This document shows, piece by piece, positions 1 through 64,000 of a stretch of 64,000 nucleotides of DNA. Made by a program: the position numbers and the translations under genes. Every line of letters begins with the position of its first letter. Within the stretch, counting starts at the first letter, position 1. The notes under the pieces are model-generated. The model made no database searches. It worked only from the letters and a program-made list of their open reading frames with translations, and was not told the origin of the DNA. Source of the DNA: a virus; IMG/VR virus record IMGVR_UViG_3300026484_000402, positions 16,341 through 80,340 of that record. One strand, written 5' to 3'.

Positions 1-254
1 ATTCTTTTTAAATCTTTTAAAACAAGCTCAGTAACCCCTTTATTGTCATCAGTTACTAATAGATGTTTTTTATTATCGTCTTTAAAACCGCAAAAATAAT
101 TTAAATCTTCCCATTTTTTTAATTTTTCAAACGTCTCTTTTTGTAATTCTTCTTTAATTTTTGATACCTCAAATATATCTTCTTCAGAGATTTTAAATTT
201 TTGTCTATTTTGAAGAAAATTAAATAATTTATTTTTTATATTGATAAGACTCAT
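1..254 (-). CDS. Partial CDS running off the window start; hypothetical, possibly entering a receiver-like domain
   Basis: My translation from ATG at 254 (overlapping the stop of 251-718) is open to position 1: MSLINIKNKLFNFLQ...KKHLLVTDDNKGVTELVLKDLK; the hydrophobic strand followed by DD resembles the start of a REC domain. Confidence 0.6.
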   Translation of the reverse strand, partial: MSLINIKNKLFNFLQNRQKFKISEEDIFEVSKIKEELQKETFEKLKKWEDLNYFCGFKDDNKKHLLVTDDNKGVTELVLKDLKR

Positions 255-718
255 TTTATTCCTTTCACACTTGAAGTAATATCTTTTACTACTTCTGTTG
301 ATTTAACCATTGCTTTTTCGTCTAAATGATAAAAAACCATTAAACCGCCTATAAAAAGCAAGATTCCTAACACTATTGAAAAAATTATTTTAAATGGAGA
401 TTCAATAAAGAAACGATACCACTTCTTTTTAGTGCTAGGTTTAGTTTTGTCATACAATATATAAATATACTCTTGTTGTATATCTATAATACACCATGTC
501 ATTTCAGAAATTGTCAGTTTTAATTTTTTCTGCTCAGTTTCTATTTTAGAAGCCAATGTAATGATAAAATCGCTTATTTCTTCTACGTTTTGAGCTTTAG
601 TTAAATTGTAATAAATTTGTAAGTCGTTATTAGATAATGTGTCGTTATGCAATTCTTTTAGAACGTTTTTCAATTTTTCAATATATTCTTTTAGTTTTTC
701 ATCTTTTACTGAAGACAT
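251..718 (-). CDS. Hypothetical membrane protein with one C-terminal TM helix
   Basis: 155 aa; hydrophobic IIFSIVLGILLFIGGLMVFY; own TATAAT element upstream at about 744-749. Confidence 0.7.
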   Translation of the reverse strand: MSSVKDEKLKEYIEKLKNVLKELHNDTLSNNDLQIYYNLTKAQNVEEISDFIITLASKIETEQKKLKLTISEMTWCIIDIQQEYIYILYDKTKPSTKKKWYRFFIESPFKIIFSIVLGILLFIGGLMVFYHLDEKAMVKSTEVVKDITSSVKGIK

Positions 719-802
719 TGCTGACCTTTGTATTTTTAAATAATTATAATAAATATTTTGAAGTCAGCAAAAAAAAATAAAAAAAAGACGGAAAAAAGGA
801 GA

Positions 803-1225
803 TTAAAAAGGTATCTCACTCTCGTCTATATTGTCTCCGTATTCATTATCGTAGTATTGATAATTTTTATTTTTTTCTTGATTGTTCTTGTTGTTTGCAT
901 TATTGTTCTTTTTTGACAATATTCTAATATCGGAAGCAAGGACATATGTTTTACTTTTATTGTTTCCATCTTTGTCTTTCCAAGTGTCTATTTTTATTTT
1001 TCCTGATAATTCAATTAAATCACCTTTATTTGTATAATTGTTTATAAATTCAGCATTGTTACCCAATAATTTAATTGGGATAAATTCAGTAACTTCTTGA
1101 TATGCCCCTTTTACTTTTTCATTGTCAGATACAGCTATATTTATTTCTAAAATACTAAACCCATTTGGTGTTTTTGTTAGCTCTCTTTTAGAAGATATTC
1201 TTCCAGATAAACATACTTTGTTCAT
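803..1225 (-). CDS. ssb: Single-stranded DNA-binding protein
   Basis: MNKVCLSGR start, KGDLIELSGKI...WKDKDG OB-fold motifs, acidic tail ending ESEIPF. Confidence 0.95.
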   Translation of the reverse strand: MNKVCLSGRISSKRELTKTPNGFSILEINIAVSDNEKVKGAYQEVTEFIPIKLLGNNAEFINNYTNKGDLIELSGKIKIDTWKDKDGNNKSKTYVLASDIRILSKKNNNANNKNNQEKNKNYQYYDNEYGDNIDESEIPF

Positions 1226-1611
1226 TTTTGTTCCTTTATTATTTGTTTTAAGACGTCTTCTTTATCATCTACTATTGAAGACAAGCAAGACCATATGTCG
1301 CTTATTTTTATTAAAGTTTCAGCTATACTTAATTCATCCGTAATTAAAGATACCAGGTTTTTTATAATTTCTGCTTCAGGATTTAAAAATGATGAATGTT
1401 CATTATAAAAAACATCACTTAATAATGCTGGTGAGTGCGCTCCTTTTACAAGAGTTAATTTTATTACGTTTGAAACTAACTCAGCTTCGTCATAGTTTTC
1501 TCCTGCCATTTTTAATGCAGATTCTTTTATAGCTAAAGATACATATAAGTCAAAAGAATTTTGGTCTACATTTGGCTTAATTATTTCAAAAGCATTAATT
1601 AAATTATTCAT
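1222..1611 (-). CDS. Hypothetical protein
   Basis: ORF coupled to both groEL and ssb; start moved to MNNLI at 1611 because GGAGG precedes it. Confidence 0.7.
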   Translation of the reverse strand: MNNLINAFEIIKPNVDQNSFDLYVSLAIKESALKMAGENYDEAELVSNVIKLTLVKGAHSPALLSDVFYNEHSSFLNPEAEIIKNLVSLITDELSIAETLIKISDIWSCLSSIVDDKEDVLKQIIKEQK

Positions 1612-3028
1612 GCCCAACCTCCACATTTACAATATATGAAATATTGTTTAAAAGAATGGCTAATTCAGATGAGGATTTTAACACCTCTTCAATAGTTAAT
1701 GCAGAATCATAAATGTCTTTTGCGTCATCAATATTGTAACCGTTCTTTTCAATTTTATTTTTTATAGCTGAAAAAATTTCAACAAAAGCATTAGGATTGG
1801 ATGTTATATCATTAAGCTTCAAATAACTTTTACCAGCGCCTGGCATTGCGCCGTATATTTTTGATTTGTAATATGAATGAAGAGCATCGTCAACTCTGTC
1901 TCTTATCTCTTTTGCTTTGTTCTCTATTGACGTACCTATTATTATTTTCACAACTTCTCTTTCAAGTATTGCCAATATGGCTCTATATTTCGCAGCTTCA
2001 TAATCATCTTTTGAATCACGTAACATAGCTTTGTATTTTTCTATTAGTTTAAAATCTTTTTCTCCTTCAATGTTCTCAACAGTTAAATAATTGTTATGAA
2101 AAAAAGCATTTTTAGGCGGTGTAAAGCCGTCAATATCAACATCTGACAAATATGCTCCATAATCAATTCCACTAATAGGAGCATTCAAAGAAGAAGATAT
2201 TATTTTTATAATATCAACGTTTTTCATAACTTCATCTCCACCTACAACAATAGGTAATATATTCATTACGCCTTGGAGGTGATTTATGGATAAAACACCT
2301 ATTGCATCATCACTAAACCCGTTTGCTATGATAATAAGATTTTTATATCCGTACTCTCTGGCTTTTTCCAGTAGTTCAACACACTCCCTTTCTGTTTCCA
2401 CTGTTCCAGCATTACAAACTATCAGAGGCGAAGGCATTTTAATTTTATTTTGATTTTCAAATACTTCTGCAGCCGTCTTGCACCTTATTAATACACCGTT
2501 TATTATTTCCACTTTTGATTTTGAGTTAAGTTTTGTTTCAACAACTATATTATCAGATGTTGACAATTCTAGAGCTGAATTAATTAAGTCTGCCAAATTT
2601 TTATCTCCTGATACGGCAGTAAGCACTATTTTGTCTTTTATTTTATCTATATTTTTTATTTTTATTTGATTAATTTTTTCAACCATTTCTTCTATCTTTG
2701 AAGAAAGTTGCTCCTCTGTAATTTGATTGCTTTTTAATGCGTTTAGCATTTTTTCAGCCAATACGATTGTTGATGTTGTGCCGTCACCGGCTTTCCTTAA
2801 TACAGACTCAGAGGCTTCTTTTATAACCGTTACTATGTTGTTTACATATGGGTTGTTGCTTCTTATAAGTCTTAAACATGAAACACCGTCTTTTGTTGTG
2901 TGAACATTGTGCTCATTTCCTATTACAACATATTTTCCTGCCGGTCCTAAAGTTTCAGAAACAAATCCGCTTACGTCTGATAATATCTTTTCTATCGCAG
3001 TAGGTTTTGCGAAATTGTACATTTCCAT
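1604..3028 (-). CDS. groEL: Phage GroEL-like chaperonin (Cpn60), divergent, 474 aa
   Basis: TLGPAG, TKDGVS, AGDGTTST, DRVDDALH and GAMPGAG match Cpn60 motifs; no GGM tail. Confidence 0.92.
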   Translation of the reverse strand: MEMYNFAKPTAIEKILSDVSGFVSETLGPAGKYVVIGNEHNVHTTKDGVSCLRLIRSNNPYVNNIVTVIKEASESVLRKAGDGTTSTIVLAEKMLNALKSNQITEEQLSSKIEEMVEKINQIKIKNIDKIKDKIVLTAVSGDKNLADLINSALELSTSDNIVVETKLNSKSKVEIINGVLIRCKTAAEVFENQNKIKMPSPLIVCNAGTVETERECVELLEKAREYGYKNLIIIANGFSDDAIGVLSINHLQGVMNILPIVVGGDEVMKNVDIIKIISSSLNAPISGIDYGAYLSDVDIDGFTPPKNAFFHNNYLTVENIEGEKDFKLIEKYKAMLRDSKDDYEAAKYRAILAILEREVVKIIIGTSIENKAKEIRDRVDDALHSYYKSKIYGAMPGAGKSYLKLNDITSNPNAFVEIFSAIKNKIEKNGYNIDDAKDIYDSALTIEEVLKSSSELAILLNNISYIVNVEVGHE

Positions 3029-4512
3029 TAAATACTCCTTATTTGATTTATAAGCGTTTTTTTGTCTGAATACGACATTGAAGATTGTTTAATTTGATTG
3101 ATTTTTTTTAATTTTAAGCTTTCAATTACGCCTTCATACATTTCATCAAATTCTTCGTCTCCTATTATGTCGCATTCTAATTTTTTAATCATTTTTTCGT
3201 TTATATCCATACCCGTTAATGTTGATAATTTTTCTATCTCTTTTTTAAGACCATTTATAAGACAATATTTTATAACCATACATTCTTCAATAGTGATGTT
3301 TGATGGTTTTTGTTGCTTAAAAATAGACACATCTCCATTTGTTTTTGCGATATATCTTTCAATTATCTCTTCTTGTATAGGGTATGGGTATTTATCTATT
3401 GTAGATTTTAGCTCATCCAATCCTTTTATTTTTTTCTCCGTATTACCACTGATTAAATACTCAACAACAAATGCCGTTCCTGACATATTGTTTTTTATTC
3501 TTCTTAAAAACTCATTAATCCCATATTGAGAAACTATATCTGCAGGGTCGTTATCTTTTAAAAAAGTTACTTTTGGTATTACTCCGTTTTGCAGCATTAT
3601 ATTTGTTGCTTTATACGCAGCATTATATCCAGCTTTATCACCATCATAGCAAATCAATATCTTTTTGTCTTTTATATGATTTAACTGCATCTTTGTAAAT
3701 GCAGTACCCTGGCTTGCTACAGCTATATCAAAACCGGCTTGATGTAAGAGTATTACATCTATTTGCCCTTCTACTAAAACAATTTTTTTTCTTTTTTTAT
3801 CTACGAAATTTAACCCATATAAAATATTTCTTTTTTTAAAATATTCACTTTCCGGAGAATTTACGTATTTTGACTTACTTTTACCTGTAATATCTCTCCC
3901 TGAAAAACCAACTATAGTTCCAAACTTGTTAAAAATAGGAAACATTAACCTGTTATAAAACTTAGGATAATACTCATTTTTTTCTTTATCATATCCAAGA
4001 ATTTTTAGTTTTAAATACTCTTTTACATATGAGGTATTGAGCATAAAGTTTAATACATCTTTATATGCTGGAGCATATCCTATTCCAAATTTTTCGATAC
4101 TACTATCGTTTATCCCTCTCGAGTATATATATTGCTTTATTCTTTCATTTAAATTCTTTTTAAAGAAATACTGAAGCGTGTCGATAGCATTTGAGTAAAA
4201 CATCTCGTCTTCATCAGAATCTTCATATTCCACCTCTACTTTTAATATATCAGCACCCCTTTTAACTGCATCAGGAAAAGTTAAACTTTCATATTCCATA
4301 ATGAAGCTTATAGGCCCCTTACCTCCTTTTCCGCTTGAAAAATCTTTCCAAATACCTTTACTTGGTGAAACAGTAAAAGAGGGTGTTTTTTCTGAATTAA
4401 ACGGAGAAAAGCCAACATATAGGCTCCCCCTTTTTTTTAAATCTACATAACTACTTATTATCTCCACCAGGTATTGATTCACTGTTTCTATTGTTGTTTG
4501 TTTTATTTTCAT
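3028..4512 (-). CDS. dnaG: DnaG-type DNA primase
   Basis: SPFNSEKTPSF N-terminal domain, FYNRLMFPI, GFSGR, KYVNSPES, TOPRIM LVEGQID and YDGDKAG, DPAD. Confidence 0.95.
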   Translation of the reverse strand: MKIKQTTIETVNQYLVEIISSYVDLKKRGSLYVGFSPFNSEKTPSFTVSPSKGIWKDFSSGKGGKGPISFIMEYESLTFPDAVKRGADILKVEVEYEDSDEDEMFYSNAIDTLQYFFKKNLNERIKQYIYSRGINDSSIEKFGIGYAPAYKDVLNFMLNTSYVKEYLKLKILGYDKEKNEYYPKFYNRLMFPIFNKFGTIVGFSGRDITGKSKSKYVNSPESEYFKKRNILYGLNFVDKKRKKIVLVEGQIDVILLHQAGFDIAVASQGTAFTKMQLNHIKDKKILICYDGDKAGYNAAYKATNIMLQNGVIPKVTFLKDNDPADIVSQYGINEFLRRIKNNMSGTAFVVEYLISGNTEKKIKGLDELKSTIDKYPYPIQEEIIERYIAKTNGDVSIFKQQKPSNITIEECMVIKYCLINGLKKEIEKLSTLTGMDINEKMIKKLECDIIGDEEFDEMYEGVIESLKLKKINQIKQSSMSYSDKKTLINQIRSI

Positions 4513-4957
4513 CCCTCACTCCAATTGTTTTGTTAGCTAGAGAAATCTCAAGGTCTTTAATTATTGATTTTATTATTTCTTCAGCTTTTGTGTTATCGTT
4601 TTTTGCAGTAGCTTTTATAATTATAGACAATATAAATGCTATATCTGAATTGTCCAGTTCTTTATTTATTTTAAATTGTCCGTTTTCTTCTTTGATTATT
4701 TCTAGACCATCTATCTTATTTATCTTTTCTTCGTTGGAAATTTTTGTTTCCAAAAAGTTTTTAAAGATATTTAAAAAGTCTTTATACTCTTTATCTATTG
4801 AAACAATTAAAGGCTCTGCGCTTCTTAGAGATTTTTCAAGACCATTTATTAAACAATTGTTCACAAATACGCTTACAAAAAGTACATAAGCTTCATTTAA
4901 ACCTAAATCCCCGTTTACTCTTATACCTTGTTTTTCTTTTATCATTGTTAATTTCAT
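4451..4957 (-). CDS. Hypothetical protein
   Basis: 168 aa ORF with AAGGAG RBS inside the replication operon. Confidence 0.7.
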   Translation of the reverse strand: MKLTMIKEKQGIRVNGDLGLNEAYVLFVSVFVNNCLINGLEKSLRSAEPLIVSIDKEYKDFLNIFKNFLETKISNEEKINKIDGLEIIKEENGQFKINKELDNSDIAFILSIIIKATAKNDNTKAEEIIKSIIKDLEISLANKTIGVRDENKTNNNRNSESIPGGDNK

Positions 4958-4976
4958 TTGCTCTCCTTATATTTAA

Positions 4977-5099
4977 TTAATTTTTATGACCACCATGGAT
5001 AATCCACAATATGCATCCCCATATAAATGCAAAAACATATTCTACACCAAAGAAAATAAACCTAATTATAGCAAGAAGAATACCAAATGCAGCACCCAT
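4977..5099 (-). CDS. Small membrane protein, 40 aa (not in ORF track)
   Basis: MGAAFGILLAIIRFIFFGVEYVFAFIWGCILWIIHGGHKN; TAATG coupling to the upstream stop; fills the intergenic gap. Confidence 0.65.
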   Translation of the reverse strand: MGAAFGILLAIIRFIFFGVEYVFAFIWGCILWIIHGGHKN

Positions 5100-5551
5100 T
5101 ATTCGTCCTTTTTGTGATATTTTTTCTTCATTGGAGGATTTTTCTTAGTTATTTTGTCTAAAAATCTCTGCATTGCTTCTTCATCCATTAACGCAGCCCA
5201 TTTTTCAAATTTCTTAACATCAAGCAATAGCGTTTGTTGTCCTTTTTTTATTTCATCAGCCATTACTATGATGCTATTTTTTAGCCCCTCTATAATGTCA
5301 GAAGCCAGTTCTTCAAACGTTAAGATTTCATCTACATCAGATGATGTTAACTCATTTGCTTTTACGTATTTTAAATACGAAACAGTATTTTTAGATTTGA
5401 TAAGCGAAGCTAATGTTTTAATAAGCTCCATATTCAATTCTTGTTTAGGTAGGAATGTAGAAGCAATTGATATTTTATCTTTTAAGTCATCAATTGCCTC
5501 TTTCAAAGATTTGTTTTCATCCAAAATTTGTTCCATTTCCTTTTTAAGCAT
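5099..5551 (-). CDS. Hypothetical coiled-coil protein
   Basis: 150 aa; AAGGA RBS and TGgTATAAT upstream. Confidence 0.7.
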   Translation of the reverse strand: MLKKEMEQILDENKSLKEAIDDLKDKISIASTFLPKQELNMELIKTLASLIKSKNTVSYLKYVKANELTSSDVDEILTFEELASDIIEGLKNSIIVMADEIKKGQQTLLLDVKKFEKWAALMDEEAMQRFLDKITKKNPPMKKKYHKKDE

Positions 5552-5581
5552 CGTTCATCCTTTTTTATAATTATACCAATA

Positions 5582-5839
5582 TTATCGATTATTCAGTAGT
5601 TCTATTGTCTTGTCTAAAGAACCACTTTTAATATCTGACACAATTCTAACCAATATCTCTTTTTTGTTATTGGTAAAAGATATTGGTTCTATGATATGCC
5701 CCTTATATTTAAATTTTATAGATGTAAATGTTTCATATTCGCAAACAGACAAAGCTTCAATGTCTTTTGCCCTGGATTGCTTTTTAATCCAATCTTCAAT
5801 TTCTTTTTTCTTTTCATCTGTCAATTTTTTTTCAGTCAT
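5582..5839 (-). CDS. Hypothetical protein
   Basis: 85 aa, overlapping the upstream gene, GAGG RBS. Confidence 0.65.
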   Translation of the reverse strand: MTEKKLTDEKKKEIEDWIKKQSRAKDIEALSVCEYETFTSIKFKYKGHIIEPISFTNNKKEILVRIVSDIKSGSLDKTIELLNNR

Positions 5840-6503
5840 CGATTACCTCGATTCCACCATTTTTTATTAAAGATTCTACATCTTTTTTTGGTAAATCAAC
5901 TTTTACCAGAGAATTGTTTCCTTTTATAGCGAATAAAGTATTATCGCTAAACAAATATCCGTTCCATACATTACCTTGTTTATCCTTAACTCTCACAAGA
6001 GAGGGAGCATAATCTTCGTATACTTCCTGACTTATAAAAGTTTTTAAATGTTTCATATAAGTAGTGTCACCTATATCTTCACGATATAAATCAATGATGT
6101 GCATTGCTATTTCAGGTCTTATTTTAGATAACTTTGATTTTTTCCATTTCTCAAAAGCATCTTTTTTGGAACCCGGATTGTGTTTTTCTCTATTGTAATG
6201 TTTCCATATCTTTTCAAAAGGTTCAGGATATTTGTTTTTAAGACTTGGTACTTCTACACCATTAATGTCTTCAATGCTTATTTTGGTAAGATGAATTTTC
6301 CCATTTCCTTTTACTTCTATAATGTTTGTTTCTTTTAATTCAGAGAAAACCTTTTTTTTTCTTGAATCGCTCCAAAAAAACACATCAATATCGTTTATTG
6401 TAGGAAATTCTTTTTCAGATTCTACTATTTTCTGATACAAAACCGCACATTCTACCCCTATCTTTTTAGCTAAAAGCCCATCAAAAACAACAGGTTTTTT
6501 CAT
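5832..6503 (-). CDS. Phage replication initiator / replisome organizer-like protein
   Basis: FEKIWKHY..KKDAFEKWKK..YMKHLKTFISQEVYEDY pattern typical of phage initiator C-terminal domains; adjacent to dnaB. Confidence 0.65.
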   Translation of the reverse strand: MKKPVVFDGLLAKKIGVECAVLYQKIVESEKEFPTINDIDVFFWSDSRKKKVFSELKETNIIEVKGNGKIHLTKISIEDINGVEVPSLKNKYPEPFEKIWKHYNREKHNPGSKKDAFEKWKKSKLSKIRPEIAMHIIDLYREDIGDTTYMKHLKTFISQEVYEDYAPSLVRVKDKQGNVWNGYLFSDNTLFAIKGNNSLVKVDLPKKDVESLIKNGGIEVIDD

Positions 6504-6513
6504 TCTTCACTCC

Positions 6514-7842
6514 TTATACTTCTGGTATAGCGTCTAAATCTATACTACTCATATCTATAGAAGGTGACATTTCTACAACTTGAGCAGCTTCATCGTCCCC
6601 AACCCTTACGTATTTACCGTTAAACCAAGTTTCACATACTCCAGTAGACCCGTCTCTTTGTTTTAAAATAATAAGTTCCATTTTTGATGGATTAGGCTCT
6701 TCTTTTTCTTTACCATCTTTGACAAGATAATAAGCTTCTCTGTATAGACCTATAATAGTATCTGCATCTTCTTCTATACTACCAGATTCTCTTAGGTCCG
6801 ATAATGTAGGTCTTCTGTTTGGTCTATTTTCTATAGACCTGTTTAGCTGTGACAGCAACCATATTTTAGCACCGGTTGTTTTTGCCACTTTTTTTAATTT
6901 TTTCGTTATATATCCAACTTTGTGATGTGTGCTAGAAAAATCTTCATCAACCGTTATCCAACCTAAATGGTCGATGAAAAAATCCTCGATTTCAGGGTTA
7001 GACATTCTTATTTTTGTAATCATATTGCAAATACTTGTTATGTTATTGACGCTGTCAATTACATTGAACCATCTATCGAGCGATATTAACTTTTTCTTTG
7101 CTTCAAGATATTTGTTATAATCGCTCAATCTCCCTTTTATAATTTCATTTATGGGAATTTCCCCAACATTTGATAATGCTCTGGCAGTAATTTTTTCTTC
7201 AGGCATTTCAAGAGAAAATATCACACTCCCTTTTTTTAACTTCGCCTTATTTAAAGCTACCGAGACAATAAAGCCTGTTTTACCCATAGATGGTCTAGCA
7301 CCAACAACAATTAAATCCCCAGGAGATGTTACAAGCCTATTATCTAAAGATGGTATTCCAGTTACGCTTACATTGTTTTTTATTTCTTCCATCTGTTTTT
7401 CTAATTTTTCTATTTGTTGCTCAACTGTATTTATAGTAACATCTTCAGATGGAATTTCAACGTTTGATAATTCAGAATTGATGTCTATTTTTTCGCCATT
7501 TTTTATTTTTTCTAGCATTAAAGAAAGTTTGGCGGTCAACTGTCTATTATAATATGCCTCTTGAATATTTTTTAAATGTATAGGCATTGTTTTATCTGTT
7601 GCTACTACACCAAGTAAAACATCCTGAACTTCTGTGTTGTTATCGGGAAAGAAAGACATTATTATGTCGTCACTAATGTCTTCTTTCCTAAAAAACAAAT
7701 CAAATATAATGTCATATATTTGTTGATGTATAGTTAAGAAAAAATGTTTTTTATTAATGTCGGCTATATATTTTTCTCTTAACTTTTCTACTTTTATTAA
7801 TGTGGAAAGTATTATTTTCTCTGAAGGTATATTGCTCAACAT
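6514..7842 (-). CDS. dnaB: Replicative DnaB helicase
   Basis: GARPSMGKT Walker A, FSLEM, LSQLNR, RPTLSDLRESGSIEEDAD, KQRDG. Confidence 0.97.
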   Translation of the reverse strand: MLSNIPSEKIILSTLIKVEKLREKYIADINKKHFFLTIHQQIYDIIFDLFFRKEDISDDIIMSFFPDNNTEVQDVLLGVVATDKTMPIHLKNIQEAYYNRQLTAKLSLMLEKIKNGEKIDINSELSNVEIPSEDVTINTVEQQIEKLEKQMEEIKNNVSVTGIPSLDNRLVTSPGDLIVVGARPSMGKTGFIVSVALNKAKLKKGSVIFSLEMPEEKITARALSNVGEIPINEIIKGRLSDYNKYLEAKKKLISLDRWFNVIDSVNNITSICNMITKIRMSNPEIEDFFIDHLGWITVDEDFSSTHHKVGYITKKLKKVAKTTGAKIWLLSQLNRSIENRPNRRPTLSDLRESGSIEEDADTIIGLYREAYYLVKDGKEKEEPNPSKMELIILKQRDGSTGVCETWFNGKYVRVGDDEAAQVVEMSPSIDMSSIDLDAIPEV

Positions 7843-7858
7843 TTACATCTCCTTCTGT

Positions 7859-8854
7859 TTACCCTTCGAACCCAACCTCTTCTTCAATATTGTATTTATA
7901 CCAATTAGGTAAAGATATAACTTGAAAAGGTGTTTTCTTTTTGTCTTCGAAATTCATTTCATAACCAAACCAGTCACCAGTTTCAGTACAGTATGAATAC
8001 TGTTCTAAAACCTTTTTGGCAATTTTGTCGGTATAGTATGTGATATCTTCGGGAGATATAACCAGTCCGTTAACAAGATAAGGCCTTGTTTTTTCAACCG
8101 CAACAAAGCCAAACATTTTTTTAGCATCTCCTCCTAACTCACATATTCTTAAATACAGCCAGTTTTGCAAATCGTATCCGAATTTTGCACTTGTTGCTGA
8201 GAAGTCGCTTGCGTTAGCTGAAGTTGTTGTTTTTAAATCAAGTACTTTATCGTTAGTGTCAGCATCCACTTTAACTCTCAATACGCATTTGTATTCATCG
8301 TCCCACACAAACATTGCTCTCTCATTGTGTCCGCTTCTTAATAATTGTAAGAAGTTGTAGTGATTTTTTAATGATTCCGCCATCCCTTCAATATCTTTAA
8401 ACACTGTATCTTTTATTAATTCTTTTCCTTTTGCGTCTTCAGCATATTTTTTATAAGCAGCACTGTTTTTTCTAACTTCTCCAGGATATACAAAATACTC
8501 ATTATAAAAGTCATTAGGTTCTAGCACGTATTTGTGAAATGCCCTACCAAAAACAAGAGCATCTCTGTTTTGCTTTTCTGGATAATCTTTTAAGGCTCTA
8601 TATTTTGCCGGTGTGTTGTGATAAATTGACTTCATCCCTGATGAACTTAAACCAGGAGTCAATGGATTATGATATAAATAGTCTTCTAGTTTTATCCATT
8701 CACCAAGAGGTATTCCAAGCACTTCAAGCTGTTCTTTTTCGTCCATTAAGTCCCATTCAATAGGGTCTATTCCAAGCAATTCCAACATTGAATCTTTGTC
8801 ATTATTTTGGTATACTTCATCAAACGTTAATTCCATAAATTTTTTAGTAGCCAT
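7859..8854 (-). CDS. RecE-like (exonuclease VIII / DUF3799) PD-(D/E)XK exonuclease
   Basis: GLSSSGMK..TPAKY, ALVFGRAFHKYVLEP, KVDAD..DLKTT, YDLQ..Y; adjacent to recT. Confidence 0.88.
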   Translation of the reverse strand: MATKKFMELTFDEVYQNNDKDSMLELLGIDPIEWDLMDEKEQLEVLGIPLGEWIKLEDYLYHNPLTPGLSSSGMKSIYHNTPAKYRALKDYPEKQNRDALVFGRAFHKYVLEPNDFYNEYFVYPGEVRKNSAAYKKYAEDAKGKELIKDTVFKDIEGMAESLKNHYNFLQLLRSGHNERAMFVWDDEYKCVLRVKVDADTNDKVLDLKTTTSANASDFSATSAKFGYDLQNWLYLRICELGGDAKKMFGFVAVEKTRPYLVNGLVISPEDITYYTDKIAKKVLEQYSYCTETGDWFGYEMNFEDKKKTPFQVISLPNWYKYNIEEEVGFEG

Positions 8855-8868
8855 TTCTCTCTCCTTAA

Positions 8869-9816
8869 TTATTTATTTTCAACCGGTTCATAAACAATAT
8901 CTTCTTCTTCACTTATTTCATATTCAACAATAGATTGCGCTTTCCCAACCAAATGGTCCGGCAATTTGGCTGTTGTTGTTAATTTTAATTTATCTATAAG
9001 TTCCTCAGGGATGTCTTTCTTGGATACTTTTACATATCCCTTTTTCAGTTCATATTCAACTCCCATATCATCCAAAGCCATCTGTAAGGTAACTTTTTTT
9101 TCGACTTCTTGATTTAATTCTTCTATAGCCTCATAAGTGCTGTCTACTTTTTCACTTTTTTCAATTTCATCAATTGTTGCATAATTTTCATTGTCTATCT
9201 CTGTAGCGTATCTTAATGATTCTGGGACAGGAATCATTTTAACCAATCTTTTTAACGGGACTTTTTTCGCTACTTCATCAAACCAAGTATCCCATACAGT
9301 ATGTTTTCCTTTTGATTTGATTTTAGCTGCTTTCCGAGCCTCATTTAATTCATTTAAATTAGCAGTAGCAATTACAACTTCTCCGCTTGGTAAAACGCCT
9401 CTTGCATAGGCACCTATAACCCTATTGTCAGTATTAAATGGATTAACAGTATGTTTTATTTCAGTTTTTCCATTGTCAATATTTATTTGAAAGTTTTCAC
9501 CCTCTCTTACTACATATGCATCCACTAATTTAAAAACCCCATATTCAATAAGTTTTTTGGGCCAAAATGTATATTTTTGTTCAATTTTAATTGTTCCATT
9601 GTACACTATAATATAAATATCATCTACAGCTGACAATTCTGGGTCTGCTGTGATAATTTTAAGTATAGTATTTAAAACAGCTTCTTTAGGTGGAATTTCT
9701 TTTTGATAGATTTTATTTAACAGTAATGAAAGTTTGTTTTTTTTTAAAGCATCAACTTTTAAATCAAGTTCTTTTACTATTTCTTCTACAGTTAATTTAT
9801 TATTTCTTGCAGCCAT
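8869..9816 (-). CDS. recT: RecT-family single-strand annealing protein
   Basis: VVREGENF, HTVNPF..VIGAYA, WDTWFDEVAKKVPLKRLVKMIP. Confidence 0.85.
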   Translation of the reverse strand: MAARNNKLTVEEIVKELDLKVDALKKNKLSLLLNKIYQKEIPPKEAVLNTILKIITADPELSAVDDIYIIVYNGTIKIEQKYTFWPKKLIEYGVFKLVDAYVVREGENFQINIDNGKTEIKHTVNPFNTDNRVIGAYARGVLPSGEVVIATANLNELNEARKAAKIKSKGKHTVWDTWFDEVAKKVPLKRLVKMIPVPESLRYATEIDNENYATIDEIEKSEKVDSTYEAIEELNQEVEKKVTLQMALDDMGVEYELKKGYVKVSKKDIPEELIDKLKLTTTAKLPDHLVGKAQSIVEYEISEEEDIVYEPVENK

Positions 9817-9836
9817 TTCTTTCTCCTTGTGTTTTT

Positions 9837-10229
9837 TTAGTATTCCGGCAAGTATTTAGGTCTTTTTCCTTTATTAGCCCATCTGTCTTTAATGTTTAAT
9901 GATTGATTAACCCATTCCAAATTATTCACTTGATAATCACTTCTGTTTCCATTTTTGTGATTTACAATATTGTAATCCGGTCTTGGTTTAGGTAAAAATG
10001 TCTCCGCAACCGCCCTATGTATTTTTACTTCATGTTTTTTCCCGTCTGACATAAGGGTTACTCTGGGATATCCCATCCATGTCCGTCCCCTTAAAATTTT
10101 TTTTGTTTTAGCATTCCTTATACCTAGAAAGGGATGAACTTCATAATTGTTAAATTTTTCAAGTCTTTTCCATTGAGCTGAAGATAGTGAATGCAGAGAT
10201 AGGTGAGATGTTTCTACCTGTTGTCCCAT
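9837..10229 (-). CDS. NUMOD4-HNH homing endonuclease
   Basis: WKRLEKFNNYEV NUMOD4-like start; HRAVAETF..VNHKNGNRSD..NNLEW. Confidence 0.88.
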   Translation of the reverse strand: MGQQVETSHLSLHSLSSAQWKRLEKFNNYEVHPFLGIRNAKTKKILRGRTWMGYPRVTLMSDGKKHEVKIHRAVAETFLPKPRPDYNIVNHKNGNRSDYQVNNLEWVNQSLNIKDRWANKGKRPKYLPEY

Positions 10230-10576
10230 CTTGCCTTACCTTCTCTAACGTCTACGTGAGTTCTACCAATATATCTTCCTATTCCATATTTGTTTGGATA
10301 TTTACTTTCAAGATAATCAGCAACTGCATCTTGATTTTCCCCTAAATTTAAAACTACAAAATCACATGCCATACCTTTTGTATGCATAGAATTTGGACTA
10401 CCGCCTACAGCTTTGTTGTGCTCTATACATCTACACCCAGAGTTTATTTTAATAGGGGAATTAAAATGTGCTCTAACATCTTCTAAAACCTCTAAAAGTT
10501 CACTATCCATAGCAGCAAAACCACAACCACATTTACATGCAAATTCACTTCTTTTAAAATGCCCTTTACTATACAT
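10214..10576 (-). CDS. Peptidase M15 family endolysin
   Basis: EFACKCGCG, INSGCRC..HN..VGG..SMH..GMACD, HVDVR; start set at 10576 from the AAGGA RBS. Confidence 0.9.
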   Translation of the reverse strand: MYSKGHFKRSEFACKCGCGFAAMDSELLEVLEDVRAHFNSPIKINSGCRCIEHNKAVGGSPNSMHTKGMACDFVVLNLGENQDAVADYLESKYPNKYGIGRYIGRTHVDVREGKARWDNR

Positions 10577-10731
10577 ATGTATCCTTTTTGTGTAATTATA
10601 ACACAAAAATAAAAGTCATTTTTTTGCATTAAAAATATCATATATCTTTTTAGAGGTAATAAGAATAGAACATTTAATTGAATATATCCAAAAAATAAAT
10701 TTTGAATTTTTAATGTCAGACAGGAAAAGAA

Positions 10732-10926
10732 CTACTTTCCCTTACGTTTCTTTTGCAACAAGAGTTTGTATTTTTTAATTCTTTCATTTATAAACTCTTT
10801 ATCATCGTTAGCCATTCCAAAAATAGCTAGAACTTTTTTTAAATATGCAGTTTTAAGAAGAGACTTAAGCTCGTCTTCTGTATATCCGTTTTGTCTCGCT
10901 ATAGCATCTTTTTCTTTAAGAGTCAT
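10732..10926 (-). CDS. Hypothetical basic protein
   Basis: 64 aa; ATGA overlap with the upstream gene. Confidence 0.6.
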   Translation of the reverse strand: MTLKEKDAIARQNGYTEDELKSLLKTAYLKKVLAIFGMANDDKEFINERIKKYKLLLQKKRKGK

Positions 10927-11516
10927 TTTTCAATCCTTTTTTTTATTTTTACAAATTCTACACTATTTTTCCATTTGTCTGCAACAACACATTTTATTGC
11001 TTTTATCATATTGTTTATATTTGCAGCATACGCTTTTGCTTGAGCGCTTTTATAATGTGTGCCAGCATTATATGATGCCCATATTTGCATCCAATTGTTT
11101 TCACCTCTTATTTTCTGCCAACATCTTATTTCAGCAACAGCCTCAGCGAATGCAAAATCTAAATTTTCAATTAATCTAGTACATATCATATTTGCATTCA
11201 CTCTTGTCCACCTCCATTCTTTATGTCTTCCGAATACGCTTTTAAGCCTATAGTGGAAAATACCGCAACTTCCGCCATCTCCATCCCACATATCAATTTT
11301 GGCGAGCCCAGCTATTGATTCTTTCCAAGCTATTGCCGTGAGAGTATATTGCAAGTTGACAGTTTCACCTTTTTTGAAAACTTCATATAAAAGTTTTTGT
11401 TGTGACAAAGAAAGCAAGTTAAATGCTCTTATATATTCCTTAACAGAATATACTTTATAATTTGATGCAAATAAAAAACTAATAAATGTTAACGCAATTA
11501 GTACTTTTTTTATCAT
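10923..11516 (-). CDS. Secreted lysozyme-like (SLT transglycosylase) protein
   Basis: Signal peptide MIKKVLIALTFISFLFA; AIAWKES catalytic motif; ASYNAG. Confidence 0.78.
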   Translation of the reverse strand: MIKKVLIALTFISFLFASNYKVYSVKEYIRAFNLLSLSQQKLLYEVFKKGETVNLQYTLTAIAWKESIAGLAKIDMWDGDGGSCGIFHYRLKSVFGRHKEWRWTRVNANMICTRLIENLDFAFAEAVAEIRCWQKIRGENNWMQIWASYNAGTHYKSAQAKAYAANINNMIKAIKCVVADKWKNSVEFVKIKKRIEK

Positions 11517-11659
11517 ATTTTTCTCGTTTTGTAAACTTTGCCGTCTTTAATAAACAGCATTATTTTCTTAAACGTTAAAATTAGACTGTCTTCAGTCCTT
11601 TTAATTTTTAATGGTACACGACCATTTAAGGTATTTGTTAAAATATCAAAACCTTTCAT
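11513..11659 (-). CDS. Small hypothetical protein (48 aa)
   Basis: AGGAGG RBS before MKGFDIL; first gene after the TATATAT promoter motif. Confidence 0.6.
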   Translation of the reverse strand: MKGFDILTNTLNGRVPLKIKRTEDSLILTFKKIMLFIKDGKVYKTRKI

Positions 11660-11691
11660 TAGTCCTCCTTTCATAATATTCGAAACTGGGC

Positions 11692-11725
11692 TCATATATA
11701 TATAACATGAAAAAACCTTTTTTCC
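11692..11725 (-). promoter_or_regulatory. Candidate phage-specific promoter, copy 1
   Basis: Minus strand GGAAAA-AAGGTTT-TTTCATGTTA-TA-TATATAT-GA; matches the copies at 59711, 60015 and 62094. Confidence 0.6.
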
Positions 11726-12330
11726 TAATTTGCTGAACTATTAATTGTAGTTTCATTTAAAGAAGTAGCAATTTCAGATGTGGTTATTTTTGAGTTAATA
11801 GACGAAGGTGATAAAAAGGACGAAGAGCTAGGCGAGGTAGTGTTAAAATTAAAAGCCTTACTAGTGAATGTATATTTATTGAATCTTTTTGAATTATTCA
11901 TATTAAACGGAGAAACTGTTTTTGATTTATCTATTTCTATAAAACCTATAGAGTCTATTTCGTCGGCTTTAAAACAATATAATTTATCATATATTTTTTC
12001 GGCATTAAAAAACATATTCCTTCCGTCAACAGTAAACACAGATATTGGTATTGCATCAGGGTTTTTATTTTTTATATCATAAACAAATATATAATATGAA
12101 ATAGCCCCTTTTATCATTACTTGAAATGACTTTTCTCCCATTACTATATAGTATCCGTCATTTGCGGCCAAAAATTTAAGAATATACTTTCCGTTATATT
12201 CAGATTGCTCTAAATTTAATTCTGTAGATTTTTCTCCGTTAAAATATACAACTGTAATAGTCTTAGGGTTAGTGGTTTTAATAAACCCGTATAACCCTGT
12301 GATAGGAATAAAAGTTTTTATATGTTTCAA
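11725..12330 (-). CDS. Hypothetical beta-rich protein, probably virion-associated
   Basis: 201 aa; resembles the C-terminus of the upstream 562 aa protein; Ser/Thr-rich tail. Confidence 0.6.
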   Translation of the reverse strand: MKHIKTFIPITGLYGFIKTTNPKTITVVYFNGEKSTELNLEQSEYNGKYILKFLAANDGYYIVMGEKSFQVMIKGAISYYIFVYDIKNKNPDAIPISVFTVDGRNMFFNAEKIYDKLYCFKADEIDSIGFIEIDKSKTVSPFNMNNSKRFNKYTFTSKAFNFNTTSPSSSSFLSPSSINSKITTSEIATSLNETTINSSAN

Positions 12331-12331
12331 T

Positions 12332-14020
12332 TTACACCTGCTTGTAAGAATTTCCTATTTTAAGTATTCCATGATTATTAGGATTAAGAACTGCATACAT
12401 TAATCCTTCTTCTCCATAAGTAGCTGTTCCGCTTTCAAGCTCATCCCCATCTATGCTTTTTAATACATAATTTAATGTAGTGTTTTCGGTATAATTAGGA
12501 CTGTAAGCTATAACAATGTTTTTTGAGTCTCCTACCTTAAAAATTTTTATTGCTTTATCTATTTTTGCTATATACACGCAATCATTTAATTCAGCCGTAA
12601 ATTCAGTACCATATATATTGTCAAACAATTGGTTCATTCCGGCAACTTGTATTTTTTCAAATGTTCCATCCTGTTTCACAGCATACAATTTATATACCGG
12701 AACTGCTCCGCTTTTAGATATAACACTAAACGTTATTTTATCTCCTATACTATATTCTTCAGCGTTATCGCTTGCATTTACAGATGTTATTTCAGTAGAT
12801 AATTTTTTAGTATTTCCTCCCGCATCTATAAGATATGCTTCAATAATATATTTACCAATTTGTTTCATTTCAAGGTCTATAGATATAGCATCGTTTCCGG
12901 CTAACTCTTCATATACTATATCTGTTTTTATATGTTCGTCTTTGCCTGCAATATTTACAACATTTTGAATTACATACGAATCAAACACTACTCTCCATAA
13001 GATATTTGTAATGTTTTGTAAAGAATCGTTTTTTGATGATAAAATTATTGTATATATACCTATATCAGAATTATATTCTACGCCTAATGAAGCATCTATG
13101 TTTTCGGAGACAAATATTGTTTTTTTATCTTCAAAAGATACTTGTTTTCCATCTTCATCCAAACAATTGAATATTAGTTTTATTTCGTTGTTTTGATAAC
13201 TATTACAAGTGGATATATTTATATTTTTCAAAGGAGTCGCAAAGTCTTTAATGGTTTCTGTTTTCTGTGTGTTTATAAACACATCTACGCTTTGTGGAAT
13301 TAGGTTTTTGGATATGTATAAAGCAATAGGCATCATAGGTTTTACGGCATTACTATAAATAGGGCTAAAATATGCAAATTGATATTTTATTTGATTAAGT
13401 GTTACAAATTCTTGTTCCTCATTTTCTCCGATTACTTTTATTTTAATGTTTGTTTCATCTGTAAACGTATCATCGGAAAAAACCAATCTTATATTTAAAT
13501 CGTATTCCCCTTTTTGTAATCCCGTAAATCCATCAAAAGGAACTGCTCCATTTTCCGTTAGTTCTTCAATTAAGTATTTTCTTTGTGGAAAAATTATTTT
13601 ATCTTTAAAACTATACATTACTTGGGGTGTTACTTGTATTTCATTTAAAGTTTCGTTTATCTTTATAGTATATTCTTTTGTTATGTCAACTTTTATATCC
13701 GATTTTTTGATAAGCGATGTGGTTATATATTCAGAAACTTTATTATTGTTATTCTCAATCAATAAATTGTTAAGATAATTATGCATATGCAATCTGTTAC
13801 TATCACCAGACCATAAACATATCAATATATCACTTCCATCGCTCCAAGGTGTTTCAAAAGATGATTTATTAGGTATTTTAACTTCAGTTATATTTGATGT
13901 TATTTTAAAAACATCTCCTTCATAATTGTCTTTGCCGTTTGCATCAAAAATAAATAATTGACCATATATTGTTTCACCTATTTCGTTAAAATTTAAAATG
14001 TCGACAATTATACTTTTCAT
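12332..14020 (-). CDS. Hypothetical beta-rich (Ig-like) structural protein
   Basis: 562 aa ORF with alternating hydrophobic beta patterns; function inferred only. Confidence 0.6.
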   Translation of the reverse strand: MKSIIVDILNFNEIGETIYGQLFIFDANGKDNYEGDVFKITSNITEVKIPNKSSFETPWSDGSDILICLWSGDSNRLHMHNYLNNLLIENNNNKVSEYITTSLIKKSDIKVDITKEYTIKINETLNEIQVTPQVMYSFKDKIIFPQRKYLIEELTENGAVPFDGFTGLQKGEYDLNIRLVFSDDTFTDETNIKIKVIGENEEQEFVTLNQIKYQFAYFSPIYSNAVKPMMPIALYISKNLIPQSVDVFINTQKTETIKDFATPLKNINISTCNSYQNNEIKLIFNCLDEDGKQVSFEDKKTIFVSENIDASLGVEYNSDIGIYTIILSSKNDSLQNITNILWRVVFDSYVIQNVVNIAGKDEHIKTDIVYEELAGNDAISIDLEMKQIGKYIIEAYLIDAGGNTKKLSTEITSVNASDNAEEYSIGDKITFSVISKSGAVPVYKLYAVKQDGTFEKIQVAGMNQLFDNIYGTEFTAELNDCVYIAKIDKAIKIFKVGDSKNIVIAYSPNYTENTTLNYVLKSIDGDELESGTATYGEEGLMYAVLNPNNHGILKIGNSYKQV

Positions 14021-14107
14021 TTTTTTTCCTTTTTCTTATACGAGTGTTTTGATATTTTGTAATATTTTATTATAATTGTAGCAAAAAGATTATCAAAGGA
14101 AAACTTT

Positions 14108-15847
14108 ATGGACGCTGTATCTGCTTTAAACAGTTTTCTTCCAGATGAATTTCATATTAAAAAAAGCGACTTACCACTTACAAAAGCAAAATTAAATAAG
14201 TTATTAACAGAATATGCTAAAAAATATCCTGACCACTACGCAAAAAATATACATAAAATAGGTGATTTAGGAGAAGAGTTGGCATACTTACACGGACATC
14301 ACGTAGGTATAAATGATTTGCTGCACCCCAATAGAAAAAAAATAGAATCTTTTTTAGAAAAAGAAAATAAAAAACTGTCTTTAATGAGTACAGAAAAGAA
14401 AAAAGAACATTTAATAAAATTATTTGATAAAGTCCAAGAGTTAACTATGGAACCTGATGGCAACCATTTAGTTGACCAAGGAAAATCGAGAAGTAGAGGA
14501 AATCCAGCTACAATAACTAGAACAATTGGGGCTTCAGTATATACTGTAGATATGAATTCTGAGCCATTTCCTTTCCTAATTAAAAATTCATTATCATCAG
14601 GGTATAGGAGTCATGAAATGTTTGCTGCAGGTTCCCAAGCCAGATATGCAGCCGTACAATCTGCTACTTCAACATCTGAACCTGGAGCTATGAGTAAAGT
14701 TTTAGTGGCTAACACAGAACATTTAAAAATATGTTGTAAAGACTGTGGCACTAAAAATGGTATTGAATATAAAATTGATGACTCCCAAATAATAGGAAGA
14801 TATGAAGCAGGCACCAACAGATTAATAACTAAAGATTACGTTAATCAATTGAAAAAACAAAGAAAAAAAACAATAGTAGTAAGAGACCCTATTACTTGTC
14901 AAGCTAAAGACGGAATATGCGCAATGTGTTATGGACATAATGCAATGGGTAAATTATATGAACCAGGGCACAATATAGGCATTCAGGCTTCACAAACAGT
15001 AGGTGAAAAAGCAACTCAGCTTGTTTTGTCAGCTAAACATAACATAAAAGGTAAATTAACATCTAATATACCTACAGGTTTTGAAGCACAAAAAATCTTA
15101 TTAAATACTCCTAAATCTTTTAGAGGGAAAGCCACTATATCAACTACAGATGGTAAAGTTGAAAAAATAGAAAGATTAAACACTGGTGGATATAATGTAG
15201 TAATAGCGGGGAAAACTCATTATATTTCTCCAGAAGTCAAACCAAAAGTCAAAGTTGGCGATGAGGTTTTCAAAGGGCAAACGTTAAGCACAGGTTTAGC
15301 TTCCCCAAGAGAAATAATGGAGCATTCCGGAGTGTATCAAGCTAGAAAATATACCGTAGATAAATTATATGAGGCAAATGGCGGAGATATAGATAAAAGA
15401 GTGTTTGGAGTTTTAGCAAGGGGATATTTGGAATTAGCTAAACATAAAAAAGATGAAATGCACGAATTACATAATTATGATGCATTATTGCACACTATAG
15501 AAGAGCCTAATACACATATTGTCAAGGTTTCAGATAGACAGATTACAAATAAATATCTAGCCCAGCCTTTTTTACATTATAGTCCTGGTACTAAAATTAC
15601 ACCTGGAATAGTTAAAAAAATGAAACAACACGGATTAAAAGAAGTAAAGGTATCTCATAATCCATTTCCTATTGTACCAGTATATAAAACTTATGAACAA
15701 AAACCATTGGCAAATACAACAATTTGGCAGAAAATGAATTATAGAGGAATTAAAAAAGGATTAACAGGAGAGCTTTTATATAATAAAGAAACTGATATCA
15801 ATAGATTGCAAAGTGATAGGGCTAAATACACTCTTGGGAGATTGTAA
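14108..15847 (+). CDS. rpoC: Multisubunit RNA polymerase beta' subunit, C-terminal part (split RpoC, RpoC2-like)
   Basis: SRGN, bridge helix ARYAAVQSATSTSEPGAMSKVLV, KDCGT, VRDPITC..GICAMCYG zinc site, GIQASQTVGEKATQLVLSAKH trigger loop; no NADFDGD. Confidence 0.9.
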   Translation: MDAVSALNSFLPDEFHIKKSDLPLTKAKLNKLLTEYAKKYPDHYAKNIHKIGDLGEELAYLHGHHVGINDLLHPNRKKIESFLEKENKKLSLMSTEKKKEHLIKLFDKVQELTMEPDGNHLVDQGKSRSRGNPATITRTIGASVYTVDMNSEPFPFLIKNSLSSGYRSHEMFAAGSQARYAAVQSATSTSEPGAMSKVLVANTEHLKICCKDCGTKNGIEYKIDDSQIIGRYEAGTNRLITKDYVNQLKKQRKKTIVVRDPITCQAKDGICAMCYGHNAMGKLYEPGHNIGIQASQTVGEKATQLVLSAKHNIKGKLTSNIPTGFEAQKILLNTPKSFRGKATISTTDGKVEKIERLNTGGYNVVIAGKTHYISPEVKPKVKVGDEVFKGQTLSTGLASPREIMEHSGVYQARKYTVDKLYEANGGDIDKRVFGVLARGYLELAKHKKDEMHELHNYDALLHTIEEPNTHIVKVSDRQITNKYLAQPFLHYSPGTKITPGIVKKMKQHGLKEVKVSHNPFPIVPVYKTYEQKPLANTTIWQKMNYRGIKKGLTGELLYNKETDINRLQSDRAKYTLGRL

Positions 15848-15885
15848 TGAATATTGATAAAAAAATAAAGCGGAAAGGATAAAGC

Positions 15886-16194
15886 ATGCGAAATTGGAGA
15901 AATTCAAGAGAATATAGAAAGTGGAGAGCTCAAGTTATACGCAGAGATGTTAAGTGTGTAATATGTGGAAGTATTAAAAAAAGAGTTGCTCACCATTTAA
16001 ATCATGCTAGTTATTTTATAGATGAAAGGTTTGATGTAGATAACGGTGTGTGTTTATGTGAAGAATGTCATATACAATTTCACAATAATTTTAAAAGAAA
16101 TAATCGTGTAAAATGCACGAAATATGACTTTGATAATTTTGTGAAATTATTAAGATATGCAAAGGAGAAACTATGCTTTTCAGAATCAAATTAA
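15886..16194 (+). CDS. HNH endonuclease
   Basis: CVICG, AHHLNH, NGVCLCEECHIQFH. Confidence 0.88.
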   Translation: MRNWRNSREYRKWRAQVIRRDVKCVICGSIKKRVAHHLNHASYFIDERFDVDNGVCLCEECHIQFHNNFKRNNRVKCTKYDFDNFVKLLRYAKEKLCFSESN

Positions 16195-16481
16195 TATTGG
16201 TAGGAATAGGAACTATTTTAATTACCTTTTTGGGCTTGTTTGCTAAATTAAAATCAACAGAACATCGTGTGGAAGATTTAGAGAATGAAAACGAGAATAT
16301 TAAACAGCAAAATGAAGCTTTAAAACAAAATGTAGAAGTTAAAAAAGAAGAGCTTAACTTATCAAACGTGCAGCATAAAATAGAAAAAGAATTTGATACT
16401 GCCCAAAAGAAAAAAGAAATTGAAATTGAAGAAAAAATTACAAAGGCTGAAGATGGTGAAAAAATTACTATTACTATTTAG
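16173..16481 (+). CDS. Inner-membrane spanin (Rz-like)
   Basis: N-terminal TM helix then coiled coil; overlapped by a lipoprotein gene. Confidence 0.7.
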   Translation: MLFRIKLILVGIGTILITFLGLFAKLKSTEHRVEDLENENENIKQQNEALKQNVEVKKEELNLSNVQHKIEKEFDTAQKKKEIEIEEKITKAEDGEKITITI

Positions 16482-16749
16482 TTCATTGTTTATTATCGGT
16501 TGTGCACAAAAAAAAGTTGTATATATAAAAAACAAATGCCCGTCTTTTAGGTATGAACCAAGCATCCCTAAAAGTAAGACTTTTACTTTTTCAAGTAAAA
16601 ATGATAAAATTGTTTTATCAAAGCAGGATTTTAAAGAAATTTTAAAAAATTATTCTTTTATGAAAAATGAACTAAATCAAACAAAAAAATATATAAAAGA
16701 ATACAACAAAATGATACAAAGGATTAACAATGTCAGATATAGTAACTAA
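16453..16749 (+). CDS. Outer-membrane lipoprotein spanin (Rz1-like)
   Basis: MVKKLLLLFSSLFIIG-C lipobox from ATG 16453; Pro-containing segment; overlaps the i-spanin 3' end. Confidence 0.72.
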   Translation: MVKKLLLLFSSLFIIGCAQKKVVYIKNKCPSFRYEPSIPKSKTFTFSSKNDKIVLSKQDFKEILKNYSFMKNELNQTKKYIKEYNKMIQRINNVRYSN

Positions 16750-17290
16750 ATTGGAGAAAATAGCTGAAGAGCTTCCTAAAATAGAAGACGCTATTGGGGC
16801 TAAAAACACATTGGAAAAAATAGCTTTTGCAGTTAAAGCGCTAGAAATAATAGACAATGGTGGAATGAGTAAAGAAGCAGCAGTGTCTAGCAATTCATTA
16901 AGCCAAATAGGTGGGACTATGGCTAAAGCGTTAGTTGCGGGTCTAGGTATAGGACTTGCTGGAGAAGCATTAGATATTGGTCATCAAAAAGTAAAAAAGA
17001 TGTTTTTTGAGAGAAAATTGAATTCTTTAGCAAAAGCGGTAAAAAAGGAAGCCCCTGAACTTAAACATACAGATGATGCAAAAATAAAGAAAATGCTAGA
17101 GGCTGGATATGAATTGGCCCCTGAAGTAATGGAAAATCCAACTCTTGCTGCAAGTTTTGTAAGCATAGGAAATAGTTTAGGTGGAAAAGTTGACCCTAAT
17201 ACGATGAAAATTTTCGCAGACATACATTCAAAATTAAATGGGAGAGGAAAGTTTTCCGATAATTTAACATCAGGAATAGGACTTATATAA
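16730..17290 (+). CDS. Putative virion internal protein (K-x-A motifs, Gly-rich helix)
   Basis: LEKIA twice and SKEAA, then GGTMAKALVAGLGIGLAG. Confidence 0.55.
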   Translation: MSDIVTKLEKIAEELPKIEDAIGAKNTLEKIAFAVKALEIIDNGGMSKEAAVSSNSLSQIGGTMAKALVAGLGIGLAGEALDIGHQKVKKMFFERKLNSLAKAVKKEAPELKHTDDAKIKKMLEAGYELAPEVMENPTLAASFVSIGNSLGGKVDPNTMKIFADIHSKLNGRGKFSDNLTSGIGLI

Positions 17291-17299
17291 GGTGGTAAA

Positions 17300-17845
17300 A
17301 TGGGAGCTTATAAAATAAAACAAAAAACAAAAAAACCAAAATATAACATATTCAATATACCTAAAATTAAAACAAATATTGATTTAGCTAAATATGACCC
17401 TGTTACTGGAGAGAAAATAGCACTAGATTCCAATTTAAATAATTCCGAACAAAATGTAACCGGGAATGTTCCAAGTGCGTTATCTGGGAGAAAACAGGCT
17501 GATAAAAATGATTATTACAATTTAAGAAAAATGAAAATGGAAACTATGGCAGATGCTCTTCAAAGCAGAAAACAACCGGTGGATTTATTTGAAGCTGTAA
17601 AAAATGGAACAGTAGGAACTACTGCAGGGGTTGCGATAGGAAATATCTTGAATACTTCTAATAGAGCTAAAGGTTTGTTGGGTCTGGGACTTGGAGGCGC
17701 TATTGCTGCGATGGATGTTAATAGACAACTTAGAAAATATAATAATCAAATGGCTGCTAGAGAAGCTTTAATTGGACAGCCAACAGATAGGGAAAAAGCT
17801 TACATGAAATTATTGAGAGAAAAATATTCACAAGGTAAAAAATAA
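17300..17845 (+). CDS. Putative virion internal protein with glycine-zipper-like helices
   Basis: GEKIAL; GTVGTTAGVAIG; GLLGLGLGGAIAA. Confidence 0.5.
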   Translation: MGAYKIKQKTKKPKYNIFNIPKIKTNIDLAKYDPVTGEKIALDSNLNNSEQNVTGNVPSALSGRKQADKNDYYNLRKMKMETMADALQSRKQPVDLFEAVKNGTVGTTAGVAIGNILNTSNRAKGLLGLGLGGAIAAMDVNRQLRKYNNQMAAREALIGQPTDREKAYMKLLREKYSQGKK

Positions 17846-18369
17846 TGGATATTTTTAATTATTCAGACACAGATTATTCTGCGATTTTGTATAAAGATTT
17901 TTTTGTAATTTATATGAACTTAATAAAATCAAAACTTAGAGATAATAATATTGATGAAAAAATAGTTAGGCTCATAGATGCAGATACAATAAATGTTAAT
18001 AGAGCGCCTTTGATAATCCTTAAAAGAACACATAGTCCACAACCTCCTACAGGAGCATTATTAAATGAAAGGCTTAACACTATAAATAACAAAAATATAA
18101 TTAACAGTGTTTCATACCAAATGTTTAATTTGTTGATAACTTGCTATGGAAACACATATCTAGAATCTGAAAGACTTGCCAGTTTAGTAATAGAGTCAAT
18201 AATTCTTTCATCAATAAACAAAATTAGGGCTTTAAGTGAAAACAGAATTATAGGTCACGAATTTTTAAATTGGTCAGAAACAGGGTTAGTGTCACAAGAT
18301 ACTAAATTATTTGCAAGTTCTATAGAAATAAGAATAAGCACAATGTTTGAAACATCAACAGTGTTATAA
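17845..18369 (+). CDS. Possible tail completion/terminator protein
   Basis: 174 aa; PLIILKR and LLITCYG..YLESERLA pattern; structural gene context. Confidence 0.4.
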   Translation: MDIFNYSDTDYSAILYKDFFVIYMNLIKSKLRDNNIDEKIVRLIDADTINVNRAPLIILKRTHSPQPPTGALLNERLNTINNKNIINSVSYQMFNLLITCYGNTYLESERLASLVIESIILSSINKIRALSENRIIGHEFLNWSETGLVSQDTKLFASSIEIRISTMFETSTVL

Positions 18370-18384
18370 AAAAAAGGAAGTAAT

Positions 18385-19317
18385 ATGAATTTATACCCTT
18401 TGTTTTTAGGAAATGGAAATTCCTCAGCAGGACATGGTTCTTTTACTTTAGCTATTAAGGCCACTTGCGAAACAATCCAGAATACAAATAATACGTATAA
18501 ATTAAACGGAGAAGTAGCGAATTATGAATCTAATTCAAATCTAGAATTAAGTGGATTTATAGCTGAGGGGTTGCCATATTATGCTATGTGGATGCAAACG
18601 GTAGATAATTCAATTGCATTAAATTTCTCTCTTTTGTCTGAGGAATATGAGATAGCGATTTTGGACCAGGAAGTAAATATACAACAACCAGATGTAATAT
18701 TCACCTTTGAAGCCCTTCCCGCTTCTGTTAGTTTAAGTTGTATTTTGGAAGAAAAAGATTTCACTTCAACACTTTCTATAGGAGAAAACAAAATTATAGA
18801 AATTACCGAAAATGTTATAGAGTTAAATGAGAACAATGTTGTCTTTAACACTCAAGCAGGTAATATATACAGCACTCTTCTAGAGGAAACAATATATCCA
18901 ACAAATATTAATGCAGAAATATTAAACAACAATATTACCATACTTGGATATGTAAATGGTGAATTTGTAAGCATTAACACCAATATCGATAAGAATTATG
19001 TAATAGAAATTAAAAAAGGATGGAACAACATTATAGTGCCAACCATTATAGCAAACAATAAAGAAATGAGAATTTATGATTTTGTAAACATATTGGCTAA
19101 TTATATAGACAAAGAGCCTTATGAATTATTTGAAATCGCTTCATTCGTGGAAAATGATACTGAAAACAATTTTATTATTACAAAAGAATTTGTTTCAAAT
19201 GTTAATGGTCCAAATAATTTTAAACTATTTAAACAAATTAATAAAAAGATGTATCCTGTTCCATTCTTAATTAAATCTTTAGTTGATATTAATATTCCAT
19301 TAAAAGAAGTGTTATGA
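18385..19317 (+). CDS. Hypothetical beta-rich structural protein
   Basis: 310 aa; IEIKKGWNNIIVP. Confidence 0.55.
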   Translation: MNLYPLFLGNGNSSAGHGSFTLAIKATCETIQNTNNTYKLNGEVANYESNSNLELSGFIAEGLPYYAMWMQTVDNSIALNFSLLSEEYEIAILDQEVNIQQPDVIFTFEALPASVSLSCILEEKDFTSTLSIGENKIIEITENVIELNENNVVFNTQAGNIYSTLLEETIYPTNINAEILNNNITILGYVNGEFVSINTNIDKNYVIEIKKGWNNIIVPTIIANNKEMRIYDFVNILANYIDKEPYELFEIASFVENDTENNFIITKEFVSNVNGPNNFKLFKQINKKMYPVPFLIKSLVDINIPLKEVL

Positions 19318-19547
19318 CGTGTGTAAGAATTGATAACATTGGGGTTATACAAGAAATAACCAGATACATGAGAGAAAAAGTGTTTATTTGTAGAAAAAGA
19401 TATGTTTGTTTAAAAGCTAAAGATTTTGCTACAGAAAAAGTATATTTAAACGAATTAATGGATATTTTGAGAAATACGCCAATAAAAACAACTTTTGAAA
19501 TAATGTATAATTATATAAAAGATGAAGGAGAATGTAATGCTCACTAA
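19314..19547 (+). CDS. Hypothetical protein
   Basis: 77 aa, ATGA-coupled to the upstream gene. Confidence 0.55.
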   Translation: MTCVRIDNIGVIQEITRYMREKVFICRKRYVCLKAKDFATEKVYLNELMDILRNTPIKTTFEIMYNYIKDEGECNAH

Positions 19548-20838
19548 ATATATAGATGCACAAATTGAATACGCTGAAGCAGAAAAAGAAATATGTCCCA
19601 ATGGAATGTGCTCAATAGTAAAAACAGCTTCTGAAAGACCTGAGATTTTTAATGATATAAAAATTAAAAAAAATCACGCATATTTATATGTAATAGCTAT
19701 GGGAGCTGGAGATTTTTATGGCGAAAACAAAAATGGAGACTTTTTTTGGGAAAAAGATTTAAAACAATATTACACTAAATTTTTAACATCAGGAGTATTT
19801 GTTCAACACGACAATAAAGACCCATCAAAAAGTATTGGTAAGGTTTTAAAAGCTATTTATAACGATGAAATGCATAGAGTGGAACTACTTATAGAGATAA
19901 AAAAGGAATTAGCACCAGATATTTATTATTCTATTGAAAATGGAGAAAGAATAGCGGTTTCTATGGGAACCAAAGTTACCGAAGAACATTGCTCTTATTG
20001 TGGGCATGTCACAAAAGACAGTCTAGCAAACAGATGTGAGCATTTGAAATATATGATGCATCAAATAATGCCTAATGGTGTAAGAGTTTTTGCTATAAAC
20101 CATCCTCCTTTAAATTTCTTTGATATTTCTATAGTAAGAAGACCTGCTGATACTCAGGGGTATGCATTATTTCAAAAAGTAGCATCTGATAATAGTGAAA
20201 GGTTAATGCCCCAAAAAAAAGCTCTTTCTAAAATAGCAGAATTAAAAAAAAGAATAGATGCGTGGGCAGTATCAAATCCTCTCAACTATTCTGATATTAG
20301 AGAAATGAAACAAATACCTATGCCTATATTGAGTAATTTTATTAAAACAAATAATATTTTATTAAGACCATCTGAGATAATAGGTTTATTAAGCAATATA
20401 GATGAATATACATATTCTTCTCTAACCAAGTATGACACTTTAAAAACAATGATTAGATTATTGTCTTTATTGGAAGGGTGTGCACAACCACATATTGCTC
20501 CGGTTATTAAAATGGCCTCTGAAGACAGATATCCTGTTTTGAACAAATTAAAACATAGAGAAATATTAGTAAAAGAAGCTATGAATCAAATGGAATCGGA
20601 AAATATAGACGCTTTTGGAAATAAAAGAATAAAAATGAGAAAAAAACACAAAACCACTTCATATCCATATAATGAATATGCTGGAATAAGAATAAATTTA
20701 AACAATGGAGATAGTGTAACAGTTCAAGAACATATATTTGACGATGTTTTTGAAGCCTTCAAAGACAGTGGAGCAATTGATTCAGTATATGGAATATTGC
20801 CTAATGGAACTGAGAAAATAATATCTATCCAAAGGTAA
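19537..20838 (+). CDS. Prohead (capsid maturation) serine protease-like protein
   Basis: NKNGDFF, VQHD (His), VSMG (Ser), CSYCG/CEHL insert, FFDISIVRRPAD; start at 19537 from the AAGGAG RBS. Confidence 0.75.
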   Translation: MLTKYIDAQIEYAEAEKEICPNGMCSIVKTASERPEIFNDIKIKKNHAYLYVIAMGAGDFYGENKNGDFFWEKDLKQYYTKFLTSGVFVQHDNKDPSKSIGKVLKAIYNDEMHRVELLIEIKKELAPDIYYSIENGERIAVSMGTKVTEEHCSYCGHVTKDSLANRCEHLKYMMHQIMPNGVRVFAINHPPLNFFDISIVRRPADTQGYALFQKVASDNSERLMPQKKALSKIAELKKRIDAWAVSNPLNYSDIREMKQIPMPILSNFIKTNNILLRPSEIIGLLSNIDEYTYSSLTKYDTLKTMIRLLSLLEGCAQPHIAPVIKMASEDRYPVLNKLKHREILVKEAMNQMESENIDAFGNKRIKMRKKHKTTSYPYNEYAGIRINLNNGDSVTVQEHIFDDVFEAFKDSGAIDSVYGILPNGTEKIISIQR

Positions 20839-20841
20839 TTT

Positions 20842-22017
20842 GTGGGCAAAAAAATTGGTATTGGCAAAGTGGTAAATGTTTTTATTGATTCAACAAACAC
20901 AATAAAAGCAGATGTTAAATTAGATAGTGGTGGTTATATAAAAGCTGTATTAGGGTCTGAAAAAATAAATGAAGACGATATTGTATATGTTATGAAAGAT
21001 GATTTTGGCAGATATTATTTGACCCATAAAACATCATATAACCAAAGTTTGTTTACTTATTTGGAATCCCCTTTTTACACTACTGTTGCAGGAGATTTTA
21101 TTACAGGTGTTACCTTACTTGATATAGGAAATGATAGTTTTGTTATAAATTTTGATTTATTAAATTCGGGTTCTCTGGCTATTGGTTCAGATATTGCATA
21201 TATGGGGGTTGATTATGTTAATTATGTAGCTATAAAAAATGATACTAGTATTAGAAAGTTTGAAAGCGGCACATTGATAGAGGGTCCATTAATAAAAGGT
21301 TTTTCTTTTGATAAAAAGATTTCGTTTGAATTTTTAATAGGAAAAGTAAGAGATGATTTACTGCATCTAAAATCTATACAAGATATTGGAAAGATAATAG
21401 TTAAATCTACGAATTCTTTTGCTGAAATTATGGGCAAGTATGGAGCTCAACTAATATCTATATCTGAGGTATATAAAATAAAAGGCGTTGGTATAGGTTC
21501 TTATGTTGAATTAATTGCTATAGACCCTTCTTTTGCATCAGATTATTTAGATGATGTTAGAACAAATTTTTCCAAATTAACAGAAGAACTTAATGCACTA
21601 AAAATAAATCCTGATGTAATTATTGAATTTGATTTAGTTTTATCAAAAACTCCATACAATTCAAATATCTCAATTTCTTTTTTTGGTGAAATATATTATG
21701 TTACTTATTTTAAAGCAATAACTCTTGATGGAAATCGTATTGAAATATCAGCAAAACATATAAAATTAAATAATACAGATATTCTTAAAACAAATATTTC
21801 AGAAATGAAATTTAACAAGATTTTTGTAAACAATGCTTTTTATGTTAATGAAGGAGAAACCTCTCTAGCAATATTAAACCCAAAATTAACGTTATTACTA
21901 AGAGATGCCGTATTGTCTGTTGATAAATATGAAATCACTGCCACAGACTATATAGATATGCATGTAGGCGGCAAAGGATTCTATATAGATATATATGGTA
22001 CTAGCTCACATCACTGA
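20842..22017 (+). CDS. Baseplate spike/hub-like protein
   Basis: N-terminal OB-fold-like IGKVVNV..ADVKL; beta-repeat C-terminus ending in HH; GTG start. Confidence 0.45.
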   Translation: MGKKIGIGKVVNVFIDSTNTIKADVKLDSGGYIKAVLGSEKINEDDIVYVMKDDFGRYYLTHKTSYNQSLFTYLESPFYTTVAGDFITGVTLLDIGNDSFVINFDLLNSGSLAIGSDIAYMGVDYVNYVAIKNDTSIRKFESGTLIEGPLIKGFSFDKKISFEFLIGKVRDDLLHLKSIQDIGKIIVKSTNSFAEIMGKYGAQLISISEVYKIKGVGIGSYVELIAIDPSFASDYLDDVRTNFSKLTEELNALKINPDVIIEFDLVLSKTPYNSNISISFFGEIYYVTYFKAITLDGNRIEISAKHIKLNNTDILKTNISEMKFNKIFVNNAFYVNEGETSLAILNPKLTLLLRDAVLSVDKYEITATDYIDMHVGGKGFYIDIYGTSSHH

Positions 22018-22102
22018 TGATTCGTGTTTTTTTATAGTAATAATTTACTTTTTTCTATTTTTAAGTAAAATAATAATGAAAACTAAAATTAAAGGAGATA
22101 AT

Positions 22103-22753
22103 ATGAACGAAATTCAACAATTGTTACAGCTTGTTGCGCAACATTTTGGTTGGCAGGTTGGGGACAAGATAAAGACAGAAATAAACAGTATACTTGCCCT
22201 AGAAAATGTAGACATTAAGGAACTTCAAAACAGAATAAAAACCATTGAAAGTATTCTTGATGCCGACCCTGATACTGAGGAATTTGATGTAGCGCAAAAT
22301 ATTATCACTCAGCTTACTAATATTTTAACTAGACTTACAGATATTGAAAACAATATTTCAGATATTAGTTCAAGACTAGCTGATGTTGAATCACAAAATC
22401 AACAACAAAACAAAAGACTTGATGATATAGAATCACAATTATCCAATTTAACTTCAAATGATACAATTAATGGGATTCAGGAAGAAATTAGCAATATTGA
22501 AACAGAAATTGATAATATTGAAAACATAATAGACAGTAAAGCCGACAAAACATATGTTGATGAAAAATTTGTAACAAAAGAAAGTGTTACATCTATTAAT
22601 GTAGAAGCATTAGCAAATATATTTAGAGCAGCAATGGATTGTGGATTTAACGGAGTTAGTTTAAGCGATTGCAATACTAATAATTCAAACAATAACCCAC
22701 AAGATAATTCTGATAATGAAAATGGTGATACTGGGGACGGAGCAGTAATATAA
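22103..22753 (+). CDS. Long coiled-coil fibre-like virion protein
   Basis: Heptads RLTDIE/RLADVE/RLDDIE and KADKTYVD; start at 22103 from the AAGGAG RBS. Confidence 0.6.
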   Translation: MNEIQQLLQLVAQHFGWQVGDKIKTEINSILALENVDIKELQNRIKTIESILDADPDTEEFDVAQNIITQLTNILTRLTDIENNISDISSRLADVESQNQQQNKRLDDIESQLSNLTSNDTINGIQEEISNIETEIDNIENIIDSKADKTYVDEKFVTKESVTSINVEALANIFRAAMDCGFNGVSLSDCNTNNSNNNPQDNSDNENGDTGDGAVI

Positions 22754-22804
22754 TTGATTTTCCTCCCTCTTTTTTTGTATAATGCCTTTTAAAAAGGCGT
22801 TTTT

Positions 22805-23230
22805 ATGAAAATACCTTCTAAAAAACCTCTTACTGAAAAACAAATTCAAAATATGATTATAAAATATTTAGAATGGAGAAAAGATATATTCTTTTGGAGG
22901 CAAAATTCAGGTTCTTTTACTGAAAAAGCAAAATCTGTTTTAAGTAAAATAATTAATTCTATCCCCAGTTTGAGTCCTACTATTAAGGCAAGAATTATAG
23001 GTTCGTTTTACAGACAAGTAGGGCATTACGATTGTGCTAGTGTTAAAGGGCTTCCTGATATAATAGTTATCCAAAACGGAAAATTTATAGGACTTGAAGT
23101 AAAGACCAAAACAGGAAGACAAAGAGAGACCCAAAAAAACGTTCAAAATAAAATAGAAAAAGTTGGAGGGGAGTATTATATAGTAAGAAGTGTAGATGAT
23201 GTAAAAAGAATATTGGACAAAAACAAATAA
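22805..23230 (+). CDS. VRR-NUC domain nuclease
   Basis: TEKQIQ..I..YL, RQNSG, GLPDI..GLEVK..GRQ..Q. Confidence 0.88.
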   Translation: MKIPSKKPLTEKQIQNMIIKYLEWRKDIFFWRQNSGSFTEKAKSVLSKIINSIPSLSPTIKARIIGSFYRQVGHYDCASVKGLPDIIVIQNGKFIGLEVKTKTGRQRETQKNVQNKIEKVGGEYYIVRSVDDVKRILDKNK

Positions 23231-23266
23231 ACTTGTTACAATTAAAAAAAATTACAAGGAGCATTT

Positions 23267-23905
23267 ATGAGCTTTATAGAAAAAGTAGCTAGTTATTTTC
23301 AAACTTATGAAAATTCGTCAACTAAGGAAGGGTTGTTGAAAATAGCGGCTGAAGACGGGGTAACTGCCGATGACTTGGTTGCATTTCACAATTTAGTGTA
23401 CGGTAATATTTTTACCGGCAAGAATCTCTTAAAAACAGCAAGCGAAAATCCTGAAAGTAAAATTATTGCTATAGGCATGGCATTTGACAAAGTTGCAAGT
23501 GGTGAAATGACCCCAGAAGAGGTTGTTGCTTACGCAAATGAACTAGGTATGACGAAAGAAGATGTTGATTTTATTTATGCACAAATTGAAAAACAAGCAG
23601 AAGAAGCTGGAATTATTGAACCAGAGGCAAATGAGTACGATGAAGATTTAACTGATAAAGTTGCAGAAGCAATGGATTATCTTGACGCAAACGGCATTGA
23701 CCCTATAAGCGGGCTAATAATTGCTGCAAATGTTAATGAAGAAGGACTGATTGCTGACGAAAAAGTTGCTGAGGAAGCAGTTGAGGCTGGCTTTACAGAA
23801 GAGGACCTAACTAAAATTGCCGAAGTAGTTGATTTTCTAGGCGCTGTAGATGAAAAAGTTTTAGCTACTGCTGAAGCATTATTTGAAGCAGCGCATCAAG
23901 AATAA
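23267..23905 (+). CDS. Acidic scaffold/core-like protein with 8 K-x-A motifs
   Basis: EKVAS, LKIAA, LKTAS, DKVAS, EKQAE, DKVAE, EKVAE, TKIAE; Glu/Ala-rich. Confidence 0.55.
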   Translation: MSFIEKVASYFQTYENSSTKEGLLKIAAEDGVTADDLVAFHNLVYGNIFTGKNLLKTASENPESKIIAIGMAFDKVASGEMTPEEVVAYANELGMTKEDVDFIYAQIEKQAEEAGIIEPEANEYDEDLTDKVAEAMDYLDANGIDPISGLIIAANVNEEGLIADEKVAEEAVEAGFTEEDLTKIAEVVDFLGAVDEKVLATAEALFEAAHQE

Positions 23906-23985
23906 ACCGCCTTTTCTCTTTCTTTTCACCTTTTAATTTCACTTATCTATCTTTTTTTAGTATAATTAACAAAAAAAGGACTGTT

Positions 23986-24948
23986 ATGTATCCAATAGAA
24001 GAATTAGCAAATCAAATAGTTAATTCAGACGATGTTGCTGCAGAATTTGCAAAAATCGCAAGCAATATGGATGAAAGGTGGAAAGTTACTTTAGCTAGAG
24101 AGGTAAATAAACAGAATTTTATTAAAAAACTTCAAGAATCAGACTTAAATTCAGATATAAGATTTGATGTAGTAGAAACCCCTGAAATGTCTAAACTAGC
24201 TTCTGAAAAAGAAAAAAGTAGACCCCAAAATCTTACTAAAACAGCTTCTGTTAACAAACAGGCGAACATAGAAAAAAAAGCACAAATATTGCCTTCAATG
24301 TTTGTTATAAAACAAAATGAAAATATTTATAGAGAAAAAATTTCCTCAGGATACACATATAAAGAAACTTTAACAAAAGAAGCAAAAGAGGCAATTAATG
24401 ATGAATTAGCATATGAATTAAAGGATAAAATAGCAAAAGAAGAAAATGAAAAAAATAGATTATTATTTGAAGCAGAGGTGGCAAAAGAAATACTGCTTGA
24501 TAAAATAGCTTCTTTAACAGATATGGAGTCTGAAATGAGAGATATTATAAAAACTCTAGTAAAATCTAATATGGAAAAATATGCTGAAGATGTTTTAATG
24601 AGAAGCAATGTGAGAACAGATATGTTATCAAAAGTAGCAAGCGAAAATCTTGATATTGAGAAAAAAGCCAAATTAGACGATGCTATAAATAAACTTGCTC
24701 AGATTGACGAATTAATGGAAAAAAAAGCTATTGGTCCTCTGGCTAGAGTTGTGACAACTGTATTAGGTAAAGGGCTAAATTTAATTGGGACTGGTGCTGC
24801 ATATGGAGCAAGAGGAGCTGCAATAGCAGCAAAGGGATTTGCTAGAACAGCTATTAAACACCCTATTGCCACTACTGCTGTAGTAGCCGGCTCTAATGTA
24901 TCAGATAAATCTACTAATCAAATAAGAAATGTAGTGCTAGGATATTGA
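23986..24948 (+). CDS. Putative processed head protein with about 13 K-x-A motifs and a Gly/Ala-rich C-terminus
   Basis: AKIAS, SKLAS, TKTAS, DKIAS, SKVAS, EKKA three times; C-terminal GTGAAYGARGAAIAAKG. Confidence 0.55.
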   Translation: MYPIEELANQIVNSDDVAAEFAKIASNMDERWKVTLAREVNKQNFIKKLQESDLNSDIRFDVVETPEMSKLASEKEKSRPQNLTKTASVNKQANIEKKAQILPSMFVIKQNENIYREKISSGYTYKETLTKEAKEAINDELAYELKDKIAKEENEKNRLLFEAEVAKEILLDKIASLTDMESEMRDIIKTLVKSNMEKYAEDVLMRSNVRTDMLSKVASENLDIEKKAKLDDAINKLAQIDELMEKKAIGPLARVVTTVLGKGLNLIGTGAAYGARGAAIAAKGFARTAIKHPIATTAVVAGSNVSDKSTNQIRNVVLGY

Positions 24949-24949
24949 G

Positions 24950-26185
24950 ATGTTAAACAATTTTAATTCTCTAATTTCTGATTCGTTTAAAAAAGCTGTT
25001 TTAAATACAGCTAGAAAAGAAGTGAATAATATTGTAGATACTTCAGTTATGACTGATGAGCAGAAAGAAGCAATAGAAACTTTTTTTGTTCAACCATTAT
25101 TTTGGTCTAAATTATATTTTTTTGCAGGGATTTATTTTCAATTCAATGAAACTGATATTACATCAGTTATTATGAATCCAAATATTTCAGATGATGATAA
25201 AAAATATTTTCTTAACACTTTGTTGCTTAAACTAGGAATAGATAGTACGGGCGACATAAATAAAGACGCCCAACTTATTTTAAATAAACTTTTTTATACA
25301 AATGAAATAAAGACTTCTAAAGTGTCATCATTACTTGAGCATAATGAAATAAAAGCAATACAATTTAATCCAAACCTAATTCATTTTTGTAATGAATTAT
25401 CACAATATGCTTATGATAATTTTAAAGATTTGTATCTAGCTGAAAATTTGAAAAGTTTATTTTATATATCTGAAATAGCAGATAAAACTGTGTCTTTTGA
25501 TAAAATTAACGAATATTTTAACACCAAACAATCTACATATCACCGTAATTCAGTTGCAATATACACCAGTGATGCAACTATAGTTAAAAACTCCCAAAAT
25601 ATTTATGTTCCAGAAGGTGATATCAAAACAGTGTCTATTGATGGTATGTTTTTTGATATTAAGATTTTAGCCGACAATAAGGAAAATGTAAAAGTAAGTT
25701 TTGCTAAAAATAATTTTATAGGGAATGAAAAAAAAGAATATTTATTAACATTGATAGGCCCGGTAAATGTAACTATAGAGTTATATGGTAGTGAGATTTC
25801 TAATGATATTATCTCTGAAATTAATTCAACATTTAAAGAATATGATTGTAAAGTAATGGCTCCATTTAAAATAGAGGCTGAAATAACAGTAAACAATGAG
25901 AATAATTTAAATAAATTATATGAATTAACTAATTTTAAAGATTATGATTATTTTTTTGAAAAAATAAAAACATATGCTAATGAATTGATTTTAAATAATA
26001 ATATGATTGCGGATTATGTCGCTAATATTTTTCTAAACCCTTTTGTGTTTAAATCGATTAGCTTTAATTATTTAGGAATTCCATTTAATGAAACTAAAAT
26101 AACATCCAATATGAACAAAGATAATTGTTTAATTAAAATTGCTAAAATAATAGTTAGGGAAACAGGCAATGTTTACTCCTTTTAG
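24950..26185 (+). CDS. Possible baseplate wedge protein
   Basis: 411 aa upstream of the tape measure gene; context only. Confidence 0.4.
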   Translation: MLNNFNSLISDSFKKAVLNTARKEVNNIVDTSVMTDEQKEAIETFFVQPLFWSKLYFFAGIYFQFNETDITSVIMNPNISDDDKKYFLNTLLLKLGIDSTGDINKDAQLILNKLFYTNEIKTSKVSSLLEHNEIKAIQFNPNLIHFCNELSQYAYDNFKDLYLAENLKSLFYISEIADKTVSFDKINEYFNTKQSTYHRNSVAIYTSDATIVKNSQNIYVPEGDIKTVSIDGMFFDIKILADNKENVKVSFAKNNFIGNEKKEYLLTLIGPVNVTIELYGSEISNDIISEINSTFKEYDCKVMAPFKIEAEITVNNENNLNKLYELTNFKDYDYFFEKIKTYANELILNNNMIADYVANIFLNPFVFKSISFNYLGIPFNETKITSNMNKDNCLIKIAKIIVRETGNVYSF

Positions 26186-26876
26186 TGTTGTATACGGCAG
26201 TTATTCTGATAATATAGAAAAAGATAACGATATTTTAAAAATAATATCATTGTATAATTCACTTACAGAAATACAATATATAAATTATATAAATAATGAT
26301 TTTTTTATTCTTCCTACATATATAGAGGATATAGATGATGAAAACTTTACTCTGAAAGACGCTTTTGGAAAACAAATAAATTCAATCGTTGGATATATTA
26401 ATGATGATAACGCTTTAATTAATATTAATATCACATTTCCAGCTTCCAAAAATGATTATATTGATTTTTATAATTTAAAAGGTTTTATTGTTTACGTTAA
26501 AATACCCAATGAAAAACAACTAAAAATAACACCTATTTTTAAAAACAAAAACCAATATTCTATATTTGATAAAGTTTTGCTTAACAGAGCTGAATTGTTT
26601 TTAAATTATTTATTTGGATGCACTTATTCAACATTGAATGATAAAGTTACTGAAATAGGTGACGGTTATGTCAAAATAGGGGAAACAACTTTTAATGTTG
26701 ATAATGAATTAATATGTGTAAAAGTTGATGATGTTGTTAAAAAAGGCGATTTAATTGAAAAAAATTTCTCATTCACAAAGCAAAAAGGAATTATAGTTTT
26801 ATCATATAAAAAAGATTTTACTTTTCCAATAGATATGGTACTACCTTTTGAAAAAATAAAAATCATTAAGGAATAA
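26169..26876 (+). CDS. Possible baseplate protein
   Basis: 235 aa; VKVDDVVKKGDLI hairpin motif; context. Confidence 0.4.
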   Translation: MFTPFSVVYGSYSDNIEKDNDILKIISLYNSLTEIQYINYINNDFFILPTYIEDIDDENFTLKDAFGKQINSIVGYINDDNALININITFPASKNDYIDFYNLKGFIVYVKIPNEKQLKITPIFKNKNQYSIFDKVLLNRAELFLNYLFGCTYSTLNDKVTEIGDGYVKIGETTFNVDNELICVKVDDVVKKGDLIEKNFSFTKQKGIIVLSYKKDFTFPIDMVLPFEKIKIIKE

Positions 26877-26878
26877 TA

Positions 26879-29800
26879 ATGTATTCTCCGTTTGCGTATG
26901 ACCCATATGAAACTACAGGAAGTTCTTACTATTCTCCTTTATCAGGCTATTTAGCTGCCCCTCATATATTTAATCCTTCCACATATGGACAATATGCCCC
27001 AGATACTATGGCTATGATGAGAACTCCTTACGGAGGGGCCTTTCAGACTCCTATGTCTAATAATTATTATGCCGCTATGATTGCTCATCCATTTAAATCG
27101 TTCTTGACCTATAAAGTGCCTCTCTATATGGCTCCTGCTGGCTTAAATCCAGTTTTATTTGACACTTATGCTAACGAAGCTAAAGCTCAAGGGACAATTG
27201 GAACAGCAGGGTTTGTAGCAGGTAGCGGAATGTCGTTGGCTTTAGGCGCTGTAGGAGCTTCTTTTGCGGGTCCTATTGGTGGTATTGCCGGTTCTTTATT
27301 AGGAGAAGCACTTGGAAATACTATAATGGCTCCTCTTAATACTGCTGCCGGAAGAATTATACAAACGCATGAAGCAGCTAATTTGCTTAATGTAGCAGGG
27401 GCAGGAAAATATGGTTTTGGAATAAGTATGGGACAAGCAACTAAATTATATAAAGACTTTACTGCCTCCGCCGTTGAACATCCTAGATTCTCACCAGAAG
27501 AACAACAATTAGCATTCAATGAATTAGCAAGAAATTCAATGATAGATGATAGCGGTGATTTTGGTGAGGTGGAAATGAATATTAAAAAAATGAAAAATGT
27601 TGTTGAGAAATTAAGAGATTTATTTAATGGAAGTATAAAGCAAACCATTCAAGCATTAAGGCAATTAAATTTATCAGGAATAAGTTCTGAAGATTTTGTT
27701 CATGTTACAGCAGCTGCAGGAGTTGCTGCAGCAAACAAAGGTCAAACCACAGCTGATTATATTAATAATACAGTAAACACTGCTCAAATAACATCTAATC
27801 AGACAGGTTTTTCAAAAGGAACAATGTTTGAAGTTAAAACAATGTTTGACTCAACTACAGATATTGTTGGAAATGCTGTAAAACAGTTTTACAAAAAAGG
27901 ATTATCAAACAAAGATAGAGTAGAAAAATTTCAACAAGATTTTATAAGAAGTATGTCGGCGTTAGGAATGAATGGAAATGTTTTATTGGCAAATAAAGCA
28001 ATGTCTCCTCAACAATATGTTCTAACTGCGTTAGAAGCTGGTATACAGAAATACAATAAAGATGTTGGAGAACATTTAACATTAAGGGACGTAATTAATA
28101 ATAAGCAACTTCAAGAAAAAATTATGAATAGATATGGAGTTAAAGAACTTCAGAAATTAGAACAGCAATATAATGGAGACTACAATAAAATATTTAATTA
28201 TTTAGCAAACAAAGATAGTAGTTATTATTATGATGTATTGGATTTTCGTCGAACAGCTAATGATGTAAAAAGAATAGACAGTAAAAAGGTCTTAAATCTT
28301 ATAAGTAGTTATTTGCCCAATATGAGTAGTAAATTAAAAGATTTATTAGTTCATAAAAAACTTGGAATGTTAAATCCGGAAGAGTATGACTCTACATTAA
28401 AATTGTTAGATATATATAACAATAATCCAGATTTGTTTGAAAAAATATTTAAAACAAGTGAACAAAGAACAGAAAAAGCTATAGCAAAAGATAGATGGCA
28501 AAGATTAAAAGCTGAAAATAGTTTTCAAGCAGTCTTTAGAAGAGTGAAATACAATTTTCAAAAAAGTATGGCAACTTTAGTTTCATGGATGCCTGGATTT
28601 GGTGAAGATGAAACATTCAAACCATTAAACACAAAAGTGGCGCAAGGAAAAATAGGTAAATATTATAACGCATTGAATAAACTAGGTTCGGTAAAACTAG
28701 ATGATATGTTAGTGCGTGGATATTTTCCTTCTTCTTTTGAAGGGAATGTGTTTAGCGCTTTAAGAAGAACGTTTGTTGGAAGTGAAGATGAAAGAGATGT
28801 AAGTAATAGAATGCAAGATTTATTAGGGGGACAATGGTTTTCTTACAATAAAGAGGACTTTCCGCATATATGGGCGGCTGCTAAACATAGAAGAAGAGCA
28901 ATGGAACATATGTATCGTACTATCGATTCATGGTCTAAAGGAGATGAAGAAGCAACTTCCGTGTTGGCTGCATACTTTTCAAAGAAAAGAACAGAAGACG
29001 AAACGAATTCGGCTGTTACCAATATTGGAGCGACTGATGAATTTAAAAATTATTTTAAAAAATTAACACAGACAATAACAGAAATAAATAACGCTATTAA
29101 AGAGGCTAAAGCAAAAATAGGCGCATCACAATTTGAAGCTATGAATAGTGACGATGTTAGAGAAGGATTGCTTAAAAAATTAAACTTTAACGGTTCTTAT
29201 GAAGAGATGATAGAAAAAGCGCACAGTGACAACAATTTAAAAAGTAAAATAATAAAAACATATGAAAAAGCAGGATTAGACCAAAAACAAGCTAATGCGT
29301 TATTTGAATATGAATTTAATAGAGCAAAAAAACAAAAAACAATAAACGAAATGAAAACTATATATACAGCTGATGAAGCGGGTATAGTTGGAGTTTTAAG
29401 GCAAATGGGATACAAGGGGGATATAAAATATGATGATATTAAAGACATATCTGAAGCATTATCAGAAAACGCTATTTTTAGGAAAAAATTTACAGAATCT
29501 TTAATGAAAAGTAATCATATAAGCAAAGAAGCAGCTACCAAAGTAGTTAACTATTTAACTAAATACGGAGACAAAGACGCAAATATTAGAGCAGATGTGT
29601 TGTCATTTAATCAGATATCTCAAGAAGATTATATGGAAGTATTTAAGAAAGATAATATTGTTTCTAATATGTTTAAAAAGGGAGCGGCAATAGAGACGCT
29701 AAAAGCCATGCAAGCATATAAAAATAATTTTGAAGATTTTTATAAAGATATAAAATTCCTACAAGAAAATGAAGAATTTAATGATTATTATGGAAGCAGC

Positions 29801-30367
29801 GAAAACTCTAAAAAAATAATGAATTTTATGATGTCAAGAGGACATTTTAACAATAAAGAACAACTAGACGCAATAACTAAAGTATATACTTCTTTGAGAG
29901 ATTATTTTGATAAGCATGGTAAATTAGATTTTAATGGACGTACCTATATGTCTTTTAAAGAATTTGTTGCAGATGAGCCTATGTTTAAATTATATACTAA
30001 AAAAATATTAAGTGCTGGATTTGCTTCTCAATTAAGTAAAAAACTTGGAATAGATGCTTATGAGAATCCAGAAGATATTATGAAGTTAATAAAAGGCGCT
30101 TTTAAATATGATGAACAAACTGGTAAATTTACGCTTAAAAGCAAAGAAGAACTAGATAAAAATTTTAAAGATTTGCCGGCATTGTTAAAAAAATTGCACC
30201 TTGGAGAATCGTATGCTGATTTGGGAAGAATAGAAAGCCAATTAAATGGGGACAACAGTCTAAAACAGACAAATTCTTGGCTACAATCTATCTATAGAGT
30301 ATTAGAAGAAATTAAAAATGGAGATGAAAAAAACTCAAAAATTAAAAATGATAATATAAAACATTAA
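26879..30367 (+). CDS. Tape-measure-like protein
   Basis: 1162 aa, largely helical, with N-terminal Gly/Ala-rich hydrophobic segment (GAVGASFAGPIGGIAGSLLG); frameshift chaperone pair nearby. Confidence 0.65.
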   Translation: MYSPFAYDPYETTGSSYYSPLSGYLAAPHIFNPSTYGQYAPDTMAMMRTPYGGAFQTPMSNNYYAAMIAHPFKSFLTYKVPLYMAPAGLNPVLFDTYANEAKAQGTIGTAGFVAGSGMSLALGAVGASFAGPIGGIAGSLLGEALGNTIMAPLNTAAGRIIQTHEAANLLNVAGAGKYGFGISMGQATKLYKDFTASAVEHPRFSPEEQQLAFNELARNSMIDDSGDFGEVEMNIKKMKNVVEKLRDLFNGSIKQTIQALRQLNLSGISSEDFVHVTAAAGVAAANKGQTTADYINNTVNTAQITSNQTGFSKGTMFEVKTMFDSTTDIVGNAVKQFYKKGLSNKDRVEKFQQDFIRSMSALGMNGNVLLANKAMSPQQYVLTALEAGIQKYNKDVGEHLTLRDVINNKQLQEKIMNRYGVKELQKLEQQYNGDYNKIFNYLANKDSSYYYDVLDFRRTANDVKRIDSKKVLNLISSYLPNMSSKLKDLLVHKKLGMLNPEEYDSTLKLLDIYNNNPDLFEKIFKTSEQRTEKAIAKDRWQRLKAENSFQAVFRRVKYNFQKSMATLVSWMPGFGEDETFKPLNTKVAQGKIGKYYNALNKLGSVKLDDMLVRGYFPSSFEGNVFSALRRTFVGSEDERDVSNRMQDLLGGQWFSYNKEDFPHIWAAAKHRRRAMEHMYRTIDSWSKGDEEATSVLAAYFSKKRTEDETNSAVTNIGATDEFKNYFKKLTQTITEINNAIKEAKAKIGASQFEAMNSDDVREGLLKKLNFNGSYEEMIEKAHSDNNLKSKIIKTYEKAGLDQKQANALFEYEFNRAKKQKTINEMKTIYTADEAGIVGVLRQMGYKGDIKYDDIKDISEALSENAIFRKKFTESLMKSNHISKEAATKVVNYLTKYGDKDANIRADVLSFNQISQEDYMEVFKKDNIVSNMFKKGAAIETLKAMQAYKNNFEDFYKDIKFLQENEEFNDYYGSSENSKKIMNFMMSRGHFNNKEQLDAITKVYTSLRDYFDKHGKLDFNGRTYMSFKEFVADEPMFKLYTKKILSAGFASQLSKKLGIDAYENPEDIMKLIKGAFKYDEQTGKFTLKSKEELDKNFKDLPALLKKLHLGESYADLGRIESQLNGDNSLKQTNSWLQSIYRVLEEIKNGDEKNSKIKNDNIKH

Positions 30368-30418
30368 TTTTGCTTTTTTTATTGAATTTTTGGTAAAATA
30401 CAGAAAAAAAGGAATTGT

Positions 30419-30676
30419 ATGATTGTTCCTATGTATGACAATATATGTTGTAAAAGAATAGGTGACGACAAGAAAACTGCGTCAGGAGTAATAAGAGGAA
30501 TTTCAAAAGAAAAACCGTTAATTGTAAAAGTTATATCCGTAGGCGATGAAATAAAAGAAGTGCAGCCTGATGATATTCTTTTAATAAATAAATACTCCGG
30601 AGTTGAAATGGAGATAGAGAAAGAATTACTGCTTTTTATAAAACCAACAGATATATTAGCAAAAATAAAAGGATAA
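30419..30676 (+). CDS. groES: GroES co-chaperonin (Cpn10)
   Basis: IVPMYDNI, KTASGVI mobile loop, KEKP, VISVG, KYSGVE, DILA. Confidence 0.9.
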   Translation: MIVPMYDNICCKRIGDDKKTASGVIRGISKEKPLIVKVISVGDEIKEVQPDDILLINKYSGVEMEIEKELLLFIKPTDILAKIKG

Positions 30677-30679
30677 AAA

Positions 30680-31258
30680 ATGGCATTAGATTTAGAACAA
30701 TTGGCAGAAGAATCAACTGAGACAACAGAAACACCAAAAAACAATGAACATTCTGAAAACGTTAAAGAAAAAACAAAAGAAAAAAAATCTATTTTTGATG
30801 AGGCGTCTCAAATATTGGAATTACCTTTTGAGGTTGCTATGCAAAATCTAAAAGTTAGTGAAGAGGATATACTAGAAGCGGGAAAACAGTTGTTTATTAA
30901 TGGTAATTTCGAATATAAGTTAAAACTACCTTTTGGAATGGAAGTGATTCTAAAAAGTAAAAAAGCCCTTGATGAAGTAGATTACTATACCTTTCTGTAT
31001 GATGCAATGCAAAAAGAACTAAGCATGGAAGAATTTAGATATATGTTAAACATAAGAAACCTTGCTCACTGTATTGTTAAGCTTGGAGATAAAGATATGT
31101 CTAAGATGACTTTTGATGAAAAGGTTGATTATTTACTATCATTACCATCACCATTGATAGCTTCAATTTTAAATCAGACCCAAAAATTTTGGAGTTTAAT
31201 GTTGTTAATGATGCATAAAGATTTTGTGGGTTTTTTAATGGAAAAAGAGGGGCAGTAA
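30680..31258 (+). CDS. Putative tail assembly chaperone (gpG-like)
   Basis: 192 aa; ends about 8 codons after an in-frame G GGT TTT slippery heptamer. Confidence 0.6.
   Translation: MALDLEQLAEESTETTETPKNNEHSENVKEKTKEKKSIFDEASQILELPFEVAMQNLKVSEEDILEAGKQLFINGNFEYKLKLPFGMEVILKSKKALDEVDYYTFLYDAMQKELSMEEFRYMLNIRNLAHCIVKLGDKDMSKMTFDEKVDYLLSLPSPLIASILNQTQKFWSLMLLMMHKDFVGFLMEKEGQ
31228..31234 (+). other. Programmed -1 ribosomal frameshift site GGGTTTT
   Basis: X XXY YYZ in the correct phase; the -1 frame opens after TAA at 31216-31218 and is continuous to 31503. Confidence 0.7.
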
Positions 31259-31503
31259 TATACTGGGCGTTAAAGCGTCTAGACAAAATGGATTCCCCTC
31301 CAGATGACGCTTTAGAAAATTTGGTTTTTGAGCAGTTAATATATTTGAAAAAATATTCCAAATTTTTAGAAATTATAATTCCTACACGTTTAATAGAAAA
31401 AGCTATAATGTTGCCTAACGTAAAAGAAGAGTTTAGAAAAGATTTAGAAGAACAATCTCAAGAGAATTTAAAAGAACTGATAAAAGGACTAATAATTGAT
31501 TAA
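31228..31503 (+). CDS. Frameshifted extension (gpT-like part of a gpGT fusion)
   Basis: -1 frame GFFNGKRGAVIYWALKRLDK-MDSPPDD...; the ATG at 31288 has no obvious RBS. Confidence 0.62.
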   Translation, partial: GFFNGKRGAVIYWALKRLDKMDSPPDDALENLVFEQLIYLKKYSKFLEIIIPTRLIEKAIMLPNVKEEFRKDLEEQSQENLKELIKGLIID

Positions 31504-33343
31504 GTTTGACAGGTACTCTCCGCTGGCAGAAGTTTTTAAAAACGAGTTCAATATTAAACCTTTTGATGTTCAATATTGTTTTGAAAAACATTTAATATTA
31601 TATAAAAATAAATATTGGTTTGATACGGTTACTTCATTTATTAATTTTATTAAACCCAAAATGGATATTGAATATTTTATAAATGAACACAAGACAATAA
31701 TATCCCCTCTTGAAACTCTAAGAATGGAAGAATATAAGCAAAACCTAATCAATATAGATAAGATTATATCTCAAATACCGCATCAGGACAAAGGAAAAAA
31801 TTACTTAATAGTTACAGAATCAACTTCTATTAACTTCAAAGATAAAACTGTAAAAATACCAAAATACGGAAGATTGTATTTTGAAAAAAACTTTGCAAAC
31901 CAAACTACAGGTCTTTTTATTACAAATAAAAACGGTCAGATTTTATTTTATGTTAGAGCTGCTTCCTTGTTATCTAAACCATTAAATTTTGACTCAACAA
32001 AAATAAATAAAATATATTTTGACTACAATATGGATATAAATCAATTCACTAAAGAGGAAGACACTATAGTTGTGAAACCAAATCAATTTTTATTACTTGA
32101 AGATATTGTTAAAAAAAATAAAAGAATAATAAAATTTTTTATGAGAGGAAAATTAACAGGAAAATTTTTATTAAAACATCAAGATATTATATGGGCAATG
32201 TATAGAAACTCTCCTGTAAATGGCGAATTAATTTACGATTCTATTTTATCAGGAGATTATACGCCTAATGAAATTACCCTAATAAAGAAAATGTTGTATG
32301 AGTTAGATATAACTAAATATATACATCCAAAATATTATAATGATTTTAGAAATTTAATTGTTTCTCTTCAAAGAAAAATTAACGAGAAAAAACAAATATA
32401 CAAATTAACCAATAAATATATTATAGTTAGAGATTTTAAAACCATTAAAGAAAATAAAGCAAAATATCTTTTTGACGCTTTTTTTGATTATAAACATATT
32501 TCAAAAGATGAAATTTTAGTAAAATCAAAGACGTTAAAATTCAAACAAAAATTAACTCACGCCAATATTCCTCAAGTTGCATTTAAAATAATGCAAAAAG
32601 TATCTCATACTGAGCTTTTTAATGAAATACGTGAATATGTATCAGAATCTTTTAAAATTCAATACGGGATGGAAATAGTTTTATTAAAACTTTTAAACAA
32701 ACACAAACCTTTCTTTTTTGGTAATTTCAATAACACTTTTCATATGGTTGGTAAAAACGGGACATTAAAAATTATATATGATAAAAAAGTGGAATTAATT
32801 AAAGATGTTAAAAATCAAAAACAGTGGGTTAAATTCAACAATTTTAAAAGTTTTTATATTTATAAAACAGATTTATCCTTTAATTTAAATAGATTACTAG
32901 ATTTTGTTAAACAAGCAACATATATTAAAAAACCTGTTATTATAGATAATATTTTAAAATTAATTATTGCTGGACCAACTTATCATTTGTTTAATATTGA
33001 TTTTGATTTTCCTTTGTATGTAAAGGAAGGATGGCATTCTAAAAAATTATTTCACTTATTAAACGCTAACGGGATAATTGACATTCCTTATCATAAAACG
33101 TCTTACAGTAATATTCACCCTTTTTATACCGACCATAGATTCGGTGTTTATAAAAATAAAGAGCTAGAAAAAAAAGCCAAAAGGATATACAGGGAAATAA
33201 AAAAAGAAGATATTAAAAATGCACAAATAAATTTTTTGTTACAAAGTATAAAAAATGGCCCTGAGGAATTTGATAAAAAGAAGTGGAAAGAATCTTTTGA
33301 GAAGACCTGGTCTTTTATTTTAGAAGAGGGAATAACGGTTTAA
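31496..33343 (+). CDS. Hypothetical basic protein (615 aa)
   Basis: Long ORF with TTG start after AAGGA; no motif recognised. Confidence 0.65.
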   Translation: MIKFDRYSPLAEVFKNEFNIKPFDVQYCFEKHLILYKNKYWFDTVTSFINFIKPKMDIEYFINEHKTIISPLETLRMEEYKQNLINIDKIISQIPHQDKGKNYLIVTESTSINFKDKTVKIPKYGRLYFEKNFANQTTGLFITNKNGQILFYVRAASLLSKPLNFDSTKINKIYFDYNMDINQFTKEEDTIVVKPNQFLLLEDIVKKNKRIIKFFMRGKLTGKFLLKHQDIIWAMYRNSPVNGELIYDSILSGDYTPNEITLIKKMLYELDITKYIHPKYYNDFRNLIVSLQRKINEKKQIYKLTNKYIIVRDFKTIKENKAKYLFDAFFDYKHISKDEILVKSKTLKFKQKLTHANIPQVAFKIMQKVSHTELFNEIREYVSESFKIQYGMEIVLLKLLNKHKPFFFGNFNNTFHMVGKNGTLKIIYDKKVELIKDVKNQKQWVKFNNFKSFYIYKTDLSFNLNRLLDFVKQATYIKKPVIIDNILKLIIAGPTYHLFNIDFDFPLYVKEGWHSKKLFHLLNANGIIDIPYHKTSYSNIHPFYTDHRFGVYKNKELEKKAKRIYREIKKEDIKNAQINFLLQSIKNGPEEFDKKKWKESFEKTWSFILEEGITV

Positions 33344-34103
33344 TTCTAGCATCGTTTGAAGGAATTATTTGAGCTGTTATTTGTGTTGATGTTCTAACTC
33401 CTCCAATAGATGCTTCATTAGCGTTTTTTATTTCAAAAAACTCTCTTGTTGTTAAATCAAACATTATACTACCTAATACAAAATCAAGCCTACTAAATGT
33501 AGTATATATAGCTAAATTGTAAAAGGTAATACCTTTATCTGTAATTACTTGTTGTGATTGTGTTTTTATTCTTCTAGCTTTAAAATAAATAGGGATATAA
33601 TGGTTAATTTGCCCTGTTCCATTACACATTGAACAATTGGTAGATATTCTTTGCCCCAGGTCATCATCATAGCATTCTGGGCACGGTTGACTTTCCAAAT
33701 TCTTTACAAATAATGCGCATTCAGTTCCAGAAATCGACCAAAGTCTTTCAAAGTCGAACATTAACTTATTTACTATTCCATATAAATCTTTTCTTCCTTT
33801 TGGTTCTAATTTAAACGCTGAAGATGTTTCTACAACTTTACCATCTTTTAATAATTCGAAATAAAAATCTTTATAAAAGATAAAATCAAATTCAATCATA
33901 TTTACTTCAACTTCATAAATATCATCATCTTTTTTTATCAAAATATTATTCTTGGATTTATCATTAATCAAATCGTATGAATCCATTTCTATTGTTGTGT
34001 TTTCAGTTTTCATTTTTAGAACAATGGTGTCGTATTCAGAATCTGTAATTATCTTAAACTCAAGATTCCCTGCTGTAATTAGTAATATTTTAATATCAAT
34101 CAT
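33315..34103 (-). CDS. Cys-cluster virion protein, possibly neck/head-tail
   Basis: CPECYD..CSMCNGTG zinc-ribbon-like insert; role inferred from context. Confidence 0.45.
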   Translation of the reverse strand: MIDIKILLITAGNLEFKIITDSEYDTIVLKMKTENTTIEMDSYDLINDKSKNNILIKKDDDIYEVEVNMIEFDFIFYKDFYFELLKDGKVVETSSAFKLEPKGRKDLYGIVNKLMFDFERLWSISGTECALFVKNLESQPCPECYDDDLGQRISTNCSMCNGTGQINHYIPIYFKARRIKTQSQQVITDKGITFYNLAIYTTFSRLDFVLGSIMFDLTTREFFEIKNANEASIGGVRTSTQITAQIIPSNDARIKPLFPLLK

Positions 34104-34543
34104 AATGAAATACTTTCATCATTATATTTTATTTCATTATTTGTAATTTCAATGTTGTCTTTGTTTTCTGGAGAAACAATCACATTATCTCTATAAATTG
34201 AAATAGTGCCCTCTATTTTATCTGTTTTATATTTTATATTAGAGATATTAGAAGCTGCATTCACAATTAAAGGGGTTTCTGAAATTTTATTATTTAAATC
34301 TACAAAAAAACTATTAATTAATTTTATATTTTCATTTAAAATAGGAATTATGTTTTCTATCCTGTCTATTTTTTTCAATTCTATTATAGGCATTTCAAAT
34401 CCTTTTTCTTTTATCTTGTTAATATAATAATTTATTGACAACTCTATATCATCTAACATAGAATTAACACTGTTTAAACTTAAACTATCTATAGAATTTA
34501 TTTTTTTAAAAAACACTTTTAATTCAGCTATTATTGATACCAC
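34100..34543 (-). CDS. Hypothetical protein
   Basis: 147 aa, coupled within the operon. Confidence 0.6.
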   Translation of the reverse strand: MVSIIAELKVFFKKINSIDSLSLNSVNSMLDDIELSINYYINKIKEKGFEMPIIELKKIDRIENIIPILNENIKLINSFFVDLNNKISETPLIVNAASNISNIKYKTDKIEGTISIYRDNVIVSPENKDNIEITNNEIKYNDESISL

Positions 34544-35144
34544 TATAATCCCTTAATACTTTAATATATGCTTGTTTCATTTTGTCTTGTAATTCTTTTC
34601 GCTTAGAATAATATGTGGTTTTTGGTAGTCCCGTATATTTGTATGCTTTTTCAGGGCTCATATTTTGTGTAATTGTATGCAATATTTTTTCCTCATCCTT
34701 AGAAAGTCCATGCAATAAATCTTTTGGATTAATGTTTATTTTAGAAGTATCAACTCCATGCACAATAGCTACGTGCTGATTATTTTCAAGTATATTTTTT
34801 ACTTTAGATTCAGGTATTTTTAATTTTTTTGCAATATCGTATGTTGTTGGAGTGATATGCTTATAAGTTTTCATTTCTTTATAGGTATTAATAACTTTAT
34901 TTTCTAAACTTTTAGAATATTCCGTGGTTTTTACTAATCCTCCTTTTGCTTGAGCTGCCCTACTCATTTTATTCATATATGATGCTAAATGAGTTTGAAA
35001 TTGAGATTTATTAGGGTCATAAGTTTTCACCGCCTGATTATACAGTCTCTCAATATGAAAATCCAACATAGCAGGAGAAAAATGTCCCTCATATTTAGTC
35101 TTATAATAAGACAATAATTTGTTTTTTTGTTTTTCATCTAACAC
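34524..35144 (-). CDS. Sigma-70-family (group 3-like) phage sigma factor
   Basis: Region 2 LYNQAVKTYDPNKSQFQTHL; region 3 PTTYDIAKKLKIPESKV; region 4-like LSKDEEKIL..GLPKTTYY. Confidence 0.75.
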   Translation of the reverse strand: MLDEKQKNKLLSYYKTKYEGHFSPAMLDFHIERLYNQAVKTYDPNKSQFQTHLASYMNKMSRAAQAKGGLVKTTEYSKSLENKVINTYKEMKTYKHITPTTYDIAKKLKIPESKVKNILENNQHVAIVHGVDTSKININPKDLLHGLSKDEEKILHTITQNMSPEKAYKYTGLPKTTYYSKRKELQDKMKQAYIKVLRDYSGINNS

Positions 35145-35145
35145 T

Positions 35146-36111
35146 TTACATCCTTGTAGCTACATCTTTATATGATTCCATTTTGTTGCGGTTATGATAT
35201 CTATCATATAATACTCCTCCCGTCAAACCAACACCTATTGTATCATATATCATATTACTTTTGTGTTTGTCTATTTCTTTTGTTAATTTTTTATAATCGG
35301 GATGACTTTCAGCTAATTCACCATAATCTTTTTTAAGCTGCTCTAAATTTTTCATAGCACCTCTATACCTTTGAAAACTGGTTATAATTGGAACATATGA
35401 AGCTCTTTTTTGTATCATATTAGGAATATTAGCAACATCATCAATATATGGAGTATATTTTAAAGCAGGATTCATTGTATTCTTTTCATTTGTTTCTTTT
35501 TGTTGTTTTTTCTTATGTAAATAATATGAAATTGCAGGAATAGCAGACAATCCCAGACCAATCAGGTTACTTCCTTTTAAAAATCTGCTAAATTTACTCA
35601 TTTTTATAGTAGGGTTAAAAGCTTTAAATCCCTCCCCTATTTCTTTAACACCTCTTTTTAGATGTTCGGCAGGATTAAAGGCATGTTTTAGATTTTTAAA
35701 TAATTCAGCCTTATGTTTAGAATTAATAATTTTTTTACCGGCATCCATTCCATGCATCATAGCCCCAAACGAATATACACTTCCTGCAGCAGCTGGAGCA
35801 TATATCATTCCTGCATGTAGCAAACTTGGTTTATCATCTTCTCTCATATATTTTTCTCTTAAAGCTTGTGATGCCTCATTCCCTGCATAAGAAGCTGCAG
35901 CTCCAGTTATACCTCCTGCAAATCCTCCAGCAAGCCCCCCTCCTATATTTTTAGCTATCCCCTTTATTTTACTTGTGTTTTTGTCTATTTTATCAAAAGC
36001 ACTCATAGTGCCAGTAAGGGCGGTATTAATTAGTGTGTCATTTTTTATTTGCTCATATGGATTTTTTTTATTTATTTGTTGTACATTATTATATTGTTGT
36101 ATCTCTGACAT
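35146..36111 (-). CDS. Putative virion internal protein with glycine-zipper helices
   Basis: GGGLAGGFAGGITGAAA; IGLGLSAIPA; QKRAS motif before the last domain. Confidence 0.5.
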   Translation of the reverse strand: MSEIQQYNNVQQINKKNPYEQIKNDTLINTALTGTMSAFDKIDKNTSKIKGIAKNIGGGLAGGFAGGITGAAASYAGNEASQALREKYMREDDKPSLLHAGMIYAPAAAGSVYSFGAMMHGMDAGKKIINSKHKAELFKNLKHAFNPAEHLKRGVKEIGEGFKAFNPTIKMSKFSRFLKGSNLIGLGLSAIPAISYYLHKKKQQKETNEKNTMNPALKYTPYIDDVANIPNMIQKRASYVPIITSFQRYRGAMKNLEQLKKDYGELAESHPDYKKLTKEIDKHKSNMIYDTIGVGLTGGVLYDRYHNRNKMESYKDVATRM

Positions 36112-36124
36112 TTGTCTGCTCCTA

Positions 36125-36418
36125 TTAATATTGTGCTTTTATTTTATAATATGTGTTAATTATAACACCATTATTATTAATTGTAAACCATCCATAATAT
36201 GTAGTAGGTCTTGTTAGAAAATCATTAGTATTATATACAAAAATTATTTTATTCCCGTTTATCGATTGTGGAGAAACTTCTTTTATTTTGTCACTTAAAC
36301 CCTGTGCCATATTCTTTCTATAAAGGGTTAATTTAATATTAGATGCATTGGGAGATAGATTATCTATTTCCACATTTAATGTTACAGTATCTCTAACTTT
36401 ATGTTTAAATATAATCAT
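36125..36418 (-). CDS. Small Ig-like (BppU N-terminal-like) structural protein
   Basis: 97 aa all-beta pattern; TYYGWFTI. Confidence 0.45.
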   Translation of the reverse strand: MIIFKHKVRDTVTLNVEIDNLSPNASNIKLTLYRKNMAQGLSDKIKEVSPQSINGNKIIFVYNTNDFLTRPTTYYGWFTINNNGVIINTYYKIKAQY

Positions 36419-36428
36419 ATTTATCTCC

Positions 36429-38207
36429 TTATTTCCCTATTTTCTTGGTTTCAATAATTTTTCCGTATTTATCTTTAATTGTCATTATTCCAACATTTGA
36501 ATTGTCATTGGATAGATTTCCACTATATGTTATATTTCCATTTTTATCTGTTATCGTTATATGATTATCGTTTGATTGGTTTTTTAGTTCATTTGATAAA
36601 TCTTGCTTTGATATAATGTTGCCATTTTTATCTTTAATTATAAGACTATTTGCAATAGTGTCATTTTTTCTATCGTCTGGTTTTATTTTATCTATGATAT
36701 TACCATCTTTATCTTCAATTATCAACGTTTCTAAATCAGATTCATTGTCTTTATAATTTAATATATCATTATATATCACATCTCCATCTTTGTCTTTTAT
36801 AATCAAGCATCCACCATATTGAGACTCTGTATTGTTTTCTGACACTTCTTTATCTATTTCTTTTTCTATGTCAGTTAGGGTTATTTTAATAAAATCATCT
36901 TTTAGTTCTGTGCATAATAAATTTGAAACAACCTCAATTCCATCTGATGTAGGTATAAATTGCACACTAGTTGAAAGCACTAATAAATCAACTTGATTTA
37001 TTTCTAATTGTTTATATTCTTCATAATTAAAATCGTTATATTTTTCTAAAACAAAATTATCTTCGGGAGCTACATTAACTACAGAATATACCGGGGCTAT
37101 TCCTACTATGGAAACATTTGTTGAGACTGTATTAATTCTATTTTTTAGACTTGATATATATTTTAAATAAGCTAGCAACAGTGAACTGCCTTTATATTCT
37201 GAATCAGCAGAAGAATTATCTTTTTTAGCTTTTAGTCCTAAAATCTTACTTTTGTTTATTTCCAGTGGTTCTTTTTGTTTTTTCTCTTTTATTTTTACAT
37301 CAACATTCGTAAAAAACGACATTAAAGGTGATGAGATTGAATATTGATAATTTCCTCCTATAGCAGTTGAATGGCTTAAATTTGTATCTTTTAAAAACGA
37401 AATTACGTGCTTATTTGCCCAGTCGTCATATTTTATAGAACCATTAAATGGATTAGCACTTGAAATTCCCCCTTCATTATCTAAAGTGTAACTAATAAAG
37501 GTGATGTTTTTTGAATAATCTACAGTTTCATTCAATGATAGCACAGATTCAACATTGCTAGGAATGCCGTTATCTTTAGAGAACAATTCTTCTAGAGTAT
37601 ACATAGTAAAAGATGGTTGCGCCATATCTAAATCAACTGGGAAATCTTGAACTATTCTTAATCCCATATTCTGATATAAAACATTTAAGATTTCGTTTAC
37701 ATTTATATATGAATTAATCATATTAAATAACATTTTAACTGAATTTGGGTTTATTGTTAATTTGTTTAAAATAAAATTATCAGTATCTTTTAGCATTTTT
37801 GATTTTTTTATAAAAATCTTATCAGTATCTTCAAGTTTTTCTGCTTTATAAACCAAATTTAACAATTGATTTATTAGGTCTACCGGAGACAAAACAATAT
37901 TTGCATCTGCTGTAATAATTTGTAGAAAATCAGCAGAATTTATAACTGGAATATCTGTAATTTTTGAGAGAGTAGATATTGGGTAATTTCTATTCATATA
38001 TACAAATAATTTAGGGATTAAAACAGAAGTAGTTCCTATATTTGATGAACTAACTTGGGAAATCCCTTTTGTTTCTATCCAACCAATATTGTTACTAATT
38101 TCAGGCTTTGATACATATGTTTTTGATATAGAATAAAAAGTACTTATTTGCGCATTAAAACTATTAATTGAAAGCTGAGTTAAATTTTCAAAATATTTTA
38201 AATTCAT
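36429..38207 (-). CDS. Structural protein with five C-terminal IxDK(D/N)GNI repeats
   Basis: IIKDKDGDVI, IIEDKDGNII, IIKDKNGNII, TITDKNGNIT, TIKDKYGKII. Confidence 0.6.
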   Translation of the reverse strand: MNLKYFENLTQLSINSFNAQISTFYSISKTYVSKPEISNNIGWIETKGISQVSSSNIGTTSVLIPKLFVYMNRNYPISTLSKITDIPVINSADFLQIITADANIVLSPVDLINQLLNLVYKAEKLEDTDKIFIKKSKMLKDTDNFILNKLTINPNSVKMLFNMINSYINVNEILNVLYQNMGLRIVQDFPVDLDMAQPSFTMYTLEELFSKDNGIPSNVESVLSLNETVDYSKNITFISYTLDNEGGISSANPFNGSIKYDDWANKHVISFLKDTNLSHSTAIGGNYQYSISSPLMSFFTNVDVKIKEKKQKEPLEINKSKILGLKAKKDNSSADSEYKGSSLLLAYLKYISSLKNRINTVSTNVSIVGIAPVYSVVNVAPEDNFVLEKYNDFNYEEYKQLEINQVDLLVLSTSVQFIPTSDGIEVVSNLLCTELKDDFIKITLTDIEKEIDKEVSENNTESQYGGCLIIKDKDGDVIYNDILNYKDNESDLETLIIEDKDGNIIDKIKPDDRKNDTIANSLIIKDKNGNIISKQDLSNELKNQSNDNHITITDKNGNITYSGNLSNDNSNVGIMTIKDKYGKIIETKKIGK

Positions 38208-38214
38208 AATTCAC

Positions 38215-39684
38215 CTAAAATAAATAAGTTTTTTCAGCTGCTATATTAATTCCGTTATTAATATTTACAGCCTTACAAGGCAACTCATTGTTTACACATA
38301 TAGGAGATGTAAAGAAATAATTATCATCATCCAAAAAAGAAACTTTATTACTTAAAATATTCAAAAATTCTAAATTTGAAACTAAAATTCCAGCGTTCAT
38401 ATTGTTAAATAAAGTGACAAGCAAATTAACGTTTGCTAATGTTGCAGGAATTCCTGAAATCGGTTCAATAAAAGAATATAGAACATCATCACAATATTTG
38501 TTTAATCGTCTAGATGTTATTAAATATATAAAAAGTTCCGTATATATTTTTTCAGTATTTGGTTCAGTTAAATCAGCATATTTTAGATAATCGAATAAAT
38601 TTGAATTTACACTTTCTGTCGCAGCGTTTGTTGAGTGTTCAGAGTATCTGTTTTTAAAAAATTCATTTCTTTCTTGGTACATCTTTTTAAAGAGAGATTC
38701 AAACGAATCACTAGTCTGAATTAACTTATATAAATAATCCATATATTTTCCGGTAAAAGTATTGTTTTTAGTTAAATAGTTTTTGGCATCCATATTTATT
38801 TTTAACGATTCTTGTTTACTAATTTTAAATGTTCCTAATTTAGCTAAAAAAGCTGAATGAGATATTACAGAATTTAATTCTGTCGAATCAATTACTGTTA
38901 ATTGTTTTAAATTATTTAAATTTTTTAGAATTACTTCATTAGATATTGCTGTATCTGTAATAACTGAATTTAAATCACTTAATAAAAATGTTTTTATATT
39001 TGAAAATTCGACAACAGTATCTGTATTTGATAAGCTAAAAGATGAATCTAACACAGAAAAAATGTTGGTATTTATACTTTTTAAAACATTAACATACATA
39101 TTTTTATTCTGTTTGTTTATAGATGATAAGATATTTCCAATTCCAATATTAACAATACTGTCATCTGTGAATTGTTCTAATTTTTTAGAGAATATCTTAA
39201 ATTTTATAGTTTTATCGTTTTTTATATAATAATTGTTTTTAAACCATTCAAATGATGGTATTTGAGCGTCTTTAAAATCGGAAGAGCTTATTTCATCTGT
39301 ATATGTAAATTCAAACTCATTTATTTGTGATAATTCGGCAAATGTTTTTGATAATTCAGCAATTAATTTATCTACATTATCAACAAGAAAAACAGTATTG
39401 TTTTTAATGCGTGAATAATCACATTCTATATCGTTGTTAAATAATTTTATTTTTATATCAGTTAAAGCAGACCATGTATTATCTTCGGGAACAACTTTAA
39501 GCCCTCCTCCTATTTGTATTTGTTCAATAGAGGATGAAAACACAGGAACGGGCATTATTGTTTTTTTTCTGCTTTCAAGATAATTATTTACAAAATCCTG
39601 CAACGTTTCATCAATATAAGTAGTGGAGGTGTCTATATAATCTATTATAGATTTGTAATAATCAAAATCAAAAGTTACATTCAT
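38215..39684 (-). CDS. Hypothetical protein
   Basis: 489 aa ORF with RBS. Confidence 0.65.
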   Translation of the reverse strand: MNVTFDFDYYKSIIDYIDTSTTYIDETLQDFVNNYLESRKKTIMPVPVFSSSIEQIQIGGGLKVVPEDNTWSALTDIKIKLFNNDIECDYSRIKNNTVFLVDNVDKLIAELSKTFAELSQINEFEFTYTDEISSSDFKDAQIPSFEWFKNNYYIKNDKTIKFKIFSKKLEQFTDDSIVNIGIGNILSSINKQNKNMYVNVLKSINTNIFSVLDSSFSLSNTDTVVEFSNIKTFLLSDLNSVITDTAISNEVILKNLNNLKQLTVIDSTELNSVISHSAFLAKLGTFKISKQESLKINMDAKNYLTKNNTFTGKYMDYLYKLIQTSDSFESLFKKMYQERNEFFKNRYSEHSTNAATESVNSNLFDYLKYADLTEPNTEKIYTELFIYLITSRRLNKYCDDVLYSFIEPISGIPATLANVNLLVTLFNNMNAGILVSNLEFLNILSNKVSFLDDDNYFFTSPICVNNELPCKAVNINNGINIAAEKTYLF

Positions 39685-39696
39685 ATCGATTCCTTA

Positions 39697-40386
39697 TCAT
39701 ACATATTTAAGTGCATGTTTTTTTATATCAAAATTACCATATTCTAATTCGCTAACGGCCTCGTCATAAAGTTTTCTATCAAGACCAGGAAATGGTAATT
39801 TTTCTTTCAAAATATCTTTTGCTGCTATATTGCCATCATAATCATAAAGCTCTATTTTAGAACTGCCAGGCCTTAAAGTAAACCAATTATTTTTTTTAAA
39901 ATCACAAACAAAATAGAACCCAGCTTTATTCTTAACTATAAATTTTTCTTTGGCAGTCCCAACAGCCAAATATATGTCTACTTTTTTAGGATTAATAGCT
40001 ACAAGCCCTTTTGTAACAGGTTGAACTTCATCAGACCCTTCTTCATAGCCACCTATGTCTCTTTTATAACATACTGAACTAACCTCTACTCCTACATTAA
40101 ATTTTTCATGGATAAACAATTTACCATCAACTAATTCAATAGGGTATGTAGATATAAAAATGCCTATATTTTTATTTGACGACATTTGTTCTTCCGTCAT
40201 CATTAAGAGTCTTTTTTTGTCATCCCATTTAACACCTACATAAAAGAGATGCTGATTTTCATAGGTAACTTTTCTATTGTCTATTACTCCTATATCCATT
40301 CTGCCTTTTACTGTTAAGGCAATTCCAGAAGGTATGTTTTTTTCTTTTTTACTCAATTGCGCATTAAAGATTACTTTAGCCATCAA
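39697..40386 (-). CDS. Hypothetical protein
   Basis: 229 aa ORF. Confidence 0.65.
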   Translation of the reverse strand: MMAKVIFNAQLSKKEKNIPSGIALTVKGRMDIGVIDNRKVTYENQHLFYVGVKWDDKKRLLMMTEEQMSSNKNIGIFISTYPIELVDGKLFIHEKFNVGVEVSSVCYKRDIGGYEEGSDEVQPVTKGLVAINPKKVDIYLAVGTAKEKFIVKNKAGFYFVCDFKKNNWFTLRPGSSKIELYDYDGNIAAKDILKEKLPFPGLDRKLYDEAVSELEYGNFDIKKHALKYV

Positions 40387-40690
40387 TATCCTTTGTAAAA
40401 TTGTATATTTTAAAATCTCTTAAATACATCAATTGATAAATTAAACCGGAATCATTTTTTATTGCACTTTCATATTGAAAATTATGTTGATTTAAATACG
40501 GATTTATTTTATTTTTTTTTGTATTTGAAGAAAAAACATCACTTTTTGCAACTATATCAAATTCAGTTTTCTCTGCATTAAAAAAATTATCTATTTGGGA
40601 ATTTTCTTTATATAAAAAACCCTCCCTATGAAGCTGATTAACATCTTTAAAAAACCCATTTTTAATTAGCTCCAAAACATCATTTAACAT
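40376..40690 (-). CDS. Hypothetical protein
   Basis: 104 aa, tightly packed in the operon. Confidence 0.6.
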   Translation of the reverse strand: MLNDVLELIKNGFFKDVNQLHREGFLYKENSQIDNFFNAEKTEFDIVAKSDVFSSNTKKNKINPYLNQHNFQYESAIKNDSGLIYQLMYLRDFKIYNFTKDIDG

Positions 40691-40691
40691 T

Positions 40692-40946
40692 TTATTCCTC
40701 TATTATTGGATTTTGTTCAACATCAGATTCTTTAACAATTACAGAATATGTAATTATTCTCGTTACGGTTCCCTGCATATCTGTACTTTCTATAGTTTCA
40801 ATATGCTCATATCTATTATCTGTTAAAAGTTTCTGCATAAATTCCTCATATAGTTCTGCCACAGAAAAATCAGCAAAAATGAACATTTTTGTTTTTATTA
40901 CTTTCTTATATCCGTCTAACCCGAAAGTGCCAAAAACGTCCATCAT
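40692..40946 (-). CDS. Hypothetical protein
   Basis: 84 aa, tightly packed. Confidence 0.6.
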   Translation of the reverse strand: MMDVFGTFGLDGYKKVIKTKMFIFADFSVAELYEEFMQKLLTDNRYEHIETIESTDMQGTVTRIITYSVIVKESDVEQNPIIEE

Positions 40947-41185
40947 CCTCTTCTATCTCTGGCCATAATAGCAGATTTTACCATTTTTAAATATGGAGCA
41001 ACTTTTCTTGCTACTTCTCCGCTACATTCTCTTAATTTTAACTGAAGGGCTGAGACCTGTTGTAAATCCAAATTATCCACCATCCAATTAGGGCTTTTAC
41101 TTTCAAAAAAATGTCTTAATTTTGTGCAACTCCATCTTCCAATATCTCCTACATTCATTTTATTCTCCTTTGTAAAAAGTTCCAA
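40943..41185 (-). CDS. Hypothetical protein
   Basis: 80 aa; the true start may be the internal MNVGD. Confidence 0.55.
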   Translation of the reverse strand: MELFTKENKMNVGDIGRWSCTKLRHFFESKSPNWMVDNLDLQQVSALQLKLRECSGEVARKVAPYLKMVKSAIMARDRRG

Positions 41186-41384
41186 TATTTTGTAGCAATC
41201 TTACGTTAAAAGCTTCAACTGTTTTAAATCTTTCAAAATTTCTTACTTCAGCTGTAGAAACAATAAAATCATCCATAAACTTAGGACAATTTTTTGCACT
41301 AACATTATAAAAATAATTTTTTTGCTGCGATATTCTTTCTAATTTTTCAGTTGTAAGCTTACCAGATATTATAGCATTTTTCAT
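41160..41384 (-). CDS. Hypothetical protein
   Basis: 74 aa; TAATG coupling. Confidence 0.55.
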   Translation of the reverse strand: MKNAIISGKLTTEKLERISQQKNYFYNVSAKNCPKFMDDFIVSTAEVRNFERFKTVEAFNVRLLQNIGTFYKGE

Positions 41385-44300
41385 TATGTTTCCTTAATAT
41401 AATTTGTTAAAACTAAATTATTTTTATCATTATATATTAATTTTAAATCAGTACCATTTAAAGTTACATTACAATTTTTACCTAAAGCCTGTTCAATATT
41501 AGCCTCAAAATCATATTTAGATAAATCTATATCTAAAACATCTCCCTCTGTTATATCGTTCATTACACCAATACTACATAAAAACATATGAAATAATTCA
41601 TAAGGCAATATATCTGTTGCAGTGTCATCATTCATAAAAATAGTTCCAATACATCCATTAAAATAATCTTGATAATCAGAAGATGCAATATTATTTCGTT
41701 TTATTGATTCATATATTCTAATAAATAAATTGATTAAGGCACTTTCAGATGAGTAAATATTATTAGTAGGTCCCAATAATGCCGCAAAATCCCAAGGGTC
41801 TACTCCATTAAATCTATCGTAAAGTATCTTAATTTGAGAAACCGAATCTTGTACACCTATAATATTATCTTTATCTTTGATAAAAAACGTTTTAATCAAA
41901 GCATTCCATACTGTGTCTTTATACTTTAAAGATACCCCGCTTGTACATCTGTTAGACAAGAAACCACCTAAAGTAGCAAAATATCCGTTTCTTACAACAT
42001 CTATAAGCAGCATATCATCATAAATTGATATAGTTTCTATAATTTTATGTTTAGAAGTTGCTAGAGGCAGCACTACCTCTTTGCTTCCACTGTCATATTT
42101 AAGTGTTGCTTTAATAGCTGCTGGCAGTATTCTTAATGTAAGAGCTTTTTCATTGATGGACATATTTTTATATTCTTGCGTTGTTATTTTATTCAAGTCT
42201 AAATCGAGAGTTTTATTTATCTCTGTTTTATATTGTCTTATGTAAAGAGTTGAAAAACTAACCACGGCTTCTTCCGGAGTTCCATCTAGCCCATAATCCA
42301 TAGCTGGGGCAGATTCTGGAGTGTCTAATTCCAAGACCACATCCCTAAAAGTATCACTATATAAATGAATTATTACATCGTTGAGGTCAAAGAAAAACAC
42401 TTCCAATAATACAGTAATTTGTTCAAGCATATTAGGTGCATTTTGCGCAAGAAATAAATCCATCAAAGCATGTTTTAAAACATATTCATCTATTTGTATC
42501 TCATTATTATTGTTGTCTAATAGTGTGTCATTTTTAAATAATTTAATTAATTCAGGTTTTTTAGATAAATCATTTAATGTTATTTTTCCATAAGTTTTAA
42601 AATTGAACTCTTTAACATTTAACATGCCATAATAAGGTTTAAATACTTCTTTTAAATCTGTTTCTTTAAACACATATGGCCCTATATTATTTATGTTTTG
42701 TTTAGTTAATAAATCATGGAGTGTATATATGTTTTCTTCTTGCATATAATTGCTAAACGTATTTTGCATTGTTGAATAATGTGTATCACTCATACCTAAA
42801 AACGTTTTTTGAACATCATCTAAAGATATCTCATCAAAATATTTTAATTGTATAGATGGAATAAATTGATTCTTTGGCGCAGTAAATATACCGTATTTTT
42901 CTACAATTGAAGCATTTTGAAAATAAAAATCTGCATCTATAACGCTATCATATATAGAAATGTATTCTAATTTTTTTTGCAATAACAAATTTTTATTAAT
43001 AAGAGTAAGATTTATTATTTCATCAACACTTTCATATAGGGTTGATATATCATCATCGTCTTTTGAATAATATTTATAATTTTCTTTATCAAATTTTAGT
43101 CTAACATCGGAAATGGCGTTTGATGTAAAAATAATTCCTGTATTCATTATATCTTCAGATTCTTTTAGGCTAATAGGCGAATTTAAAGTATTAATACTAT
43201 TTTGTGGTTTGTATAATTTTAAATTAGTTCCCTGAAAAGCATAATTTCTTACATCATATTTAACTAAAGCGTTTCTGCTTACAGGTTCTACATAATCTTG
43301 TTCTCCACTAGTTGAAATAGTGTGTTCTGTGTAATCTTTTAATGTAAGTAAAATTTTATTTGAACTATTTGTAGCTGTTCCCAATGTTCCTGCATTTATT
43401 AATTCTACAAATTTAGAAGCTAAAGCTACTTCATTGTTTACATCAGGATTATTTTCATTGGTAGTATCAATAGTGTATTGAGTGTCATCTACTTTTATAT
43501 AATAAACATATCCTCTTCTAAATTTAACAACTTCTATACTCCCACTTTGATGTTTACCATCAGCATAAGATTGTATTTTACTTATATTAAATAAATCTGT
43601 AGGGGCACCTGTTACTGTTAAATCTGTTTTTTCAGAAGTTAAAATCAATTTACTGTCTGTTTGCTCTAAGGTAAAATCCATTTCGTAAGGATAATCATCG
43701 TCTACAGTATATGATGAATTAACTAATTCTACCTTTATAGGACTAGATGAATTATTAACCGCATCCAATATTTCACCTATCGTAGGGAATATTGTATCTG
43801 AACCATCTGAAGCATACACTACTTCTAAAGTGTAGTTTTCTTCATCCCAGTTTACCTCCAGGTCATGTTCGCTTGAGTTGTCTTCAGTAAGGGATACATT
43901 TATAGTTAACCCTGTTTCAGTTGTAGGATAATACCACGCAAGTTTTACCTCATTATCATCGTCTATTGGAGCAGCAGAATAATAACCTGCTTCGGTAGCA
44001 TAACTTACTCCGTCTATTCCTTCAGTAATATTGCTTCCAAGTGTATCAGCAACTATATCGGGAGTATCGTCTGTTGTTGGAGTATAAGAATAAGCAGTTC
44101 CGTTTACATCTAAAGTATTTGTTTGTTCAGGAAGTAAATATTTCACATATATTTCAACTATTGCGTTTTGTGCATCTTGTGCTGCCTGGGTTTCTGTAAA
44201 ATTACTTATTTTACATCCGCTACCAGTAATTTCAGAATCAGTAAGATTTAGTTTGATTTCTTTAAAAGTCGAATTATCTAGAAATAATCCGTCTAGATTA

Positions 44301-44878
44301 TTTAATGTTAAAAACATATAATCTATAGATTCATCTTTATGATAAAAAACATCTTTAAAAGCTTTTACATTTAAGATTGAATTGTCCTCAAACTTAACAT
44401 ATGATACAGTTCCCGAAGTTACCGTTAATGTTTCAGTGGCTTTTGATAAAGTATTTATTTTTTCTTGTTGTATTATTTCTCTAACACTTAAAGCATTAGT
44501 GTTAAAACTATTTTTCTCTTGAATTTTATCCCAGGTTTTACTTTTTTTTAGAAAATTAACTTCAAGAAAATCGTAAAAATCTGAATATTTCTTAATAGAA
44601 TCATCCTCTGAAACCAAATTATTACATTTGATTTTAAAAACATCAGATTGCAATTCATATTCAACTCCCAGCAAGTCACCAGATATTTGTTTTAAATACC
44701 CATCTATATTGTTAGTAAATACTTTATTCAAAGTCACTCCTAATAAATTATTTTTTATATTGTTTTCATTTGTTAGCAATGTAAAAATTTTATCATATTG
44801 ATTAACGGCATCAGAAAGAGCTAATTTTAGCTCATCTAGAGTATAATTGCCGCTTAAAAGTAATTCAACGTTAGTCAT
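41384..44878 (-). CDS. Large virion structural protein (1164 aa)
   Basis: Acidic Thr-rich beta-sandwich-like central inserts; structural cluster context. Confidence 0.55.
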   Translation of the reverse strand: MTNVELLLSGNYTLDELKLALSDAVNQYDKIFTLLTNENNIKNNLLGVTLNKVFTNNIDGYLKQISGDLLGVEYELQSDVFKIKCNNLVSEDDSIKKYSDFYDFLEVNFLKKSKTWDKIQEKNSFNTNALSVREIIQQEKINTLSKATETLTVTSGTVSYVKFEDNSILNVKAFKDVFYHKDESIDYMFLTLNNLDGLFLDNSTFKEIKLNLTDSEITGSGCKISNFTETQAAQDAQNAIVEIYVKYLLPEQTNTLDVNGTAYSYTPTTDDTPDIVADTLGSNITEGIDGVSYATEAGYYSAAPIDDDNEVKLAWYYPTTETGLTINVSLTEDNSSEHDLEVNWDEENYTLEVVYASDGSDTIFPTIGEILDAVNNSSSPIKVELVNSSYTVDDDYPYEMDFTLEQTDSKLILTSEKTDLTVTGAPTDLFNISKIQSYADGKHQSGSIEVVKFRRGYVYYIKVDDTQYTIDTTNENNPDVNNEVALASKFVELINAGTLGTATNSSNKILLTLKDYTEHTISTSGEQDYVEPVSRNALVKYDVRNYAFQGTNLKLYKPQNSINTLNSPISLKESEDIMNTGIIFTSNAISDVRLKFDKENYKYYSKDDDDISTLYESVDEIINLTLINKNLLLQKKLEYISIYDSVIDADFYFQNASIVEKYGIFTAPKNQFIPSIQLKYFDEISLDDVQKTFLGMSDTHYSTMQNTFSNYMQEENIYTLHDLLTKQNINNIGPYVFKETDLKEVFKPYYGMLNVKEFNFKTYGKITLNDLSKKPELIKLFKNDTLLDNNNNEIQIDEYVLKHALMDLFLAQNAPNMLEQITVLLEVFFFDLNDVIIHLYSDTFRDVVLELDTPESAPAMDYGLDGTPEEAVVSFSTLYIRQYKTEINKTLDLDLNKITTQEYKNMSINEKALTLRILPAAIKATLKYDSGSKEVVLPLATSKHKIIETISIYDDMLLIDVVRNGYFATLGGFLSNRCTSGVSLKYKDTVWNALIKTFFIKDKDNIIGVQDSVSQIKILYDRFNGVDPWDFAALLGPTNNIYSSESALINLFIRIYESIKRNNIASSDYQDYFNGCIGTIFMNDDTATDILPYELFHMFLCSIGVMNDITEGDVLDIDLSKYDFEANIEQALGKNCNVTLNGTDLKLIYNDKNNLVLTNYIKET

Positions 44879-46613
44879 TAATATTACCTTCGAGTTGACT
44901 CAATCTGTTTTCAATTTCCTCAAATTTTACCTTATTGTTCTGATTTTGCGTTTTGAACTTATCTGCTAAGACAGTTAATGCATCTGAGATTGATTTAATA
45001 GCTTCTACATGCTTATTCATAGATTCAGCAACTTTAGTTTGCAATACAGCTGTATCTATATCTCTGTAAATTATTTCTTCAGGTAATAGCGACGTATCAA
45101 GCTCATCAGTAATTTCTGCTTCTAATAATTCGAAACTTGAAGCCCCTTTAATGTAAATTGCTAATTTACCAGTTTCAAAAGAAGGCTCTTCCACTGAGAG
45201 CATTTTTGTTTTTATTTCGATAAAATTTCCATTTATACTTTTAAACAATCTTAGACTTTTACCAAATGGAGTAAATGAAATTACAAGTTTATAAATATTA
45301 TTGTCAAAAGACAAGAATTCCTCAGGAATTACTGAAAATCCATCTACTAGAAAACTATTTTTAGGTTGTGCTTTAAAATTATAAGCGAGGTCTGCTCCAT
45401 TAGGATGTTTTACAATACAATACCCTTTAATATTGTTTGCCAAGACTTCAAACATAGTATCCTTTTCAGTCGATTCAACAATTACTGGTGTTTGTTCGCC
45501 AAGAGAATTTACCCCATAAACCACATCTGAAGTAACATTGTATGTTTGCACTCCAAATACTACATTAAAAATATCGTTTCTCGCCAATTCTGGATATTTT
45601 GCAAAAGATTGTTTATTGTTTACACTTTCTTGATAAGTTACTATATCCAAGGAAATGCCGCTATGTTTATTATCTCTATCTACAAAAAGATAATTTCCAT
45701 TTTCATCAACAAATGACCATACAGGATATTTTAATGAAAGCTCAATCTCTTCTTCATTGTAAATTTTAACCACCCCATTTAAAGAAACAATATAATATTT
45801 TCCATTGGCAAGTTGCGCATCTTGCACTTCATTTTCAGTATTAACTGTACCATCAATAAAGTTGAAAAAATACAAATTATTGTCAATATCTATTAATGTT
45901 AATGAATTTTTAAACGCTTTGATTGTTTTGTATGTTAGTGTGGTATCAACAGCAGAATAATCTCCATCTCCCCAAATTGAAATTTTGCCGTTTGCTTTTT
46001 TAATTATTATAAAATCGCTTCCTGCAAATATTTTTACCGGAGCATCTGTTGAACTATCATAATCATTTACAGTATCGGGAACTGATACATTATTACCAGC
46101 GCTTTTACCGTTTACAATTACTATGTTTTTATTTTCATCAGTGTTTTTATAGATATATGCAATAAACCCGTCTCCGGTTGCAACATCTATTACATTATCA
46201 GGCTGATTATCAATTTGCCCATTACTATTGTCACCATAAACATAAACATTACCGTTAATTAACGCTACTTTATTAGTCGAACTCCCATCTAGTTTTAAAT
46301 TTTGGAAATCAATTTCATTAAAAGCGGTTTTTTCTTCTCCATCAACAATTAATTTTTTCTCACTGTTAATATAGATTTTTTCATCTCCATCAAACCAATA
46401 CGGTGCAGGTAATTCTGTTTCAACATAAGGGTCAGCTTTAAATAAAAAAACAACGCTTTTGTTTACAGATAAATCAAATGTATCATTTGAAACAATTCCT
46501 GTGTTATAGTCTTGATTTTTTACATTATTTAAATAGATTCCGCCATTTTCTGTTAATACAGCAGTAGCTCCTACTACAGAGAAATCACTATTGGTTAATT
46601 TTTGGGTCGCCAT
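44871..46613 (-). CDS. Tail fibre-like protein with RCC1/BLIP-II-like propeller repeats and a C-terminal coiled coil
   Basis: GNVYVYGDNSNGQ, IDVATGDGF, KIFAGSDF..NGKISIWG; IENRLSQLE. Confidence 0.65.
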   Translation of the reverse strand: MATQKLTNSDFSVVGATAVLTENGGIYLNNVKNQDYNTGIVSNDTFDLSVNKSVVFLFKADPYVETELPAPYWFDGDEKIYINSEKKLIVDGEEKTAFNEIDFQNLKLDGSSTNKVALINGNVYVYGDNSNGQIDNQPDNVIDVATGDGFIAYIYKNTDENKNIVIVNGKSAGNNVSVPDTVNDYDSSTDAPVKIFAGSDFIIIKKANGKISIWGDGDYSAVDTTLTYKTIKAFKNSLTLIDIDNNLYFFNFIDGTVNTENEVQDAQLANGKYYIVSLNGVVKIYNEEEIELSLKYPVWSFVDENGNYLFVDRDNKHSGISLDIVTYQESVNNKQSFAKYPELARNDIFNVVFGVQTYNVTSDVVYGVNSLGEQTPVIVESTEKDTMFEVLANNIKGYCIVKHPNGADLAYNFKAQPKNSFLVDGFSVIPEEFLSFDNNIYKLVISFTPFGKSLRLFKSINGNFIEIKTKMLSVEEPSFETGKLAIYIKGASSFELLEAEITDELDTSLLPEEIIYRDIDTAVLQTKVAESMNKHVEAIKSISDALTVLADKFKTQNQNNKVKFEEIENRLSQLEGNIND

Positions 46614-46625
46614 ATTTTTTCCTTA

Positions 46626-46955
46626 TTATTTATTTTTCCCAATCGCCTCTATAACTTTATTGGCTATTTTATCACCTAGCACATCTGCTATTTTTACTAA
46701 ATTTGCAATATCTGTATTTCCAGCTTCTTCAGCTACTTTTATTAAACCGTCAAGGGAATTAACTTTGTCTATTTCTGTAGCTATTTTTTCAATTGATTGA
46801 CTTACTTTATTTACAGTTTCAATTTCAAGATTTAAATCATCAAGTTCAACTGCTTTCTTTTCTGATGCTTCTTTTTGTAGGTTTACATCAGGTTTAGTCT
46901 CTTCTGATTTTACTTCTTCTTTTATGTTTTGGATAAATTCTTGAAAAGAATGCAT
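46626..46955 (-). CDS. Small acidic scaffold-like protein with 6 K-x-A motifs
   Basis: QKEAS, EKKAV, EKIAT, IKVAE, VKIAD, DKIAN in 109 aa. Confidence 0.55.
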   Translation of the reverse strand: MHSFQEFIQNIKEEVKSEETKPDVNLQKEASEKKAVELDDLNLEIETVNKVSQSIEKIATEIDKVNSLDGLIKVAEEAGNTDIANLVKIADVLGDKIANKVIEAIGKNK

Positions 46956-47028
46956 GACAAATCCTTTTTTTGTTAAATAATATCAAAAAATAAGGGTATT
47001 AGCAAGAAAAAAAGAAAGAAAGAAATCG

Positions 47029-48978
47029 TTAGAGATTTGAAAGATAATTGTATTTTCTGATTTTACCACCAAAAATAACATAAATATATTTATCTTCATT
47101 AACGGTTTCTACATTGATTACATCATTACCAAGCTGAATATCTTTTACATCTGTTACTGTTGTCACATTACCATCGGCGTCTTTATACCACAAAGTATTT
47201 GTTTTATCTAAAACAAACAGATGTTCATTTAAAGAAAGGGCTTTTACAATTCCGTTAGATACTGCTGATGATTTAACGTTGTTATCGTTATCTACAATCT
47301 TATAATCATCAAAAATATCTGAGTCTACCAATTCGCTATCTGTAATTTCTTTTACAGCATTGCTGTTTAATACAGCGATAATTTTATCTCCTACAGGAAA
47401 TACATTAGCAATATCTGTTATATTCGCTGTCGCTATAGTTGAAACTGATTTTGCATTGTATGCTGTTTCACCAAGAACTACAATTTTATCTTCAGCTTGA
47501 ACTAATGTTACAGTGTTGTATAGGATTACCAATTTGATTTTTTTAATATCAAATTTTTCCTCTGTATAATATTTGTTGTCTTTCAGTTTTCCATCTACAG
47601 TAACAATAACCATATGGTTTTTATTTGTTCCAGCATAACTTATATCAACATTTGACGCCATCGTAAAATACAAATACATATCACTATTGTTAAATTTAAT
47701 TTTTCTATCCATTGAAATAGCGCCAAATTTATCATCGTCAATATACATAGGGGCTACTACATATTCACCAAAGTCAATAGCATTTCCTGCAACACTAAAG
47801 GTGTCACTTGTTTCATCAGGGAATACAACGTCAAAATATTTTGCATTACCATTGTTATCTATAGCCACAATTCTCACTTTGTCATCATATTGCTGTCCAT
47901 ATACAATGTTTTTAAAAATAGAAACAGCATAATATGTTTTCATAAAGTCTTCATAAATAAGCTCCATTATAGAAGAATCTTTTACAAGGTTTAATAAATC
48001 AGGATTATTAACTAAAGATTCGAAATATTCTCTATAACTGTCTTCATATACAAATTGAGAAAATGTTAGATTTACATCAAGATGATAATATTGGCTAAGC
48101 AATAGACCTAGAAAAGCATCGTTATTAACAACTGCTTTATAAAGCTTGCTTTCTTTACCTGCTTTATTTACAACTTCAAATACACACAGAGCTTCTCTTA
48201 TTTCGTTATCACTGCTCATTTGGGCAATAAGTTCTTCACTGTCGGCTATAGTTGCTATATCTGATTCTCCAGAAAGAAACATTGCTCTACCAATTAAACC
48301 GAATGAACTATCAAGAGTAATATTTCTACTTGCATCTTCTGATAGTACAATAGAAAATGTAGTTGCTCTTGAGACCAGTTCTTCGAGAGTTGAAAATTTA
48401 TTATATGTTTCAAGCCCTGCTTCTTTTACTGCTATCTTAACATATGCAAGTTCAACATTTTTATAAGCATCCTGAACCTTGTTAGGATACGTGCTTTTTA
48501 CATACTCCCATAACTCATTATTTACTAGAAGATTATCCCAAAAAGTATCAACGTTATATAATGCCCTCTCAAAAAACAAATCATTTTGTTTGAATATTTC
48601 ATCTATTACATCTTGAGTAAAGAATATCTCATTAAAATGTGCATTCGTAAAAATGCTGTCTCCAAATTTTTTAATTGAGATTATATATAATTTTCCATTT
48701 ATTTCAACCTCAGTATCGCTTTTCTTGTCTACAGTAGTCCCCTCCGGTTGACTAGCTATAAAAGCATCCATCAAACTTTGTTGCAATTTCTTAATTACAT
48801 CTTCTGACATTTTAAATTCGAGCAATTGCTGTAACTTTTTTCTTAATACTGAAGAATCAACAAAATTCTTTAATTCTTCAACAGTTGAGTTTTCGTCATA
48901 TAAATTGTCTAATATAGACATATCAGGCAATTGATTTATTACATCATTATCTGTAATAGTTGTTGTAAAGTCTGCCAT
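47029..48978 (-). CDS. Virion protein: helical N-terminal half, beta-propeller-like C-terminal half
   Basis: 649 aa; starts MADFT like 55491-57692. Confidence 0.55.
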   Translation of the reverse strand: MADFTTTITDNDVINQLPDMSILDNLYDENSTVEELKNFVDSSVLRKKLQQLLEFKMSEDVIKKLQQSLMDAFIASQPEGTTVDKKSDTEVEINGKLYIISIKKFGDSIFTNAHFNEIFFTQDVIDEIFKQNDLFFERALYNVDTFWDNLLVNNELWEYVKSTYPNKVQDAYKNVELAYVKIAVKEAGLETYNKFSTLEELVSRATTFSIVLSEDASRNITLDSSFGLIGRAMFLSGESDIATIADSEELIAQMSSDNEIREALCVFEVVNKAGKESKLYKAVVNNDAFLGLLLSQYYHLDVNLTFSQFVYEDSYREYFESLVNNPDLLNLVKDSSIMELIYEDFMKTYYAVSIFKNIVYGQQYDDKVRIVAIDNNGNAKYFDVVFPDETSDTFSVAGNAIDFGEYVVAPMYIDDDKFGAISMDRKIKFNNSDMYLYFTMASNVDISYAGTNKNHMVIVTVDGKLKDNKYYTEEKFDIKKIKLVILYNTVTLVQAEDKIVVLGETAYNAKSVSTIATANITDIANVFPVGDKIIAVLNSNAVKEITDSELVDSDIFDDYKIVDNDNNVKSSAVSNGIVKALSLNEHLFVLDKTNTLWYKDADGNVTTVTDVKDIQLGNDVINVETVNEDKYIYVIFGGKIRKYNYLSNL

Positions 48979-49006
48979 TTTATCTCCTTTATATTATACA
49001 AATTGT

Positions 49007-49360
49007 TTATTCATTGTTTTGATTATCATTTATAGCTTTATCCCAATCGTTGTTCGGATTATATGAGCCATCAAGATTGTTGTCAGGGATTTGATGATAA
49101 AGACCTACTATGTCACAATCTATAGCTGCTGGCGACACTGCTCCAAAAGCATTAAATAAATTGTATTTCAATAAATCAATCTCTTGATTAATATTTATAA
49201 TTTGTTTTTTATCAGCTATATATTTTTTTTCACTATCGGGGGTCTCATAAATATAAGTCTCCCCTTTTCTAAGGTCTATAATCATGCAAGGATAAAGGAG
49301 AGAATCTCTCTCCAGTTCATAAATAGGCTCTACACCAGCCCCTATTAAATACATTTGCAT
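49007..49360 (-). CDS. Hypothetical protein
   Basis: 117 aa; AAGGAG RBS. Confidence 0.6.
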   Translation of the reverse strand: MQMYLIGAGVEPIYELERDSLLYPCMIIDLRKGETYIYETPDSEKKYIADKKQIININQEIDLLKYNLFNAFGAVSPAAIDCDIVGLYHQIPDNNLDGSYNPNNDWDKAINDNQNNE

Positions 49361-49370
49361 GGTTAACTCC

Positions 49371-49979
49371 TTATCCGACTACTTCAAAATCACTGTCGTC
49401 ACTTGTATTTATTGCTTGCTTAATTTCTTCAATTTTCCCATCAAGATAATTTGTGCTATCCTCTATCTTTGTGCCTAGGTCATCTGTCGTATACTGCACA
49501 ACTTCAACGAATGCCGCAAGATTTCTCAAATCGATAGAAGGATTGCTTATTACAACATTATATTTACCAGGGTTTGGGATGTTAACAGGAATTTTATATA
49601 TACCTGTGTTTCCAACTTGAGTTAATGTACTGTTATAAGCAATATCGGCAACCAATTCTTTTCTGACTTTAATTGTCCCGCTATCCACGCTCTCAATATA
49701 ATACATATTTCCATTTTCGTCTTTAAACACCATTCCATCGGTAAGCGTACTATCATCTGAAACTTTGATAGTTTTAGTTCCCTTAGGTGCTTCTTCAGCA
49801 ACTGTTGCTGTAGCTGGGCTATCAACAGCCTCTATTACTTCTGTTACACTTACATTAGTTTGTGATACGCTACCATCTGCAAGATTAATTGTTTTAACAT
49901 TAAAATTCTCTACACCAAAATATTTTTGTTTACTATTTATTGTTAATTCAAAATCTTGTCCTGCTTTTGCTAAAATCAT
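49371..49979 (-). CDS. Virion structural protein
   Basis: Beta-rich; GIYKIPVNIPNPGKYNV Ig-like strand pattern; C-terminal coiled coil. Confidence 0.55.
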   Translation of the reverse strand: MILAKAGQDFELTINSKQKYFGVENFNVKTINLADGSVSQTNVSVTEVIEAVDSPATATVAEEAPKGTKTIKVSDDSTLTDGMVFKDENGNMYYIESVDSGTIKVRKELVADIAYNSTLTQVGNTGIYKIPVNIPNPGKYNVVISNPSIDLRNLAAFVEVVQYTTDDLGTKIEDSTNYLDGKIEEIKQAINTSDDSDFEVVG

Positions 49980-50004
49980 TTGTACTCCTTATCTGTTTTT
50001 TATT

Positions 50005-50448
50005 TTATCCTGAAATTGTCCAACCATCGTCACTGTCTTCAATAACTGTGGTTGAACCAGTTCCAGTTCCTGTCTCTGTAATGTTATTATACACAGTAGT
50101 TGGAACAATGTCTATTATGTTCGATACAACTGATTTTATTAAAACGTTATAATTCCCTAAAGTTCTTGTAAATGGAGAGCCCTGGTCGTCACTATATAAA
50201 TTACCTTTTACTGTTAATGTATGATTAGCCTCATAGGGTCTTATCTTCCAACCGTTCATAAGAAAATAAGTTATTCCTAATTTAGTATCGCCTATAGGGT
50301 CTCCTCCAACATATCTCATTGCAAGAGGATATTTTAAATTTTGAGGGTTTGATAACCATACTTTCCAATTGTAATACATCTTTCTTACATCTATAAAATC
50401 TTCGCCATTATCCATAATGATTAATTTATTTTGTCCGTCAAACGTCAT
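50005..50448 (-). CDS. Virion structural protein
   Basis: MTFDGQNKLI..WKVW..GGDP..YFLMNGWKIRPYE..GNLY; context. Confidence 0.5.
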   Translation of the reverse strand: MTFDGQNKLIIMDNGEDFIDVRKMYYNWKVWLSNPQNLKYPLAMRYVGGDPIGDTKLGITYFLMNGWKIRPYEANHTLTVKGNLYSDDQGSPFTRTLGNYNVLIKSVVSNIIDIVPTTVYNNITETGTGTGSTTVIEDSDDGWTISG

Positions 50449-50458
50449 TTTATCTCCT

Positions 50459-51646
50459 TTAATGTATTCTTAGATTTTTAACGTATCCACAATCAGAACC
50501 ACTTGTATAACTAGAATCTTTAGTATATAAAAATTTAATATCAGCTGGTCCATTAATTTCATAAGAATAATGGTGCCAGCCAGTATATCCGCTTATTGCT
50601 ATTTTCTGAACGCCATTTATATAAAAACGCATACAATCATATCCATATTCAGAAGAAACATTCATATCAAATTCAATTTTTTTGATATAAGAAAAATGTC
50701 TATATATACCAGAACTTTGGTAGTCATCAATTGATGGGTCAGTATGAAAAGCACAACATTTATCCCAAATAGCTTTTTTTGTTCCAGCTTGTTTCCAATA
50801 AAAATCAAATTCTGTTTTTGTTTCCAAGAAAGAAAATATTAGCTGCTTACCATTATAATAATAATTATCTTTCTCTTTAACAAGAATATTTTTCCTAGTT
50901 AAAATATCTTTTATTTCATAAAAAAACATTTTATTTTTAATGTTGATTTCTGGTATTCGGATAAGAAAATCAAGAGGAGTTATCATATTTAAAATTTGTA
51001 AATAAGTCTTGCCTTTATGTTCAGGAAAATATAACCAAAATATTTCATCTAGCGTCATATTTTCATAATTTAAACTTTGAACATCAATTGCCCAAGGAGC
51101 CACATTTATTTTACTTGTATCAGTTGACACAATTATCTTTTTATCAGGATTTAACCCTTGTAAAACGGTTTCTTTATCAACGTTATTCATTTCATCAACA
51201 TTATTATAATCTTTTATAGTGTTTATTGCTTTTGTTTTAGCTAAAACACCAAACAACACACTTTCTTTATTTAAACACAAATCTTTTTCATCTATAAAGT
51301 CCAGAACTTTATCGTCTCCGTATTTTTTAACATTCTGCCAGAAATCTTTACTTTTAAACAATGGAATTAAATCTTGTTTATAATTCTCATATAAAAACTT
51401 TAACACCTTGTAAGAAAAAATATTTTTTAAGTTAACACAATTTGGATTATTTGCATTTGTTGTTTTATCTATAGGCCAATTTAGAACGGTGCCTACATTA
51501 GTTGATTGAGGTCTTAAATTAAACAAGGCATCTAAAATTTCAATTCTTGTTTCTTTATCATTTAATATGGAAATAATTTCATCTTCGCTTTTATTGTTGA
51601 GAATTTTAAGGGTTGAAATAATTTTTATTGTCTTATAATTATACAT
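50459..51646 (-). CDS. Protein with a C-terminal jelly-roll carbohydrate-binding-like domain
   Basis: VSSEYGYDCMRFYING..ISG..W..YTKDSS..GSD.GYV. Confidence 0.6.
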   Translation of the reverse strand: MYNYKTIKIISTLKILNNKSEDEIISILNDKETRIEILDALFNLRPQSTNVGTVLNWPIDKTTNANNPNCVNLKNIFSYKVLKFLYENYKQDLIPLFKSKDFWQNVKKYGDDKVLDFIDEKDLCLNKESVLFGVLAKTKAINTIKDYNNVDEMNNVDKETVLQGLNPDKKIIVSTDTSKINVAPWAIDVQSLNYENMTLDEIFWLYFPEHKGKTYLQILNMITPLDFLIRIPEINIKNKMFFYEIKDILTRKNILVKEKDNYYYNGKQLIFSFLETKTEFDFYWKQAGTKKAIWDKCCAFHTDPSIDDYQSSGIYRHFSYIKKIEFDMNVSSEYGYDCMRFYINGVQKIAISGYTGWHHYSYEINGPADIKFLYTKDSSYTSGSDCGYVKNLRIH

Positions 51647-53444
51647 TATCTTCTCCCTCTAAAAGATACAATAAAGATACTTCTTCTTCTGACAACATTG
51701 TATTATATATTCTAAGTTTTTTCAATCTGCCTTTATAATATGAGTGAAACCCTTCGTAAGGGGTACGTATAGCCCCTAATATTGTATAGTATTTTTCAAC
51801 AAATTCAGCTGCTATATTTGAAGTTTCCCCTTTACAAACTCCATCTATATAAAATTTAATTATTTTACGATTCCCCATAATAACAACTTGATGCCATTGT
51901 TTAGAATTAACATAATAAGCTCTTCCATATCCACTATCAAACCATCTGTCTGCCCTCAATGAAAAACCTAATTTATTTTCTCCTGCAGTTATTGTAATAT
52001 AATCAAGATAATGAGTTGTTCCAAAAATTACACCACCTGAAAAATCTTTTACCCATAAAGATACAGTAAAATTATTATTATAAATATCTGTAGGAGTATT
52101 AAGAGTATAACATCTAGTACCAGAAAATAACAAACTTTTATCTTCAATTGAAACATATCTTGGAGAAATAGAATATCTATTTTTAACTTCTCTAAAATCT
52201 TTTGTAAAAGGGAAAAATGCTATTTCTTCTTTATTTATCATTTTAAAAACAGAAGGGGTATATATTTTTGAATAATTTACGTTTTTGATATTCAAATCAC
52301 GTGTTATGATTTCATCATAATCAATCATAGCATTTCCATAATTTGTTTGAATGTTATCTTCTGTTTTCCATGTATATTTATTTGGAGATTCTTTGATTAT
52401 GAATTTATACTTTTTATTAACATCAACAAATAAAGCCAATTCTGAATCTTTTATATCTTTGTGTGTTAAAGATTTTAAATCACCATTTACATCAATATAA
52501 ATATAGTCTTTTATTTTTTCATCATAACATACAGGTAGTATTTCTTTAAATGAGGCAATAACAGTTTTATTGTAACCGTTTACATCATCTCCCTCTAACG
52601 TAAAAACTTCATTAGCATCTCTGGTAATCGTTTTTTTTGTATTATCTTCTATTGTCCAATATGGATGATGGTGAAAATCAAATATTTTTAAAAACTTAAA
52701 ATTATCATATGTTTTACAAGCGGAAAACACCTTTTTTGTTGAAAAAAAATATTTAGGAATAAAAGTTTCTTCAATCTCATAAATATTTTTATTTGAAACA
52801 TTTTCAACTTTTCTTAGATATTCTGTATATAAATCTAGAAAACTAAATAAAACTACCATCTTCTCATAATTTGTATTTTGAATATAGTCTGGAATTAATA
52901 TATACTCATAATATTGTTTATCATTTTTGTTCAAAAGAAAATTAGTAATTAATTTAAAATCATTTACATCAAATATGTTTCTTAATATTTTTTTACCAAT
53001 TTTATAGTTTTGTATAGTTTTTAACAGGTTCACTGAATTATTTGTTTTTAAGAAATCTCTAAGTTTATAAATATCATCTGTGATAAAATCTAAATTATTT
53101 TTATAAAAAGCATAATGAAACAATATGTGTTCGTCTTCGTCTGCTGCTTTTTCAATTAGGTCTTCATTTGTAATAAAGAAATCGTTTATATTGTTTTCTT
53201 TTAAACATTTCCAAAATCCATATAATTTTAAGAAGTCAATAATTAAATTATTATCAATAAGCCAATTTACAAAATCGTCAGTTACCAAATGTTTATTTTT
53301 TACAAGAAGTAAACTATTAACATTTGAATTATTATCAATCCCATTCTGAATTTCTTTTTTTATTTTTGATATTGATTCTTCTGAAAAAGTGGGATATTCA
53401 TCTAGAAGGGTATAAAAAATAGATTTTGAACATTCATATTTCAT
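51639..53444 (-). CDS. Protein with a C-terminal LamG/concanavalin A-like domain
   Basis: FTVSLWVK, WHQVVI..FYIDG, YKGRLKKLRIYNTMLSEEEV. Confidence 0.8.
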   Translation of the reverse strand: MKYECSKSIFYTLLDEYPTFSEESISKIKKEIQNGIDNNSNVNSLLLVKNKHLVTDDFVNWLIDNNLIIDFLKLYGFWKCLKENNINDFFITNEDLIEKAADEDEHILFHYAFYKNNLDFITDDIYKLRDFLKTNNSVNLLKTIQNYKIGKKILRNIFDVNDFKLITNFLLNKNDKQYYEYILIPDYIQNTNYEKMVVLFSFLDLYTEYLRKVENVSNKNIYEIEETFIPKYFFSTKKVFSACKTYDNFKFLKIFDFHHHPYWTIEDNTKKTITRDANEVFTLEGDDVNGYNKTVIASFKEILPVCYDEKIKDYIYIDVNGDLKSLTHKDIKDSELALFVDVNKKYKFIIKESPNKYTWKTEDNIQTNYGNAMIDYDEIITRDLNIKNVNYSKIYTPSVFKMINKEEIAFFPFTKDFREVKNRYSISPRYVSIEDKSLLFSGTRCYTLNTPTDIYNNNFTVSLWVKDFSGGVIFGTTHYLDYITITAGENKLGFSLRADRWFDSGYGRAYYVNSKQWHQVVIMGNRKIIKFYIDGVCKGETSNIAAEFVEKYYTILGAIRTPYEGFHSYYKGRLKKLRIYNTMLSEEEVSLLYLLEGEDNV

Positions 53445-55480
53445 AATGCTTCCTTATTCATTTTATGAGCTTTTATTATAAAGTCATTTCCAAGCAATGA
53501 ATTTTCAATTTTACCTATGTATACTGTTGTATGATTAACACGAGTATAAGATAGTCCAAAATACAGGTCATCTCCATCTATCTGAAACAAAAACTGTTTA
53601 TGATTTAATACGCTATCTTTATCATAAGATTTATAATATTCTGCTTTATAAACTGTATTTTTTAAATATATGTTTTTAGAATCTGATTCATAATTAAGAG
53701 CCGTGCCTTCTTTGTTATATATATCTTTCAAATAATCTACTTCTATATATTCTTCTGTTAGATAGTTAAAAAACACTATATAATCATAAGGTAAATAATC
53801 TGTTTCCAAAACAAATCCCATATTAGAATATGCATCTTTAATCTGATTTAAGATAATTGAATTGTCTCTTTTAGTGTAAAAATCATCGCACGGAAAGCAA
53901 CTGTCTTTTAAATAAAAAAATCCATTTTTAACATTTTGATTGTTTTGTTTTGTAAAAGTATTTCCATTAAAGAGCAATTTATCAGATTTTATATAAAAAC
54001 AAGGAACAGATTTCCCAGTTGTGACTTTTTTATCTGATAATGTATATATTTCATCAAGTATTTTCCCATCTTTTTCTAAAACTGCATACGAATAATCTTT
54101 TAAACCATTTGTTGGCCTTTTTTTTATAAAATTGGAATTGAGAATACTAACTTGATTCTTATAAAGGACTTTATCAAAAAGATAGATATAATCTATATCA
54201 AAAGTTAAAGAATCTTCAAGTGTATCATTGCCTATATATAAAGAAGCGTTATCCATAATACCGTCATAAAAATCTGAATTTAAAAACAAAACTGTTTTTT
54301 CATTGACAAAAATCTTTATATTAAAAGTGGAATTTTGAAAAGCGCTTATTACAAATGATATTTGCTGGAATCCATTTTCCTTTTCAAAAGGAATGGATTT
54401 TACTATTATGTTATCTGGCAATATTATATTGATAACATAATTGTTATCATCAACAGAATCTATTCTTGCTTGTACGGTTTTCGTTTCTCCAAGTATTTCT
54501 TTTTTCAAAGTAAACAGATTTCCGTTGTCAATATCTTTAATTCTCATTATTAACGAAAAGTTGTTTGAGTTTATTTTCCCTAAGCTTAAAACTGAACTTC
54601 CTTTTTTTAGATATTTAAATTTGCCTTGATTTTGAAAAGATAAATTTCCATTATTTTCAATTTCAACTCCATTTAAAACATTTTTTACGGTACCATTCAT
54701 ATCAAACAAAGCAATAGGTTTTACATATAAAGGATTTTTATTGTACTCTTCATCAAATTTAACTTCAATATTTTCTTGTCTTTCTATTCTAACGTTTGCA
54801 ACTGAACATTCAGCCAAATGTTTTAATTCTTCTTCATAAATTAATTGTTTTTGCTCTTGTAGATTGTTAAAATAAACATCTTTATATATATACTCAACCT
54901 CTTCTTCATTTAAATTCTTGTTAAATATTAGTATATTGGAAAAATTACAACACCCTATTTTATTAGAATTAGAGTCCACAAATCCACCAATTTGATTAAT
55001 TTTATCAAGTTTATTATCGTAAGACCCTGAAGCAACTTTTTTTCCGTTTACATACGTTTCATAATGTTCGCCAGTTAACACAAATACAATATGATACCAT
55101 TTATCAGCGTTAATTTCGCTTATAAGAGTCTGAGTTCCGATTGCTAATTTATTATCGTAGATACCAATAACCCAATTATATTTATCCGAATCAATATCAT
55201 AATATGAATGACCTATAACAGGTAAAAAGCCATCAGTGCTTTTTTCTTTTTTTACCCAAAAAGAAATAGTTAACGCAGTTGATTCTATTTCTTTTATCGC
55301 AATATAATCATGGGCAGCAACATCTGGTCTACAATATTTTCTATGTTTATCTTCTTTAAAAAGAATTTTGCCTTTAATTATTCCATCATTCTCACCAACG
55401 ATGTCTTTTGCATTATTATGCAAAGGATAAGCGGCTATTAAATGAGATAATAGATTATTTGTATCGACATTAGATGACAT
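53441..55480 (-). CDS. LamG domain protein with two LamG-like domains
   Basis: LIAAYPL..NAKD, LTISFWVK, WYHIVFV..YVNG, IFNKNLNEEEV; second FDIDYIYLFDKVL. Confidence 0.8.
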   Translation of the reverse strand: MSSNVDTNNLLSHLIAAYPLHNNAKDIVGENDGIIKGKILFKEDKHRKYCRPDVAAHDYIAIKEIESTALTISFWVKKEKSTDGFLPVIGHSYYDIDSDKYNWVIGIYDNKLAIGTQTLISEINADKWYHIVFVLTGEHYETYVNGKKVASGSYDNKLDKINQIGGFVDSNSNKIGCCNFSNILIFNKNLNEEEVEYIYKDVYFNNLQEQKQLIYEEELKHLAECSVANVRIERQENIEVKFDEEYNKNPLYVKPIALFDMNGTVKNVLNGVEIENNGNLSFQNQGKFKYLKKGSSVLSLGKINSNNFSLIMRIKDIDNGNLFTLKKEILGETKTVQARIDSVDDNNYVINIILPDNIIVKSIPFEKENGFQQISFVISAFQNSTFNIKIFVNEKTVLFLNSDFYDGIMDNASLYIGNDTLEDSLTFDIDYIYLFDKVLYKNQVSILNSNFIKKRPTNGLKDYSYAVLEKDGKILDEIYTLSDKKVTTGKSVPCFYIKSDKLLFNGNTFTKQNNQNVKNGFFYLKDSCFPCDDFYTKRDNSIILNQIKDAYSNMGFVLETDYLPYDYIVFFNYLTEEYIEVDYLKDIYNKEGTALNYESDSKNIYLKNTVYKAEYYKSYDKDSVLNHKQFLFQIDGDDLYFGLSYTRVNHTTVYIGKIENSLLGNDFIIKAHKMNKEAL

Positions 55481-55490
55481 TTTATTCCCC

Positions 55491-57692
55491 TTAATTATTT
55501 AATAGCTCTAAAGCTAAAGCATAAGCTTTATCCGCTTTTGATACCACATTAAATATAGCGTCTGAATCTTCTGATACAGTGGATTGTAATTTTACTGGTT
55601 CAGCAATTGATTTTCCAGTTACCACTAATACTACATCAAACGGTTGATTAGGCATTCTTCCATTTTCATCATTATATAAATAATCATATTCAAAAATAAG
55701 TTTTTCAGCTCCGTTAACTTTACCTAGTATAGGATTTCCATTTTTGTCTCTTACAACATATCCTTCTCCATTTAAATAACTATCTTTATACATTAGCGCA
55801 TATGTTGCGTCCGGGTCTGATTGCAATAATGCGTCAAACATAATAGTGATAGGTTTAAAATATACAGGATAAGCAAATCTTACATCATTTGTCGCTATTT
55901 TAATTTCGTTTAAAACAAGAGTAATGTCATCATCCAAATTAGAGGCATCTATTTTTAAATAAAACTCGAAAAATTTTCCATCAATTATATTATTTATCGA
56001 AGTTAATTTTTCAGCATTAAACAACATATAATCTGTTTCTGTTTCGGCAGTCTTTATTTTAAATAAAAATCTTAAATCTGAATTCCCACCTTTAATTTGA
56101 GGTTCTTGGTCCTTAAAAGTAATTCCTCTCAATGTGAAAGGGGCTTTATATTCAACAATATCACCTTTCTTTAAATACAATCCAGTTCCATATTCAAATT
56201 TAGGTTCGCCTTTTAAAATATTCGAGGTTTTATTTTTTGTAAAATGTATTAATAATTCGCCCTCTTTATTTTCTTTATATATTTCAAACAGAGTTGTGTT
56301 TTCCGCTCCATTATTAATAACAATTTCAGAAGCATATACTCCTTTAACTTGCGTGTTTTTTGAATTAATAGAATATTTTCTAGGTGAATCCGATACAAAA
56401 TTCTGCACAAGTAAATCGTCACTCATATTGTCCATTTTAACAGTTGCACTATTTCTACATCCCTTAAATCTGGCATTTACAAATTTACAACTGTATGCAA
56501 CATCACATCTAACTACATAATTAGCATAATCGTCATCGGCTTCCATTGAAAGCATATCAATTTTGGATGAATTTAAAACTCTTAAAAACGAATCATAAGA
56601 ACCCCCTCCTGCTGGGATTTTAATTTTATTCAACTTAATCCCTGAACACCCTTCTAAAAATACGTTTGGTTGTGAATTACTTGATGAGTTTTGTAAATTT
56701 ACAGTATTTGAAGAATTTATAACACCTATTTCCGTGTTGTTAATATTATTTAATTTTAACGCACCTCCAACATTGTTTATATTATCAGTTATAAGATTTT
56801 GCACTGTATCAAACATTACAGCGTAATCGGTGCCGGAATCTCTTTTAATTAAATATCCAAAAACATTTTTGGCAGTAACATTGTTACAGTAAGATAAAGC
56901 AAATCCGTAGCTTTTTACACTTTGAGAAACTAAATTGTCTATTTCCATATCGTTACTATATCTTATACTAACACCACTTGAATAAGTGCTATCACACGCA
57001 AATATTGAATTTTTAATACTTACATTGCTACAATAATTCATATAAGTTGGTTTTTTTACAGTTACATAATGCATTTTTAAATATGTTAAGTCTGAAAGGT
57101 TCATAGCAACATTAGACATTGCGACGTTGTTTAAAGAAATAAAACCTCCGAGACCTGTATAAAATCTCATACTAGAAGAATTATTATCTCCATCTATAGT
57201 AGACATTATAATATTAGGTATAAAAATTTTACATCCCTCCGCAGGAATCAAGCCTCCGTCAGCAGTATCAGTAAATTTAATTTTTCCATCTTCTATCCTA
57301 AAAACTCTACCGGTTAACTCATTTACTGCAAAATCTGAAAATTGATAATCTATAGCCCCAGCATTTATACATCTCCACAGCTCATATTTCCCACTATCAG
57401 GAGCTGTTTCAATAAACACTCCTCCGAGAGTGTGGTCTGGAAAAGGCAGCTCTATTTCTTGCCCAAGACTTCCATCTGAAGTTGCAATAGGAACAAGTTT
57501 ACCGCTGATGTTTAGTTTTCCCAAAGAAAATACTTTAATATAGATTTTATCAAATTGTAAAAGTTTAATTTCATCAGTGTTATTTGCAACATTAAAAGAA
57601 CCATCTTGTATTTCTAGTTTTGTTATTAAATCAGGCCAATTATCAGGAGTTATGCTTACTACGTCTCCGTTAGTTATAGTAAAGTCTGCCAT
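55491..57692 (-). CDS. Right-handed beta-helix (pectin lyase-like) tailspike/virion protein
   Basis: Asn/Ser-rich repeats YCSNVSIKN, YSNDMEIDN, YCNNVTAKN. Confidence 0.7.
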   Translation of the reverse strand: MADFTITNGDVVSITPDNWPDLITKLEIQDGSFNVANNTDEIKLLQFDKIYIKVFSLGKLNISGKLVPIATSDGSLGQEIELPFPDHTLGGVFIETAPDSGKYELWRCINAGAIDYQFSDFAVNELTGRVFRIEDGKIKFTDTADGGLIPAEGCKIFIPNIIMSTIDGDNNSSSMRFYTGLGGFISLNNVAMSNVAMNLSDLTYLKMHYVTVKKPTYMNYCSNVSIKNSIFACDSTYSSGVSIRYSNDMEIDNLVSQSVKSYGFALSYCNNVTAKNVFGYLIKRDSGTDYAVMFDTVQNLITDNINNVGGALKLNNINNTEIGVINSSNTVNLQNSSSNSQPNVFLEGCSGIKLNKIKIPAGGGSYDSFLRVLNSSKIDMLSMEADDDYANYVVRCDVAYSCKFVNARFKGCRNSATVKMDNMSDDLLVQNFVSDSPRKYSINSKNTQVKGVYASEIVINNGAENTTLFEIYKENKEGELLIHFTKNKTSNILKGEPKFEYGTGLYLKKGDIVEYKAPFTLRGITFKDQEPQIKGGNSDLRFLFKIKTAETETDYMLFNAEKLTSINNIIDGKFFEFYLKIDASNLDDDITLVLNEIKIATNDVRFAYPVYFKPITIMFDALLQSDPDATYALMYKDSYLNGEGYVVRDKNGNPILGKVNGAEKLIFEYDYLYNDENGRMPNQPFDVVLVVTGKSIAEPVKLQSTVSEDSDAIFNVVSKADKAYALALELLNN

Positions 57693-57749
57693 ATCAATCC
57701 TTTAATCATTTTTTACAAATTGTATCATAATTAAATAGCATACACAATT

Positions 57750-58703
57750 TTAAGAAGTATACTTCCCTAATAAATACGATATTGAGGCTGACAGGTTTCT
57801 TTTTTGAATAAAATAATTTTCATCAATGTAAATATCTTCAACTACTCCATTTTCAAAAAAATCATTTAATGCGTTTTTAAGGATATTATAATCTTGTTCA
57901 ACAGGCATTTCCAATACAACAGAATCATTTATTTTTTTATAATCTAAATCCAAAATATCTTTGACTAAAACCATATTGTGTTTTGCGTTTTCAGCAACTT
58001 CTACTTTTTTATCTAAAACACCATCCAAGGCCAGATAAGAATCCTGTAGTTCGTCTAAGTTAATTTGTCCGTAAGGAAACGAAGAATCCTTATTTACAAT
58101 TAAAGTGCTTTCTTCAGCTTCTATATTGCTAATTGAAATCTTATTTTTATTGTTTGATATGGTTATATTATTTAATTTTAACAACAAATCCCAAGATGAC
58201 AAATCGTCAATTATAACAGGCTCAGATTTTAGATAAAAATAATCCGACAAAATAGAATATGGTGCAACAAAAGCAGAATTATTTTTATCATCTTTAGTAA
58301 AAGTAATATTTTCATCATATATTAACTGAGGTGATTTAATTTCTGAATTATTTAGTATACTTTCTTCTTTTAAAAGTTCTTCAAACATTAAAGAGTTATT
58401 TTTATTTAACGGAGTTTTTAATTTTATATAATACATAGATGAAAAAACATTGTCAGATGGAATAAAATATTTACTCCAGAACTCAATGCTTAAATTCTGA
58501 AATATTTTTTCAGTTGGAATATTAGAAGCATTCACTTCAAAACATATTATTTCAGTTCCACTTGGAGGAAACATCGTTACTGTTTCAACATAATCATACT
58601 CTTTCAAATAATTCAAAACCATCTCAACATTGTTTTTTGTGTTTTGAATCATACCTGATGCATATTTCAATGCATCAGCTAAATTGTTTATCGTAATAGC
58701 CAT
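57750..58703 (-). CDS. Hypothetical protein
   Basis: 317 aa ORF. Confidence 0.65.
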   Translation of the reverse strand: MAITINNLADALKYASGMIQNTKNNVEMVLNYLKEYDYVETVTMFPPSGTEIICFEVNASNIPTEKIFQNLSIEFWSKYFIPSDNVFSSMYYIKLKTPLNKNNSLMFEELLKEESILNNSEIKSPQLIYDENITFTKDDKNNSAFVAPYSILSDYFYLKSEPVIIDDLSSWDLLLKLNNITISNNKNKISISNIEAEESTLIVNKDSSFPYGQINLDELQDSYLALDGVLDKKVEVAENAKHNMVLVKDILDLDYKKINDSVVLEMPVEQDYNILKNALNDFFENGVVEDIYIDENYFIQKRNLSASISYLLGKYTS

Positions 58704-58710
58704 AATGCTC

Positions 58711-58788
58711 TCACATATCAGGCCAACCGTAAGGTGGCCATTCTATTTTCTCTACCGGTTTTAATCCGCCGTCACCATTTAAAATCAT
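58711..58788 (-). CDS. Candidate 25 aa peptide (not in ORF track)
   Basis: MILNGDGGLKPVEKIEWPPYGWPDM; AAGGA RBS; fills the intergenic gap. Confidence 0.5.
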   Translation of the reverse strand: MILNGDGGLKPVEKIEWPPYGWPDM

Positions 58789-58800
58789 ATCATATCCTTT

Positions 58801-59073
58801 TTACAGTGGTTTAATTACATCTTTAATCGCATCTATATATAAGTCCACTTCTTGTGCGAACTGAGGATTTTTTTTCTCTTCACGCACTTCCCTTATAGCT
58901 TTATTTAACACCTTTACTGAAAGTCCAGCATCTTTCACGTTTTTTACAATCTCTTTTCTTTCACCTTTTAAAGCATCTATTCTTTCATCTATTAATTGAA
59001 TTTGATTTGCTGCTTGAGATAATATTTCTTTTGCTTCTGATTCAGAGATTACTTTTTGAGTTTTTTTTGCCAT
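58801..59073 (-). CDS. GapR/DUF2312-family DNA-binding protein
   Basis: IDERIDALKGERKEIVKNVKDAGLSVKVLNKAIR..VDLYIDAI. Confidence 0.78.
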   Translation of the reverse strand: MAKKTQKVISESEAKEILSQAANQIQLIDERIDALKGERKEIVKNVKDAGLSVKVLNKAIREVREEKKNPQFAQEVDLYIDAIKDVIKPL

Positions 59074-59083
59074 TTTTACTCCT

Positions 59084-59383
59084 TTAACAATGTGTTTGTA
59101 TTAATTTATCGGCTTTTCGTAATACATCTTGGTAACCGTGTTGTGCCGCTCTTATTTTTGCAGCTTTTAACATTTTGCAACTTATTTTACCTGTATTTGG
59201 ATTTATAATAGGAAATTTTTTTTCTGCAGGAAGAAGAAAAGCGTTTGGACCATGCTTTCTCAACAAATGTTCTCTTACACTTGTTTTATGTATTTTTTCT
59301 TTGAGTATCTGCCCAAATTTCAAGGATTTAGGGCTTCTTGGGTCTTGAAACGCTATTCTTTTTACCGCTATTTTATACAGCAT
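59084..59383 (-). CDS. Small basic protein with an MLYKIA leader
   Basis: 99 aa; AFLLPAEKKFPI..CKMLKAAKIRAAQHG. Confidence 0.65.
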   Translation of the reverse strand: MLYKIAVKRIAFQDPRSPKSLKFGQILKEKIHKTSVREHLLRKHGPNAFLLPAEKKFPIINPNTGKISCKMLKAAKIRAAQHGYQDVLRKADKLIQTHC

Positions 59384-59434
59384 ATTTTCCTCTTTTTTTG
59401 ATAATTATATCATTTCTACATATAAATAGCAAAA
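59366..59434 (-). repeat. Promoter-RBS-leader direct repeat, copy A
   Basis: TTTTGCTATTTATATGTAGAAATGATATAATTATCAAAAAAAGAGGAAAATATGCTGTATAAAATAGC. Confidence 0.75.
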
Positions 59435-59451
59435 TCTAACTTTTTCTTTGA

Positions 59452-59655
59452 TTATAATAATTGACTACCAGCTATCCCGCCTATAACACCTGCTATACCA
59501 CTTTCTAATAATGTTGTTTTTGTTCCTCTAAGAGCTAATTTATGTGCTCCGGCAGTAGCTACTCCTGATGCGATACCTTTAAATAATTTAGATTTAAAAA
59601 ATGAATTCTGATTCTTGTTTTTTTGTATTTTCTTTGCTGCTATCTTATACAACAT
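59452..59655 (-). CDS. Small Gly-rich basic protein with an MLYKIA leader (67 aa)
   Basis: Start moved to MLYKIAAK at 59655 (AAGGA RBS); GIAGVIGGIAG. Confidence 0.65.
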   Translation of the reverse strand: MLYKIAAKKIQKNKNQNSFFKSKLFKGIASGVATAGAHKLALRGTKTTLLESGIAGVIGGIAGSQLL

Positions 59656-59705
59656 CTTTTTCCTTTTTTTAATAATTATATCGTCTTTATATATAAATAA
59701 CAAAA
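59638..59705 (-). repeat. Promoter-RBS-leader direct repeat, copy B
   Basis: TTTTGTTATTTATATATAAAGACGATATAATTATTAAAAAAAGGAAAAAAGATGTTGTATAAGATAGC. Confidence 0.75.
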
Positions 59706-59710
59706 CCTAA

Positions 59711-59745
59711 GGAAAATAACCACATTTCATGGTATGTATATATAA
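59711..59745 (+). promoter_or_regulatory. Candidate phage-specific promoter, copy 2
   Basis: GGAAAA-TAACCACA-TTTCATGGTA-TG-TATATAT-AA. Confidence 0.6.
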
Positions 59746-59806
59746 AAGAGAGATTTTGGGCTTACTCTCTATAATAAAAAAGCCGATACCAATTAAAAGG
59801 ATTATC

Positions 59807-59956
59807 ATGAAAAACATATTAGTTACAGCTGGGACAGTGTATGTAAGCACTAAGGAAAACTTAAGAAGGTTGCAAAAAAAAATAGGGGGAGTTATAAACC
59901 CCCCAAAATGGGTATGTGACCCATTTAAGGAGGGATGGAAAATAGTTACCGTTTAA
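59807..59956 (+). CDS. Small hypothetical protein (49 aa)
   Basis: AAGGA RBS before MKNILVTAG; followed by GGAGGGAT..ATCCCTCC plus a T-tract (terminator-like). Confidence 0.6.
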   Translation: MKNILVTAGTVYVSTKENLRRLQKKIGGVINPPKWVCDPFKEGWKIVTV

Positions 59957-60014
59957 TCCCTCCTCTTTTTTTAGTTACTATTTTCTAATTTTAACAATTA
60001 ATTTTTTTTGAAAA

Positions 60015-60032
60015 CACGGTATATATAAATGG
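60015..60032 (+). promoter_or_regulatory. Candidate phage-specific promoter, copy 3 (core only)
   Basis: CACGGTA-TA-TATAAAT-GG followed by a GCAGG/CCTGC hairpin. Confidence 0.5.
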
Positions 60033-60071
60033 AGCAGGCCATAATCCTGCAAAAAAATCAAAAGGAGAGAA

Positions 60072-60890
60072 ATGAAAACAACAAAAATTCTAAAATACGG
60101 AAAAAAAATCGCAGGTGAAACGAGAAAGGCTGATTTCTTGAGAGCTTTCGGAAGAGAAGTGGAAGTTACGAGAATAATAAGCTTCGGAGCATGTAACTTC
60201 CATTGCCCATATTGCAAAAGAGATTGTCAACTTGTAGACGGAAAGGGCAATCCAATTCGTGCTGAAGAGGTAAATTTCTCTGATATCCTAGCGGTAGTGG
60301 ATGATGCTATTGCAAAAGGTCAGAGGGTGAGGCTATCTGGCGGGGACCCAGTGATGTTCCCAAAAGAAAGTTTGGAGATTGCTAAATATACAATGGAAAA
60401 ATACGGGCAAAAAATATCTATAGCCCATAACGGTTCAGGTATGAGATTTGTAAAATCTCTTGCCCCTTACCTGGACTATGCGGCAATTGACTTAAAGGGG
60501 CATGATGGAAAAGAACTTGCCATGAGAGCGGGAATTCCTGAAAAAGTAGGAGATAAGATGCTAAAAAGCACTCTTGCAGTACAGGATTATCTCGCTTCTC
60601 AGGACATATTGGTAGATGTAAGAACGCCTGTGTTCGACACTACGACCCTAGACCATTTATATGCAATGGCAGAACAAATTGTCAAGGGCGGGGTAAAAAA
60701 CAAATTCTGGACTCTTAGAAAATACAACCCGGTCCGCTGGATTGACTGGGGAACAATTCCTCAGGAAACGCTGTTACAATACGCAGAAATAATCTCTAAA
60801 GAGTTTCCGGAACTCCCTATAGGTCTTCGCCTAAAATGGAGCGGGGGGTCAAAAGAATTTATAATATTGAAAGGAGGTAAAAGAATTTAA
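60072..60890 (+). CDS. Radical SAM protein (glycyl-radical activase / NrdG-like fold)
   Basis: GACNFHCPYC CX3CX2C motif, RLSGGDP, YAAIDLKG, VRTP. Confidence 0.88.
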   Translation: MKTTKILKYGKKIAGETRKADFLRAFGREVEVTRIISFGACNFHCPYCKRDCQLVDGKGNPIRAEEVNFSDILAVVDDAIAKGQRVRLSGGDPVMFPKESLEIAKYTMEKYGQKISIAHNGSGMRFVKSLAPYLDYAAIDLKGHDGKELAMRAGIPEKVGDKMLKSTLAVQDYLASQDILVDVRTPVFDTTTLDHLYAMAEQIVKGGVKNKFWTLRKYNPVRWIDWGTIPQETLLQYAEIISKEFPELPIGLRLKWSGGSKEFIILKGGKRI

Positions 60891-60951
60891 TCCCCCCCCC
60901 CTTTTTTGTCTTATTTTTTGTATAATAAAATCTGAAATTAAAGGAGTAAAA

Positions 60952-61125
60952 ATGAAAAAAAAAGTAAAAAATCTTTTTGATATTGTAATGGTTGTTCTTA
61001 TGTTTCCATTTGTTTTGATGGGGATAATGGTGGCATATACTTTTGCTACTATTGAATATGTTGTTGAACTTGTTTTTAAAGAAAGGAAAACAAATGATTT
61101 ACAAAATAGCAAGTCAAAAGATTGA
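60952..61125 (+). CDS. Small membrane protein, 57 aa (not in ORF track)
   Basis: AAGGAG RBS; MKKKVKNLFDIVMVVLMFPFVLMGIMVAYTFATIEYVVELVFKERKTNDLQNSKSKD; TATAAT upstream at 60921. Confidence 0.65.
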   Translation: MKKKVKNLFDIVMVVLMFPFVLMGIMVAYTFATIEYVVELVFKERKTNDLQNSKSKD

Positions 61126-62059
61126 AAAAAAAGCCATACTAGGTGAAGCAGCCATCGCTCTTGGCGCTCACCTTGCTCAAAATCAGGTTGTAAGAGGAAC
61201 TGCAGCAAAAGGAAGACTTGGAGAGCATTTAGCCTTAAGATTTTCTCCTAATTTATCTAGAAGACAAGCCGTTGTTAATGGAGGGGTAAATGCCATCTCT
61301 CCGGAAGTTCCTATTATAGAAAATGAGATTAGAGAATTTCTAGAAAAAGCAGACCTTAAGAATATGTCTCTTAGACAAAAAGCCGCTCTTAATTTTTTTG
61401 CTAAAGGTGACTGGCTAAAATTAAGAAAGAGAAATTTATTAGAACACATACATCCTAAATATGGAAAACTTCTGCAAGAACTGCCTGATGAGTCTGTAAA
61501 GAGGCTTCAAGAAACTTATAAAAGTGGCCCTCTAGGGCAAATATCATCAGATATGGTGAACTATTTAAAAAAGAATAAAGATGCAAGAAGAAATTTTTCA
61601 CTTGAGAAAAAACATAAAAAACTCGAACTTACTTCCGAAATAGCTAATAATGCAGCACTAGGAACAATTGACCCTGTTATTCCATTGTTTAATGGTGTTA
61701 AAAGATTTGGAGCATCCAAACTAGGAAATAACAATAAATTTATAGGAGAAACAAGAAAACAATTAAGAGACACTATGGTTGAACATCCAGCATATAAAGA
61801 CATGGATAAAGGTTTGAGGGGCGAGGCTTTATCAAGAAGAGAAAAAAATTACGCATATAATGTAGTAAATCCAATAACTGGACATCTAAGAGAATTAAGT
61901 AATGTGCTAGGTCAGGAAGTGGCGCAACACAAGCCTGAATATGTCCCTTTGATAAGGCAAACAGCGAAAGATGCAGATTCAAGGGTAGCCGGTCCTATTA
62001 GAAGAAAATTATCTCTCTTAAAAGAAAAAATGCCTTCTATAAGAAAGAAAAGAACTTAA
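61094..62059 (+). CDS. Basic putative virion internal protein with an MIYKIA leader
   Basis: Start moved to 61094 (AAGGA RBS): MIYKIASQKIEKKAILGEAAIALG. Confidence 0.7.
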   Translation: MIYKIASQKIEKKAILGEAAIALGAHLAQNQVVRGTAAKGRLGEHLALRFSPNLSRRQAVVNGGVNAISPEVPIIENEIREFLEKADLKNMSLRQKAALNFFAKGDWLKLRKRNLLEHIHPKYGKLLQELPDESVKRLQETYKSGPLGQISSDMVNYLKKNKDARRNFSLEKKHKKLELTSEIANNAALGTIDPVIPLFNGVKRFGASKLGNNNKFIGETRKQLRDTMVEHPAYKDMDKGLRGEALSRREKNYAYNVVNPITGHLRELSNVLGQEVAQHKPEYVPLIRQTAKDADSRVAGPIRRKLSLLKEKMPSIRKKRT

Positions 62060-62093
62060 TTAGCATTTATTTCTTTATTTCCTAGTTTTTTTG

Positions 62094-62128
62094 GGAAAAA
62101 TAAGCATTTTCGTGGTAAATATATATGA
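62094..62128 (+). promoter_or_regulatory. Candidate phage-specific promoter, copy 4, upstream of the large RNA
   Basis: GGAAAA-ATAAGCAT-TTTCGTGGTA-AA-TATATAT-GA. Confidence 0.6.
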
Positions 62129-63320
62129 AGCAGGAAGATTGCTTCAACGAGAAGGAAAACTCGTAAAAACCCCATGGACGTCCAGGTGACTCCCGCCTGT
62201 CAATAAGACAGGAGCGGTGTATAATAAGGCGGAGTGTCTAACACTAGGGCGTAAAAGATGGCGTGACGTGACCATCGTTCCATGGTATCTTCATTCGTAC
62301 AGGTTAGAGACCTGAGTCAAGTCTCTAAACTGACTCCATCCGTACGTGAGGTGTCTAGCGCCAGTAATGGTAAGCGGCCGAGTCTCGTAATGAGCACGGA
62401 GGGATAGGGAGAGCGACAGCGGGCTCCTTATCCAACGACAACTGGGAGAGACCAGTCGGGCAGGCTCCGCACTAGCTCGTTAACAGGTGCAGAGCGGAGA
62501 GGTGCAGGAAGGGCTGTGAAAGCCTGCACGCAGCGGAAACCTGGAGGGAGCCAGGTGATAAAAGAGGGTGCCTAGCAATCGTTTCCGCCGTCGTAAGACG
62601 GATTGCGGGGGCACCTGAGGAGATGAGACGCCGTAGCTAGTAACTACGGTTCCCGTAGAGTCGCAGGGAGTAAGTTCTCATCTCTAAGAGCGACCAAGAG
62701 GGGTTTGGCGCACGCCATAGAGGCGACTCTATGGTAGCCGCAATGCGCCTTGGGCTGACTAGCAATCAGTCCCTTGCACAGGATTTCCTGTGTAAGTAAT
62801 AAAGCCTTTTATAAAGTTCATTAAGTGAATTTTGTAAGAGGCTTTTATGCACTATGGTCTGCCTGTGGACCATTGAGCGAGCCTCACGCACACAGGCTAG
62901 TCAGACCCGAGACGATAAAATGCGGGTTGCGGAAGGTATCTGCCTTTGTACGGTGACACCCGACCTACAAAGGATAAACAGATGTCTTCCTAGATGCTTG
63001 CCCAGGACTGGTAACAGGTCCGGTGCCTGCATTAGCAGGTTCAAAGGGAACAGGGTTGACGCCGGGAATAAAGCCGGGGGACTTATCAGTTCCACCTTAG
63101 AGAACTGATTGTAGGAATGCATAAAATTCCAGAGCCCTAACAGACGGCCTCTGAATGAAATAGTCTGCTCATCGGATTCTTATGACCCTAAGTTCTTCCG
63201 ATGTAAAATAAGAAAAGAACCAGGGCGTCTCAGCTTGATACTGCATAGGAGTAGCGCACCTATGTAAGTCAAGTTGGGGCAGAAAAATAAATCCATCAAG
63301 GTGGGTTTATCTTTCTGCCT
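62127..63320 (+). ncRNA. Candidate large structured non-coding RNA, about 1.2 kb; family not identified
   Basis: Sharp GC rise, no credible ORF, more than 20 hairpins with G-U pairs on the + strand, GNRA loops (GTAA, GCGA), several loop-to-distal pairings; bounded by a promoter motif and a terminator; next to tRNAs. Confidence 0.8.
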
Positions 63321-63330
63321 GTGAAAAAAT

Positions 63331-63369
63331 AAAAAAGGAGAGGGGTCGAATAACTTCTCTCTTTTTTTT
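63331..63369 (+). terminator. Rho-independent terminator
   Basis: AAAAAAGGAGAGGGGT-CGAATA-ACTTCTCTCTTTTTTTT. Confidence 0.8.
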
Positions 63370-63430
63370 AGATTAAATTTTTTATATTGCTTTCATTTCG
63401 TACTAGAAGCAATAAAAGAAACTCTCTCTA

Positions 63431-63459
63431 TTGACATTGTGTGCGTAATATCGTATAAT
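63431..63459 (+). promoter_or_regulatory. Consensus sigma-70 promoter for the tRNA cluster
   Basis: TTGACA (63431-63436), 17 nt spacer, TATAAT (63454-63459). Confidence 0.85.
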
Positions 63460-63520
63460 TTCTTTGCTGAAAGTCAATAGCAATAATTTTCTTTCCATAA
63501 CTCTCCTTTTGGAGAGGTAC

Positions 63521-63608
63521 GGTAGAGTGGTCGAGTGGTTGAAGGCAGCCGGTTGCTAACCGGTCGAGGGTAACGCCTCCGTAGGTTCGAATCCTACCTC
63601 TACCGCCA
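63521..63608 (+). tRNA. tRNA-Ser(GCT)
   Basis: GGTAGAG/CTCTACC acceptor; GCCGG-TTGCTAA-CCGGT anticodon arm; long variable arm; TTCGAAT; CCA encoded. Confidence 0.95.
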
Positions 63609-63611
63609 TTA

Positions 63612-63733
63612 TGACGGCCCTGGTTGGTAATGGAGTATTGGTAAGTTCGAAGGCGTGCAATATCCTAGGTAAAAGCGCTATTGAATTTGGGCTTATCAAG
63701 AACAGGGGAGTTCGATTCTTCCCGCCGTTACCG
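63612..63733 (+). ncRNA. tRNA-like RNA with no canonical anticodon arm
   Basis: TGACGGC/GCCGTTA acceptor-like stem; GGGAG-TTCGATT-CTTCC T-arm; 14 bp helix in place of the anticodon arm; ends ACCG. Confidence 0.65.
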
Positions 63734-63737
63734 AAAT

Positions 63738-63828
63738 AGAGGGTTGGCCGAGTGGTTGAAGGCGACGGTCTTGAAAACCGTTGGACGTGATGAACGTTCC
63801 GTGGGTTCGAATCCCACACCCTCTGCCA
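63738..63828 (+). tRNA. tRNA-Ser(TGA)
   Basis: AGAGGGT/ACCCTCT; ACGGT-CTTGAAA-ACCGT; long variable arm; CCA encoded. Confidence 0.95.
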
Positions 63829-63833
63829 TTTAT

Positions 63834-63909
63834 TGGGCGGTCGCCAAGTTGGTAAGGCACCAGACTTTGACTCTGGCATTCGTAGGTTCGAGTCCTGCCC
63901 GCCCAGCCA
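63834..63909 (+). tRNA. tRNA-Gln(TTG)
   Basis: TGGGCGG/CCGCCCA; CCAGA-CTTTGAC-TCTGG; CCA encoded. Confidence 0.95.
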
Positions 63910-63910
63910 T

Positions 63911-63997
63911 GGAGCGATGCGCCGAATTGGTAAGGCAGCGGACTGTAAATCCGTGTCCCTAACGGGAATGGTAGTTCGAGTCTACCTCGCTCCACCA
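63911..63997 (+). tRNA. tRNA-Tyr(GTA)
   Basis: GGAGCGA/TCGCTCC; GCGGA-CTGTAAA-TCCGT; variable arm; ACCA end. Confidence 0.93.
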
Positions 63998-64000
63998 TAT

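Follow-up and report, generated by a model that had tools for sequence, protein, structure and literature searches.

The window analysed here is a 64,000-nucleotide stretch of an 80-kb contig from an uncultured large phage. It holds a plus-strand gene (19522..20838) for a prohead, or capsid maturation, protease of 438 aa (PHROG 18299 'head maturation protease', E 1.1e-10), the homologues of which begin at the ATG at 19537. Profile-sequence comparison detected no sequence likeness to T4 gp21, and homology is assigned from the fold together with the PHROG profile: the AF2 model matches T4 gp21 (5jbl_B) with Z 10.8 and an rmsd of 2.8 A over 129 residues, and herpesvirus proteases with Z 6-8.8, and as modelled the protein has the T4 gp21/herpesvirus assemblin fold. 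The catalytic domain (residues 46-221; 19657..20184, plus strand; the range aligned in the fold searches, pLDDT 74-90) contains H96 and S147, the Ser of VSMG, both invariant in 22 homologues, and carries a CxxC...CxH insertion in which C157, C160, C172 and H174 are invariant in the same 22 proteins.

The protease contains six K-x-A copies compared with 2.5 expected (shuffle p=0.03). As the original prediction had described, VKTAS (33-37) precedes the catalytic domain and QKVAS (218-222) follows it, with SKIAE, IKMAS and VKEAM further downstream; all are present and conserved. On the plus strand, we distinguish the following sites: (i) K34-T-A36 (19621..19629), a candidate N-terminal autoprocessing site directly before the catalytic domain, with neither K34 nor A36 varying among the 22 homologues (39-89% identity), which lies inside a low-confidence segment of the model (11-37) and reads K-T-A-x-E/D in most homologues; (ii) K219-V-A221 (FQKVAS; 20176..20184), a candidate 'release' site with invariant K219 and A221, which coincides exactly with the end of the catalytic domain and closes the last strand of the model, residues 222-233 after it being disordered; (iii) three conserved sites in the C-terminal extension, namely K237-I-A239 (20230..20238; K237 invariant, A239 at least 90% conserved), K330-M-A332 (20509..20517; both residues at least 90% conserved amid variable sequence, with coil modelled at 319-337) and K351-E-A353 (20572..20580; both residues at least 90% conserved). 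Sites 237 and 351 are modelled inside helices, and the KKA at residue 232 is not conserved. Outside the catalytic core, 10 of the 12 motif K/A residues are at least 85% conserved, compared with three of the 31 other K/A residues (p 8e-6).

Two further plus-strand genes of the head block carry the motif in many copies. The first (23267..23905) encodes an acidic protein of 212 aa (net charge about -35) with eight K-x-A, six of them with a hydrophobic residue at position -2 relative to Lys (8 vs 1.9 expected, p<5e-5). A paralogue is encoded before the start of the window (contig 4001-4987), both proteins hold repeated KVAE...G...E units, and the 23267 product is a candidate core or scaffold-like protein that would be degraded to peptides. 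The second (23986..24948) encodes 320 aa with 14 K-x-A spaced 6-47 aa apart (14 vs 4.2 expected, p<5e-5) and is built of a leader (residues 1-248, charge -7) and a basic, Gly/Ala-rich C-terminal piece of 72 aa (24730-24945, charge +7). Among its homologues (33-90% identity), the sites at 23, 70, 85 and 216, together with K246 and A175 (Ala of the site at 173), are invariant and six of the 14 sites are not conserved; in the family, 15 of 28 motif K/A residues are at least 85% conserved compared with eight of 45 other K/A residues (p 0.002). The model has sites 25, 175, 218 and 248 in coil or at the C-terminal ends of helices, 85-87 in a region of disorder, and six non-conserved sites inside helices. 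The build of Salmonella phage Arash gp220 is that of the 23986 product, and Arash gp220, gp222, gp223 and gp225 were found in virions (PMC10585845, Table 2).

The gene at 16730..17290 (plus strand) encodes 186 aa. Three conserved K-x-A lie within residues 1-50, and after them comes a Gly-rich hydrophobic segment; hydrophobicity over 19-aa windows peaks in the one that begins at residue 60. In the homologue alignment, LEKIA (10), LEKIA (30) and SKEA (48) are conserved in four related loci and the fourth site is not; the charges of leader and cargo are -3 and +4. Next to it, 17300..17845 (plus strand) encodes 181 aa with one K-x-A conserved in three homologues (GEKIA, residues 37-41) and then a Gly-rich C-terminal part, and shows a weak likeness to the P22 ejection protein gp7 (PF25688 P22_gp7, E 1.2e-4, below Pfam's cut-off). 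Only about half of the K-x-A instances in carriers are conserved; judged from the alignments, the motif residues are conserved islands within otherwise variable leaders.

Outside the head block, a minus-strand gene (46626..46955) encodes a carrier of 109 aa with six K-x-A (6 vs 1.2 expected, p 1e-4), three of which (at about residues 28-35, 57 and 73) are retained by four homologues (approximately 31-40% identity), the last two being not conserved. Three genes are headed by a related hexapeptide: M-L-Y-K-I-A at the N-terminus of 59084-59383 (59366..59383, minus strand), a possible tag or cut site on weak evidence; M-L-Y-K-I-A again at what is probably the true start, an internal ATG, of 59452-59655 (59638..59655, minus strand); and M-I-Y-K-I-A at the start of 61094-62059 (61094..61111, plus strand), then IEKKA. 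A 48-nt repeat (59663-59710 and 59392-59439, 85% identical) lies at equal distance upstream of both M-L-Y-K-I-A starts. In all, seven proteins of the contig begin M-x(0-6)-hydrophobic-x-K-x-A. Homologues of 59084, 59452 and 61094 for a conservation test were not found. A doubtful member is the Gly-rich protein of 321 aa at 35146..36111 (minus strand; IQKRAS at 233-238), which had no homologues among the fetched loci. The idea that a motif separates a leader from a basic segment was borne out, as a flip of charge, for 23986 and 16730, and not for 17300, 35146 and 61094.

We compared K-x-A counts in each protein to 20,000 composition-preserving shuffles, with correction for 86 proteins. The counts of the original prediction were reproduced for 23267 and 46626, that for 23986 ('about 13') is 14, and the quoted peptides are present. 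Of the proteins it had listed, 23267, 23986 and 46626 are enriched and survive the correction, whereas 16730 (4 vs 2.7), 17300 (2 vs 2.3), 35146 (2 vs 3.6), 59084, 59452 and 61094 (5 vs 3.2) are not individually significant. Across the head block (16.7-26 kb), K-x-A ranks first among 1600 gapped dipeptides (38 vs 18.8 expected, z 4.4), and the rest of the 80-kb contig shows no enrichment (124 vs 110 expected). The outcome of no enrichment over background, which the prediction had also considered, is not what was observed, three carriers having p<=1e-4. As a positive control, the same scan of the T4 core proteins gp67, gp68, gp21 and gp22 returned IxE (15 vs 5.8) and LxE (16 vs 6.9) in ranks 1 and 2, i.e., the proven gp21 code, and KxA was not significant in these proteins.

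Addition of the hydrophobic position gives [LIMFV]-x-K-x-A, with 12 observed vs 1.1 expected in 23986, 6 vs 0.5 in 23267, 5 vs 0.7 in the protease, 4 vs 0.4 in 46626 and 4 vs 0.8 in 16730. The full motif, as it appears in these sequences, exceeds K-x-A and reads [L/I/M/F]-x-K-[V/T/I/L]-A-[S/A/E], with a hydrophobic residue at -2 and Ser, Ala or Glu after Ala. In a logo of 357 sites from 18 loci, in carriers picked by their K-x-A content, information is limited to positions -2 to +4, a confinement that fits the footprint of protease subsites. In carriers picked in the same way, none of the known motifs is enriched: [LI]-x-E (30 vs 36), [SAG]-x-E (46 vs 48) and [VLI]-x-A (40 vs 50).

The association of the motif with the protease extends through its family. 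The family comprises 3113 clusters, from which 150 diverse representatives were examined: in 141 of 150 a K-x-A follows the catalytic domain by no more than 14 aa, and in 143 of 148 one precedes it by no more than 30 aa, i.e., each of the two borders has a nearby K-x-A in 94-97%. At the post-domain site, 120 of 142 representatives have K-x-A at the aligned position, with Ser next in 77, and the site is the same in Arash (LEKVAN) and Bacillus phage G (LEKVAS). In 14 of 18 exceptions, only Ser or Gly takes the place of the Ala, and Arg stands in for the Lys in three of 142 representatives, a pattern consistent with a small S1 pocket that accepts Ala. The gapped-dipeptide scan of independent 20-kb neighbourhoods around distant protease homologues puts K-x-A at the top in 12 cases and in second or third place in three others; among cultured phages, its rank is 1 in Vibrio phage D181, 2 in phage G and 5 in Arash. 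The excess accompanies the protease gene across Salmonella, Vibrio, Lysinibacillus and low-GC uncultured phages. In a complete relative (176.6 kb), the motif is concentrated in about 10 of 232 ORFs, beside the portal, protease and capsid genes, and its major capsid protein, like that of Arash, has [F/L]-V-K-E-A at residues 27-33; K-x-A occupies this position in 13 of 15 capsid proteins of the clade. Judged by sequence, the hydrophobic-x-Lys-x-Ala signal in the head-assembly proteins of this phage and many relatives is too frequent and too conserved for chance.

The signal most likely marks where the capsid maturation protease cuts. We consider it probable that it is a processing code, presumably cut after Ala as in herpesviruses; the putative code departs from cleavage after glutamate, the rule among phage proteases studied to date, and we found no paper describing a hydrophobic-x-K-x-A processing code. 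The distinct K-x-A code that the original prediction proposed for the prohead protease agrees with the conservation at the domain borders, the conserved islands, the recurrence in relatives, the lack of enrichment of Glu motifs and the T4 control, and has to be amended in that the motif is longer. We infer the following course, with the 19522-20838 product as the enzyme and the bond after Ala as the target. The protease would be assembled into the procapsid as a precursor and, once activated, would free its own catalytic domain by cuts at K34-T-A36 and K219-V-A221, and next cut its C-terminal extension at the three further conserved sites. In the core proteins (23267, 23986, 46626, 16730, 17300 and more elsewhere in the genome), it would chop the acidic leaders into short peptides able to exit the shell, and the basic Gly/Ala-rich pieces, once released, would stay in the shell as internal or ejected proteins. 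The putative signal also lies about 30 residues into the major capsid protein of the complete relative.

It is unlikely that K-x-A is instead a docking or capsid-targeting motif that is bound and left uncut, with an amphipathic helical patch tethering core proteins, cargo and protease to the shell, the portal or each other. Positions -2, +1 and +2 have the i, i+3, i+4 spacing of one alpha-helix face, and a helical docking motif would therefore yield a similar logo. Several sites are indeed modelled inside helices, including the conserved protease sites 237 and 351, whereas most of the best-conserved 23986 sites are at helix ends or in linkers, and an extended substrate accounts better than a helix for beta-branched V/T/I at +1 and for Ser following Ala. 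The seven N-terminal copies on the contig resemble address tags, and the capsid site could belong to the N-arm: since the deposited capsid chain of phage G begins at residue 1 and phage-G-like capsid proteins have G-R-x-A at that site, the latter may be structural. Docking, however, leaves unexplained the sites at both catalytic-domain borders in nearly the whole family and the presence of up to 14 copies, 6-47 aa apart, in one small protein, and in T4 a comparable enrichment marks real cut sites.

Another improbable reading is that the same protease cuts the motif at a different bond, either after Lys (hydrophobic-x-K↓x-A), as does the HK97 protease, which cuts after Lys, or after the Glu of A-x-E↓, which would be the phiKZ/SPN3US rule plus a preceding Lys. 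At +4, Glu is over-represented (18% of logo sites), K-x-A-x-E occurs 19 times in carriers compared with 2.2 expected, and Glu or Asp follows at the N-terminal protease site in most homologues; yet more than four-fifths of sites lack the +4 Glu, the post-domain site shows no conservation of it, and neither [SAG]-x-E nor [LI]-x-E is enriched. Lys at P1 should often allow Arg, which is rare at the post-domain site, and an invariant P2' Ala would be unusual. SPN3US prefers Ser at P1' and Val at P4, i.e., V-A-x-E↓S (PMC10052503). Recognition of the motif by a different enzyme (another phage protease, or a host protease or modifying enzyme) is very unlikely, given that it flanks the catalytic domain of the gp21-like protease throughout the family and that its excess travels with the protease gene across very different genomes and hosts. 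An excess with no function, produced by composition, internal duplications or the coiled-coil periodicity of Lys/Ala/Glu-rich helical proteins, could draw on the repeated units of 23267 and its paralogue and on the faint version of the same flanks around K-x-A in non-enriched proteins, but has next to no probability, being contradicted by the shuffles, the neighbourhood recurrence, the domain-border results, the coiled-coil protein 21995-22753, which has no K-x-A at all, and the fact that unrelated protein families and 18 diverse loci conserve the motif, whose information stays within -2 to +4.

Cleavage by the maturation protease, the preferred reading, has four points of comparison. T4 gp21 (MEROPS S77; 5jbl; substrates gp22, gp67, gp68, IPI-III, gp23 and gp24) has the same fold as the phage protease, and the logic appears to be alike: a prohead-core protease that processes itself, many cuts in small acidic core proteins, release of internal proteins and a candidate cleavage motif statistically enriched in core proteins. 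The T4 capsid targeting sequence (CTS), a short N-terminal peptide of otherwise unrelated small internal proteins that ends in the protease motif, may have its like in the M-[L/I]-Y-K-I-A that heads three genes, with a duplicated upstream cassette common to two, although this has only six residues and the T4 CTS about 10. T4 gp21 cuts after Glu in (I/L)-x-E (PMC12991175), whereas the signal here is hydrophobic-x-K-x-A, and the phage protease, unlike gp21, has a C-terminal extension of 217 aa and the invariant Cys/His insertion. In giant phages, phiKZ gp175 and SPN3US gp245 (MEROPS S80) process many head proteins and cut themselves, mostly removing N-terminal propeptides with several motif copies each, as is proposed here, and phages of both kinds have multisubunit RNA polymerase genes; their motif, however, is (S/A/G)-x-E or A-x-E, cut after Glu, and the corresponding Glu, at +2 from Ala, is found here only in the minority of sites given above. 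The view of the original prediction that the T4 and phiKZ codes, which end in Glu, differ from the putative code here is well supported by sequence; the prediction left unnamed the closest substrate code, which is that of herpesvirus assemblin (MEROPS S21; PrV pUL26, HCMV UL80a), cut after Ala. The herpes R and M sites are cut behind an Ala that most often precedes Ser or Thr (PrV YLQA-T, VQA-S; PMC4498786). They have a hydrophobic P3 with no requirement for Lys, whereas [VLI]-x-A shows no excess in the carriers here, and there are few of them, compared with dozens here. The herpes 'release' site stands at the very end of the catalytic domain, before a fused C-terminal region, and FQKVA↓S (217-222) matches it both in location and in its Ala-Ser pair. 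The scissile bond is most likely right after Ala, with a hydrophobic P5, Lys at P3, Ala at P1 and Ser at P1', matching the Ala↓Ser of assemblin.

Judged from sequence, the motif Lys-x-Ala (K-x-A), with its longer form hydrophobic-x-K-x-A, is real, conserved and belongs to a very large protease family, and it most likely represents the cleavage code, with a new specificity, of a putative K-x-A-cutting prohead protease of the gp21/assemblin fold, the fold of the capsid maturation serine proteases in MEROPS S77, S80 and S21. The protease gene (19522-20838, plus strand; coordinates are those of the window unless marked as contig, which refers to the whole record) encodes a protein of 438 aa that matches the PHROG profile phrog_18299, 'head maturation protease' (E 1.1e-10). 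No Pfam match was found, hmmsearch found no PDB chain by sequence, and hhalign against T4 gp21 gave nothing, the link to gp21 being made by fold comparison alone. In an AlphaFold model built on 22 homologues (mean pLDDT 72.7), residues 46-221 form a well-predicted domain that matches T4 gp21 (5jbl_B) with Z 10.8 and an rmsd of 2.8 A over 129 aa. Its matches to eight herpesvirus proteases score Z 6-8.8, above the best-scoring unrelated folds, MCE/MlaD, at Z 5.4 or less. H96, S147 and H174 are invariant among the 22 homologues, in the order His...Ser...His, and are candidates for the residues of the known triad. The family comprises 3113 clusters at 50% identity (E<=1e-3), 1966 of these at E<=1e-10, and includes the cultured phage G, Arash and Vibrio oyster phages.

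Several features of the protease and its setting are described here as separate observations. An invariant C157-x-x-C160 ... C172-x-H174 cluster lies inside the catalytic domain (window 19984-20049, residues 155-176) and recurs in phage G gp19 and Arash gp222; it looks like an inserted zinc knuckle within the gp21 fold, or else H174 could complete the catalytic triad. We know of no such cluster in T4 gp21. The protease relatives P0043 and P0046-P0049 are 600-630 aa long and carry the intein/homing-endonuclease Pfam domains PF14890, PF14528 and PF05204, so inteins occur inside the prohead protease gene of some phages. The 80.3-kb virus contig that contains the window has 29% GC and a completeness rated about 43%, and a complete record of 176,653 bp, G001 (IMGVR_UViG_3300028534_000013), encodes a protease 89% identical to that at 19522-20838. 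The protease gene is flanked by portal-side genes and the capsid gene in Arash, Vibrio phage D181, phage G and the majority of IMG/VR relatives; the lineage studied here has its portal gene (contig 5049-6800, locus L003, upstream of the window) and capsid gene (G001 125332-126309) farther from it. The portal protein is 26% identical to Arash gp204 (E 8e-59), is related to phage G gp14, and has L-D-K-M-A-S at residues 55-60, with R-K-M-A-S at about the same N-terminal distance in the phage G portal and R-K-L-S-S in that of Arash. A split beta-prime RNA polymerase subunit is encoded at 14108-15847, and a GroEL-like chaperonin gene (1604-3028; phrog_5725, E 3e-45) adjoins a primase gene. GC content rises to 42% over the final 4 kb of the window, from about 29% in the rest; at this end, a stretch of about 1.4 kb (62100-63500) is ORF-poor and yielded no Rfam family at the gathering threshold, and four tRNA genes follow at 63521-63997 (Ser-GCT, Ser-TGA, Gln-TTG, Tyr-GTA).

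Within the protease, K34/A36, K219/A221 and K237 are invariant among the 22 homologues (39-89% identity), and conservation reaches at least 90% at A239, K330/A332 and K351/A353, amid otherwise variable sequence; the KKA at residue 232 is not conserved in this set. Outside the catalytic core, Lys and Ala of the motif are at least 85% conserved at 10 of 12 positions, compared to 3 of 31 for other Lys and Ala (Fisher p 8e-6). In the model, K34-T-A36 sits in a low-confidence N-terminal segment, and K219-V-A221 closes the last strand of the catalytic domain, just ahead of a disordered stretch. Among the best 150 family representatives, 120 of 142 have K-x-A at the aligned site after the domain; 141 of 150 have it no more than 14 residues from the domain end, and 143 of 148 no more than 30 residues ahead of the domain. 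By sequence, a candidate self-processing motif flanks the catalytic domain in 94-97% of these representatives. The same two flanking sites are present in Arash gp222 (K-Q-A near residue 30, K-V-A near residue 220), phage G gp19 and phage-G-like metagenomic proteases. Short protease homologues were considered as natural 'mature' forms and discarded: none ends exactly at K-x-A, and they look like fragments.

Conservation of the motif extends to the motif-rich proteins (hereafter carriers), for which, as for most neighbouring proteins, the PHROGs and Pfam searches found no family. In homologues of 23986-24948 (33-90% identity), the sites at 23, 70, 85 and 216 are invariant, as are K246 and A175 (the Ala of the site at 173), and motif Lys/Ala are conserved in 15 of 28 cases compared to 8 of 45 for other Lys/Ala (p 0.002). 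Conserved sites number three in the family of 16730-17290 (sites 1-3, site 4 not being conserved), one of two in that of 17300-17845 and three of six in that of 46626-46955. The original prediction that a motif separates a leader from a basic Gly/Ala-rich segment holds for 23986-24948 and for 16730-17290, in both of which the segment after the last conserved site is also moderately hydrophobic, and fails for the proteins at 17300, 35146 and 61094; the paralogue of 23267-23905 at contig 4001-4987 shows the same switch, its charge going from -34 to +23. The protein 17300-17845 weakly resembles P22 gp7, a DNA-ejection protein, at a score below the Pfam threshold (PF25688, E 1.2e-4), which would be consistent with the Gly-rich products being ejected proteins.

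The structural setting of these sites bears on a serious alternative, namely that K-x-A is a docking motif that is bound but left uncut. Positions -2, +1 and +2 (K = 0) would lie on the same side of a helix, and part of the sites are helical in the models. In the model of 23986-24948 (shallow alignment, pLDDT 62), six non-conserved sites lie within long helices, whereas sites 25, 175, 218 and 248 are at helix C-ends or in coil, and site 85-87 is in a disordered stretch. Docking leaves unexplained the positions at the domain borders, the copy number, and the linker setting of most of the best-conserved sites.

The two roles might also coincide. We regard it as rather improbable that hydrophobic-x-K-x-A is both an address label and a cut site, with an Ala-Ser bond shared with herpesviruses, a small P1 residue ancestral in the fold, and the Glu of T4 and phiKZ derived. 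Cargo and core proteins would then enter the procapsid by fitting the hexapeptide into the substrate cleft of the protease while the latter is still inactive, and would be freed once the protease fires; if so, the six-residue N-terminal tag M-L-Y-K-I-A, spread with a promoter cassette, would suffice to direct any protein into the head. The T4-type capsid targeting sequence is a shared N-terminal peptide that ends in the protease motif and brings cargo into the prohead; as possible counterparts, seven proteins start with M-x(0-6)-hydrophobic-x-K-x-A, which compared to the overall motif rate gives a p of only about 0.05-0.08. A 48-nt repeat, 85% identical between its copies at 59392-59439 and 59663-59710, lies 8-9 nt upstream of two minus-strand genes, both of which start M-L-Y-K-I-A and then diverge. 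The TTG start of the gene at 59452-59703 is probably too far upstream, the true start being the ATG at 59655.

The motif was also followed in relatives. That a different enzyme reads it is unlikely, because the motif accompanies the protease across different hosts. We ran a scan of all 1600 gapped dipeptides (gaps of 0-3 residues) over the 20-kb neighbourhoods of distant protease homologues at 34 IMG/VR loci. K-x-A was the top-ranked pair in 12 loci (L009, L010, L015, L016, L018-L024 and L031) and ranked second or third in L011-L013, the excess being located in the protease and the small proteins around it. Among cultured phages, its rank was first for Vibrio phage D181, second for Bacillus (Lysinibacillus) phage G and fifth for Salmonella phage Arash. 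The most distant loci (L025-L030, L032-L036) showed no K-x-A excess in the neighbourhood, and their phage-G-like members still have K-x-A at both domain borders. In L025-L030, L034 and L036 other gapped pairs lead (DxL, LxD, ExI, MxR), possible hints of different codes in these clades. Arash gp220 is built like 23986-24948, with ten sites, then M-N-K-E-A, then a Gly/Ala-rich basic tail; gp220, gp222, gp223 and gp225 were all detected in Arash virions (PMC10585845, Table 2). The complete record G001 contains 119 extended motifs versus 78 expected, concentrated in about ten of 232 ORFs, which are homologues of the window carriers together with a 328-aa protein near the capsid gene (11 vs. 0.6, p 7e-11). 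The capsid protein has F-V-K-E-A at residues 29-33 in G001 and, at the aligned position, L-V-K-E-A at 25-29 in Arash (gp226); K-x-A occupies this site in 13 of 15 capsid proteins of the clade, the phage-G-like ones having G-R-[A/V]-A. A capsid C-terminal cut was suggested by a phage G PDB chain that ends two residues early, after K-I-S, and by the Arash end K-V-A-L-A; it was dropped because the aligned C-termini conserve a [GA]-[IV]-[AG]-K-[IV]-x-[LI] strand and not K-x-A.

Chance or composition as the source of the motif is excluded. The K-x-A counts and peptides of the original prediction are all present in the sequence, and against composition-matched shuffles the excess stood in 23267-23905 (8 observed vs. 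1.9 expected, p<5e-5), 23986-24948 (14 vs. 4.2, p<5e-5), 46626-46955 (6 vs. 1.2, p=1e-4) and the protease (6 vs. 2.5, p=0.03); it was absent, individually, from the other proteins that had been listed (16730, 17300, 35146, 59084, 59452 and 61094). The longer form [LIMFV]-x-K-x-A is found 12 times in 23986-24948 (1.1 expected), 6 times in 23267-23905 (0.5), 5 times in the protease (0.7), and 4 times each in 46626-46955 (0.4) and 16730-17290 (0.8); it is frequent upstream of the window as well (contig 7742-10234, 8 vs. 1.3; contig 4001-4987, 5 vs. 1.3). The unbiased scan put K-x-A at the top of the list for the block 16.7-26 kb (38 vs. 18.8, z 4.4), and the remainder of the contig showed no enrichment of it (124 vs. 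110). An RCC1-like repeat protein of 580 aa (44871-46613; PF13540, E 4e-7) has 7 K-x-A compared to 2.4 expected and is probably not a substrate, because just one of the seven has a hydrophobic residue at -2. As a control, the scan of T4 gp67, gp68, gp21 and gp22 placed IxE first (15 vs. 5.8) and LxE second (16 vs. 6.9), with K-x-A at rank 15 and not significant. I/L-x-E is the established cleavage motif of T4 gp21 (PMC12991175); therefore, a gapped dipeptide that is enriched among the core proteins of a prohead can validly be taken as the mark of a protease code.

With regard to the code itself, neither the T4 code [LI].E (30 vs. 36.3) nor the phiKZ code [SAG].E (46 vs. 48.2) was enriched in seven carriers, in agreement with the predicted departure from Glu-ending specificities. 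The herpes-like [VLI].A was also rejected (40 vs. 50.3 in the carriers), and K.AS was enriched (18 vs. 1.2). In a logo of 357 sites from 18 loci, information is confined to positions -2 to +4: L/I/M/F at -2, E/V at -1, V/T/I/L at +1, one of S, A and E at +3, and at +4 E (18%), the Ala being fixed by the way the motif is defined. Glu two residues after Ala is too rare to be P1. At the post-domain site (142 aligned), the counts are L(-2) 89, K 122, V(+1) 83, A 124 and S(+3) 77; Ala is swapped mostly for Ser (10) or Gly (4), and Lys for Arg in only three sequences. A cut after Ala is suggested by the small residues that replace it, by how seldom Arg stands in for Lys, and by Ser as the next residue after Ala (in 31% of all sites and 54% of post-domain sites); provided that the motif is cut at all, we consider Ala the likely P1 residue.

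To our knowledge, phage prohead proteases of the gp21/assemblin fold are known only as enzymes that cut after glutamate, and we know of no description of head maturation for phage G, Arash or the Vibrio oyster phages. A Lys-x-Ala rule would constitute a second specificity class among these proteases, would predict from sequence alone the mature ends of dozens of 'hypothetical' head proteins, would separate throw-away leaders from retained, perhaps injected, cargo, and would offer a small tag to load foreign proteins into capsids. No paper describing a K-x-A motif was found in the literature covered, and full-text searches for K-X-A, KXA or Lys-X-Ala alongside 'prohead protease' returned nothing relevant. 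The phage G tail paper and a jumbo-phage review are silent on cleavage, and the Arash paper does not mention a protease (PMC10585845). CBASS sensors are reportedly activated by prohead-protease cleavage of a bait loop that carries the protease's motif (PMC12991175), and a new code shows where matching CBASS baits are to be sought.

Compared to known systems, T4 is positive for (I/L)-x-E in the gapped-dipeptide test, whereas the carriers are negative for it. The herpesvirus assemblins have the same fold as the protease described here, and their cut after Ala corresponds to the putative cut in K-x-A: PrV assemblin cuts after Ala at both its R site (YLQA-T) and its M site (VQA-S) (PMC4498786). 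The site FQKVA-S, like the herpesvirus release site, is located at the domain end, before a fused C-terminal region. The assemblin P3 residue is hydrophobic (V/L/I-x-A), whereas P3 here would be Lys; with this difference, the Ala-Ser reading would connect the phage proteases with the assemblin code of herpesviruses.

Follow-up and report, generated by a model that had tools for sequence, protein, structure and literature searches.

A question raised by the 3′ end of the window, as the whole 64,000-nt stretch of DNA analysed here is called, is what is encoded by about 1.2 kb of unusually G+C-rich sequence that lies between an orphan protein gene and a cluster of tRNA genes. This window makes up the final 64 kb of an IMG/VR virus record of 80,340 bp (G000; CheckV 43% complete), whose genes include a primase, a GroEL-like chaperonin and an RNA-polymerase beta-like subunit only ~30% identical to its counterparts in 180-kb Salmonella and Vibrio phages, and near-identical DNA is present in hydrothermal-vent metagenomes. 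Over positions 62100-63300 the G+C content is 0.45-0.60 (0.595 at its upper end) vs 0.295 for the whole record, and the tRNA cluster is the sole other G+C-rich island in that record. An earlier note, made from the sequence alone, had described this jump to about half, had seen no credible open reading frame beneath it and had proposed a single, densely paired noncoding RNA of a new class or a longer relative of GOLLD and ROOL.

The RNA family considered here consists of three loci, of which the window is one. The second, L015, is a metagenome contig of 5,521 nt that was recovered through ORF338, the gene directly upstream of the block; it represents a variant, seen among metagenome contigs over the region, in which 62296-62888 is swapped for 103 other letters. 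The third is carried by G002, a phage whose complete genome of 161,461 bp has terminal repeats; it was found by two 15-mers from the 3′ part of the RNA, and its copy is 98.6% identical to that of G000. In exact-pattern scans of viral and genome contigs with sequences from each of the three parts of the RNA, referred to below as modules A, B and C (Table 1), G002 was the sole true match, and the other 15-21-mer matches showed no further alignment to the RNA. Distant-mode blastn against 50,697 GenBank phage records gave no match to the RNA, and the C core was not found by BLAST or by covariance model R1 in four distant RNA-polymerase relatives (G003-G006), all of which are fragments. A further complete phage of 176,653 bp (G001), reached via the primase of G000, is collinear with G000 at ~82% nucleotide identity as far as window position 60889. 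The RNA is missing from G001: neither BLAST nor a covariance model of its core finds it there, only the promoter motif matches, and the only G+C island of that phage is its tRNA cluster, which is located elsewhere in the genome.

Table 1. Features in and around the structured RNA region, in window coordinates
Feature	Position	Strand	Remarks
ORF338, orphan protein gene	61043..62059	+	directly 5′ of the RNA; linked to module A in window and L015
Promoter motif P1, TTTGGGAAAAATAAGCATTTTCGTGGTAAATATATATGAA	62090..62126	+	42-nt motif directly upstream of the RNA
Module A, 5′ domain	62127..62295	+	two short 5′ hairpins, then a branched domain
A/B junction	62296..62307	+	similarity to L015 stops, similarity to G002 starts
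Module B, ~490 nt, 55-60% G+C	62308..62797	+	at least 13 hairpins; GUAA, GCGA and GUGA tetraloops; two CUAGYAA heptaloops
Module C, conserved 3′ core	62798..63320	+	in all three loci
C-core junction domain	62999..63227	+	invariant apical loops with covarying stems beneath
Intrinsic terminator	63331..63369	+	16-bp stem, 6-nt loop, U-run; -17.3 kcal/mol
Perfect sigma-70 promoter, TTGACA-17-TATAAT	63431..63459	+	precedes the tRNA island
tRNA island: Ser-GCU, Ser-UGA, Gln, Tyr	63521..63997	+	runs off the contig end; in the cassette common to G002

The block has no credible open reading frame. The longest one inside it is 84 aa (62854-63108), a frame that is disrupted in L015 by indels of 2, 1 and 1 nt. 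Between the window and L015 the indels measure 2, 1, 1 and 1 nt, none of which is divisible by three, and there is no conserved open reading frame; the region is therefore non-coding, as had been thought. Its folding is of a different order from that of its surroundings. When compared with dinucleotide shuffles, 200-nt windows in 62400-63400 give folding z scores of -2 to -9.5, vs values between +0.7 and -1.8 for most such windows in the flanking coding DNA, where two windows at 60400-60699 deviate (z -3.1 and -4.7). Folded whole, 62100-63380 reaches a minimum free energy of -508.9 kcal/mol on the + strand and -438.9 kcal/mol on the - strand, a difference of 70 kcal/mol in favour of the + strand, and the modules folded separately do nearly as well (-54.5 kcal/mol for A, -209.1 for B and -202.0 for C). 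All ten hairpins that the earlier note had listed are in the sequence at the positions given. GUAA occurs 14 times in the RNA, vs 6.0 expected (z 3.5), and several of the copies cap helices as tetraloops, among them those at 62364, 62593 and 63011. Loops of the GCGA and GUGA types are predicted as well, as are two CUAGYAA heptaloops, and the excess of GUAA is a hint of a tertiary fold. The idea that the RNA acts as a ribosome sponge was considered and dropped, as Shine-Dalgarno-like motifs are not enriched in it (z<1).

Whether this pairing has been maintained by selection was examined with a non-circular test, in which the structure was predicted from the window alone and the natural substitutions were then scored against it. 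Of the pairs affected by substitutions in L015, 21/25 are kept, nine of them via double compensatory changes; the chance level, obtained by random relocation of the substitutions, is 41%, and 0/2000 trials reach the observed value. The substitutions in G002 keep 9/12 affected pairs, where 51% would be expected (p about 0.01). When the same changes are read on the - strand, only 15/25 pairs (L015) and 6/12 pairs (G002) are kept, and because the G-U wobble changes fit the + strand only, the strand of the RNA is + and hairpins at the level of DNA are disfavoured. The suggestion that G-U mismatches betray selection on the + strand is thus borne out by substitutions in two relatives. RNAalifold applied to module C gives 164 pairs, 24 of them with double-sided changes; 10 of these 24 sit in the hairpin 62801-62846, where the L015 sequence is almost wholly replaced. 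When the C core is aligned to its covariance model, 97.8% of cells are paired, vs 29-47% with the partners slid, six pairs carry double changes, and 0/500 shuffles reach the observed pairing. In these automatic counts the helix 63085-63108 is one column out of register for L015; read in register, ATCAGTTC/GAACTGAT becomes CTTGGTTC/GAGCCAAG in L015, which adds three further double changes. It has thereby been shown that the secondary structure of the + strand RNA is under purifying selection, decisively so for module C.

For the two upstream modules the record of change is shorter. Between module B of the window and that of G002 there is one compensatory pair (62315/62335), along with three changes (62407, 62551 and 62653) in which pairing survives by a switch to or from G-U wobble, and two loops stay within the GNRA class despite substitution (GCGA to GCAA at 62725, GCAA to GUAA at 62763). 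Module A, which is common to the window and L015 and missing in G002, differs between its two copies by 2 substitutions, both at unpaired positions, and its structure is predicted from folding energy (z about -2.5). Covariation is thin in B and absent in A because there are only three loci, two of them 98.6% identical. One-strand compensatory and wobble changes beyond chance, which are the generic mark of a structured noncoding RNA, are accordingly strong in C and weak in B. Pairings between modules fare differently: two predicted long-range B-C pairs, 62530-62930 and 62762-62897, were rejected when changes in G002 were found to break them, and no inter-module pair has covariation support in the three loci.

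The arrangement of the modules differs from locus to locus. In the window, P1 is followed by A, B, C, the terminator and the tRNAs. In L015, ORF338 and P1 are followed by A and then directly by a diverged C, ~87-89% identical to that of the window, after which come ~200 nt of structured RNA and an open reading frame, with neither terminator nor tRNAs. In G002, a different promoter, of the extended -10 type (TTGATATAAT), leads into B and C, after which come the terminator and the same tRNA island; A and ORF338 are both missing. Module B is thus common to the window and G002 and missing in L015. Since C recurs in each of the three loci and A and B vary, C can be taken as the constant core, and the RNA has been shown by these sequence comparisons to be modular, with three separable parts, a conserved C and variable 5′ parts A and B. 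The earlier description of a single RNA of 1.2 kb therefore holds for the structured region itself, and has to be given up as regards a fixed unit, the relatives being A+C (L015) and B+C (G002). The joint between A and B in the window is real, given that an independently assembled contig (run X2) spans the junction over 61803-62387 without differences. The ~200 nt that follow C in L015 (1926-2124), here called module D, form hairpins at ~50% G+C between C and ORF106, and have no counterpart in the window.

Within module C, a long AU-rich hairpin, H1 (62801-62846), is followed by H2, H3 and H4, the multi-helix junction domain and two terminal hairpins. H2 has a conserved loop, UGCCURUG; a pseudoknot between this loop (UGCCUGUG) and a downstream CACAGGC was considered and set aside, as the changes in G002 and L015 weaken it and do not compensate. 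In the junction domain the invariant apical loops are GUUCCACCUUAG at 63089-63100 and UUAUGACCCUAAGUUCU at 63181-63197, and these two loops hold a 5-nt complementarity, CUUAG/CUAAG. A loop-loop contact, whether intramolecular or intermolecular, is a reasonable guess.

The history of the region is one of exchange. Over 1,695 nt, from window position 62308 to the contig end at 64000, the sequence matches G002 at 98.6% identity, and this block takes in modules B and C and the terminator, together with the sigma-70 promoter and the tRNAs. Elsewhere the two phages have no more than six proteins in common, which are 26-50% identical, and hardly resemble each other in nucleotide sequence, and the presence of such a block in otherwise unrelated phages shows a recent exchange of a cassette, presumably between phages of the same host. 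A second, short stretch with 93.9% identity over 310 nt is found between G000 1-310, which lies upstream of the window, and G002 146128-146437, and suggests that exchange between these two phages has been repeated. In L015 the block from ORF338 through the RNA to ORF106 and ORF126 is inserted with respect to G001, and synteny with that phage returns immediately behind it, which places the RNA in a hypervariable accessory region; that the RNA itself is accessory follows also from its absence in G001, the closest complete relative. The neighbours of the RNA tell little about it. ORF106 of L015 is STIV B116-like, and the others are without an informative family. ORF338, which lies upstream of the RNA in L015 as in the window and is missing from G001 and from the G002 locus, has no relatives among viral contigs, matches only its own 2-member cluster in a search of 5.8 billion clustered proteins, and gives no match in Pfam, PDB or PHROG. 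Its C-terminus is very basic, and a weak match (30% over 159 aa) is seen at G002 101401-101868.

The RNA is bounded by predicted transcription signals. Within the window the P1 motif follows the pattern TTTGGGAAAAATAA..TTTCGTGGTA.ATATATATGAA, and in the wider phage group it takes the form GGAAAAATAA-N5-(C)ATTTC-RTGGTAT-RTATATATGAAR upstream of genes. Further copies are found in G000 at 76069, 76356 and 28048(-), which correspond to window 59697-59747, 59984-60034 and 11690-11740(-), in G001 at 109231, 109864, 113928 and 58412(-), and in L015 at 1207 and 4525. This recurrence before genes in G000, G001 and L015 identifies the motif as a predicted promoter of the phage family and not a chance match. 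It is a poor match to the sigma-70 consensus and was not called as a sigma-70 site by a promoter scan; transcription from it may depend on an RNA polymerase of the phage itself, and we take it to resemble the TATG-type promoters of phiKZ-like phage polymerases. At the other end, the intrinsic terminator, which a simple consensus scan misses, has an identical copy in G002 and no counterpart in L015. The region had been said to start right after a promoter motif and to end at a terminator, and this is the case, with the terminator lying just beyond 63320, where the RNA had been taken to end. The tRNA cluster begins 200 nt 3′ of the RNA. Proximity to tRNAs, which had also been pointed out, holds in the window and in G002, which share it as one cassette and so count as a single observation, and does not extend to the third locus, L015, where no tRNAs are nearby. 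In the island itself, the 127-nt spacer between the two tRNA-Ser genes (63613-63732) is reported by ARAGORN, at a lowered threshold only, as a tRNA-Ser(CGA)-like gene whose anticodon loop would hold a 39-nt intron, with 6 bp in the acceptor stem and a good T-arm; the spacer is identical in G002, and one of similar length occupies the same place in G001.

These phages also carry a smaller structured element. A conserved 5′ leader of ~130 nt is found at L003 1545-1640 (G001), L015 4545-4640 and L073 ~3965-3870 (-) (G002), with the sequence GCGACCURUGGYGCCCG..GGGGUAAA..GAGCCAYAGGCAGGGU..CCCUGAUGCC, and precedes a small gene whose product starts MKY(T/S)(L/I)KNLKV. One of its helices shows a compensatory change, CCUAUGGC/GCCAUAGG to CCUGUGGC/GCCACAGG, and no Rfam match was obtained for it; on this sequence evidence it may be a separate new cis-regulatory RNA. 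Single hairpins also recur. The terminal hairpin motif of module C, (U)CCAUCAAGGUGGGUU (63287-63302), is found again in G002, at L073 ~3855-3835 and 3050-3030 (-), where the copies lie just upstream of the ribosome-binding sites of two small genes, and a related hairpin, GUUCAUUAAGUGAAU (62816-62830), recurs in an intergenic RNA of G001 (L003 1900-1915).

The comparison with described RNA families that the earlier note had called for was made with cmscan. At the gathering score, Rfam 15 yields only the four tRNAs, and at E<=10 there is only noise, and no family match, over 61900-63520. GOLLD (RF02032; gathering score 150 bits) has no row on the RNA at E<=10, and its model, run over the whole record, gives only 10-bit noise elsewhere (G000 70639-70738). 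ROOL (RF03087; gathering score 99.1 bits) likewise has no row at E<=10; a direct search with the ROOL model found no match and was silent on control genomes as well, so that for this family the cmscan result at E<=10 is the informative test. As the model matches that define GOLLD and ROOL fail, the RNA belongs to neither family, and the notion of a longer relative of the two has to be abandoned. Intron_gpI, Intron_gpII and group-II-D1D4 give no match at E<=10, no Rfam match to RNase P RNA or tmRNA was found, and ARAGORN finds no tRNA or tmRNA inside the RNA, in line with the earlier failure to recognize hallmarks of these molecules by eye. What stands of the original proposal is the alternative of a new class of large phage RNA, in that a structured noncoding RNA is encoded on the + strand and no described family matches it.

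Taken together, we consider it probable that the region encodes a new large structured noncoding RNA of vent jumbo phages, which is modular, accessory and predicted to be made as one transcript that acts in trans. The main rival, to which we give some weight while regarding it as doubtful, holds that A, B and C each work alone, as smaller structured RNAs set in a row, the 1.2 kb being a co-transcript or a product of recombination. That the modules occur in differing combinations, that each folds nearly as well alone, and that the A-B join of the window looks like a recombination junction would all be expected in such a case, and the lack of any covarying inter-module pair, both long-range pairs that varied being broken, means that the modules may be separate units or may be processed apart. 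However, neither a promoter nor a terminator lies between the modules, B and C of G002 are contiguous behind a single promoter, and in the three loci C is never seen without a structured 5′ partner. A conserved 3′ region joined to a variable 5′ region is, moreover, also the pattern of GOLLD, which is nevertheless one RNA (bioRxiv 10.1101/2024.12.08.627333).

A very long structured 5′ leader or cis-regulator, from which transcription would read through to the tRNAs in the window and to the open reading frames in L015, seems to us improbable. The RNA of L015 runs into ORF106 without a terminator, which is as compatible with a leader as with a free RNA, and these phages do place conserved structured leaders between P1 and small genes, as described above. 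Against this, the strong terminator in the window and in G002, and the perfect sigma-70 promoter that the tRNAs have to themselves, make a leader less likely in the window; folds of 0.7-1.2 kb with GNRA-rich multi-junctions far exceed known leaders, and there is no match to a riboswitch or T-box model. A mobile ribozyme, either an intron-like RNA of group I or II without an open reading frame or another self-splicing or self-cleaving RNA, has very little probability in our view, even if size, GNRA tetraloops and multi-helix junctions recall intron cores and a possible pseudoknot (CAGAG..CAGAC..CUCUG..GUCUG) can be drawn at 63130-63168. The block is clearly mobile, and a ribozyme would explain the transfer of the cassette; yet the transferred block also holds the terminator, the promoter and the tRNAs, which points to ordinary recombination and not intron homing. 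Further, no intron, RNase P or ribozyme model scores at E<=10, no intron-encoded protein is present, and no gene is interrupted, the RNA being preceded by a stop codon and a promoter and followed by a terminator. Hardly any credence can be given to the reading that the region is not an RNA at all and instead contains inverted repeats acting at the level of DNA, as at a packaging site or an origin, or the decayed remains of G+C-rich coding DNA from a foreign source. Its high G+C content within a hypervariable region would fit, as would the ~50% G+C of neighbouring open reading frames of L015, but the wobble changes that preserve pairing on the + strand only, at least nine double compensatory changes, the conserved identity of GNRA loops, the lengths of the indels and the want of a conserved reading frame all speak against it.

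On the preferred reading of one large trans-acting RNA, a transcript of ~1.24 kb would run from P1 (start at about 62125) to the intrinsic terminator (63369) and would fold into a stable, compact molecule. Module C, with its multi-helix junction, GNRA tetraloops and invariant apical loops, would be the functional core, the apical loops probably making tertiary or intermolecular contacts, and A and B would serve as peripheral domains open to exchange. By analogy with GOLLD and ROOL, the RNA may form a higher-order particle with a role in translation, tRNAs or counter-defence. A bolder version, which we put forward tentatively and think unlikely as it stands, is that it represents a third giant class of phage RNA beside those two, exceeding 1 kb, made up of the constant core and its changeable outer domains, mobile with the tRNA island between unrelated jumbo phages of vent bacteria, and assembled through its invariant apical loops into a higher-order particle that acts on tRNAs, translation or host defence. 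To our knowledge, very few natural RNAs of such size and complexity exist outside ribosomes and introns. The natural swaps A+B+C, A+C and B+C amount to ready-made deletion variants for structural and functional work, and the origin of the RNA in a low-G+C phage of hydrothermal-vent metagenomes suits it to in vitro folding and cryo-EM if it proves stable. The 98.6%-identical cassette, in turn, means that such RNAs are exchanged as accessory modules along with tRNAs.

Several known systems invite comparison. Group I and II introns of phages are similar in size range, GNRA tetraloops and compact multi-helix cores, and differ in having exons and intron-encoded proteins, neither of which is seen here, as well as in their models, which do not match. 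OLE, HEARO, raiA and other large bacterial noncoding RNAs are likewise large, G+C-rich relative to the genome and folded with multiple junctions, with functions known in part at most, but these are cellular RNAs with oap genes or IS605-type open reading frames nearby, which are absent here, and no model of them matches. Closer parallels are offered by GOLLD and ROOL, both of which form nanocages. ROOL, which phages and prophages encode, is likewise large and structured, often lies near tRNA islands and has no known protein partner or function (bioRxiv 10.1101/2024.12.08.627333); it resembles the present RNA in these respects, although it is ~580 nt long, has another architecture and has a model that does not match. 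GOLLD differs in that no homology of sequence or structure to it can be detected and in that the present RNA is longer (1.2 kb) and is hosted by vent phages of ~30% G+C. It is similar in being phage-encoded, very large and ornate, in adjoining a tRNA island (here in 2/3 loci, which share one cassette), in its patchy distribution among related phages, which marks it as accessory, and in the layout of a conserved 3′ and a variable 5′ part, represented here by a constant C with A and B swapped, a likeness that is one of analogy and not homology. Since GOLLD and ROOL share the setting of phage and tRNA island, an unrelated third family in the same place would point to a functional, and not an accidental, association of giant RNAs with tRNA islands.
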